Part shown: positions 1-32,175 of the stretch, in pieces | How the letters are laid out: each line of letters starts with the position of its first letter | How positions within the stretch are numbered: the stretch's first letter is position 1 | Origin: Chloroflexota bacterium | Lineage (GTDB): Bacteria; Chloroflexota; Anaerolineae; JACRMK01 | Reading direction: 5' to 3' | Assembly (NCBI GenBank): GCA_016200765.1 | Contig: JACQEC010000097.1 | Span: forward strand, 1-32,175 | Length of the DNA: 32,175 nucleotides | Made by a program: the position numbers and the translations under genes | The notes under the pieces: generated by a model | Database searches by the model: none | Seen by the model: only the letters and a program-made list of their open reading frames with translations | Told to the model about the DNA's origin: nothing

Positions 1-105
1 CAACCGCGCACACCGGCCATGGCGGCTAACCTCACCGACCACATCTGGTCCATGGATGAACTACTCAGCTTCCGCATCCCGCCAAAGCATTTATGGGCCG
101 TTTAG
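1..105 (+). CDS. IS1-family transposase, C-terminal fragment (partial, runs off window)
   Basis: Frame 1 reads [34 protein letters not shown]. RTPAMAAxLTDHxW is the typical C-terminal motif of IS1-family (ISMhu11-like) transposases. Confidence 0.8.
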
Positions 106-133
106 AGCCGTGCCTCATTAAAGGGACACTACC
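1..133 (+). mobile_element. Right end of an IS1-family insertion sequence
   Basis: Transposase tail followed by ...AAGGGACACTACC ending at 133. The reverse complement GGTAGTGTCCC is an IS1-type GGT-starting terminal IR. It abuts and truncates the mcrB-like gene. Confidence 0.75.
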
Positions 134-2253
134 TAATCTTCGTAACAGTACTCTTCAAGTAGCGGCACGATATCGTCTTGCACGACGCGCGCCAATGTCA
201 CGAAATCGCCGATGGGCCTGCCTTGCTTAAACAGATAGGCGTGGCCGACTTGCAGGTTGCGCGCGTCACGCCCGATATGCTGGCGGATTCGGTTGTTCAG
301 TGCCTCCAGCCACGCACCGAGCGGAATGCCCTGAACCACAGCATCGCGCAGCAGGCCGCTGTCCGGCATCAATTCCACAAATCCAAACCGCCGGCGCAAC
401 GCCGTATCCAGCAGCGCTATCGAGCGGTCAGCAGTGTTCATCGTGCCGATGACATATACATTCTCCGGCACTTTGAACGGTCTCCCCGACAGCGGCAGGA
501 GGATCGACTGCCCGCGTTTGTCCTTTTCCAGGACGGTCAACAGTTCGCCAAAAATACGCGGGATGTCGCCCCGGTTGATCTCGTCGATGATCAGGTAGTA
601 ACGATGTTTAGGGTCATGGCTCGCATCAGCGCACAGCCGCAAGAAGATGCCATCGTGTTTTTCAAACGCCAGCCGTTGGTCGGTCGAGATGGGCTTATAC
701 CCCTCAAGAAAATCTTCATAACCATACGCGGGATGGAATGAGCACATGCGTACCAACCCGCTCGCCCCATCCGTTCCGCCGGTCACTACGCCACTTTGTT
801 CAGCCGTCAATTGATCGAACGCTGTCCCAAAGCGGTGGTACGCCGCCAGGTCGCGCGCTGTCCGCAATGCCCAGTACGTCTTTCCAGTCCCGGGCGGCCC
901 ATAGACGATCATCTGTCCTTTGCGCTCTAGAATCGCCTGAATGCGACCGCGGGTCCCGTCTAACCGTGGAATGATGGGCTCCGATGGCGAGACTGGTTCA
1001 GCCGGCGATGCAGGTGGCAATGCCGGTGCGTTGACTTTGGTTGGCCCTGCCCTCGCGATCCGTCGTTCGATTGCAATCAGGTTATCGACTGGCTCCCTGA
1101 CTTGAAACACTGTCGTTCGCAACCCTACCTTTGCATCCGGCATTTGCCATGTATCCAGATTGAGCCATTGAACGGCGCGGCGGTGCGGGATATCAGAGCC
1201 CGACGCATAGGTATAGCTTGCAACAACCCTCCCGATTCCCAGCAACGTCATGCCGTTCGCGGTCAATACCAAATCACCATCAGAAATCCGCGCCGTGAAA
1301 TTGAGGACTTCGCGCACTTTTCTACCAAGTATTTGAGCGTTGTACTCATAGTTCTTTGCCAAAAGGTCGCGCAGTCTTTCACGAGACGCGTCGTCATAAG
1401 TAACCCAAGAAAGGTCGCCAAGCTTATCCCAGCCAATCGCTACAAAATCCCCGTCGCGCATCGCACCCCAACGACTATACGCTTCGTCCTCGCCAAGGGT
1501 CGTCCCGATGCGCCAATACGCATGCGGATTGCCATCACGCCGGTTCAGCACCGTCGTCATATGGTTGAGTGTCATATTCAGTTCACGCGCAAGGGCGACG
1601 AAGCGGCCCGCCACCGCATAGCGTCCATCTATATCTGGCGGCAATTCCAGCAATTTGATCAAGTGGTAACGCTGGTACTCTGCATTGTGATAGTCATCCA
1701 GCTTCTCTGGGTACAACAGGCTGAAATACTTGTGCCCCCAGGCCGAATCACTCACATCTGGTGCGACCGTATTCATCTGCTTCTGCAGCTGCGCGTACTC
1801 CACATCGGGCGCATTCGCCGGTAAGGTGTCCAGCACCTCACACCCTTTCAGTAATTGGTCTCGGTGCTTGCGCGCAATCTCAACTGCTTCCGCCACCGTG
1901 AGCTCCACTTGCTTGGATGGGCTGCCCGTCATCCACGTTCCGGTCTCTCGGCGGCGATAAATGCCGAACTTCAGCGCGCTGCCGCCTGCGATGCTGCCAA
2001 AGATCGCTGGCAGCTCGTCATCATTCTTGAATTCAAGCCAATAGACCAGACTGTCACGATTGGCAGGGTCGTGCGCGTGCAGGGTGTTCAGTAGAGCCTC
2101 GCCGTCTAGGTTGCGCAGCGCCGCCGGGCCGAACCGCTTACGAAAGGTATCATAATACCCGCGAAGTTGGTCTCGCGATGACAGCGCACCTTCAGCCGTC
2201 ATCTTGTCGTGCAGCTGATTCAACTCATCGGCAATTCGCGTGTCCAGTGTCAT
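133..2253 (-). CDS. mcrB: McrB-like AAA+ GTPase of a type IV (modification-dependent) restriction system, probably 3'-truncated by the IS
   Basis: Walker A GPPGTGKT, Walker B IIDEINRG, McrB signature MNTADRS and FHPAYGYEDFLEG. The middle region (YWRIGT...VAIGW...GDLVL...GIGRV...HRRAVQW) resembles an EVE/PUA-like DNA-reading domain. SD GAAGGA lies upstream of the ATG. The stop codon is completed by the terminal base of the IS. Confidence 0.88.
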   Translation of the reverse strand: MTLDTRIADELNQLHDKMTAEGALSSRDQLRGYYDTFRKRFGPAALRNLDGEALLNTLHAHDPANRDSLVYWLEFKNDDELPAIFGSIAGGSALKFGIYRRRETGTWMTGSPSKQVELTVAEAVEIARKHRDQLLKGCEVLDTLPANAPDVEYAQLQKQMNTVAPDVSDSAWGHKYFSLLYPEKLDDYHNAEYQRYHLIKLLELPPDIDGRYAVAGRFVALARELNMTLNHMTTVLNRRDGNPHAYWRIGTTLGEDEAYSRWGAMRDGDFVAIGWDKLGDLSWVTYDDASRERLRDLLAKNYEYNAQILGRKVREVLNFTARISDGDLVLTANGMTLLGIGRVVASYTYASGSDIPHRRAVQWLNLDTWQMPDAKVGLRTTVFQVREPVDNLIAIERRIARAGPTKVNAPALPPASPAEPVSPSEPIIPRLDGTRGRIQAILERKGQMIVYGPPGTGKTYWALRTARDLAAYHRFGTAFDQLTAEQSGVVTGGTDGASGLVRMCSFHPAYGYEDFLEGYKPISTDQRLAFEKHDGIFLRLCADASHDPKHRYYLIIDEINRGDIPRIFGELLTVLEKDKRGQSILLPLSGRPFKVPENVYVIGTMNTADRSIALLDTALRRRFGFVELMPDSGLLRDAVVQGIPLGAWLEALNNRIRQHIGRDARNLQVGHAYLFKQGRPIGDFVTLARVVQDDIVPLLEEYCYED

Positions 2254-2292
2254 GTTAGTTCCTTCTGCATTCCGTTTTGCGTTTCGCTGCGG

Positions 2293-2976
2293 TCATCGCC
2301 ACAGACGCTTCCTGCTTATCTCATCGCGAACGTAATCGAGGTAATGATCAATCGTCGCCGAATAAAATGGCTGCCGCATGCTGGGCTGATGCGGAAACGG
2401 AAATATATCCCGGCCCAAACGATTCTGGCTCGCTGTCAAGTGCGAGAAATGCCCCGGGCGGCCCGCCTCCTCATGCGCACGGTAATCCCAATACGCTTTC
2501 ACAAAAGGCGACGAGCCTGCGTTGATGATCAACGCCAGCACCGGTTCACCTAACGTGATGACCGGGACGCTTTCGTACGGAGCCAACTCAGTCGCCAAAA
2601 CGGGAAGCCATGCTTCAGCAAATCTTCGGAGAACCGATTTGTCGGCAATCTTTGTCGGCTGTACGACGAAAAAATTCTTGAGCAGGTTGGTCGCGTACAC
2701 GTTTTCTTCGAGCTGAATTCCCAAGCCGCTACACAACTTTGCAAGATAGGTCTTCAGGCTGCCGCCGCGATCGAGATTGAGGACGGTTCTGATCTTACGC
2801 CTACCCTTCTCACTCAGTACGGTTGGGTCCTGGCCGAGGATGATCAGCCGAACCTCTCCAGTGCCGCAATAGACCTTGGGAATTTGCAGGTTGACATCGA
2901 CGAACGTCCGAAGCTGGAGATCGGCCAGCAGTCTCTGTCGAGTTGCTTCAACGTGTGGTTCAATCACGATCAGCAC
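2293..2976 (-). CDS. Uracil-DNA glycosylase superfamily protein
   Basis: UDG motif A ILGQDPT, YATNLLK segment, ITLG strand and a C-terminal FPHQPS (HPS-like motif B). Start codon uncertain (GTG at 2976 or 2967). Confidence 0.75.
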   Translation of the reverse strand: MLIVIEPHVEATRQRLLADLQLRTFVDVNLQIPKVYCGTGEVRLIILGQDPTVLSEKGRRKIRTVLNLDRGGSLKTYLAKLCSGLGIQLEENVYATNLLKNFFVVQPTKIADKSVLRRFAEAWLPVLATELAPYESVPVITLGEPVLALIINAGSSPFVKAYWDYRAHEEAGRPGHFSHLTASQNRLGRDIFPFPHQPSMRQPFYSATIDHYLDYVRDEISRKRLWR

Positions 2977-3081
2977 GAGTTTCGCTTTTCAAGTAGCGGC
3001 TACTCTCCCTTGTCACCGGCTAGAGCCATCGTCCCATACGTCGACGTCGTGTTAACAAACCATACGCTGGTCGGCCCCACC

Positions 3082-5103
3082 TTATGCCATCCCCAGCGCC
3101 TTCAGCGCCGCCCCCAGCGGCTCCGAATAGAAGATCGGGTCCACTTTTTCCAGCAGGTCTCCCGGCACGTCCAGGAACTGCCGCTTGTTGCTCACGGGGA
3201 TGAGCACCTTTTTCGCTCCGTTATCAACCATCACTTGCAGCGGCTCGATTAGAGAGCGCAGTGGCACAATATTGCCCTGGATCGTCATGTCGCCAAGTAC
3301 GACCAGTCCGGCCAGCGTCGTCCGGTCGCGCAGTAGCGAATAGAGCGCCACGAAGAAGGCGACGCTCGCCTGCGAACCTTCTTTGGCCTGTGCGAGATCG
3401 ACGATCTGGACGTGAAAGTCTGCGCTGTCGAGCTGCCGCTCGATACCCAGCATCGCTTTATTCGCGCGTACGTAATCAAACGCCGTCATGAGCGAATCGC
3501 GCATTAACCGGTCTGGGCTGCCGCTGATGCGCAGCTTGCCGGAGCCCATCATCATGGTGACTTCGATCCGGTGCAGCGCCACCACCTGCTCATTCGTCAA
3601 TGCCGCGCCATACACGCTCCCTGCCGGCAGCGGGTCCGACGCAATCAGATCGGCGCGTCCCTGTTCCGGCACGCCAACATAGCGTTCCTGCATCGTCTCG
3701 TTGTCAATGTACGAAAAAGACGTCTGGTAATACTCGAATGCCCCCATTTTCTTGAGCTGCTCTTTGACGCGCCGCCGCCCTTCCAGCGCAATTTCCACAT
3801 ACTCGCGCAACTCTTCTTTTGGAGGATTTCCTGATGGGTGCAATAGCTTAATCAGTCCAGAGACTGTCCGGCGGACGGCCTTCGCATCCCGCGTATTCAG
3901 ATCAGTACCTAGCGCGAAGTATTGATCGAGTTGGTTAGCGTAGTTGTGACGACGCAGCTCTCGGAATGCTTCAGCCAAATAGTCCACCACGAAGCCATAG
4001 TGCTCTGTCAAGAACTCGTTGCGCATCTTGGGTATTTCCCAGCCGGGGATATAAAAATGTAGGCGGTCAATCAGCGCCATATCTTGCATGTCTTCTGGCA
4101 GAGGTTGAAACAAGTGACTGGTACGCACCAACATATCCACCGGCTGATTGATGTTGCCAGCAAAGACTACCGAGGCTTCAGCGACCAACTCCTCGCGCCC
4201 ACGACTGAAGCTGCCGCTCTCCATGTAATCCTTCAATATCTGGATGGCCGTCTTGTCGTCGAATTTGATGCCGGCCACCTCGTCAAACGCGACCACATCC
4301 CAGCGCCCGACGAGGCCGACTTGGCGCGTGCTCATGTTGTAGAACAGGTTGGCAACGGTCGTCTTGCCGCCGGATATCAGGATGGCATACGGCGAGAGGT
4401 CGCGGTAGACGTACGACTTCCCGGTGCCGCGCGGCCCGAGCTCAATCAGGTTGTAGTTACGTTGGGTCATCGGGATCAAGCGCACCAGCATCAGCAATTT
4501 GATGCGCCGGCTGAACTGTGATGGCTCTAGCCCGATGCTACGGATGAGCAGATCAATCCATTCATCGGTCGTGAAAGATGTCCGGCGCGCACAATAGTCG
4601 TCCAGACTAAACGTCGCTAGCTGAATCGGTTTGAGCGCGGTGATATAGAAGGGGCGCGCCTTGTCGTTCTCGTCGCCCTCGCCGCGGAACTCGATTTCCA
4701 CCTGGGACCAGACACCACCCTCCAGCAGCCGCTCGTATTGGCGCACGAACTGATCGGGGATGTGAACAAAGCGGTGGCTGAAATTGACCAACTCGGCCCA
4801 ATACTTGGTGCCATCGAGGCGCACCAGCACCTTGTCGATGAACGTCTGCTTACCCCGCTCCTTCGTGCGCGACTGGCCCTTCATCGCCTCGTCAGGCCGG
4901 ATGATGCTGGAGGCCAATGTGCTGTTGACAAGCCGCAGCCCAGCCTCGATCGCGATGGGATCATCTGTCGCGCAATACTTGCCCAGCAGATACTCGAGCA
5001 CATAGCCCGGCACGTTGGCGCCGACCTTGACCTCGCGCACGAGGTCTTTGCGCACCACCCGCCCTGCAAAGATGTCAACGACTTTGCGATCCAACTCTGG
5101 CAT
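3082..5103 (-). CDS. brxL: BREX Lon-like AAA+ protein BrxL
   Basis: N-terminal GRVVRKDL...NVPGYVLEYLLGKYC, Walker A ELGPRGTGKS, VAFDEVAG, KDYMESGSFSRG and a C-terminal Lon-protease-like fold. Directly downstream of pglZ. Confidence 0.95.
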   Translation of the reverse strand: MPELDRKVVDIFAGRVVRKDLVREVKVGANVPGYVLEYLLGKYCATDDPIAIEAGLRLVNSTLASSIIRPDEAMKGQSRTKERGKQTFIDKVLVRLDGTKYWAELVNFSHRFVHIPDQFVRQYERLLEGGVWSQVEIEFRGEGDENDKARPFYITALKPIQLATFSLDDYCARRTSFTTDEWIDLLIRSIGLEPSQFSRRIKLLMLVRLIPMTQRNYNLIELGPRGTGKSYVYRDLSPYAILISGGKTTVANLFYNMSTRQVGLVGRWDVVAFDEVAGIKFDDKTAIQILKDYMESGSFSRGREELVAEASVVFAGNINQPVDMLVRTSHLFQPLPEDMQDMALIDRLHFYIPGWEIPKMRNEFLTEHYGFVVDYLAEAFRELRRHNYANQLDQYFALGTDLNTRDAKAVRRTVSGLIKLLHPSGNPPKEELREYVEIALEGRRRVKEQLKKMGAFEYYQTSFSYIDNETMQERYVGVPEQGRADLIASDPLPAGSVYGAALTNEQVVALHRIEVTMMMGSGKLRISGSPDRLMRDSLMTAFDYVRANKAMLGIERQLDSADFHVQIVDLAQAKEGSQASVAFFVALYSLLRDRTTLAGLVVLGDMTIQGNIVPLRSLIEPLQVMVDNGAKKVLIPVSNKRQFLDVPGDLLEKVDPIFYSEPLGAALKALGMA

Positions 5104-5111
5104 GAGAACTC

Positions 5112-7706
5112 CTACAAGGCAATTTCAATCGGCAGGTCGGCCCTACTGGCCAATTTTGTGCCTGTGTCCGAGTCGAGCAGGTAGAGTGCAACTTGGGCTA
5201 CTTGGGGAACCTCTGTCACCTGCAAAGTAACCGAATTGGGCATGATCCGCTGCGGGTCGGCGGGATCCGTGGCCAGGGCCACATCGCCGGTCGCTGCCTG
5301 GAAGCCGTATGCCGCCGCCACTGGCACCGAAATGACCTGGTCGCCGGCGCGCAACTCCAGGCGCACGCGCGGCGCGGACGCGAGCATTACCTGCGCTTCT
5401 GCCTGGATCGTGACCGAGAAAAAGCGCGTTGTAATTTTGGCCGCGCCGGGCACGAGTGTCCAGCTGAAGGCAGGCGCACCCGTCACGGGCGCCAGCTCGC
5501 CCGCCGCGACCGTCAGCACCGGGATGACGATTTCCTGCAGCGACAGCCCGCCGTGCGAATAGACCATCGAGCCGCCCTGCACCTTGAACCAGGCGAGACC
5601 AAACGGTGTGACCAGCTCGAGATCGCCGCTCAAGCCAAACGCGGCGACCGGCGTTCGCAGGCATCCGGGTATGGCCGAGCCACCGTTGCCCACCCACACG
5701 CGTCGATGCAGGTCGGCCGTATCGCCGCCAGGCGCGTCAATGGTCTCCGCCTCGATCAGCTTTGGCCCGAACAGGTAGCCGTGGTCAGCCGTGATGATAG
5801 CCTTTCGCACACCAACGCCAAAGAGCGAGCGCAGCCCGCGCCGCAACTGGTTGAACACATCGTCTTGCATCTGGCGCGCCAGGTTCGGGTTGTTCTCCCA
5901 GAGGCCGTCGATCTCGTCGCTGGCCGTGACGACGATCAGTCGGGCGCCAGCCAGCTTGCTCCGCAGTTGCCTGCTATTGAGTGGCGCCAGCTGGCTTAAC
6001 TCAACGACGGCCACCGTCTCCCCGACCTGCTTCTGCAGATGCTTCAGCCGCTCCTGGCTATTCTTGACGATCGTGCCGCCAATCTCGATGCCCAATTTGC
6101 CACCGCCGAGCGCAACGAGTCCGAGCCCGCGTTCGGCGCCCGGCATCAGCGCCGCCATGCCGACCGGGGTAATCGTTGGCGGGGTGGCAAGCGCCGGCGA
6201 CAGGTCAGCTTTGAAATCCACCGCCAGCAGCTCTGCGAACTCGCGCGCCATCTCGAAGCGCAGGGCATCGACCAGGATGTAGGCCATCTTGTCCTCGGCC
6301 AGCGCGGTCGCAACGAACGAACGGAAGATGTCTGTCTGGTGCGTCCCGCCGGGCAGGTCGAAGTGGACGGCCTCGTAACCGTGAATGAAGCGGTTGGCCA
6401 GCTCATCGATCACCTCGCGATAACGCTGCTGCGCCCGGGTCACGAGTTGCACCAGCCTATCGTGGATGCCGTCTTCCGGGTCAAAGCGATGGTAGTCCCG
6501 CTCCAGATGGCGATAGGCGCGATCCAACTCGCACCACGGGGCGTCTCCGCTGGTATAACGCACGTACAGTGCGTCAGCCGATAGCGTCTGCGCTTTCAGC
6601 TCGCGCGCGATCCGGTTCGCCGTTTCCAGCACAAGCCCGGCTTGAGCGATGACTTGCCAGCGCAGCTTGCTTTCAGGTTTCTGCGTGCTCCAGAAACCAT
6701 CCGCGCGCCCGCGTGCCAATTCCATCAGCAGGCCATTTCCCTTACTGCCCACTTCCGCTTCAACCAGCGCTTGCAGCGCCGTCTCTGTGCGGTAGAACGT
6801 CTCGCTCTCCTTGAGCACGTGCGGCTCCCAGGCCAAGTCGCCCAGGCCCAGCTCGGCTTCCACCCGTTGGGCCGCCTGCGCGTAACTTGCGCCCAGATCG
6901 CGGCGCTGCCGCCAGGCACGCACGACTTGAACTGCCGTCTCGCGCGCCGCCTTGCCATGGGCGTGCGCGACCGTGCTTAGCCGCTCGGGCGCAGGACCGT
7001 TCAGCAATGCGAGGAACTCTGTCGTCAGCAGGTAGCGCGCCAGCAACGTCCGGATGGCGGAGAGGACGGACTGGATCGGAATCGCAATTTCGAATGCGTT
7101 CGCGAACAGCTCCCTCAACGGCTTGATCGCGCTGCGCCCTCGGATCGTCTCGTCCAACTCCGGCTCGCTCAAGAATCGGAGCGAGATCTCCTGGACGTTG
7201 CCGGAGTTGAAGATAATGGCCAGCACACCGGCATCGCCCGCGTTCTGCTCGGCGCGTGTATCCAGGTCCGCCAGGCTCAAACTGCCGGCCTCGACCTCTG
7301 CGACAATCTTGGCGACGACCGCGGCAGGCAGCAGCGGTTCCAATGCCACGCGCGCTACAGCCGCCAGCCGCGTATTGCACTCCGGCGGCTGCTGGCCGGG
7401 CTGCATCACGACGCCGACCAAGGCGAACTCAACCAGCGCGTGGTGCGTGTCAGCCTGCGCTAGCGGCACGTAGATCACCATGCGGGGCGACTCTCCGGAT
7501 TGCGCGTTCCAGAGGGTCTCCATATCGCGCCGGAGCGCCACGAACCCGCGCTCTTTCCGGTAGACGAAGAGCGGCGCACCGCTCAACGATGCCATGCTTG
7601 AGACCGCAGCGAGGTAGGCTCCTTCCGGGTCGAACCAGACGACGGTGCGATGGGCTTCGACCTGGGTGCGGATCAGTTCAAAGAGTTTGTCGGTGACCAA
7701 CCCCAT
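5112..7706 (-). CDS. pglZ: BREX PglZ-domain phosphodiesterase/alkaline-phosphatase-family protein
   Basis: Motifs ILVDALRFEMA, PTITPVGMAALMPG, ITADHGY and HGGLSLQEIVIP, plus N-terminal VWFDP. Start set at ATG 7706 (MGLVTDK), 8 bp after the upstream stop. Confidence 0.93.
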   Translation of the reverse strand: MGLVTDKLFELIRTQVEAHRTVVWFDPEGAYLAAVSSMASLSGAPLFVYRKERGFVALRRDMETLWNAQSGESPRMVIYVPLAQADTHHALVEFALVGVVMQPGQQPPECNTRLAAVARVALEPLLPAAVVAKIVAEVEAGSLSLADLDTRAEQNAGDAGVLAIIFNSGNVQEISLRFLSEPELDETIRGRSAIKPLRELFANAFEIAIPIQSVLSAIRTLLARYLLTTEFLALLNGPAPERLSTVAHAHGKAARETAVQVVRAWRQRRDLGASYAQAAQRVEAELGLGDLAWEPHVLKESETFYRTETALQALVEAEVGSKGNGLLMELARGRADGFWSTQKPESKLRWQVIAQAGLVLETANRIARELKAQTLSADALYVRYTSGDAPWCELDRAYRHLERDYHRFDPEDGIHDRLVQLVTRAQQRYREVIDELANRFIHGYEAVHFDLPGGTHQTDIFRSFVATALAEDKMAYILVDALRFEMAREFAELLAVDFKADLSPALATPPTITPVGMAALMPGAERGLGLVALGGGKLGIEIGGTIVKNSQERLKHLQKQVGETVAVVELSQLAPLNSRQLRSKLAGARLIVVTASDEIDGLWENNPNLARQMQDDVFNQLRRGLRSLFGVGVRKAIITADHGYLFGPKLIEAETIDAPGGDTADLHRRVWVGNGGSAIPGCLRTPVAAFGLSGDLELVTPFGLAWFKVQGGSMVYSHGGLSLQEIVIPVLTVAAGELAPVTGAPAFSWTLVPGAAKITTRFFSVTIQAEAQVMLASAPRVRLELRAGDQVISVPVAAAYGFQAATGDVALATDPADPQRIMPNSVTLQVTEVPQVAQVALYLLDSDTGTKLASRADLPIEIAL

Positions 7707-7714
7707 AGGCGCCC

Positions 7715-9757
7715 CTATCCTTTGACCAGCCCTTTGGCGCGCAGTTGCTGGCTGATTGAGCTCCACGCATACTTGCCATCCAGCAGGTCGGCCCAGGCCT
7801 TCTGCGCTTCCTTCCAGGGGACCAGCTCATACAACGGCGCAATGTTTAGCAGTACGCCATCGTTCAGGTCCGGGTGGAGGTCCAGCCGCGCAATGCGGTC
7901 AATTGTTTTCTGGAATGTCTTGATTTCATCAACCAGATCAGCCTGCGCGGCCAGCGCGCGCTCCTGTGCCCTGCGCGGCGCGCCTTTCAGGTCTGCTGCC
8001 ACAGACTGCAGGTCGGAAAGCCGCTGGGCTTCAAGATTGAGCTTGGCATCCACATAATCGCGGCCCACGCGGTAGAGTGTGTCTGGGCCCAAGCGATGAT
8101 AGTAGAGCCAGATGCCATAGTTGCGGTTGCGGGATTGCAGCAGCCAGTAGATCGGCGCTTTGCGCCGGCTCTTTGAGTAGCGCTTGATGTGGAAGTCGAA
8201 GAAGTGACGGGGCTGGCGGAAGTATTCGCGCAGGGAGCCGACGCCCAGAATCTCGCAGGCTTCCTGTTCGATTGCGTCCGCCCGCTCGCGCCACAAAAGG
8301 CCGAGGACGGCCCGCACTTGCTTGACGATGTCGTCGGGGTGACGCTCATCGTCGGGCAGGATGCCGTCCCAAGCTATTTTGAGCGGATAGGCCGCATCCG
8401 GAATCGTGGCGGGCGAGTCGTCGAGCGCGGCCGCATCCGGCAGGGTGATCACATTCGGGCGCGCTTGCAACCACGCCTCACTGACGATCGTTCCCGGCTG
8501 GGCTGGCAAGCCATCTGGCCCGACGAGCATGCCTGGCGAGCAACAAGGGAGCGGCTCGAACGGACCCTGCAATTCCGGTAACAGCGACTGGTCAAGCGCG
8601 AAGCGCACGTCCCAGCGACCAAAGGCACAGCCGAGGCACCACATGAGGAAACCTTCTATCGTCGCCTGTGGGTCGTCTGAAAGTAATTCGTCGGGTTCCG
8701 TTTCGGTGTCCACCTCTTGCGCATCTTCTTCGATGCCTGTGTTTTCGACCAACCCGTTGACGTCGCTAGACTCGACGAAATCCTCTGGCGCTAGGCCATA
8801 CAATTGGGCGACTCGTTGATCTATTCGGTTCTGCACTTCCATCAGTTGTGATTGGGTTATTTCATATGCCTCTGCGCTTAGTCTGGCGCCGGATATTGGC
8901 GACTCCCGCCCCAATCGGGCGAGAACAGTCAGCGAAAACGCGTGAGTTGTCTCGTCACTTTTATCCAAGCTGCGAGTCAATTCGTAAGCGCGAAACGACT
9001 GGGTTGACAAGTCTGTAGGGTCGCCCAATGGGGGGATAGGAGTTCGTTGCAGTACACCAACTTCATATGAACCAAATGCCATCTGCAATGTAAGCAGGTG
9101 ATGCCAAATAGCTGAATTCATCAATCCAAGTAGCGCAAGCAGATCTTCGTTGTTGTCATCACTTGTAAAGACTGAAGGCCCTTTGTGACTAAAAATGGAT
9201 TTCCCAGGTAGAGCTCTTGCGCTGAATCCCTTTTGTGTCCTAAGCGGATATGTCAAGCCTTGTCGAAAATAGTACTCACTGTTTGCAATACGCCTAGACC
9301 AATGAGTAGTTCCAGGATCAAACGGATTCTGGGTCACCCATTCTTTCAATTCTTTGCCATTATTGTGCCAGTTGATAACCAACTGGATATCACTGTAGAA
9401 TTTCGAATACTCGCCTCCCTTACTGAGCGGGATCCACGAGCTTCCTAAATCGGTAGTTTTAGCTTCCCACCACAATCTGACGAATCGAAAATCATCACTC
9501 GTGGATAGACCGATTTTTACCACACGATCTTTACTTTCAAAGCGAGGATATCGCCCAAATATTGAAAGCACCCTTTTGCTAGCCCAATATGCGATTGGTG
9601 AGCCCGGGATTTGCCTGAAAGCGTCCGCTTCTATGGCAAACCTGTTAGCAACCGACCGATTAGCATTCAGCGCCTGCACCTGCGCGGCTAAGCGCTCGCC
9701 CTTGTCCTCAATCTCGGTTTTCAACAGGCGGAAGAATACGGTCGGTTCAGCGCTCAT
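7715..9757 (-). CDS. PglX-like methyltransferase #2, C-terminal half (target-recognition domain plus C-terminal region) as a separate ORF
   Basis: FRQIPGSPIAYW, GLSTSDDFRFVRLWWE, WIPLSKGGEYSKFY, YYFRQGLTY, HIKRYSKSRRKAPIYW and PDLNDGVLLNIAPL are PglX C-terminal features. No SAM-binding or NPP motif. Has its own ATG at 9757. Confidence 0.85.
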   Translation of the reverse strand: MSAEPTVFFRLLKTEIEDKGERLAAQVQALNANRSVANRFAIEADAFRQIPGSPIAYWASKRVLSIFGRYPRFESKDRVVKIGLSTSDDFRFVRLWWEAKTTDLGSSWIPLSKGGEYSKFYSDIQLVINWHNNGKELKEWVTQNPFDPGTTHWSRRIANSEYYFRQGLTYPLRTQKGFSARALPGKSIFSHKGPSVFTSDDNNEDLLALLGLMNSAIWHHLLTLQMAFGSYEVGVLQRTPIPPLGDPTDLSTQSFRAYELTRSLDKSDETTHAFSLTVLARLGRESPISGARLSAEAYEITQSQLMEVQNRIDQRVAQLYGLAPEDFVESSDVNGLVENTGIEEDAQEVDTETEPDELLSDDPQATIEGFLMWCLGCAFGRWDVRFALDQSLLPELQGPFEPLPCCSPGMLVGPDGLPAQPGTIVSEAWLQARPNVITLPDAAALDDSPATIPDAAYPLKIAWDGILPDDERHPDDIVKQVRAVLGLLWRERADAIEQEACEILGVGSLREYFRQPRHFFDFHIKRYSKSRRKAPIYWLLQSRNRNYGIWLYYHRLGPDTLYRVGRDYVDAKLNLEAQRLSDLQSVAADLKGAPRRAQERALAAQADLVDEIKTFQKTIDRIARLDLHPDLNDGVLLNIAPLYELVPWKEAQKAWADLLDGKYAWSSISQQLRAKGLVKG

Positions 9758-9797
9758 CAATTATCCATTTCAACAGGCGGTCAAGCACGTCGCACCA

Positions 9798-11777
9798 TTA
9801 CTCGTAAGCATCCTCGCGCTTCCACTGATAAGGCTCTCCCTTCGCGGCCGCCCCACCAACCTCGCGCTTTTCCAGCACGTAGGCGGCCGTCTCCACCATG
9901 GCCGTATCCAGCACGCCGTAGCCCAGGTCGGCGACGACGTGGATGTGCGTGCGCGGGATCAATAACTCCTCGCGCCAGGCGCGAAACGAGGTCAGGAAAA
10001 ATCCGGTGCGGCTGGTGATGGCGCCGAGGAGGCCGCGCTCGCGCAGCAACTCAAGCCCGCGCTCGACGAAAGCCGCATACAGATCGTTCTTGGTGCGCGG
10101 GTAGTTGGCGTCAATATACGCCTTCGACCCCTTGCTCGCCGCGCCAAAGGGTGGGTTCATCCACACGATGTCGAACGGCTCGAGCAGCAGCTCCAAGAAA
10201 GCGAAGCCGCCCTCCGCATCATTCGCAAACAGCCGCCGGCGCACCGGGTGATCCTGTTCCGCGTGCGCGGCCAGGCGCCGCAGCGCTTCGAGCGCGCCCG
10301 GTTTGAAGCGTTCCTGCCAGAACTCGTAGTCCGTGACGAACGCCAGATCCAAATCCAGCTGTTTCGCCGGCGGGACAGCCGGTTCAAAGAGCTGGGCTTG
10401 CTCGTACTGGGACAAGTTCTGCCAGGCGCGCTCGACCTGCTTCGCCTCCTGTTCAAACGTCTGCTCGATCTTCAGGAGCGAGCCGATCTCGTCGGCTTGA
10501 TGCATCGCCTGCCACATCGCGCGCACGAGGTCGCCGGTGGCGGGGTTGGCGAGCGAAGCGATAAACTCGTCCAACAAGTCGTCCTCGGCCGGCATCGGCT
10601 CGGCCACAACCAGGTTCACCCGCCGGATGATAGGCCGCTGGGCAACCTTCAGGCCCGCCTGCTGGTACGCGCGCTGAGCGCGCAACCAGAGCGCCAGCGC
10701 CCCAATCTGCGCGGCGCGGCGGTCAATCTCGATGCCATGCAGATTGTGCTCCAGAATCAGCGCGGGGATAGCGCGCCGATACTCGGCCAGCGTCGGAAAT
10801 TCTTGCTGGAGCGCCGGCCCCAGGTCGGCGTCCGCGTAGGCTTCCTCGTAGATAACCTCAAATAGGTCATAGCCGTAGAGCAGAAAATGACCACTGCCCG
10901 AGGCCGGGTCGAGTGCGCGCAGCGTGCGTGGATCGCGTTTCGGGCGCGGCGGAATCGGCTGGCCCGGCATACGCACCAGATAGCGGCAGCGCTCCGTCAA
11001 CGCGGTATCGCCTTGACGCATCTCCCACCAGAGTCGCCCGAGCGTGTTATCCACGAGGAATTCGACGACGTAGCGCGGTGTGTAGAACTGGTTGCGGAAG
11101 GCCAGCTCGTAGCTGTTGCGCGGCGCCGCGCTCTCTTTGCGCGCCTGGTCGCGTAGTTCCTTGGGCGTGAAGAACTGGTAAATCCAGCCGATGGTTTCGT
11201 CCTGGCGCCAGGTCTCGGCGAGCGCGTCTTGGTTCAACTGATCGAGCGCCTGCTGTAAGGTGGCCGTGCCCGGGAAAAGAAGCGACTGCGGCAACGAGCG
11301 ATCGAACAGCACGCCGAGCAACCGCGAGAGGTCATCGTACAACAGCTCAAGGTACATTCGGTAGCCGCCATCGGGTTGAGCGCGTATCAACTCGGGGGAG
11401 ACGAGCGCGAATTGGGTGAAGCCCTTGGAGTGCGCACCCTCGCCGATCGAGGGTTGAATCAACTGGCGCTCGGGCTGCTCCATCAGCTTGAGCGCCGCCA
11501 GCCGATTGAGCGCGGTGAACGCGCTCTCACGCACGAAACGCGCAATGGCTTCAGCCGGTTTCGCTCCCTGTGCCTGATAGTGCTTGAGGGCGTCCTCGAT
11601 GGAGCGGCGCTCGGCCCGACCGGCCGCATCGAGATGGGCCAGCCGGTCCAAAGGCTCGATCTGGCCGTCAAGGTGAACGCCATAGGTAGCCTCGAGCTGG
11701 CGCCCGAGATCTTCCTCCAGCCATCGGCGGCAGGCCGCCATAGCCAGACGCAAAGCGTTCCGCAAGGGACTATCCAT
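9798..11777 (-). CDS. PglX-like adenine DNA methyltransferase #2, N-terminal catalytic half
   Basis: QFYTPRYVV, motif I LDPASGSGHFL, LHGIEID, motif IV MNPPF and NDLYAAFVERG. Ends shortly after VETAAYVLEK with no TRD. Start ATG 11777 overlaps the HEPN stop by 8 bp. Confidence 0.88.
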   Translation of the reverse strand: MDSPLRNALRLAMAACRRWLEEDLGRQLEATYGVHLDGQIEPLDRLAHLDAAGRAERRSIEDALKHYQAQGAKPAEAIARFVRESAFTALNRLAALKLMEQPERQLIQPSIGEGAHSKGFTQFALVSPELIRAQPDGGYRMYLELLYDDLSRLLGVLFDRSLPQSLLFPGTATLQQALDQLNQDALAETWRQDETIGWIYQFFTPKELRDQARKESAAPRNSYELAFRNQFYTPRYVVEFLVDNTLGRLWWEMRQGDTALTERCRYLVRMPGQPIPPRPKRDPRTLRALDPASGSGHFLLYGYDLFEVIYEEAYADADLGPALQQEFPTLAEYRRAIPALILEHNLHGIEIDRRAAQIGALALWLRAQRAYQQAGLKVAQRPIIRRVNLVVAEPMPAEDDLLDEFIASLANPATGDLVRAMWQAMHQADEIGSLLKIEQTFEQEAKQVERAWQNLSQYEQAQLFEPAVPPAKQLDLDLAFVTDYEFWQERFKPGALEALRRLAAHAEQDHPVRRRLFANDAEGGFAFLELLLEPFDIVWMNPPFGAASKGSKAYIDANYPRTKNDLYAAFVERGLELLRERGLLGAITSRTGFFLTSFRAWREELLIPRTHIHVVADLGYGVLDTAMVETAAYVLEKREVGGAAAKGEPYQWKREDAYE

Positions 11778-12597
11778 GGGCCGCGTTCGCCTCGACTTGT
11801 GCGGCGTATGCTTTGATGCGTTCGACAACCAATTCGTCGAGCGCCAGGCAAATATGGCGTATCGTGTCAACCGACTGCTTGGCCGCCGCAAACGTAATCG
11901 CTTGCGGCTCGCCGTCCGGGTTGTCCTGCGGCCGGTCGGCTCGGTGCACGATGTCGTTGCGGCGTGTCACCGTCCGATCGAGCGTGTCCATGATCTCTCT
12001 TCTCTCGGCGTTCATCCCCAGGTGGGTAACGATTTGCTCCCACGGCTTCTCGAGCCCATGCAGCCGCCCCACTACCGCTACGCCTTTGCGCGTGCTTAGA
12101 TACTTGAAATTCGTCAGGCTCAAGATCCGGGTCGAAATATAGTCGGCGGCGCTGGCGTCTTTGATCAGCCGCAGCGTCTCATCCAGTGTGAAGGTCAGAT
12201 CCTTGAAATAGTCAACCACCGTGGGGTCGTTGGTCGGTATGAAATCGCGTCCGACCGCGCGGATGATGATCGGCAGGTTCGCCCGCAGCAGGGCCGGCAG
12301 GAACGTGTCCAGCGCCGTACACGCCATCACGATCGACTGCCGCAGCAAGTGCGCCAGCGTGGCGCGCCGCAGCGTCGAGCGCGCCATCTGCGCGCGCTCG
12401 CGCACCAGTCCCAGAAACAGCTCGTTGGTCACGACCATCAGGTCTTCTTCGCGCGTGGCGTGCACCAGCAGACGCAGGGCGCCGACCATCTCGCCTTCGG
12501 TCAAAATCTGATCGTCCGCGTCCAGCAAGCGGTAAATCTGCAAGAGCAGTTCGGCAGGCCGAATATTGTCTTCGAAGATTTGGCGCGGGTTAGACAT
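11770..12597 (-). CDS. HEPN-domain protein (putative RNase toxin; RiboL-PSP/Cthe_2314-like)
   Basis: Helical-looking 275-aa protein with LLRQSIVMACTALDTF and the RxxxxH motif RRNDIVH. Tightly coupled between brxC (4-bp gap) and pglX#2 (8-bp overlap). Confidence 0.75.
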   Translation of the reverse strand: MSNPRQIFEDNIRPAELLLQIYRLLDADDQILTEGEMVGALRLLVHATREEDLMVVTNELFLGLVRERAQMARSTLRRATLAHLLRQSIVMACTALDTFLPALLRANLPIIIRAVGRDFIPTNDPTVVDYFKDLTFTLDETLRLIKDASAADYISTRILSLTNFKYLSTRKGVAVVGRLHGLEKPWEQIVTHLGMNAERREIMDTLDRTVTRRNDIVHRADRPQDNPDGEPQAITFAAAKQSVDTIRHICLALDELVVERIKAYAAQVEANAAHG

Positions 12598-12601
12598 AGG
12601 G

Positions 12602-15600
12602 CTACTCCAGGACGATCTTGGCGCCTGATTCCAACAACTTGAGCAGGTGATCGCGCAAGCGGTTTAGCAGCTCCTCAACCTCCTGCGGCGTGCTAAGCGC
12701 CTGGTATGAACTCACGACTTCGGCCATGCGCACGCGCTTGATTTTCTGCTCCGGCTGCAAGAGCTCTTGCATGGCGTGGATAACCCGTTCCCGTAGTGCT
12801 GGCATAGCGTCGAGATCCGACTCCATCTCGGGCAGGGTCGCGCGGCAGTGACCGCAGGCCAGCGCGCCAGCCGGTAGCTCTAGTTGATCACAGGCGCGTG
12901 CTTGCAAGGGCGCGAGCAGAGGGTCTTGCATCGTCTCTGGAACCGACGCCCAGTCGGGCAGGCCTTTGACGAACTCGATGGCCCGAGTGTACGCTTCGGC
13001 GCGTGTCTGGTGACCAGCGCGATAGAGCGCTGTGTACGCGGCTTCGACGTCGCCTGCGATCGCATCGATCTGCGCCGCTTCGCGGTAGAGCGCTAGCGAC
13101 TGCAAGGTCTCGTCAAGGCTCTTCATCTGCGCTTGCAGCGTAGCATCTGCGGCCCGCTCGGCCAACACGGGCCAAAGCTGGTTGAGCGCGGTGCGCGCGC
13201 GCTGCAAGCGCCGCAGCCCGGCCGGATCGGTCGCCTTGCGAATTTCCTGCGTCTGTTGGCGCAACTGCTTAAAGGTTTCGCCCTCGCCAGCCAGAATGTT
13301 GACGACGTCATCTGATGGGCTTTGGATAATCGTGTTGAGCTGCGAGCGATACTCGGCCAGAAGATCAGCGCCCGGCAGGTCATTCGCCGCCGCTTTGGCG
13401 ATAACCTCCAGCAGGGCTTCGCGCTCGGCGGAGGCCAGCTTCTGGAACCCCTGCGCGATCGCGTTCTCGTCAACATCCACCTCTTCGCCGGTCAGCGCTT
13501 CGTAGCGCTTGGCCGCGCCGACGAGCGTCTGCAGGTCGGGGGCCTTGCGCGGAGCAAAGGATGCCGCGCGAAAGGCATTGGCGCCGGTGAAGACCGGCCG
13601 AACTTGAGGGTCCAGATGATGACGGAAGCGCCGGCCCTGGTAGGTGACTTCGATCGTGCCTTTGCGCAGTAGGCTGGCGAGCACGATCCAGACCGTCTCT
13701 GGCTCCCAGCCGTACGGTATGGCGCGGAAGTGGTCTTCGAGCATGCGCCCGGTCACCTTGTTGCCGTACGAGTGCTCGCGTTGCACATAGGCGACGATCT
13801 CTTTTGCGATCGGCGCGTTATCGTTGATGATGAATTTGCCGCGGTCCTGAATGACCAAACCCAGGCCCTCGTCGCCAGCATAGAAGACTTTGGCGAGGCC
13901 GTTCAGGTTGGCCGCCTTGAGAATCTCTTCGGCCTCATCGCCCTTGATTGGACGCGCGCCCAATTCAAGTTGTGGGTAGAGCTGGGGCATGGCAAAATCA
14001 AACAGGGCATGGAAAATCTCCGACACCATCTTGCCAAGTTGAGCGCCCTCTCGGGGCGCACCGCCCAAAAAGCCGGTGCCCCGCGCGAGCTGATCTAACA
14101 GCAGGTTTTTCAGCCGCTCTTCGTGCCGGAGCACGGCCTGCTTCTCCGCCGCCAGACTGGCGGCCTCCTCGTCCGAGTGCAGCTTGCCCTGCGCGCGCAT
14201 CTGGTCGTATTTGGCCGCCATCTGTTTGGAGCGATAAACTTCTGCTAGCAGTTCGTCAATATCGTCTGTCAGGGCAAAGACCCAAAATAGGCGCGCCGGC
14301 GCTTGCCGGCTCTCATTCTGTGTCGCTTGGCACTCGGCGGCAAAGCCAGCGGGGCTATCGCTTAGCTTCAGCTCGAGCGGAATCTGCGCTTTGTTCGAGG
14401 TAATGTTGCGGCCTTGCCAAATGACGTTCAGAGCAAACGTGCGTCGCTTGTAGAGGTGACGGCTCAACGCAGGCTCTTGGAAGATACCCGCCAGCGCCCC
14501 TTCCATGAGATCGTTGCGCTCTCTTAACGAGGGGCTAAGGCTATTGCGCTCGGTCGTCCAGGTCTTCTCCTGCGCCGTCAGCAGTTTCCAGCCGTCCTCC
14601 GTCTGCCGGATGAACTGCCGCTTTTCGAGTTGTTGGATGGCTTGCTCAACCTCGGCCAGGGGTGATTTGGCATCCACGGCGTCGTAGAGCAGGACCGCAA
14701 TGTTGCGCTCGCTGCGCGGCAGGCCGCGCGTGTACTCCATCAGGCTGATGGCTTTGGCCGTGCGCACGACCCACGGTTCGCCCGAGAATATCTCCTGGAT
14801 CTCGTTCAGGTCGCGCTGGCGCTCGGAGGGTAGATTGGTATAGAGCAGGTCGTAAATGCGATCGAGGGTGACGAGCGTCCCGATGGGCGCTTCGGCAAGC
14901 CTGGTTTGTTTACTGACCAGCATTTCGTAGGCCTGCTTGATGATGGTGCGACTGCTGCCGCCGAAATGGCGGGGCGCGCCCGGCTGGAGGCGCAAGCCCG
15001 AGACAATATCAATCGAGAGTTCGATGAAGTGCGGCAGATAGGGATAGAACTGGACGAATTCGTCCGCGTTGAGATCGAAGCGAACCTTGTCCGAGCGTTC
15101 GGCCTGGATGTGGGTGCGGAGCTGGGCCCCCGACGTTCGGTAGAGTTCACGCAGCAGCGCTTCGGCCTCGGGCTTCTTGGGGAGCACGCGCTTGGTCGCG
15201 ACCTCACGAATATCACTGGGCACCATGTCAATATGGTGACGGAAACGGTCTTGCAGTCGCGCGAGCTCTACGCGCTTATCGCGGATGGCGGCGACGACCT
15301 CGTCGAGTTTTTCCTGGGACGTGACGACAATCCAGACCGGCGCCACCGCCCGGCGCGCTTCGACGCGGTTCTTGCCCTCCTTGCCGAACTGCTCGACGAT
15401 GGCGCGCAGATTTTCGATTTTTTCGGCGCTGCGCGCGACATATTGGCCGACCTCGTCAATCACGAACATCATGGTGCGGCCGGGATAGCGGCGCGCCGCC
15501 AGCTCAAACGTCCGCTGTACCAGATAGCGGACGTTGATATCGGCGGGGTTGGTAATCGTCTGCGCCCACGACTCGGGCCGCGGGTACGTCTTGGGGTCAA

Positions 15601-16333
15601 TCTCATGCAAGGTGGCGCTGGCGCGCTGGATCTTCTGCGCGCCTTTGCGGACGCGCTGCCAGGTGCGATACGCATCGGGCGGCACTTCCTTCAGCGTGAC
15701 AGGCACCCCGGCGTCGCTTTCGCCGTCGCCCGAGACCTGGCCGCCGAAGAGCCTGGCGCACGCCTGCACGAAGGCGCCCAGCCGTCCCTCGGATTCCAAC
15801 TCGATCTCGAGCGCAGCTACGTCGTAGTCCTGTGCGTAGTCCAACTCGCGCAGGAGCACGCTGTACATGATCTCGGCCAGCGATTCGTTGGCGCGGCGCA
15901 CGGCCCGGTCAACCTGCACGTCGAACATGATGACCTGCGCGGGAATGAGTTTGTTGATGAAATCCAGATGGTTGGCGATGCCCTCGACCAGCGGGTCATG
16001 CGGCGACTGCCGGCGAAGTTGCTCGATGAACAGCGCGGCCGCCGGTTTGGCGCGCAGTGTCGGGTTGGCGACGATATATCCGAAGTTCTTGGCAAACGAC
16101 GACTTGCCGGAGCCGAAGAAGCCCGAGACCCAGACGCCCACCGCCTCGGTCGGCTCCCCTTGGCTGTCGGCGATTGCCGTGAGGAGTTCGAGGTACTGCT
16201 CTTTGATATTCTTCGTCGCGACGTACTCGACGATTTCGCCGTAGACCGTCTGCTCGTCCCGCTGGTCGAGCTTGATGACTTCCTCGATCGGTTGCGAGAG
16301 GTCACGGGCTATCAGGTCGCCAATCGTTTTCAT
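12602..16333 (-). CDS. brxC: BREX P-loop ATPase BrxC
   Basis: RDLSQPIEEVIK start, Walker A GVWVSGFFGSGKS, Walker B FVIDEVGQY, VTSQE, LQDRF, FYPYLP and PYGW. Start set at ATG 16333 (MKTIGDL) with GGAG SD 5 nt upstream. Confidence 0.95.
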   Translation of the reverse strand: MKTIGDLIARDLSQPIEEVIKLDQRDEQTVYGEIVEYVATKNIKEQYLELLTAIADSQGEPTEAVGVWVSGFFGSGKSSFAKNFGYIVANPTLRAKPAAALFIEQLRRQSPHDPLVEGIANHLDFINKLIPAQVIMFDVQVDRAVRRANESLAEIMYSVLLRELDYAQDYDVAALEIELESEGRLGAFVQACARLFGGQVSGDGESDAGVPVTLKEVPPDAYRTWQRVRKGAQKIQRASATLHEIDPKTYPRPESWAQTITNPADINVRYLVQRTFELAARRYPGRTMMFVIDEVGQYVARSAEKIENLRAIVEQFGKEGKNRVEARRAVAPVWIVVTSQEKLDEVVAAIRDKRVELARLQDRFRHHIDMVPSDIREVATKRVLPKKPEAEALLRELYRTSGAQLRTHIQAERSDKVRFDLNADEFVQFYPYLPHFIELSIDIVSGLRLQPGAPRHFGGSSRTIIKQAYEMLVSKQTRLAEAPIGTLVTLDRIYDLLYTNLPSERQRDLNEIQEIFSGEPWVVRTAKAISLMEYTRGLPRSERNIAVLLYDAVDAKSPLAEVEQAIQQLEKRQFIRQTEDGWKLLTAQEKTWTTERNSLSPSLRERNDLMEGALAGIFQEPALSRHLYKRRTFALNVIWQGRNITSNKAQIPLELKLSDSPAGFAAECQATQNESRQAPARLFWVFALTDDIDELLAEVYRSKQMAAKYDQMRAQGKLHSDEEAASLAAEKQAVLRHEERLKNLLLDQLARGTGFLGGAPREGAQLGKMVSEIFHALFDFAMPQLYPQLELGARPIKGDEAEEILKAANLNGLAKVFYAGDEGLGLVIQDRGKFIINDNAPIAKEIVAYVQREHSYGNKVTGRMLEDHFRAIPYGWEPETVWIVLASLLRKGTIEVTYQGRRFRHHLDPQVRPVFTGANAFRAASFAPRKAPDLQTLVGAAKRYEALTGEEVDVDENAIAQGFQKLASAEREALLEVIAKAAANDLPGADLLAEYRSQLNTIIQSPSDDVVNILAGEGETFKQLRQQTQEIRKATDPAGLRRLQRARTALNQLWPVLAERAADATLQAQMKSLDETLQSLALYREAAQIDAIAGDVEAAYTALYRAGHQTRAEAYTRAIEFVKGLPDWASVPETMQDPLLAPLQARACDQLELPAGALACGHCRATLPEMESDLDAMPALRERVIHAMQELLQPEQKIKRVRMAEVVSSYQALSTPQEVEELLNRLRDHLLKLLESGAKIVLE

Positions 16334-16350
16334 AGGGGCTCCGGGCATCA

Positions 16351-19300
16351 TCAGTCTCCCTGATAAACGTCTTCGAGGCCGTGTGCGATGGCAAAGGATT
16401 TGTTCGTCCGACACGCCTTGCGCACCCGGTCGGGCCAATAGTGCATGGCGATGTGACTCCAGTCCAACTCGCCGTTCTTCAGCTTCTCCCAGCACTTCTT
16501 CGGCTCGCTCCCCCACAGCGGGATGACCGTCTGCAGGGGCGCCAGGCGCACGATCACGCCGTCGTCAATCCAGTTTGGCGCGGGCTCGTAGCCGCCGCTG
16601 GTGATGGCTTCGAGCGCCTTGGCGAACTCGGCCAGTTCGGCGGCCAACTCCCGTAAAGCGCCCATCTGCCGTTCGATGTCCCGGCGTTGTTTGCCCGCTG
16701 CGGCGCGCGCGACCTCGGCATCGGCCAGGGCCAATTCGACCGCGCGGCGCTTGGTGTCGAGGTACGGCTCGCGTTGCAGGGCGTAGAACGTGTCTTTGGT
16801 GATGCGTTCGTGGAAGAGGACGAAGCCATAGCGGCGACCGTTGCTCTGGATGGGCCAATAGACCGGGCGCTTGCGGTACCACGGGATATGCCAGCGCGTG
16901 AAGAAGTCTCGTGCAAGAAAATGGCGCAGGTCGCCGTTTGCGCCCAGGCGGATGACTTCCTGTGCCGCATCCGCGCCGAGCATCAGATCGAGCGCCTTGC
17001 CCGCCAGCGTCGTCAGGTCGCGCGGGTGGTGCTCATCAAGCACGGTGATGCCATCCGGCACCGCCAGTTGCTGCAGGGCCTTTTCCACGTTTGCCGCGAA
17101 CAGGTGCCGGCCGTCCTGTGCGTCTACATAGGCGAACTGATCTTTCGACCCGACCAATTCATCGAACTCGCCCTCCGCAGGCATGGGCAGCGAGCCGATG
17201 GCAAAGTCTTCGCGGCGGTAGATGGCCGAGCCGAGATCGCCCGCCACCCCCGGCCGGAAGCGCCCGAGCACCACGCCGACGGCGTACGAGATCCAGCGCA
17301 CGGCAAGGTCTTCGCGGGTCAACGACTCCGCTATATCATCGTCATTGCCGCCGGCTTCATCCATATCTGCCAAAGTCTCGTCCGCGGTCGCGTTTGCGGC
17401 ACCATTTAATTCCGCTTCAATCGCTATGCGCTCTTGATTAGCAATCTTGTAAAGCTGATAAACATCCTCGTCGATCTGCGCCTCGATATCCTTGGATTGC
17501 AGTCGCATGGCCTGTACTCTCTCAAGACCGGTTTGCCAGCTTAGCGGGACAACGAAGTCATAAGTCAATTCCGATGTCGTAGACGTTACCTTTGCCAAGG
17601 AGGTTGCCAGGCCGACCAATCCACTCAATCGTCTGTCGGAGACGGCAGGTATGGGAACCCTAGCGATATCACCAACCTGAAAGTTTACGGTCGGGTTTAT
17701 CAACTTGAGAGCGTACGCAGCGAATGAGGAATTCATAACTCCCAACACCAACGCCAAGTCCCGTGGAAACAGAGTTGAACCCGCAACATCAAAAATGAAG
17801 CCACCCGGCGAAATGCGGGAAGTAGAAGTCCCGGACGTAAGGTAGGAATATGTCACACCTTCACGGAAGTAAAAGTCGACCGATTTGATGATTCGTGACC
17901 AACCAGAGTTACCGTAGAGAGGGGCGGCCCATGCCTTGAGTTCACGTCCGTCCCGCCGATAATTGATCACATAATCTTGGTTCCCAAACCATCTCTTAAA
18001 CGCTCCACCTTTCATATACGGGAACCAGCGCATGCCGCGGTTACTAGCCTCGCTGGTTGTCTTACATCCAAACGCAATCATCTTGCGGCCAACTTCCCAC
18101 CAAAAACGGAGAAACCTGAAATTGTCAGCGGTCGCCAATCCTTGGCGAGGCGGAGCAACGGTCGCCAGTCCCGGCAGCTCCTTGAAGAGCGCGCGAATGG
18201 AATCGCTCACCCAATACACCCATGGACTACCCGGAATGGCATCAAAGGCCGACTGCGCGACACGGTATATGAGGCGATGAGTTGCGCCTGCCTGCAGCGC
18301 CGCCACGGCCTGCTCGAACACAGTACGCTTGGCGTCCGAATCGGGCTCGTGCACGAGACGAAAGTAGGTGCCGATGCTGGCTTGGCGGCGCGACGTGTCA
18401 GGCTCGCGGCGCATGGCGAAGATCGTCGTGTTGACCTTCTCGCCGGATATCTCTGCAAACGCGCGCGGACCCACATGAGCCATAGACTCAATGGCGAACT
18501 CTTGCAACAGCCCCTTGCGCAAGCCTTCATACGACGAGATAAACATGAACGACTGTTGCGTGATCATCCCGACCCGCCCACGCTCGCCGGCAAACTCACC
18601 GCAGCGTTGGATGAACGCCGCATACAAGTCACCCTTTGCTTCGGGGTAGGCATCCGCCACGAAGTCCGCCAGCGTCTCGTTCATGTTCCGGCGGCTCATG
18701 TAGGGTGGATTGGCTACCACGCAGTCGTAGCGGCGCAGCATCAGGTTCAGCACACGCAACCCTTTCGCGGCCTCGCGCACAAAATAGCGCTCGTCGCTCC
18801 CCTGCACAGCGTGCGACCGCGCGAATGCGTCCAGCGCCTGCACAAGCTGTGCCGCCAGCAGGTCCCAGTACCCCGCCTGCGCCGCCTCGCGCTCAAATAG
18901 CGCCGCGGCTCTGCCAAACAGATCCAGCTGCCGCCCTTCCTGCTCGAAGCGCTTCTCCTCGTCGGCAATCAACGCGCCAATCTCCGATTCGAGCCGCAGT
19001 AGCGACCCCAGTTGCGCGCTATCCTCCAGCCGCGCCCATAGCGCCCGCAGCAGTCGTTCGTAGATCGGCCGGCTGAACTTCATCTCGCGAATGAACGCAT
19101 TGAGCCGTGTCCCGTTGAGCGTCAACACGTCTGCGCAAGCCAAGTTGTGATCGCTGATCTCGGCAGCCTTATTGAGGCTTTTCGCCTTCAGGTAGAGCGT
19201 AAGCGCCGATAGTTGAACCGCGCGCAGGTCAATGTCGATCCCGAACAGGTTGTGTTTGATGATTGCCGCGGGGATCTCCGCTTCAGAAAGAACCGAGGGT

Positions 19301-20328
19301 GCCGCCGGCCAGCCAATGTCGCCCGCATGCGCGAGCTCCTCGCGATACATCTCGGCGAACAGGTCGAACGCCACCAGTCCGAAGTGCATCGTCCCGCACG
19401 CGGGGTCCAACAGGGTGATTTCCTTTACAGCACGTAGCGGCTCACGGGGCATCTCACCGCCGGCTGGCACGAGGTACCGCAAGGCTGCGCCCAGGTGCGA
19501 GTCCGGGTGCATCTGCACCCACAGCCGTCCGAGCGTGTTCTCGACAATGAACCGCACGATCCAGCGTGGCGTAAACAATTGCGTCGCCGCCGGTATGTCC
19601 TCGCGTCGTATTTTCTTCTTCTGCCTGAAGAGCCGTTCGAAAACCTCTCGCTTTTCCTCTTCGCTAAAGAACTGGTACACCCACCCGATCGTCTCGTCCG
19701 CAGGCCACGCTGGAGCCAACCCGGCGGCATTTAGCAGTTCGAGCACGCCGCGCAGAGCAACCGGCCGCGGGAAGAGCCGCGAGGGCAAATCGTCGGGGTC
19801 GAACAGCACGTTCAGCTGTTGCGAAATCTGCCCGGCCTGCCAGAGCAGAAAGTGACGGTAGGCTGTGTCGGTCTGGCCGGCCTGCGCCAGCGCGTAGTCG
19901 GCGGCGTGCTCGGCGAGGTAGAACTTGAAGCCGTTGGAGTCGGCGCCGCGCCCGACTGCTTCGCGGACGAGATGGCGCGCCTCCATCATCTTGAAGGCGA
20001 CCAGCCGGTTCAAGTGCGTGAAAGCAATCTCCTTGACCAGCTTATCAACCGCCTCTCGCTTGTCAAGCCCGGCGATGACCTCGTCCGTCAGGAACTGCTT
20101 CAGGCGGTCGTAGGTCGCGCGTGTTTCCGGGTCCGCCAGCGCGGGCAGGTTGTTGGGCGGCTCGAGCGCGCCGTCCGGGTGCAGGCCGTACACGCCGACC
20201 AGCAGGTCGCGCGCCTCACACGCCAGCCGCTCGCGCGCGGCCAACGCAAAGTTGTGGATCGCGCCGCGCACCTCGTCGCCAAGGTATTGGTCCTGAAACA
20301 TGTGGGGGGCGATGGTCTGGTTCGTCAT
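16351..20328 (-). CDS. pglX: PglX-like adenine-specific DNA methyltransferase #1, full length
   Basis: PAATQLFTPRWIV, motif I LDPACGTMHFG, LFGIDID, motif IV VANPPY, DLYAAFI, TRD (QGLATADNFRFLRFWWE...WFPYMKGG...YFREGVTY), WYRKRPVYW and DDGVIVRLAPL. Confidence 0.92.
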   Translation of the reverse strand: MTNQTIAPHMFQDQYLGDEVRGAIHNFALAARERLACEARDLLVGVYGLHPDGALEPPNNLPALADPETRATYDRLKQFLTDEVIAGLDKREAVDKLVKEIAFTHLNRLVAFKMMEARHLVREAVGRGADSNGFKFYLAEHAADYALAQAGQTDTAYRHFLLWQAGQISQQLNVLFDPDDLPSRLFPRPVALRGVLELLNAAGLAPAWPADETIGWVYQFFSEEEKREVFERLFRQKKKIRREDIPAATQLFTPRWIVRFIVENTLGRLWVQMHPDSHLGAALRYLVPAGGEMPREPLRAVKEITLLDPACGTMHFGLVAFDLFAEMYREELAHAGDIGWPAAPSVLSEAEIPAAIIKHNLFGIDIDLRAVQLSALTLYLKAKSLNKAAEISDHNLACADVLTLNGTRLNAFIREMKFSRPIYERLLRALWARLEDSAQLGSLLRLESEIGALIADEEKRFEQEGRQLDLFGRAAALFEREAAQAGYWDLLAAQLVQALDAFARSHAVQGSDERYFVREAAKGLRVLNLMLRRYDCVVANPPYMSRRNMNETLADFVADAYPEAKGDLYAAFIQRCGEFAGERGRVGMITQQSFMFISSYEGLRKGLLQEFAIESMAHVGPRAFAEISGEKVNTTIFAMRREPDTSRRQASIGTYFRLVHEPDSDAKRTVFEQAVAALQAGATHRLIYRVAQSAFDAIPGSPWVYWVSDSIRALFKELPGLATVAPPRQGLATADNFRFLRFWWEVGRKMIAFGCKTTSEASNRGMRWFPYMKGGAFKRWFGNQDYVINYRRDGRELKAWAAPLYGNSGWSRIIKSVDFYFREGVTYSYLTSGTSTSRISPGGFIFDVAGSTLFPRDLALVLGVMNSSFAAYALKLINPTVNFQVGDIARVPIPAVSDRRLSGLVGLATSLAKVTSTTSELTYDFVVPLSWQTGLERVQAMRLQSKDIEAQIDEDVYQLYKIANQERIAIEAELNGAANATADETLADMDEAGGNDDDIAESLTREDLAVRWISYAVGVVLGRFRPGVAGDLGSAIYRREDFAIGSLPMPAEGEFDELVGSKDQFAYVDAQDGRHLFAANVEKALQQLAVPDGITVLDEHHPRDLTTLAGKALDLMLGADAAQEVIRLGANGDLRHFLARDFFTRWHIPWYRKRPVYWPIQSNGRRYGFVLFHERITKDTFYALQREPYLDTKRRAVELALADAEVARAAAGKQRRDIERQMGALRELAAELAEFAKALEAITSGGYEPAPNWIDDGVIVRLAPLQTVIPLWGSEPKKCWEKLKNGELDWSHIAMHYWPDRVRKACRTNKSFAIAHGLEDVYQGD

Positions 20329-20340
20329 CGGCTGGGCGGT

Positions 20341-20931
20341 TCAATCTACGTAGACTTTGGTGTGATAGCTGCCGCGCCCTTCGTTCTCGGCGATGCCCAT
20401 GAAGCGCAGGCTGGCGCCTTCGGTCGTGGCGGGCAGGAACAGCACACAGGGCACATGCGTGCGGCCTTTCATCTCGTCGAGCAGTTTCGAGACGCGGTAG
20501 ATATTCGGCGCCAGCGCGCCCGCGCGCCAGATAAACGCGAGGTCTTTATGCGGGTTCAGACTGCGCAACTGCTCCGCCAACAGCCCGGGCAGAGGGCGGA
20601 AATCGGGGTCCGACAGGTAGTCGTTGATCTGCTGTTGCGCCGCGTCGAAGCCTGCCTGCGCCTCCAGGCTGATGACGGCATCCAGCCCCTCGGATTCGTC
20701 GATCGCGCGCCACAACAGATCGGCCAGCGAGACGTAGACAATGCACCGGATGTGGTCGTTCTCCAGCCGCGTTTTGAGCAGGGCCACCTCGCCGCGCATC
20801 GCCCACTCTTCCGCCGGGGTGTAGCAGAAGGTGGCGAAGGGCAGGTCGTGGTACATGTAGTGCCCCAGCGGGTCGCGGCGCAAGTCGGCCTCAAGCCGCT
20901 TGATGCGTTCTTTTAACGAGGACATCGGCAT
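20341..20931 (-). CDS. brxB: BREX protein BrxB (DUF1788-like)
   Basis: DLPFATFCYTPAEEW, GALAPNIYRVSKLLD, VLFLPAT and LRFMG. Position immediately after brxA. Start may be 20925. Confidence 0.85.
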   Translation of the reverse strand: MPMSSLKERIKRLEADLRRDPLGHYMYHDLPFATFCYTPAEEWAMRGEVALLKTRLENDHIRCIVYVSLADLLWRAIDESEGLDAVISLEAQAGFDAAQQQINDYLSDPDFRPLPGLLAEQLRSLNPHKDLAFIWRAGALAPNIYRVSKLLDEMKGRTHVPCVLFLPATTEGASLRFMGIAENEGRGSYHTKVYVD

Positions 20932-21694
20932 ACTCCGCTAGGCTTGCGGCCGGAAACTCGAGCCGGATAACCGTACCGGCGGCCTGATACGACAGCAAAT
21001 CTGACTGATGCGCTTCGAGAAAAAACCGCTCGACCGCTTCGACGGGCAGAAAGAAGAGCTTCCATTCGTCGCTGTGCAGCACGCGCTCGCCTGACGACAG
21101 CTGGCGCCGTATGGCGAAGGCGATAAACGCAAAACTCTGGGTGGGCAAGTAGATCGGCGTGATTGATTTGTGCACGGCGCCCTGCAGGATGCCAAAATCG
21201 CGCAGGGTTGCCATAGCCCCTTGTGCAACGCGCCGCGCCGTTTCCTCGCTCCACGGCTCCGTTGTCTTACCTTCGGCGCTCCACTCATGAATGGCGCGCA
21301 CGACCTGCTCGACGCGCATCTCGGTGAAACCGGCCATACAGCGCGGGTAGAGCAAATCCGTGACGATCGCGCGCAGCAGGAGATCATTCTGCACAGAGTA
21401 GAAGTAGAGCAGAGGGTCCAGCCACGGTGGCGGCGCGTGCCCTTGCGACAGCGCAACCAGGGCCTGGCCGACATCCGGATCGTCGAAATAGCGTTGGCGG
21501 AAAATCCGCAGGATATCCCGCACGCGCGAGCGCGAAGTCTTGCCGAAGATATTGGACTGCTCCACGCGCTGTAGGTTGTCCGCAACGCTGGTAGACAGGT
21601 CCCATGCGGCCAGCAGCGTCTTCGTGTCGGCCAAGAGAGCGCTCGCCTTGATCAGCCGGCTGGTAAAACGAGGCTCGTCAGTTATAGATACCAT
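20891..21694 (-). CDS. brxA: BREX protein BrxA (DUF1819-like)
   Basis: FTSRLIKASALLAD, NIFGKTSRSR, WSEETARRVAQGAMATLRDFGIL and WKLFFL. Typical size and position. Confidence 0.88.
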   Translation of the reverse strand: MVSITDEPRFTSRLIKASALLADTKTLLAAWDLSTSVADNLQRVEQSNIFGKTSRSRVRDILRIFRQRYFDDPDVGQALVALSQGHAPPPWLDPLLYFYSVQNDLLLRAIVTDLLYPRCMAGFTEMRVEQVVRAIHEWSAEGKTTEPWSEETARRVAQGAMATLRDFGILQGAVHKSITPIYLPTQSFAFIAFAIRRQLSSGERVLHSDEWKLFFLPVEAVERFFLEAHQSDLLSYQAAGTVIRLEFPAASLAEYADVLVKRTHQAA

Positions 21695-21698
21695 CACA

Positions 21699-22232
21699 TC
21701 AGGATCGAATAAAAGGGAATACGGGCTCGACGGGCTTACCCGAGAGATAGGCCCACGCCAGCGCTTTTGCGATGTCTACGGCAGAGACGGGAAGACCTTG
21801 CGATGGCCATCGGATCGCCACCCTGCGGTTCGAGAGTTGTTCGATGGATGGCCGCCTGGCCGGTCTGTCACCCAGTAGCGATGACAAATGCAGTTGCAAC
21901 ACAGCCATAGACTCGATAGGCTGTGTCGGGATGGGGCAGTCCATTAAAGGCAGACGACTCAATTCGAGATTGGTCTCGCCGTCGGTATCGAGCCTGAACA
22001 GGTGTAAGGCCTCCGGATGGTCGGCAAAAGCCGCCTGATGCCTGGCTGCTGCTGTGGCCAGCCCCAGCTTGCGCGCGATCTCCTCCGGCGCCGATGGGAA
22101 GAGGCGCTCAAGGATGAAGGCTCCAGCGGCTGTCAGCGATTCGTCATCCCACCAGCCCAGACTATCCTTTTGAGCTGCGCGCGCGATCAGTAGCTGAAGT
22201 TGCAATATCAGTACAGCAGATGACCGGATCAT
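21699..22232 (-). CDS. brxE: BrxE-family protein
   Basis: LQLLIARAAQKDSLGWWDDESL...LERLFP...AAAARH...LHLFRL resembles BrxE. First gene of the operon, 177 aa, SD GAAGGTGA. Confidence 0.7.
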   Translation of the reverse strand: MIRSSAVLILQLQLLIARAAQKDSLGWWDDESLTAAGAFILERLFPSAPEEIARKLGLATAAARHQAAFADHPEALHLFRLDTDGETNLELSRLPLMDCPIPTQPIESMAVLQLHLSSLLGDRPARRPSIEQLSNRRVAIRWPSQGLPVSAVDIAKALAWAYLSGKPVEPVFPFIRS

Positions 22233-22547
22233 TCACCTTCTCTATTATGACTGGGACTTAAACCCGCTGGAGGGAGGAGCTCGACCTGGAGTTTGGCGGC
22301 CGTTCATAACGGTTCATCAGTTCAATGTTGAGATCATCGGAGTCCCATATGCCCATTATGAAAAACGACGACGGGATTCATCAAAGGTCGCCCGGTCGAA
22401 GTCTCCCCGACGCATGAGCGGCTCCTAATGAGCGCTAAATTCTCCTTTGCCCCTTGCAGGCTGCGCAAGACCGTGGCATCAACTGGCAATCACCCTGGCC
22501 GCCACCCCGCAAGAGTTGCTGCCAGTGGGACCTTTGCAATTGCCGAA

Positions 22548-22576
22548 ATTATACCGTGACTGAAGAATGGGCGCAA
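22548..22576 (-). promoter_or_regulatory. sigma70-type promoter driving the BREX operon
   Basis: Minus strand TTGCGC-17 nt-TATAAT (-35 at 22571-22576, -10 at 22548-22553), about 315 bp upstream of brxE. Confidence 0.65.
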
Positions 22577-22757
22577 GGCGCTAGGAGTTTAAGTCCGGAG
22601 TATATCTCAACAAACGAATTGACGCGGTGACAGAAAAAGGGCGGTGTGTCCTGCCAAAAGCCAACACGATGTTTGTGGCATAGTGAGCGGATACAAGAAC
22701 TCCAAACCTCGGTCTTTCAGACTCACGAATCGCTCCCGGCTGATGCAGATATCTCGA

Positions 22758-23399
22758 TCATTCTTCGGACCGATCACGGGCAGGAAGCGCTTTACACCAC
22801 CAGCGAGCATTACCCCCAATCTCCACATAACCTCGTTCACTCAAGAACTCGGTATAGCCCTGCTCAATGGTCGGCTCATAGGACGGCGTGTAGAGGGTTC
22901 GCCCCCGGAGATCGCCCTCCACGGCGCGCCAGAGCGCCGCCAGTCGTTCGCGCCAGCGCCCCTCGCGACCCTGTGCCTGCAAATAACACTCCCACAGCAC
23001 CGCGGCGTGCGGCCCCACCCAGGCTTGCGCCTGACCGAGCGGCTGCAGCTGCACCTGCAGGTCGTTCACGCCCAGCATGAGCCTCTGCGGGTTGTGGTGA
23101 TTCCAGACCATCAGTAGGCGCGGACTCGGCCAGGGCCGGAAGAACTTGTACAAGCGGTACTCGCCTAAGGACAGATTGACTTCGGGCGAGAGGCCCGCGA
23201 AGTGGTCGAAGCGGGGGCGCTCGCGCGCCGGTGGGAAGCGCGCCACATAGGTACGCTGGCGCTCATCGTCGAGCGTCTGCACCCACTGCCACTGGTCGGA
23301 GAAGCTCAATAGCACCTCGCCCGCCTGCGGGTAATCCTGGGCCACCACGTCGGCTAGCTTGGGTCTGTTTACAGTGGGTTCTCGCTCGTTTGCTCGCAT
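22758..23399 (-). CDS. Hypothetical protein; C-terminal part weakly GNAT-fold-like
   Basis: ATG at 23399 is 2 bp after the upstream stop. The C-terminus YTEFLSERGYVEIG...WWCKAL resembles the GNAT terminal motif. Confidence 0.55.
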   Translation of the reverse strand: MRANEREPTVNRPKLADVVAQDYPQAGEVLLSFSDQWQWVQTLDDERQRTYVARFPPARERPRFDHFAGLSPEVNLSLGEYRLYKFFRPWPSPRLLMVWNHHNPQRLMLGVNDLQVQLQPLGQAQAWVGPHAAVLWECYLQAQGREGRWRERLAALWRAVEGDLRGRTLYTPSYEPTIEQGYTEFLSERGYVEIGGNARWWCKALPARDRSEE

Positions 23400-23401
23400 A
23401 C

Positions 23402-23749
23402 TCAGGTTGGGCGCTGGCCCGGCAGCCCGATGCGATACGTGCTGAAGTGACCTTCGTCCTTGAACAACACCGTCACAAACTCCCAATGCGGGTCGTAGGC
23501 GCTCACCATGCGCCGCGCATCCGGCACCGGCAGCCGCTCCAGCTCCGTCTGCGGCAGGTAGGCCATCGGGTGCCCCGCTCCATCAAAGGTGGCCGTGGTG
23601 TCGACCGTGAGCGCCCCGCGCCCGCACTGGGCATAACCGCGCTGGGCGATTGGCCAAAAGAGGAACAGGTTCTGGCCGATCCAGGCCAGGTCACCAGCGC
23701 GCTCGCGGCGCGCCCATTCGGGGATGACGGCTTGTTCGGGGCTGTGCAT
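23402..23749 (-). CDS. Hypothetical protein
   Basis: 115-aa ORF with protein-like composition, co-oriented with neighbours and preceded by the TGCTATACT promoter motif. Confidence 0.6.
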   Translation of the reverse strand: MHSPEQAVIPEWARRERAGDLAWIGQNLFLFWPIAQRGYAQCGRGALTVDTTATFDGAGHPMAYLPQTELERLPVPDARRMVSAYDPHWEFVTVLFKDEGHFSTYRIGLPGQRPT

Positions 23750-23757
23750 ATCCCGTC

Positions 23758-23770
23758 AGTATAGCAAGCG
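23758..23770 (-). promoter_or_regulatory. Repeated extended -10 motif CGCTTGCTATACT (copy 1)
   Basis: TGn-TATACT ends 8 nt upstream of ATG 23749. Identical copy at 24363-24375. Confidence 0.55.
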
Positions 23771-23804
23771 GACGATCGTGAGGGAAGCCCCCAAAAGCAT
23801 GAGG

Positions 23805-24353
23805 TCAGGGACTGAAGCCTAGTCGGCGTTCCTTCAGGCTGACGAACTGGCCCTTGCCGATCACCAGATGGTCGAGCACGTCAATATCCAGCAGCTTCCC
23901 GGCGGCGATGAGCTGCTCGGTCATGTGCACGTCTTCTGGTGATGGGTTCGGGTCGCCCGAGGGGTGGTTGTGCACCACGATCAGGCTGGCCGCGTTGTCC
24001 ATGACCGCGGGCCGGAAGACCTCGACCATACGCATCGTGATCGTGTTCAGCGAGCCCTGGTAGATCATCGTCGTGGAGAGCACCCGCCCGCGCGTGTTCA
24101 AACTGATCGCGCGTAGCTGCTCGTGCGGGAGATCCTCCATCTCCAAGCGCAAGAAGTTATAGGCGTCGAGCGGGTGGCGGATCAGCGTCGCCTCGGCGAG
24201 CGATTGGCCGGTGCGCGTCTCGTAAATGCGTGAGGCTTCGGCCAGGAAGCGGCGCAACAGGTGCAACATGGCCGCGTCGTCGGGCTTCAAGAAAGTGAGC
24301 TGTTGTTCGGGCACGCGTCGTCCGCCGGTAGGACGCAGTCGTTCGGGTGGCAT
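23805..24353 (-). CDS. radC: RadC-like JAB-domain protein
   Basis: HEQLRAISLNTRGRV, YQGSLN, VHNHPSGDPNPSPED and LDIDVLDHLVIG. Short, mobile-element-type RadC. Confidence 0.9.
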   Translation of the reverse strand: MPPERLRPTGGRRVPEQQLTFLKPDDAAMLHLLRRFLAEASRIYETRTGQSLAEATLIRHPLDAYNFLRLEMEDLPHEQLRAISLNTRGRVLSTTMIYQGSLNTITMRMVEVFRPAVMDNAASLIVVHNHPSGDPNPSPEDVHMTEQLIAAGKLLDIDVLDHLVIGKGQFVSLKERRLGFSP

Positions 24354-24362
24354 CGTCCCCCG

Positions 24363-24375
24363 AGTATAGCAAGCG
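24363..24375 (-). promoter_or_regulatory. Repeated extended -10 motif CGCTTGCTATACT (copy 2)
   Basis: TGn-TATACT ends 9 nt upstream of the radC ATG. Confidence 0.55.
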
Positions 24376-24423
24376 CCCCACTCAAAGGGAATAGGGCAAC
24401 CCCGGCCCGGGCCGCGCGAGGGC

Positions 24424-25911
24424 TCAAGCCTGGAAGATCACACCGCCCTGCCGAGCCATCGCGCCGCCCGGCAGCGGCTCGTAATACGTCGTCGGCGCGG
24501 GCGGCGCCGGGGCGGGCGGCTGCGGGCGCGCCCCGCGTCCTGTGACAGACCATCCAGACGGGCGGCTCAGCGCCGTGCACAACGCCTCCAACGCTTCGTC
24601 GGAGAGGTGGCGCGGCGGCAGCGGGATCGTCTGGAGCCGGATCGCGTGCCGACGACGCGGTGTTTTGACCCAGCCGCTGCGCGGCGGCAGGTTCTGCAAC
24701 CTCTGGATCGCCCGCTCCCACTCCTCCGGCAGCGAGTAGTACACCGGATGCGAGAGGGGTTGATGGGTCTCGCTCTGCACCTCGTGCTTGATTCGCTCAC
24801 CGCCCACACTGAACAGCTGCTTGGCCAAGCGCTCGGCGTCGGGCCGGTCCACCGCGAACACCAGCTGCGTGCCGATGTTGCCCAGCGCGGCGCGCAGGGG
24901 CTCGCTGGCCAATTGCCCCAGCGTCTGATGCGCCAGCGTCAGGTGCAGCCCGAACTTGCGACTCTCGGAGAGGATGCGCGCCAGCGAGGTGGTCGAACCC
25001 TCGTTGGCGCAGAAGTCCTGAAACTCATCCAGATAGAAATAGAACGGGCGGCGGGCCTGGGCCGGGGTGTCCGCGCGCGACAGAGCCGCCTGCTCCAGAA
25101 AGGTAACCATCAGGCTGCCCAACAGGCGGCGCGTCTCGCTGTCACAGCGGCCCAGGTTGATGAGCAAGATGCGGCCGTCATCCATGATGCGCCGGAAATC
25201 CAGCTGGTTCTCGCGCTGACCCAAACTCCGCCGCAGGCTGGGGTTAAGCGCCAGTGCGCTGACCTTGTTGAGCAGGCTTTCGAGGATCAGCGGTTCTTCG
25301 CGCCCCCAGCGATCCAAGCGGTCGTGGAAGACCGAGACCAGTTCGGGGTCGTCCACCTGCGCCAAGAGCGCCTCGCGGAACGGCTTATCCGTCAAGAGGC
25401 GCGGCAGTTCGACCAGCGTCTGGCGATTGGCGATCAGCACCAGGAGCGAGGCCAAGAGGATGTTCGTGAAGCGCGGCGCCTCGCGCAAACTCTCGGGCCA
25501 GGTGCGGCGGAAGGCCTCGATCACGTTGATCGCCGTCGTGTAGGGGGCTTCGCTGCTTGCCAAGACGTTAAAGGGGATCAGGCCGTCGCGGCGTGCGGGG
25601 TCGAGGTAGATCACGCGCCGGCGCTGGGCGGGATCGTTGAAGAATCCCGCCTGCGCCAGTTGGGCCATGAGGTCATGCACCAGATCCGTGTGCGGGTCGA
25701 GCACCCCGCAGCCGCGCCCGGCGGTGATGTCCTGAAAGAGGCCGTGCTGTAAGAACTTCGACTTGCCCTGTCCGGTCAGGCCGATCACGTACAGGTGGGT
25801 GGTGCGCTCAGCAGCGCTCAGGCGCACACGGGCAGAGAAAGGGAAGCGCCCTGAGCGGCCCAAGCACAACTCAGGGGGACGACGGAAGCGGCGGGGCAGC
25901 GATAGGTGCAT
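24424..25911 (-). CDS. VirD4/TraD/TrwB-like coupling-protein ATPase (no TM segment), copy A
   Basis: HLYVIGLTGQGKS (Walker A), VLDPH, FYFYLDEFQDF (Walker B) and SESRKFGLHLTLAHQ. Start set at ATG 25911, 6 nt after a TACAAT -10. Confidence 0.82.
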   Translation of the reverse strand: MHLSLPRRFRRPPELCLGRSGRFPFSARVRLSAAERTTHLYVIGLTGQGKSKFLQHGLFQDITAGRGCGVLDPHTDLVHDLMAQLAQAGFFNDPAQRRRVIYLDPARRDGLIPFNVLASSEAPYTTAINVIEAFRRTWPESLREAPRFTNILLASLLVLIANRQTLVELPRLLTDKPFREALLAQVDDPELVSVFHDRLDRWGREEPLILESLLNKVSALALNPSLRRSLGQRENQLDFRRIMDDGRILLINLGRCDSETRRLLGSLMVTFLEQAALSRADTPAQARRPFYFYLDEFQDFCANEGSTTSLARILSESRKFGLHLTLAHQTLGQLASEPLRAALGNIGTQLVFAVDRPDAERLAKQLFSVGGERIKHEVQSETHQPLSHPVYYSLPEEWERAIQRLQNLPPRSGWVKTPRRRHAIRLQTIPLPPRHLSDEALEALCTALSRPSGWSVTGRGARPQPPAPAPPAPTTYYEPLPGGAMARQGGVIFQA

Positions 25912-26137
25912 GCTTCGATTGTAACGCAAGCCGCGCCCGCCGCAGTTTGCCGCGCGCGCGCCAGATCAAGAGCGCTGCCAGCGCCTCCTGCTCGCTCTGC
26001 GTCAGCGCGCGAAAGACGCGATAACTACGCCGCAGCTGGGGATCGTTGACCAGCGCGTCGCGTAGCAAGCGCCGCGCTAACCGGATGGCGGTCTCGACGC
26101 TGTTGATGGGCATGGCAGTTGGTGGGCCTGTGATCAT
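25871..26137 (-). CDS. Small basic hypothetical protein
   Basis: 88-aa ORF preceded by CTGACA-17-TATAAC with the ATG 7 nt after the -10. Overlaps the downstream ATPase by 41 bp. Confidence 0.5.
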   Translation of the reverse strand: MITGPPTAMPINSVETAIRLARRLLRDALVNDPQLRRSYRVFRALTQSEQEALAALLIWRARGKLRRARLALQSKHAPIAAPPLPSSP

Positions 26138-26144
26138 AGTCTCT

Positions 26145-26173
26145 GTTATACCGCAGTGCGAGTCGAATGTCAG
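26145..26173 (-). promoter_or_regulatory. sigma70-type leaderless promoter
   Basis: CTGACA (26168-26173), 17 nt, TATAAC (26145-26150), 7 nt, ATG 26137. Confidence 0.5.
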
Positions 26174-26176
26174 CCC

Positions 26177-26198
26177 GGGTGCATTTCAGATTGGGGGC
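26177..26198 (+). repeat. IS left inverted repeat
   Basis: GGGTGCATTTCAGATTGGGGGC, exact reverse complement of 27594-27615. Confidence 0.93.
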
Positions 26199-26243
26199 AG
26201 AGCTCGGGCATAATAGGGAGCATCCTACAGACAGGAGTGGCCC

Positions 26244-27606
26244 GTGAAACGTCAACGCGCAGAACGCAAAGCCGAGTTGCTGCAGAGCGCCGAACGACTG
26301 ATTGATGAATTGTTGGATTGGGACGAGCAAACGCCGGCACCGAACTTGACGCAGATCGAAGACGTCGTGTTGCGCTTGCGCAAACGGCTGGGGGAGCAGT
26401 GGGCGCTGGCCGTGCTTGAGCAGCAAGAGGCGCAGCGACCGGCGGCGAGACCGCGCTGTGCGCAGTGCCAGGGCGAGATGCATTACAAGGATAGGAAGGC
26501 CAATACGGTCGAGAGCCGGGTGGGGGCGTTGCGGATGGAACGAGGCTATTACTACTGCCCGACCTGTCGCACAGGTCTTTTCCCCCCTCGACCAACAACT
26601 GCAGCTGTGGGACAAGCCTTGGAGTGAACAGATTGCCAAGCAAGCGCTCTGGTTGAGCGGGCTGGTGGAGTTTGCGCAGGCGGAGCAGATTCTCAACCAG
26701 GTCGGACAAGTCGCGATATCCGACAGCAGCATTTGGCGCTGCACCGACAAGTGGGGCACCCGTTGCCAAGCGCTGGAAGCCGCCCAACGGGCCACGGCGA
26801 CCGCCTTGCCGCCGCGCAGCGAAATTGTGCCCGGCGAAGTCCGCCAGTCCACCGATCGGGGTGTGGCAATGGACGGGGCGATGGTGCATGTGCGGGCAGA
26901 GGGCTGGAAAGAACTGAAAACCGGCTGTGTCTTTGAGATTGAACGGCGCCCAGCGCCCGACCCCGCCAGCGCCGCAACGGTGGAGTTGGCGCATGCGGTG
27001 CAGAACAGTTATGTCGCGCATCTGGGCGGCCCGGAGCTGTTCGCTCAACAACTCTGGGCGGAGGCGCAGCGGCGCGAGTGGACGCGCGCGCACGCCACGA
27101 TTGCGCTCGGCGCTGGGGCCGCCTGGGTCTGGCATGCGGTCGCTGAACACTTCTACGATAGTCGCCAAGCGGTGGATTGGTATCATGCCCTGCAACACTT
27201 GGCAAGCGCGGCCAGTCTCGTCAAAGGCGAAGGCCAAGCCGCAGCGCAAGACTGGCTCAAGCAGCAAGAAAGCGCCTTGTTTCAAGGGCAGGCGGCTGTG
27301 ATCGCGCAGCAGTTGCCAGCGGCGGCGCAGGAACAGCCGTCGCGGGCCGATGAGTTGCAGCGCGAAGCTGGCTACTTTGGCGAGCACCAGCAACGCATGC
27401 AATCCCAGCAGCTACGGGCCGACGGCTTCCCGATTGGCAGCGGCATGGTGGAGAGCGCCTGCAAACAGTTCCGCAAACGCTTCACCGGCTCGGGCATGCG
27501 TTGGAGCCGTGCGGGCCTCGAACGCTTACTGCCGGTGCGCGCGGCCATCATGAGTCACCGCTTCGATGCCCTCTGGAAAGCCGCCTATCGCTCGCCCCCA
27601 ATCTGA
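26244..27606 (+). CDS. ISKra4-family (Mutator-like DDE) transposase, two overlapping ORFs joined by a +1 frameshift
   Basis: ORF1 (GTG 26244, SD AGGAG) has CAQC...[12 protein letters not shown]2 continues PLDQQL...AMDGAM...DWYHA...[12 protein letters not shown]...GMRWS. Junction at TTTTCCCCCC (26578-26587). Confidence 0.85.
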
Positions 27607-27615
27607 AATGCACCC
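27594..27615 (-). repeat. IS right inverted repeat
   Basis: GCCCCCAATCTGAAATGCACCC, followed by the target duplication GTCAGCCC. Confidence 0.93.
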
Positions 27616-27648
27616 GTCAGCCCCAAGTCATCCGTAGGGCGCGGTAGC

Positions 27649-28569
27649 TCACTCGGCAGGTTGGCCGCGCACAGGGTGCAGCGCGTCTGCGCGCGCTGGC
27701 GCGACAAAGACGGATTGCCCATCCCAACCGGCGTCCGTCTCGGCGGGTTGCTCAACGCGACGGATGATGGACGCCGCGGTGCGGCGCACCGTCTCCAGTT
27801 CGGCCACCAACGCTTTGGGCGTCGTACCCCAGTGGTGTAGGTAGGCCGCACTGTAGGGGTTCGCGACCCCGAAGTGGTACGCCACCACGAAGGCCACCGC
27901 CTCGGCGTGACACTCGCGCACCGGATGGCTGATCTCATTCCGCGCAGCGCCCCAGTGCAGCAGCTCGTGGGTGTACTCGTGCAGCAGCGTCAAGAGCGCG
28001 TTGCGGCTGTCTAGGCCCTCGCGCAGCGCGATCCGCCCGCCCGCGCTGGTGCCCTGCGCCCGCGCCAGCCGCTCATCGCTGACCGTGATCCCCTCGGCGC
28101 GCACCACCGCCAGCAATCGCTGGTAGAGCGCGGGCTGGTCATCGGCCAGCGGCGTGAAGAAGCGCGGCAACGGTTTCTCGGCGAGGTTGGCGAGCTGTGA
28201 GGCATCGAAGACCGAGGCGAGCTTGAACGCGATCGCCTCCTCTTCTGCGCCCGTCTCTGCATTCGCGCGTTTGTACGGTTGCGGCGCGAGGATGCGGATA
28301 CCCTTCTCGCCCCGGCGCACCGGGTAGCCCAGCTTCTGCCAGGTGCGATAGCCCGCCACCTGCGTGGCCTCTGGGCACTGCTCGAGGATGAGCAGTTGGT
28401 TGTAGGCTGAATAGAGGTGGAAGCGTGAGACGAAGGTCAGATACTGCTCAAGCCGTTCAAACTGCCCGGCCTGCAGCTCGGTCAACAGTCGCGCGATGCC
28501 CTGGTCGAGCAGCCGGTGCGGGTCGAGCGGCTGAACATCGCTGGGTGTGGGTGCTTCGCGTTCCTGCAT
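27649..28569 (-). CDS. ArdC-like ssDNA-binding antirestriction protein with HExxH metallopeptidase-like domain
   Basis: RFHLYSAYNQLLI...ATQVAGYRTWQKLGYPVRRGEKGIRILAP...VFDASQ (ArdC N-terminal domain), followed by LLHEYTHELLH and ECHAEAVAF. Confidence 0.82.
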   Translation of the reverse strand: MQEREAPTPSDVQPLDPHRLLDQGIARLLTELQAGQFERLEQYLTFVSRFHLYSAYNQLLILEQCPEATQVAGYRTWQKLGYPVRRGEKGIRILAPQPYKRANAETGAEEEAIAFKLASVFDASQLANLAEKPLPRFFTPLADDQPALYQRLLAVVRAEGITVSDERLARAQGTSAGGRIALREGLDSRNALLTLLHEYTHELLHWGAARNEISHPVRECHAEAVAFVVAYHFGVANPYSAAYLHHWGTTPKALVAELETVRRTAASIIRRVEQPAETDAGWDGQSVFVAPARADALHPVRGQPAE

Positions 28570-28590
28570 ACGAGCAAGTGATCTGGTCGC

Positions 28591-28603
28591 AGTATAGCAG
28601 GCG
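28591..28603 (-). promoter_or_regulatory. Repeated extended -10 motif CGCCTGCTATACT (copy 3)
   Basis: 12/13 match to copies 1 and 2; ends 21 nt upstream of the ardC-like ATG. Confidence 0.5.
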
Positions 28604-28724
28604 CGTCTACCGCTTGGCTAGGGGGCAGGTTATGTGTGCTCCATGTGATCTCGATGCCCACTCTAACGGCGACCCGCCGTTTGATGCGTACTACACGGGC
28701 TCACAGAGGGATTCTGGCAAGCGG

Positions 28725-29684
28725 TTAGGAAATCAAAACATTCCGAGACCTGTCGGTCTCGGCGCTGGCTAAACGCCAAATCGGGGAAGAGAGAACGCTT
28801 TGAGCCGTGAGTTCCTCTTGGGTGGTGAACCAGAACAGGTCATCCCCTCCGGCTTTGCGGGTCGTCTCTTGCAGGTTCGCCAGTCGCTGAACCGTGGTCG
28901 TCACCGTCAGGATGCGCAGGCTGTGCGTCTGGTAGCGCGCCTGGTACTGGCCTGAGCGCACGTAGGCCAAATACGCCTGCACCCGCAACTTCCAACGCTT
29001 GTGGTTCATCGTCGCCCGGTCCAATTCCAAGAGAAAGTGCGCCCGCCGATCGCCGAGATGGAGCGCGAAATACGCGTCGGGTATGACGGGTACGCGGTGG
29101 CTGCGGCCCTGGCTGTTGGTGACCAGCACGCTGTCGCGCCTCTCTTGCCGCTTGAGGGTTGTGTCGTCCAGCCACGTCTCCAGCCGGTAGCCGTGGGCCA
29201 GCGCCGCTTCGGTGATCGCGATGCGCACGTCGTTGAGCGCCAGCACGTGCTGCAGAAACAACCAACTGACCGCGGAAGGCCGATGGTCGTGATCGTCCGT
29301 GCGGCCCCAGTACGCCAGGTGCCGGGGTGTCAGCCCCAATTCTGCCGCGACCAGCGCCGCGCCCTTCGCGCTCAGGCGATAGACTGGTCGCCAGGCCCAC
29401 GCCCCGCTGGCCACCGGCGTGGGGATGCGCTCAAGGTAGCCGTGTTGGTAGAGCAGCTTGAGCCGCAGGCTGGCCTTGCTGGTCTTGGTTGGGTGCGTCT
29501 GGCCGTGCGCGGGCGCGAACAACAGCCGCTCGATCTGCTCGCGCGTCAGCAGCCGGAAGCGGTGCACCTGCCGCACGATCTCCCGGTCGCGCTCGGTCAT
29601 GACCATTGGCGGTGGCTCGGCTACCCGCCGGTAGCGTGGCAGCCTAGGCTTTTTCGTAGTGGCGGGTGGCTTGGGGTTGATCAT
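28725..29684 (-). CDS. Replication-relaxation (Replic_Relax / MOBC-like) relaxase
   Basis: N-terminal wHTH MTERDREIV...FRLLTREQI...RLKLLYQHGYL, HVLALNDV, and a PD-(D/E)xK-like IPDAYF...FLLELDRAT...RVQAY. Overlaps the upstream coupling-protein gene. Confidence 0.85.
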   Translation of the reverse strand: MINPKPPATTKKPRLPRYRRVAEPPPMVMTERDREIVRQVHRFRLLTREQIERLLFAPAHGQTHPTKTSKASLRLKLLYQHGYLERIPTPVASGAWAWRPVYRLSAKGAALVAAELGLTPRHLAYWGRTDDHDHRPSAVSWLFLQHVLALNDVRIAITEAALAHGYRLETWLDDTTLKRQERRDSVLVTNSQGRSHRVPVIPDAYFALHLGDRRAHFLLELDRATMNHKRWKLRVQAYLAYVRSGQYQARYQTHSLRILTVTTTVQRLANLQETTRKAGGDDLFWFTTQEELTAQSVLSSPIWRLASAETDRSRNVLIS

Positions 29685-31044
29685 GGATTCGCTGCTTCGC
29701 CTGTTTACGGGCCTCTGTTTTCAGCATACCATAGCGCGTCCCCGCCGTCGCCCGCAGTTGTTGGCGCGCTTGCGCGAGGACGTGGCTGGGCGACGGCACG
29801 GGCATTTCGAGCGTGCGTTGCTTGACGGGCCGGTGCGGGCCGCGCCGCTTAGCCCAGAACTGGCGCTCCTTCAAATTCGTGAGCAACGCGGCCAACGCCT
29901 CGGCGGTGCCGGAGCGCCCGTCCTCCCCGATCAATGGCGACAGGAAGCGTCCCCAGCCGCGCAGGCGCGGGTCGGCGCGCGCGTTTGACAAGAAATCTAG
30001 TGGAAAGATCTCCTTGGCGAGCACGCTGGCATCGGCATGTCCGACTCGAAAACAGGCCAGTGTGCCGGTGGTGTTGAGCACCGCGCCGCGCAGGTCGTCT
30101 GGCAACTGGTCGAGATACTGGTGGGCCAGCACGAGCGAGAGGCTGTACTTGCGCGACTCCGAGAGCACATCTTTGATATGGTCGGTTGTGTAGTTCTGGA
30201 ACTCGTCGAGGTAGAGATAGAAGGGGCGGCGTAGTCCGCTATCGGCCCGCGACAGCGCCGCCTGTTGCAACTGCGCCATCAGAAACGCGCCTAACAACGC
30301 GCTGTTGCCCTCGGATAACAGGCCCTTGGACAGGTTGACCAACAAGATGCGCTCGTGGTCTAGAATTTGCCGGAAGTGGATGGTCGAGCGCGCCCCCAGC
30401 ATCAGCCGCACGTCGGGGTCGAAGATCAGCGGCCCGACCTTGTTGAGCACCGGCGTCGTCCACTGCTGGATGGCGCTCTCGCTGCGCGGGAACTCGTGCT
30501 GGAAGTAGCTGGCGAGCGCGGGGTCGCGCGTGCGTTGCAGTAGCTGCCCGCGCCAGACGCTGTCGCAGAGGAAGGGCGGCAGGTCTACCAGGCTCAAGTG
30601 GTGCTCCGACAGCGCCAGAAACGTGTGGCTCAAGAGCCGCAGCATGCGCGGCGATTCGCTCGGATCAATCTGCCAGATCTTGACGATCGCGTCCGTCAGA
30701 AACCACGCCTGCCGCGCGCGCGAGACGCCGGGGATCGGTTCGAGCGGATTGAAGCCCACCGTCCAGGTCGGGTCGCTGGGATCGATGATGACCACCCGCT
30801 CGGCCAATGAGGGGTCGGTCTGCGCCAAGAGCGCCAGGCGACTGACCAGGTTGCGAAACAGGTCACCGTGCACGTCGATCACGCCGACACCTCGCCCCGC
30901 GCGGATGTCCTGCATCGCCCACGACTCCAAGGCAAACGACTTGCCCATCCCCGGCTGGCCGATGACGTACGTGTGGCTGACGCGCTGCGCGGGCGCGAGT
31001 GTGAGACCGTCGCCGCGCAGCCAGCGTTGAATCGGTTCGTTCAT
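29644..31044 (-). CDS. VirD4/TraD/TrwB-like coupling-protein ATPase (no TM segment), copy B
   Basis: HTYVIGQPGMGKS, VIDVHGD, GFNPL, YLYLDEFQNY and SESRKYSLSLVLAHQYLDQL. ATGA overlap with the upstream membrane gene. Confidence 0.85.
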   Translation of the reverse strand: MNEPIQRWLRGDGLTLAPAQRVSHTYVIGQPGMGKSFALESWAMQDIRAGRGVGVIDVHGDLFRNLVSRLALLAQTDPSLAERVVIIDPSDPTWTVGFNPLEPIPGVSRARQAWFLTDAIVKIWQIDPSESPRMLRLLSHTFLALSEHHLSLVDLPPFLCDSVWRGQLLQRTRDPALASYFQHEFPRSESAIQQWTTPVLNKVGPLIFDPDVRLMLGARSTIHFRQILDHERILLVNLSKGLLSEGNSALLGAFLMAQLQQAALSRADSGLRRPFYLYLDEFQNYTTDHIKDVLSESRKYSLSLVLAHQYLDQLPDDLRGAVLNTTGTLACFRVGHADASVLAKEIFPLDFLSNARADPRLRGWGRFLSPLIGEDGRSGTAEALAALLTNLKERQFWAKRRGPHRPVKQRTLEMPVPSPSHVLAQARQQLRATAGTRYGMLKTEARKQAKQRIHDQPQATRHYEKA

Positions 31045-31433
31045 AGATGCAGCCCCAGTTGCAACCCGTCTCTGCTGACGACCTCATCCCAGACCAGCCC
31101 GACGATCATGCCGTGCAGCGTGAACAACACCACTGTCCAGCCGCTCACCTCCCAGCCGGCCAACAGCAAGAGCAGGCTGCCCAGCAGTTGTGAGACGAGG
31201 ATGCAGGCCGCCAACCGCCACAGGCCCTCGACGATGTTCACGCGGAAGCGTTGCGCGATAACGGGCGCGAGGTGGCCGAGGATCAGGTAATAGAAGCGCA
31301 CCGAGAGGACCAGCACCCCACGCAATAGTCCGTTGAGCGAGGTGGCGGTCGTCGGCAGCAGGCGCAGTGCGATGGTCAAGACCACGAACAGCATAGTCGC
31401 GGCCAGCAGGCAACTGACGAGAATCATTTGCAT
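31041..31433 (-). CDS. Hypothetical integral membrane protein (about 4 TM helices)
   Basis: Several long hydrophobic stretches. SD AAAGGAG 8 nt upstream of ATG 31433 (alternative starts 31439 or 31442). Stop overlaps the ATPase start. Confidence 0.7.
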   Translation of the reverse strand: MQMILVSCLLAATMLFVVLTIALRLLPTTATSLNGLLRGVLVLSVRFYYLILGHLAPVIAQRFRVNIVEGLWRLAACILVSQLLGSLLLLLAGWEVSGWTVVLFTLHGMIVGLVWDEVVSRDGLQLGLHL

Positions 31434-31568
31434 GGTCATCACTCCTTTGTTTCAGGTTGACACTGTATGGACGGGTGGGTGAAGTACACCCCCTTGCGCA
31501 TCTGGCGCGTGGGCTTCACTCATCATCGACGAGCCGTGAAGTTCAGTTGGTCTGCACCCCACCGCACG

Positions 31569-32051
31569 CTAGGCCATCCACGCATCAATCACAATCCAAA
31601 CATCATCCTCGGTGACGACGATCAGGCACGGGTCCACCAACGCTGCCGCGCCCGCCAGCCCCAACAAGACCAGCAGGCCCAGGCCCGCCCCAGCCGCCAC
31701 CAGCACGGCGCTCAGCGTGGTCACCACCACGCCCGCCACCTGCAGCAGGGTCTCCGAGTGCCCGGCCAGCTGGCTGGCCCAGAACTCCAGCTTGGCCTGG
31801 CGCGGGGTTCCGGCCGGTGCGGGCAATTGCGGCGTCGCCTCGTGCGCCACCAGAAACGCTTTCGGGCGGATGCCGGCTTGATAGATCGCTTGCACCCGTT
31901 CTAGCGCCCGGGCCGGCAGTGGGCTGCGGTCATCGGCCAACGGCACCAACCACCAGCCGTTGTGAAACAGCGGTCGATCTGGCACCGCCGCCACACCCAA
32001 CACCTGAAAGGGCCAGCGGTGGCGAGCCGCGACGGTTAACCGTACTGTCAC
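31569..32051 (-). CDS. Hypothetical membrane-anchored protein
   Basis: 160-aa ORF with a soluble N-terminal part, a long hydrophobic hairpin and C-terminal DPCLIVVTEDDVWIVIDAW. Start uncertain. Confidence 0.6.
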   Translation of the reverse strand: MTVRLTVAARHRWPFQVLGVAAVPDRPLFHNGWWLVPLADDRSPLPARALERVQAIYQAGIRPKAFLVAHEATPQLPAPAGTPRQAKLEFWASQLAGHSETLLQVAGVVVTTLSAVLVAAGAGLGLLVLLGLAGAAALVDPCLIVVTEDDVWIVIDAWMA

Positions 32052-32088
32052 CTAAAGATTGTGAATATTTGTCACACAAAGATTGTGA
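32046..32088. repeat. Tandem 19-bp imperfect direct repeat, each unit a TCAC-N9-GTGA palindrome (operator-like)
   Basis: TGTCACCTAAAGATTGTGA (32046-32064) and TGTCACACAAAGATTGTGA (32070-32088); 17/19 identical, 24-bp period. Confidence 0.7.
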
Positions 32089-32175
32089 GAATCACCAGAG
32101 ATAAGGGATGCGCACGGATCGGTCGCAGCGACGATTGCGGTTGCGCCAATGGTGACTGATCCGCCGTTGGGTGGC

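Follow-up and report, generated by a model that had tools for sequence, protein, structure and literature searches.

A type 1-like BREX operon with two diverged PglX methyltransferases encoded on either side of brxC in a Chloroflexota bacterium

A type 1-like BREX anti-phage operon encoding two diverged PglX methyltransferases, one before and one after brxC, was found on the minus strand at positions 3082-22232 of a 32,175-nucleotide stretch of Chloroflexota DNA (hereafter, the window). We established its gene content and gene order, the lineages and intact motifs of the two PglX proteins, the position at which the second is split, and the conservation of the arrangement in related loci. Judged from sequence, the operon probably runs two autonomous modules of recognition and methylation on one core, and the two would serve different motifs. 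BREX has been understood as a system in which one methyltransferase serves one motif, with PglX deciding what is protected and what is attacked. A conserved two-PglX lineage makes it possible to ask directly whether a single core can work with two sensors simultaneously and whether both are required for defence.

In the proposed mechanism, a single core of BrxA, BrxB, BrxC, PglZ and BrxL, with BrxE-family and HEPN accessories, would be shared by both modules. As the first module, PglX1, of the NPPY lineage, would act as one polypeptide; its gene lies between brxB and brxC. PglX2, of the NPPF lineage, would form the second. It is encoded after brxC (the usual place) as two polypeptides that would reassemble, with the N-terminal and methyltransferase domains supplied by PglX2N and the recognition and C-terminal domains by PglX2C. 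Through its own recognition domain, each module would mark its own non-palindromic host motif, and the shared BrxB-BrxC-PglZ machinery would exclude incoming DNA in which either motif is unmethylated.

Operon content and type assignment

Gene identities were obtained by scanning the operon proteins with Pfam, NCBIfam and PADLOC profile models. The ten genes, their order and their coordinates are as the earlier note had given them, all on the minus strand. The first gene of the operon is a brxE-family gene of 177 aa (21699..22232; NF033447 BrxE_fam, 51.5 bits against a cut-off of 40). It is followed by brxA (20891..21697; PF08849, 75.8 bits; PADLOC BrxA PDLC02454, 136 bits), brxB (20341..20931; PF08747, 49.5 bits; PADLOC BrxB, 77 bits) and pglX1, which encodes a full-length PglX of 1325 aa (16351..20328; NF033452 BREX_1_MTaseX, 813 bits, cut-off 500). 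Next come brxC (12602..16333, 1243 aa; NF033441, 643 bits; PADLOC BrxC, 712 bits) and a gene for a HEPN protein of the RiboL-PSP type (11770..12597; PF18735, 31.5 bits, cut-off 28.4). The second PglX is divided between pglX2N, the "upper jaw" (9798..11777; NF033452 positions 6-615), and pglX2C, the "lower jaw" (7715..9760; NF033452 positions 636-1208). The last two genes are pglZ (5112..7706; PF08665, 54.9 bits; PADLOC PglZ, 338 bits) and brxL, encoding a Lon-like protein (3082..5103; TIGR02653, 979 bits, with matches to PF13337, PF20442 and PF05362).

When the likeliest starts are taken, the spacing between genes ranges from a small overlap to 37 nt. For brxC, whose listed open reading frame extends to 16516, the ATG at 16333 agrees with the database protein P0001 (1243 aa). 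For pglX2N, open to 11891, the start codons and the orthologue alignments, which begin at residue 39, indicate the ATG at 11777 as the likely start. The likely start of pglZ is the ATG at 7706, in a frame open to 7766. A single 22,806-base contig from one sequencing run spans 3000-22400 with zero differences, which makes a misassembly or scaffolding artefact unlikely, with the reservation that this run may be the source of this DNA and is not independent support. No variant form of the locus was seen in contigs from four runs of one study.

Canonical type 1 BREX has the order brxA-brxB-brxC-pglX-pglZ-brxL, with a single pglX following brxC (PMC12839542). All six of these core families were matched in the window, in the same relative order as in the type 1 systems of E. 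coli HS and Salmonella. BrxC, PglX1 and BrxL passed their NCBIfam cut-offs, PglX1 with the BREX-1 PglX model and BrxL with the BrxL models, and almost the entire PglX1 could be aligned with the solved PglX and BrxX. PglZ was identified by Pfam and PADLOC. It stayed below the cut-off of every NCBIfam PglZ model, the best being the BREX-6 PglZ model at 180 bits. Unlike type 1, the window has an extra PglX between brxB and brxC, a canonical-position PglX split into two genes, and BrxE-family and HEPN genes within the operon. Its BrxC is also only 21-26% identical to the type 1 BrxC of Firmicutes and Bacteroidota.

In type 1 BREX, a non-palindromic 6-bp motif is methylated at N6 of adenine, and unmethylated phage DNA is excluded. 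In type 6 BREX, BrxE is present, together with the BrxD ATPase and the BrxHI helicase in place of BrxL. The window resembles type 6 in having a BrxE-family gene upstream of brxA and in its best NCBIfam PglZ match. However, the BREX-6 models for BrxE, PglX and PglZ all remained below cut-off, and BrxL is present. The window BrxE passed only the general family model; with the BREX-6 equivalog model NF033448 it reached 27.8 bits against a cut-off of 80, and Pfam and PADLOC scans of it gave zero matches. BrxD and BrxHI were not matched among the 12 proteins scanned with PADLOC, and no helicase was found among the 12 open reading frames scanned with Pfam. Type 5, defined by two BrxC and BrxHII, does not apply either, as the operon has one BrxC and no helicase.

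The earlier note had taken the co-occurrence of BrxE and BrxL as a departure from both type 1 and type 6. This reading did not hold. In related loci, 14 of the 41 open reading frames directly upstream of brxA exceeded the BrxE-family cut-off, and BrxL was visible in 6 of these 14. Because BrxE-family genes are this common in BrxL-type loci, the operon is not a type 1/type 6 hybrid. An orthologue of the HEPN gene lies immediately after brxC in 23 of 65 related loci. The window protein exceeds the PF18735 cut-off and carries the Rx4-6H motif, present as RRNDIVHR, in which R212 is kept in 24/24 orthologues and H218 in 23/24. By these counts, BrxL-type loci regularly carry BrxE-family and HEPN genes as accessories, which blurs the old boundary between types 1 and 6, consistent with the 2026 reclassification.

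The possibility that BrxE is a free-standing PglX N-domain was also considered. The predicted BrxE structure had a mean pLDDT of 81, and a Foldseek search of the model against the PDB returned nothing at E <= 0.001. In a wide structural search, the best row was Salmonella PglX (residues 79-391), with 146 aligned residues, a Z of 5.1 and an rmsd of 4.2, which lies within the common range of the tool. When the BrxE profile was compared with those of PglX N-terminal regions, the probability was 0.15%. Thus, this identity was unsupported.

Two PglX lineages and their conservation around brxC

PglX1 matches NF033452 over the whole profile (positions 1-1209 of 1210) and aligns to residues 72-1182 of the solved PglX 8c45_A, and the placement of its gene between brxB and brxC is unusual. 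It also matches, at 593 bits and more weakly than the PglX models, a PADLOC model labelled Type IIG; enzymes of this MmeI-like class have an endonuclease domain fused to the N-terminal side of the methyltransferase. As the earlier note had recognized, the two methyltransferases are diverged paralogues, PglX1 being 34% identical to PglX2N and 29% to PglX2C; the recognition-bearing halves of PglX1 and PglX2 are 29% identical. Motifs I and IV are intact in both, as DPACGTMHF and NPPY in PglX1 and as DPASGSGHF and NPPF in PglX2. In a PglX tree of 61 rows, PglX1 belonged to a clade of 17 rows (support 99) and PglX2 to a clade of 38 rows (support 100). NPPY was found in 17/17 X1-type rows and NPPF in 37/38 X2-type rows. 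This placement in separate deep clades ruled out a recent or tandem duplication of pglX.

Elsewhere, each lineage supplies the only PglX of many ordinary brxA-brxB-brxC-pglX-pglZ-brxL loci, the X2 type being the sole downstream PglX in 29 loci and the X1 type in 10. Therefore, either type can serve a BREX core by itself.

Gene neighbourhoods of brxC were compared in related loci, as the earlier note had suggested; BrxC relatives with at least 55% identity form at least 119 clusters in addition to that of the window. The window falls in a BrxC clade of 13 rows by FastTree (support 100) or 12 rows by IQ-TREE (SH-aLRT 100), whose named members are Chloroflexota/Anaerolineae. This clade is known from metagenome-assembled DNA only, with several members truncated at the ends of their contigs. 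Among its readable members, PglX was encoded upstream of brxC in 9/9, downstream in 12/12 and on both sides in 8/8 (window included). The upstream X1 genes of the clade (5 rows) and the downstream X2N genes (9 rows) are each monophyletic with support 100, their branching orders broadly resemble that of BrxC, and internal stops are absent from all members. Thus, the two-PglX order is the conserved state of this BrxC clade and not a sporadic duplication. Loci outside the clade generally have a single PglX: of the 51 loci readable on both sides, 43 have PglX on one side of brxC alone. The upstream PglX is the sole PglX in four loci (L016, L092, L101 and L116), and one locus, L093, has two PglX, both downstream of brxC.

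The window thus has two PglX with different recognition domains in one BREX locus, for which there is a precedent. In the type V BREX of Haloarcula hispanica, BrxX1 and BrxX2 independently methylate different motifs (bioRxiv 10.64898/2026.04.28.721311). Both loci hold two methyltransferases, each with its own recognition domain, and motif marking has been demonstrated in Haloarcula. The archaeal system has two BrxC, BrxHII and not BrxL, the order X1-Z-X2, m4C methylation and paralogues that are 53% identical (bioRxiv 10.64898/2026.04.28.721311). In contrast, the window has one BrxC, BrxL, PglX genes flanking brxC, and 29-34% identical proteins of two old lineages, one of them split. The earlier note had proposed a distinct two-methyltransferase subtype. 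What stands of this is an arrangement conserved in a BrxC clade; two methyltransferases per BREX locus have been known since the 2026 Haloarcula work, and the window differs from that system in order, lineages and split. A literature search for prior descriptions of the arrangement turned up only that preprint and structural papers on single PglX. In the main text of PMC12839542, a term look-up gave no mention of two methyltransferases, and the supplementary neighbourhood tables of that paper may list such loci.

The Haloarcula system also bears on whether the two modules act separately. Deletion of either brxX1 or brxX2 abolished protection there, even though each enzyme methylates its own motif (bioRxiv 10.64898/2026.04.28.721311), so the two modules of the window may not be independent in restriction, and by analogy both PglX may co-operate in it. 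A stronger version, in which PglX1 and PglX2 would not be interchangeable sensors but obligate partners in one BrxBCXZ-type complex, perhaps reading two neighbouring sites or both strands of an asymmetric site, seems rather unlikely to us. It would fit the Haloarcula deletions and the published type I BREX model, in which the complex assesses two neighbouring sites, as well as the flanking of brxC by pglX genes, given that BrxX is reported to prefer BrxC as its interactor. Moreover, the X1 and X2 types have come together on at least two occasions, once in the BrxC clade and once, in a different order, in L093. However, besides the many loci in which each lineage is the sole PglX, L016, L092 and L116 keep the upstream PglX alone beside the same core genes, and L016 retains a downstream PglX remnant of 70 aa. 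Solved BrxX/PglX is a monomer, with two copies in the Ocr complex that make no contact, and the recognition domains of both genes change without visible coupling. The idea in the earlier note of a PglX heterodimer, or of one enzyme for each strand of a single site, is without sequence support. Two autonomous modules remain the preferred reading.

The split PglX2 and the recognition domains

The two halves of PglX2 are separated by a short junction, with pglX2C starting 37 nt downstream of pglX2N in a different frame. Each half matches a half-length PADLOC model, pglX2N PDLC02526 (positions 1-637 of 640, 639 bits) and pglX2C PDLC02532. Residues 34-40 of pglX2C correspond to residues 638-642 in alignments with the solved PglX/BrxX chains, and the flexible hinge between the lobes has been placed at residues 638-675 of E. 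coli BrxX. The cut thus separates the methyltransferase lobe from the recognition lobe at their hinge. This makes the hinge-cut PglX2 a natural split point for engineering specificity.

A split pglX was found in 15 related loci in addition to the window. It occurs in 8/8 readable loci of the X2N group to which the window belongs, counting the window itself. A split of this kind was interpreted earlier as a gene interruption (PMC9716671), in line with a view in which only one module functions: the split would mark pglX2 as a gene in decay, or pglX1 would be passenger cargo between brxB and brxC. Related loci do acquire cargo genes at exactly these junctions, and the downstream PglX has been lost in some relatives (L016, L092 and L116). 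We regard this view as highly improbable. In all readable members of the clade, both halves are open reading frames that are intact and keep their motifs, and the split lies at a domain hinge and not at a random place. It is also kept throughout the X2N group and tolerates insertion, as relatives carry cargo defence genes between the two halves. As for pglX1, its orthologues diverge roughly in step with BrxC (49-65% versus 48-62% identity).

The recognition domains are the fastest-changing parts of both PglX proteins and coincide with segments of low GC content. In pglX1, such a segment covers the recognition domain (17500..18099, minus strand, about aa 743-943), with a GC of 0.51-0.52 compared with 0.59-0.66 around it; aa 746-845 are the least conserved region among orthologues, at 4-48% identity. 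In pglX2C, the low-GC segment (8800..9699, minus strand, about aa 20-320) has a GC of 0.43-0.51, and the window-mean identity among orthologues reaches its minimum of 24-29% at aa 251-375, beside and just past this segment. Even between two loci whose BrxC is 94% identical, the recognition domain is only 16-46% identical. Phase-variable shuffling between the two recognition domains was rejected: the repeats in the operon are short (18-30 nt, 69-92% identity), and no inverted repeats or recombinase able to drive shuffling were found at the operon.

Two relatives raise the possibility, which we judge less likely than not, that the split turns PglX into an enzyme of two subunits, as in Type I HsdM/HsdS. 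Its recognition half would then be exchangeable as a specificity subunit, the family would diversify its targets by adding or swapping such halves, and the window would represent one stage. Between brxC and pglZ, L113 encodes a single N half and two C halves, whose mutual identity is 36-60% for the recognition part and 80-92% for the tail. In L105, a single N half is accompanied by two C halves, of which one precedes brxC and the other follows the HEPN gene; they share 12-38% identity in their recognition parts, 96-100% over two 50-aa stretches close to the end of the tail and 80% in the final one. A further point in favour is the likeness of the C-terminal domain in solved PglX to specificity subunits of Type I systems. 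However, these are the only two loci with multiple C halves among 160, and L105 is truncated by the end of its contig, beyond which a second N half may lie. In the window itself, a fused PglX1 is accompanied by a single N half and a single C half, an arrangement that does not call for subunit exchange.

A bolder proposal, equally doubtful at present, combines these elements. PglX would be workable as hinge-cut halves with an exchangeable recognition subunit, and the lineage would run two or more specificities on the BrxABCZL core, with a second full PglX before brxC and the junction between the halves serving as a landing site for defence genes. If so, BREX specificity would be modular like that of Type I systems, and the clade would be a defined multi-specificity BREX subtype. 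The likeness to Type I HsdM/HsdS, including loci that have several hsdS genes, is one of organisation and not of membership, with HsdR absent and the domains of PglX type: catalysis and recognition of PglX2 lie on separate polypeptides, and some relatives have two recognition halves per catalytic half.

Gene content and conservation of the two-PglX order

The BREX locus consists of ten tightly packed genes on the minus strand (3082-22232), with intergenic gaps of at most 37 nt when the likeliest start codons are assumed. Gene identities were assigned by Pfam, PADLOC model, and NCBIfam family scans. A BrxE-family protein (21699-22232; NF033447, 51.5 bits, cut-off 40) is followed by BrxA, BrxB, a full-length PglX of 1325 aa (PglX1, 16351-20328; NF033452 BREX-1 PglX, 813 bits, cut-off 500), BrxC, a HEPN protein of the RiboL-PSP type, the N- and C-terminal halves of a second PglX (PglX2N, 9798-11777, and PglX2C, 7715-9760, covering profile positions 6-615 and 636-1208), PglZ (5112-7766), and BrxL. 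PglX1 shares 34% identity with PglX2N and 29% with PglX2C. The family scans and gene order thus bore out the ten-gene operon with two PglX proteins described in the earlier note, and the peptides and motifs quoted there for both proteins were present in the alignment. PglZ did not reach the cut-off of any NCBIfam PglZ model (best score 180 bits for the BREX-6 model versus 140 bits for the BREX-1 type A model); the current equivalog models miss the PglZ of this lineage.

For the neighborhood comparison, 21 BrxC relatives were aligned, and 80 loci from species-representative genomes and 80 from metagenomes were annotated using the window's own proteins. In a 56-row BrxC tree, the window fell inside a 13-row clade (support 100), and IQ-TREE recovered the same clade from 36 rows (12 rows, SH-aLRT 100; locus L001 was omitted because it is identical to L083). 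Within this clade, PglX was found upstream of brxC in 9/9 members readable upstream, downstream in 12/12, and on each side in 8/8 readable on both sides, the window included; the other members are cut by a contig end, or by cargo genes and then a contig end. A wider survey covered 96 loci with BrxC identity of at least 28%, 51 of which were readable on both sides. PglX flanked brxC in 7/51, every one in the clade, and lay only upstream in four (L016, L092, L101, and L116); 39 carried one PglX type, downstream only, and one (L093) carried two types, both downstream. The two-PglX order is therefore real and conserved throughout one clade, with few cases outside it, and is not a sporadic duplication. 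The four upstream-only loci have the order brxB-pglX-brxC-(HEPN)-pglZ-brxL, with the sole pglX before brxC. A 70-aa remnant of a PglX C terminus after brxC in L016 suggests that a downstream copy was lost there.

In gene content the locus matches type 1 BREX, but it departs from the single-pglX order of that type, and the helicase and ATPase genes that define types 5 and 6 were not found among the proteins scanned; a section of the 2026 BREX diversity survey treats these two types as type 1 subtypes (PMC12839542). Two methyltransferases in one BREX are already known from the Haloarcula hispanica type V system. The window locus is a variation on that principle, although core, order, paralogue divergence, and split all differ. 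In the literature searched, no description of the pglX-brxC-pglX arrangement was found; published supplementary tables may contain one.

Origin and split of the PglX genes

PglX1-type and PglX2-type sequences formed separate clades (17 rows, support 99, and 38 rows, support 100, respectively) in a 61-row tree built from the N-terminal halves of PglX. Window PglX1 clustered with the other upstream genes of the BrxC clade (5 rows, support 100) and PglX2N with the remaining downstream genes (9 rows, support 100); each cluster is nested among PglX proteins that act as the sole methyltransferase of ordinary loci. Thus, the pair is a joining of two old lineages, and tandem duplication is ruled out as its source. 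Since joining, PglX1 and PglX2 have diverged along with BrxC. A second, independent pairing of both lineages is seen in L093 (5748-15768), where brxC is followed by a fused PglX2-type gene, two ORFs without a Pfam match, and a PglX1-type gene.

Between PglX2N and PglX2C lie a stop codon and 37 nt, and the reading frame changes. In the alignment with the solved Salmonella PglX and E. coli BrxX, residues 34-40 of PglX2C correspond to positions 638-642. According to part of the E. coli BrxX structural description, a flexible hinge (638-675) separates an upper lobe (N-terminal and methyltransferase domains) from a lower lobe (recognition and C-terminal domains). Among PglX2-type rows from loci, 15 were split, 19 fused, and 3 indeterminable; in the window's own PglX2N group, all 8/8 readable members, the window included, were split. 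Both halves matched the PADLOC half-length PglX models end to end. In relatives, the halves are intact on either side of cargo defense genes, namely, a Schlafen/AlbA_2 protein (L002), GmrSD (L105), AbiEi/AbiEii and a SIR2 protein (L023), an OLD-like ATPase (L113), or DuOB, DUF488, AAA_21/DUF4276, and Shedu (L040). The split is therefore a real two-gene arrangement; a passage in an earlier paper took "two truncated pglX genes" as gene interruption (PMC9716671).

Cargo also lies at BREX gene junctions in L002, L003, L004, L023, L040, L063, L082, and L083. It sits at brxB/pglX1, pglX1/brxC, HEPN/pglX2N, and pglX2C/pglZ, as well as between the two PglX halves, and includes Fic, AAA_21 with DUF4276, AbiEi/AbiEii, NERD, SIR2, Shedu, a DEAD helicase with an MZB domain, an Hsp70-like protein, and TPR proteins.

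Proposed recognition modules on one BREX core

We propose that one BREX core probably serves two recognition and methylation modules, PglX1 and PglX2, each of which would have its own motif. This reading is based on the fact that either PglX lineage occurs elsewhere as the only one serving a BREX core, that a PglX before brxC is the sole PglX in four loci, and that clade members have kept both genes intact. Decay of one module is quite improbable. Motif IV is NPPY in 17/17 PglX1-type rows and NPPF in 37/38 PglX2-type rows (the remaining row is truncated at a contig end); NPPF thus characterizes a lineage whose enzymes work alone elsewhere and does not signal decay. As reported in a portion of the H. 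hispanica type V study, BrxX1 and BrxX2 methylate different motifs independently, so a two-methyltransferase BREX can work, and loss of either BrxX abolished defense (bioRxiv 10.64898/2026.04.28.721311). The latter result would favor restriction by PglX1 and PglX2 only together, which we consider rather unlikely here, against two modules that act independently.

Orthologues of PglX1 and of PglX2 alike are least conserved in the recognition domain, which coincides with low-GC segments (17500-18099 in pglX1; 8800-9699 in pglX2C). Between L105 and L084, BrxC is 94% identical, and the C half of the downstream PglX is 16-46% identical in the recognition part and 72-100% in the tail, which fits frequent exchange of recognition modules. 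Neither long repeats nor a recombinase pointing to programmed shuffling was found in the window. L113 (5388-13285) carries, from brxC to pglZ, a C half, an N half, the OLD-like ATPase, and another C half, so a single catalytic half is accompanied by two recognition halves; the two C halves are 66% identical overall (recognition part, 36-60%; tail, 80-92%). In L105 (2234-16455) and L084 (5102-7063), a PglX1-type gene is split by GmrSD cargo, and an extra PglX1-type C half follows the HEPN gene, at the window's pglX2 place. The two L105 C halves are 12-38% identical in the recognition part and, in the tail, 96-100% in two 50-aa windows near the end and 80% in the last; the region ends at a contig end, beyond which a second N half is possible. 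From the half-gene content of L113 and L105, it is conceivable, albeit tentative, that recognition halves serve as interchangeable specificity subunits, with the family running several specificities on one core.

Accessory genes and surroundings

Loci of this superfamily commonly encode BrxE-family proteins. Of 76 loci with brxA, 450 nt or more of upstream sequence was available for 60, and in 41/60 an ORF of 100 aa or more on the same strand ends next to brxA. Fourteen of these 41 exceed the BrxE-family cut-off, and BrxL was also seen in 6/14. The co-occurrence of BrxE and BrxL, which the earlier note listed among the noncanonical features, does not mark a type 1/type 6 hybrid, and the window BrxE fails the BREX-6 equivalog. 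In a wide structural search with the predicted BrxE structure (pLDDT 81), the best match was the N-terminal region of Salmonella PglX (8c45_A 79-391; Z 5.1, rmsd 4.2, 146 aligned), followed by a Type I M protein (Z 3.5). Profile comparison of BrxE with the PglX N-terminal region gave a probability of 0.15% and did not back this match, so the predicted likeness is a weak lead. A HEPN orthologue with the RRNDIVHR motif kept lies directly after brxC in 23/65 loci; in PMC12839542, HEPN and other nucleases are presented as auxiliary effectors embedded in BREX.

Downstream of brxL, on the minus strand, are a 227-aa ORF without a family match (2293-2976) and a 706-aa McrB-like AAA_5 protein (133-2253; NF008457, 150 bits, below cut-off), whose N-terminal region matches the PADLOC candidate family PDC-S02. 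These genes (133-2976) may form a type IV restriction module that accompanies the operon; related loci showed no McrB-like module downstream of brxL. Any McrC partner would fall past the contig end. Upstream (23805-31044), Pfam identified RadC, two TrwB-like coupling proteins, an ArdC-N anti-restriction-like protein, and a replication-relaxation protein, and the operon therefore adjoins a mobile-element module. A plus-strand ORF (26416-27606) is without a Pfam match.

The window is an entire contig of an 81%-complete, 3.15 Mb assembly, the rest of which contains no further BREX-type PglX. Among the matches listed, the named BrxC relatives closest to the window are from Chloroflexota/Anaerolineae assemblies, and the window DNA is present in four DNA runs, all of one groundwater study.

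Follow-up and report, generated by a model that had tools for sequence, protein, structure and literature searches.

In type-1 BREX systems, defence depends on PglX (BrxX), which methylates an asymmetric motif of 6 bp. The solved enzymes, Salmonella PglX (8C45/8Q56) and E. coli HS BrxX (9EWZ/8ZEK), are single chains in which a helical N-terminal domain and a gamma-class N6-adenine methyltransferase (MTase) are followed by a hinge, a TRD, spacer helices and a C-terminal domain. The two genes described here, pglX2-N and pglX2-C, share this domain order, the operon position and the partners of single-chain PglX, but the division into two chains falls behind the seventh strand of the MTase core, and the sequences have diverged far from the solved proteins (identity about 21% for the C-half). 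In Type IIB/IIG enzymes such as BcgI (A and B subunits), as in pglX2, an Eco57I/MmeI-like MTase module is joined by a TRD-bearing partner. BcgI-type enzymes carry a nuclease and cut DNA, whereas the pglX2 pair has no nuclease domain and lies inside a BREX operon.

A divided PglX is known from the BREX-1 system of Brevibacterium casei, where two CDSs were read as functional by the authors; the first CDS holds the N-terminus and middle and the second the C-terminus, the split falls after the variable region, and recombinase-driven programmed inversions are involved (Milman et al., NAR 2023, PMC9881135). By contrast, pglX2 is cut before the TRD and lacks recombinase and inverted repeats. The operon also differs from the phase-variable pglX shufflon of the Lactobacillus type, which has a recombinase and inverted repeats between pglX copies: Pfam found no recombinase family among the 12 operon ORFs scanned, and no repeats longer than 28 nt were found between pglX2 and pglX1, an additional fused copy. 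Our literature search found no published account of a split before the TRD. Half-length models do exist in PADLOC (PDLC02526, 640 positions; PDLC02532, 682 positions), matched by the pglX2 halves and all labelled 'PglX'; they are detection profiles only, with no two-subunit description attached in the tool output, and their existence implies that split forms were numerous enough by 2023 to seed their own models.

Operon position and gene structure of pglX2

The window, the whole 32,175-nt Chloroflexota stretch that was analysed, carries on its minus strand (as for all features below) a BREX operon in the order brxA-brxB-brxC-(HEPN)-pglX-pglZ-brxL, which is also the order of fused and split relatives. 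The operon head (20341..22232) holds a brxE-like gene (21699-22232; NCBIfam BrxE_fam, 51.5 bits), brxA (20891-21697; Pfam BrxA) and brxB (20341-20931; Pfam BrxB). Further along lie brxC, encoding a P-loop ATPase (12602..16333; NF033441, 642.7 bits), a HEPN (RiboL-PSP) gene (11770..12597; Pfam PF18735), the two pglX2 ORFs, pglZ (5112..7706; Pfam PglZ, PADLOC PglZ and synteny), which begins 8 nt past the pglX2-C stop, and brxL, encoding a Lon-like protease (3082..5103; Pfam BrxL_ATPase, BrxL_N and Lon_C). The fused pglX1 (16351..20328; 1325 aa; NF033452, 813 bits over its full length) sits between brxB and brxC, an unusual position, and has homologues upstream of brxC in five related loci (L002, L004, L015, L016 and L026). 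The original prediction took the split gene for a 'second' PglX, an order that needs reversing: pglX2 lies at the canonical pglX site, between brxC and pglZ, and the operon also contains brxA, brxB and brxL; pglX1 is the add-on.

pglX2-N (9798..11777) runs from an ATG at 11777 to a TAA at 9800-9798 and encodes 659 aa. Its frame stays open to a TTG at 11891 in the ORF listing, which would give 697 aa; we place the start at 11777 because M1 there is invariant in 24/24 aligned homologues (alignment A2) and because the HEPN gene upstream ends in a stop that overlaps this ATG. pglX2-C (7715..9757) encodes 680 aa from an ATG at 9757 to a stop at 7717-7715, and its N-terminus reads MSAEPTVFFRLLK. As had been predicted, it opens 40 bp downstream of pglX2-N, in another frame and with its own ATG, and neither ORF contains an internal stop (659 and 680 codons open). 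The 40-nt spacer (9758..9797) has stops in all three frames and the ORF frames differ, so that no single indel or read-through event fuses the halves. Both keep all the motifs that are invariant in the family alignments.

The junction itself is atypical. The sole Shine-Dalgarno-like element in the spacer is a weak GGA, about 8 nt 5' of the pglX2-C ATG, in place of the stop/start overlap of adjacent relatives described below; no promoter-like or terminator-like site was found in its 40 nt. The pglX2-N tail, at 32 residues from the start of VETAAY, is the longest among the 120 relatives checked (10-27 in the others). The claim that the N-half stops 'just after' VETAAYVLEK was slightly generous, as 22 residues follow that motif. 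Local drift could be a source of the atypical junction.

Domain content and modelled interface

The catalytic half begins with a helical N-terminal bundle, continues into the gamma-class N6-adenine MTase core and ends in a disordered tail (residues 641-659). It matches Pfam Eco57I and MmeI_Mtase, and its AF2 model (pLDDT 80.7, pTM 0.83) has all seven canonical MTase strands, the last at 630-637. Read from the sequence, the SAM-binding motif I is DPASGSG (residues 290-296; 10890..10910) and the catalytic motif IV is NPPF (residues 541-544; 10146..10157). D290, P291, A292, G294 and S295 are invariant in 24/24 rows of alignment A2, as are N541, P542, P543 and F544 in the same alignment. These fit the xPAxGSG and NPPY/F motifs of a gamma-class PglX, and the whole MTase core, with motifs I and IV, lies in the 659-aa ORF as the original prediction stated.

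The specificity half comprises an anchor, a TRD, spacer helices and a C-terminal domain. In the AF2 model, DSSP assigns to the anchor (residues 1-50; 9608..9757) a strand at 6-9, a helix at 16-31, a strand at 39-42 and a helix at 44-49. The variable TRD (residues ~55-330; 8768..9595) aligns to the TRD region of Salmonella PglX 8c45 and has low confidence in the AF2 model. The conserved C-terminal domain of the PglX fold (residues 363-680; 7718..8671) has invariant columns in alignments A1 and A3; its YSKSRRKAP and PDLNDG motifs are invariant and its pLDDT is mostly above 85.

No Pfam family matches pglX2-C at E≤1e-3, Methylase_S (PF01420) included; an HsdS protein has two such TRDs, set apart by conserved coiled-coil regions. 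Compared with HsdM and HsdS of Type I restriction-modification, pglX2-C has one TRD instead of two, carries a large extra C-terminal domain as well as part of the MTase-domain sheet, and belongs to a system without HsdR; the stoichiometry of the pglX2 pair is likely 1:1, as opposed to the M2S1 of HsdM/HsdS. No HsdS chains appear among the listed fold matches of the pglX2 models, in which the TRD part is of low confidence. For the Salmonella PglX C-terminal domain, likeness to HsdS chains is reported by Went et al. (PMC11341690).

Profile coverage identifies the two ORFs as complementary halves, since the 1210 positions of NF033452 are covered from 6 to 615 by pglX2-N (397.9 bits) and from 636 to 1208 by pglX2-C (327.8 bits); each half fails the 500-bit cut-off set for one protein, and jointly they cover the model. 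pglX2-N also spans positions 1-637 of 640 of PDLC02526, and pglX2-C matches PDLC02532 from position 2. The predicted alignment of the break to NTTIFAMRRE / GTYFRLV of pglX1 holds.

The structure models put the break in the loop that follows the final core strand, with strand 630-637 and the disordered tail on the N-half side and strand 6-9 opening the C-half. The break thus directly follows canonical strand 7 of the MTase core and, by the solved structures, lies ~30-55 residues upstream of the PglX/BrxX hinge; the C-half therefore opens with a strand-helix-strand-helix anchor, modelled as docking on the MTase domain. This refines the clean cut at a domain boundary of the original prediction.

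A model of the complex between pglX2-N 215-659 and pglX2-C 1-360 reached an ipSAE of 0.85 (0.85, 0.85 and 0.86 in separate runs), and the best of three controls reached 0.00. As a rough guide only, own alignments having been used, the ipSAE mark is reached by 116/157 solved complexes and 2/215 mismatched pairs. Contacts agree to 84% or more between the runs, and partner pLDDT is 75 or higher. C-half residues 4-57 supply nearly all the confident contacts; within this segment, the strand at 6-12 pairs with the edge strand of the MTase sheet (N-half residues 611-622). The score may reflect memory of the solved single-chain PglX/BrxX structures (8c45, 9ewz) and speaks to likeness with that fold, not to binding of these proteins.

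The split in related loci

Searches of public data with each half recovered at least 118 standalone C-halves and 113 standalone N-halves of corresponding size. The C-half gave 727 matches at E≤1e-3 among 8000 scored candidates; among the best 120, 117 are 620-740 aa long, 118 align over 94% or more of the query, and identities run from 42 to 62%. For the N-half there were 4786 matches at E≤1e-3, and 113 of the best 120 are 600-720 aa long (56-73% identity). A length-unfiltered search of 1.84 billion cluster representatives returned 5718 matches at E≤1e-3, and the best 150 include 78 proteins of 600-800 aa without NPP[FYW] and 35 of at least 1100 aa with it. Relatives of the halves are named 'SAM-dependent methyltransferase' or 'hypothetical protein' in their source records. 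The breakpoint is shared: 30/30 aligned standalone C-halves begin 0-12 residues ahead of an F-x-R-L motif, 113/120 of the best N-half relatives terminate 10-23 residues past the start of VETAAY, and separate split lineages from five phyla are broken at the same place, as the original prediction would have it.

We compared 78 related loci. They come from the 80 top-scoring of 513 confirmed stretches, and because the query was of the split type, the share of split forms among them is biased upward. Both halves are separate ORFs with the same breakpoint in 25 loci; 7 have a complete C-half ORF and no N-half within the 0.2-2.5 kb of upstream DNA available, 32 are fused, 1 is of the fused type with an internal stop, and 13 are cut by a contig end. 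All eight tightly adjacent junctions show stop/start overlap (ATGA in 3, an 8-nt ATG/GTG...TGA/TAA overlap in 4, TGATG in 1), and by eye a GGAG-like stretch lies upstream in 7/8, L016 being the exception; the stop/start overlaps point to coupled, equimolar synthesis. Another 16 loci have longer gaps between the halves, of 0.37 kb in L028 and 0.59-7.9 kb in the remaining 15. Gene content was scanned in those 15, and 11 have Pfam-matching ORFs between the halves: NB-ARC/TPR, Ser/Thr kinase-FHA, AAA_21 with DUF4435, OLD-TOPRIM, HicB, SocA/Panacea, DUF3800, DUF6932, DUF5343 and an Hsp70-like gene. In three loci (L044, L059 and L071) an intact split pair is the sole PglX of an otherwise complete operon. 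Of the 25 split loci, no fewer than 4 carry further damage: L011 and L047 have an in-frame stop in the N-half, and the C-half is frameshifted or interrupted in L012 and L074. This shows that decay occurs in the family and weighs against a two-subunit reading.

The N-half tree (53 rows) places the window inside an all-split clade of 14 (SH-aLRT 97) and requires at least six fused/split changes overall. A C-terminal-domain tree is congruent with it, recovering the same 12-row subclade (SH-aLRT 97). The nearest relative of the window is only 73% (N-half) and 53% (C-half) identical, so dN/dS was taken from clade-mates: L003 against L009 gave 0.10 for the N-half (dS 0.40), 0.25 for the TRD and 0.17 for the C-terminal domain, and five other pairs gave 0.03-0.45. 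The two genes are kept together with a shared breakpoint, and in clade-mates both halves are under purifying selection, in favour of the two-subunit enzyme of the original prediction.

Interpretation and alternatives

Because the same split is conserved and under selection in many other bacteria, pglX2 most probably works as a two-subunit enzyme, as opposed to being a broken gene. We put the probability at roughly 85% that it represents a natural and evolutionarily stable split of type-1 BREX PglX/BrxX, with the two resulting genes transcribed together. The shared breakpoint, purifying selection in clade-mates and error-free junction favour the two-subunit claim of the original prediction; that pglX2-C is translated in this organism, that the halves form a heterodimer and that they act in methylation and defence is inferred. 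The two polypeptides would assemble at about 1:1, with the first C-half strand joining the edge strand of the MTase sheet and the first helix packing on MTase-domain helices. The assembled halves would rebuild a bilobed PglX whose TRD may read a short asymmetric motif with one methylated adenine, and the rebuilt enzyme would serve BrxB, BrxC, PglZ and BrxL in self/non-self discrimination.

It is improbable that pglX2 is instead a decaying remnant whose ORFs are open by recency or chance while the fused pglX1 does the work. The atypical junction, weak ribosome-binding site and extended N-half tail would suit such decay, as would the stops and frameshifts of some split-type relatives, and pglX1 in the same operon could render pglX2 dispensable. 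Yet both ORFs are fully open with all invariant family motifs, the split is ancestral to the whole clade, in which dN/dS is 0.1-0.25 although the clade also carries pglX1, and the spacer requires several changes from a fused gene while the flanking coding sequence is undamaged. We give slightly less credence to the idea that the halves act apart, the C-half as a DNA-recognition or scaffold subunit for pglX1 or for PglZ/BrxC and the N-half as a TRD-less methylase. The genes can lie kilobases apart, in L062 the N-half is downstream of two C-halves, and Went et al. (2024, PMC11341690) could purify the Salmonella PglX N-terminal domain alone; against this stand the stop/start overlaps, an interface modelled with the same strand addition as expected in the single-chain enzyme, and the three loci with no other PglX.

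Production of one fused protein through ribosomal frameshifting, read-through or split-intein trans-splicing is a distant prospect. The overlapping frames of adjacent relatives could in principle permit frameshifting, and 'fractured genes' joined by split inteins, with other genes in between, have reportedly been described. The window spacer, however, is closed in all three frames, and in the 16 loci with gaps of 0.37-7.9 kb, usually with genes between, a fused product by frameshifting or read-through is impossible. In the 15 gapped loci, N-halves end 2-9 residues past the last conserved strand and C-halves begin 2-6 before theirs, leaving no space for intein halves. A false break through assembly or sequencing is a negligible risk, even though the source genome is a fragmented metagenome bin (81% complete, 389 contigs). 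An error at 9757-9800 was looked for and none was found: three sequencing runs of a single study, which may themselves be the source of the assembly, each gave a separately built contig across the junction (22,806, 13,618 and 730 nt; depth ~18, 13 and 5) with 0 differences and 0 indels, and the same architecture recurs in dozens of unrelated assemblies.

A stable fission sets the specificity-bearing part on its own gene, where TRDs are swapped, the specificity gene is occasionally duplicated and accessory defence genes are inserted between the halves. Close pairs are 31-35% identical in the TRD, 76-81% in the rest of the C-half and 83% in the N-half, and the alignment and pair comparison show one variable region only. 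The 'exchangeable' subunit of the original prediction is therefore upheld in part: it is mainly the TRD within the C-half that is swapped, and the rest tracks the N-half, although two of the 78 loci have two C-half genes with differing TRDs beside one N-half. Whether fission made BREX-1 modular in a Type I-like manner, with a constant catalytic subunit and interchangeable specificity subunits held by a conserved ~50-residue anchor, is a tentative idea that we think somewhat less likely to be right than wrong. Were it true, a locus could hold several specificities, as in L062, where one N-half accompanies a pair of intact C-half genes that are 89% identical in the C-terminal domain but only 25% identical in the TRD. 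Specificity could be altered by exchange of a gene or TRD cassette with the catalytic gene untouched, the gap between halves would be a preferred landing site for accessory defence genes, and with the fused pglX1 of the window's clade at least two motifs may be marked and policed. The HEPN gene at the brxC/pglX position is kept in 23/78 loci, beside fused and split forms alike.

A PglX carried on two ORFs

At the core of BREX is PglX, which is both its methylase and its specificity factor. One minus-strand BREX operon fills the left two-thirds of the window. It comprises, in order and all on the minus strand, a brxE-like gene of the BrxE family (21699-22232), brxA (20891-21697), brxB (20341-20931), the full-length fused pglX1 between brxB and brxC (1325 aa, 16351-20328), brxC (12602-16333), a HEPN RiboL-PSP gene between brxC and pglX (11770-12597), pglX2, pglZ (5112-7706) and brxL (3082-5103). 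pglX2 consists of a 659-aa catalytic ORF (pglX2-N, the N-half), running from an ATG at 11777 that the stop of the HEPN gene overlaps to a TAA at 9800-9798, and a 680-aa recognition ORF (pglX2-C, the C-half), running from an ATG at 9757 to 7715. The ATG at 11777 is the best start for the N-half and is invariant in 24/24 homologues. The two ORFs lie in different frames and are separated by a 40-nt spacer stopped in all three frames. On the 1210-position NCBIfam PglX model, positions 6-615 fall to the N-half and 636-1208 to the C-half. The original prediction, which had seen a PglX broken into these two ORFs, was right in every material point.

Each half scores below the NCBIfam cut-off and no Pfam family matches the C-half, so that the pair is annotated as a generic methyltransferase and a hypothetical protein; split loci may in this way be taken for broken BREX systems. 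Half-length PADLOC ‘PglX’ profiles fit both ORFs end to end, and PglX/BrxX chains were the only convincing matches in fold searches. A promoter and terminator scan of 7600-12700 found the spacer empty, with total counts close to the shuffled expectation. Within its own genome, copies of the C-half were found only at the pglX2 locus and in pglX1. A C-half match was present in 4/40 related genomes, three of these being fused-looking open frames of 1257-1379 aa with 31-47% identity and the fourth an 84-aa fragment.

The junction was also considered as a possible assembly error. The window makes up an entire contig from a metagenome bin of 81% completeness, and across 9300-10300 it shows 0 differences and 0 indels from contigs assembled independently for each of three runs in one groundwater study (22.8 kb at a depth of ~18, 13.6 kb at ~13 and 730 nt at ~5), with a fourth run covering part of the stretch. 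Because the three runs may be the source samples, this agreement excludes an assembler error but not a strain-level oddity. The question of an artefact is in any case irrelevant given the comparative data on split relatives.

The window locus has no clean fit to the classical BREX subtype scheme. The operon starts with a BrxE-family gene but is otherwise type 1-like, with BrxL present; for PglZ, the BREX-6 model is the top NCBIfam match, at a score far under its cut-off. HEPN (RiboL-PSP) homologues are found at the equivalent position in 23 of 78 related loci from other genomes, beside fused and split pglX alike. pglX1 is nearer than the split pair to the solved enterobacterial enzymes, matching 8c45 with 350 bits as compared with 115 and 130 bits for the two halves. 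Homologues of pglX1 lie upstream of brxC in five loci (L002, L004, L015, L016 and L026), indicating that this Chloroflexota clade conserves a BREX architecture with two PglX genes.

A breakpoint shared among relatives

The split is common to many relatives, widely. A C-half search limited to proteins of 374-1190 aa returned 727 matches at E<=1e-3; of the top 120, all but three have lengths of 620-740 aa (117), and in 118 the alignment spans 94% or more of the query (identity 42-62%). All 30 aligned C-halves start within 0-12 residues of a conserved F-x-R-L strand. The N-half search gave 4786 matches, and among the best 120 of these, 113 are 600-720 aa long (identity 56-73%) and 113 end 10-23 residues past the start of the VETAAY strand. 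The tail of the window N-half, at 32 residues from the VETAAY start, is the longest among the relatives checked. When the C-half was searched without a length filter against 1.84 billion cluster representatives, 5718 matches were found, of which the best 150 comprise 78 resembling standalone C-halves (600-800 aa, lacking NPP[FYW]), 35 fused proteins (at least 1100 aa, with NPP[FYW]), 13 below 1100 aa that have the motif, 15 proteins under 600 aa and 9 longer ones without the motif. The same breakpoint thus recurs in standalone N- and C-halves, the outcome that the original prediction had proposed looking for. One relative, P0026 (838 aa), matches ~45% of the C-half query and also the DUF559/Vsr-like endonuclease families PF04480 and PF18741, and is possibly a variant in which the PglX C-terminal domain is fused to a nuclease.

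Scanning a single genome per species gave 513 confirmed stretches, the best 80 of which yielded the 78 loci, a sample biased toward the query's own kind. Both halves are present as separate ORFs in 25 of them, and 7 more have a complete C-half ORF with no N-half in the short available upstream DNA; 32 are fused, one is of fused type with an internal stop (L039), and a contig end truncates 13. In the fused loci, pglX sits in an ordinary brxA-brxB-brxC-(HEPN)-pglX-pglZ-brxL operon, which makes the split gene the canonical pglX of the subfamily and pglX1 the addition.

In all eight loci with directly adjoining halves, the stop codon of one ORF overlaps the start codon of the next, as ATGA (L012, L016, L026), as an 8-nt overlap (L003, L004, L006, L020) or as TGATG (L014), and by eye a GGAG-like stretch lies upstream in seven of the eight, L016 being the exception. 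Junctions of this kind usually signal translational coupling. In 16 further loci, a gap of 0.37-7.9 kb separates the halves (0.37 kb in L028, 0.59-7.9 kb in the other 15), and Pfam-matched ORFs lie between them in 11 of the 15 scanned loci with gaps of 0.59-7.9 kb. No single polypeptide can be made in those loci. The families found there are NB-ARC/TPR NTPases, Ser/Thr kinase-FHA, AAA_21 with DUF4435, OLD-TOPRIM nuclease, HicB, SocA/Panacea, DUF3800, DUF6932, DUF5343 and Hsp70-like, and the gap between the two genes acts as though it were a cargo slot for defence genes. Gaps with accessory genes, PLD also being among them, were seen in L001, L005, L008, L009, L011, L013, L022, L044, L059, L060, L062 and L071. 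In L044, L059 and L071, an intact split pair is the sole PglX of a complete operon.

We placed these forms on an N-half tree of 53 rows, rooted with pglX1 as the outgroup and leaving out L061 and loci with incomplete N-halves. The window belongs to a clade of 14 members, all split and mainly from Chloroflexota (SH-aLRT 97), and split forms also occur near the base of the tree and inside otherwise fused Planctomycetota and Bacillota clades, requiring at least six changes between fused and split. Separate split lineages have the same breakpoint, their N-halves ending 2-9 residues past the last strand and their C-halves beginning 2-6 residues ahead of theirs. When the tree is built from the C-terminal domain, the same 12-row subclade reappears (SH-aLRT 97), which indicates that the two genes are inherited together. 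The window copy is too distant from its relatives for dN/dS, which was therefore computed from clade-mates. For the least saturated pair, L003 and L009, dN/dS is 0.10 in the N-half (dS 0.40), 0.18 in the anchor (the first ~50 residues of the C-half), 0.25 in the target-recognition domain (TRD) and 0.17 in the C-terminal domain, low values in both of the halves for which the comparison had originally been suggested. Five other pairs gave 0.03-0.45; L008-L016 was uncomputable in three of the four regions, and the L001-L002 N-half was saturated (dS 3.5).

Probable assembly of the halves and exchange of specificity

pglX2 is a fission variant of BREX-1 PglX, and we predict, with a probability of about 0.85, that the pair forms a functional two-subunit PglX. 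The original prediction had drawn the parallel with HsdM/HsdS; the pair would work in an M+S-like manner, yet it lies outside those families. An AF2 model of the N-half (pLDDT 80.7, pTM 0.83) has seven strands (288-290, 346-350, 388-391, 535-540, 578-589, 610-619 and 630-637) and a disordered tail at 641-659. The C-half model (pLDDT 72.9) opens with a strand (6-9), a helix (16-31), a strand (39-42) and a helix (44-49), after which come the TRD, modeled with low confidence, and a confidently modeled C-terminal domain. Mapped via pglX1, the cut falls between strands ~602-608 and 618-623 of the solved enzymes. This is ahead of the hinges given in the available portions of two reports, residues 654-659 in Salmonella PglX (PMC11341690) and loops 638-675 in E. 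coli BrxX (bioRxiv 2024.04.12.589305), so the break is where the canonical MTase core ends rather than at the hinge. In the models, the C-half retains a piece that is structurally part of the MTase lobe.

A complex of N-half residues 215-659 with C-half residues 1-360, modeled in three runs with three controls, scored an ipSAE of 0.85 (0.85, 0.85 and 0.86; best control 0.00), although this may be a memory of intrachain contacts, as single-chain PglX/BrxX structures have been solved. The ipSAE mark is reached by 116/157 solved complexes and 2/215 mismatched pairs and is approximate here, our own alignments having been used. At least 84% of contacts are common to the runs and partner pLDDT is at least 75. 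Almost all confident contacts come from C-half residues 4-57, with the strand at 6-12 packed against N-half 611-622 and the helix at 16-33 against 234-240, 265-276 and 591-607. As modeled, the halves can rebuild the known PglX fold; actual binding is beyond the model's reach.

The split could instead be local decay of pglX2 in the window. Its 40-nt spacer, weak ribosome-binding motif and long N-half tail are all atypical, pglX1 could cover the loss of pglX2, and at least four split loci elsewhere carry extra damage. In-frame stops or frameshifts in the pglX halves, or in brxA, pglZ or brxL, affect L011, L012, L039, L042, L047 and L074, which may be decaying systems or low-quality assemblies; broken copies, too, occur in the family. 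Set beside the recurrent breakpoint and the low dN/dS among clade-mates, we consider local decay improbable, and the other alternatives together share what little is left. Joining of the halves by recoding or an intein was rejected, as the spacer is stopped in three frames and the halves of other lineages end and start tight to their strands.

Given a two-subunit PglX, the C-half had been proposed to be an exchangeable specificity subunit. Two loci, each with two complete C-half genes of differing TRDs, support this. In L062 (7534-9801 and 11354-13408), where the N-half lies downstream of both, the C-terminal domains are 89% and the TRDs 25% identical; in L022 (6324-8384 and 9989-12070), the values are 75% and 50%. 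More commonly, though, it is the TRD cassette that is exchanged. In L001/L002 and L008/L016, the N-halves are 83% identical and the C-terminal domains of the C-half 76-81%, with TRDs at 31-35%, a pattern that amounts to replacement of the TRD within an otherwise co-evolving gene. A shufflon was rejected: no recombinase family was found among the 12 operon ORFs scanned, and no repeat longer than 28 nt links pglX1 to pglX2.

Relation to described systems and neighboring genes

The nearest described case is the BREX-1 PglX of Brevibacterium casei, which the available part of its report describes as split after the variable region and tied to programmed inversions (PMC9881135); both its cut point and its logic are unlike those of pglX2. 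A split at the pglX2 boundary is undescribed in the portions of the BREX/PglX literature searched, including PMC7002104 and PMC7513527, and the words ‘split’ and ‘fission’ are absent from the main text of a 2026 survey of BREX diversity (PMC12839542). [quoted passage not shown] Went et al., in the available sections, liken the PglX C-terminal domain to the S subunits of Type I systems and could not express this domain of the single-chain Salmonella protein by itself (PMC11341690); by comparison, the C-halves are natural standalone proteins and ready material for biochemistry. A natural two-piece PglX shows a cut tolerated by selection, one that follows the seven-strand MTase core and leaves the recognition half with a small anchor. 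It also points to the exchange of one gene as a possible easy way to retarget BREX.

Upstream of the BREX operon is a mobile-element module (23805-31044, minus strand) with a RadC-like JAB, two TrwB/coupling-protein-like ATPases, an ArdC-N anti-restriction domain and Replic_Relax. The defence island may ride on, or adjoin, a conjugative or mobilisable element. At the other end of the window, a 706-aa McrB-like AAA_5 GTPase (133-2253, minus strand) has a long N-terminal region that fits PADLOC PDC-S02 models; L068 has a 50% identical homologue downstream of its BREX operon, and an McrC partner would lie past the contig end. Finally, a 227-aa ORF (2293-2976, minus strand) lacks any Pfam, NCBIfam or PADLOC match and has homologues with 39-44% identity between pglX and pglZ in L036 and L038. 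It contains a GQDP stretch, which may resemble uracil-DNA glycosylase motifs.
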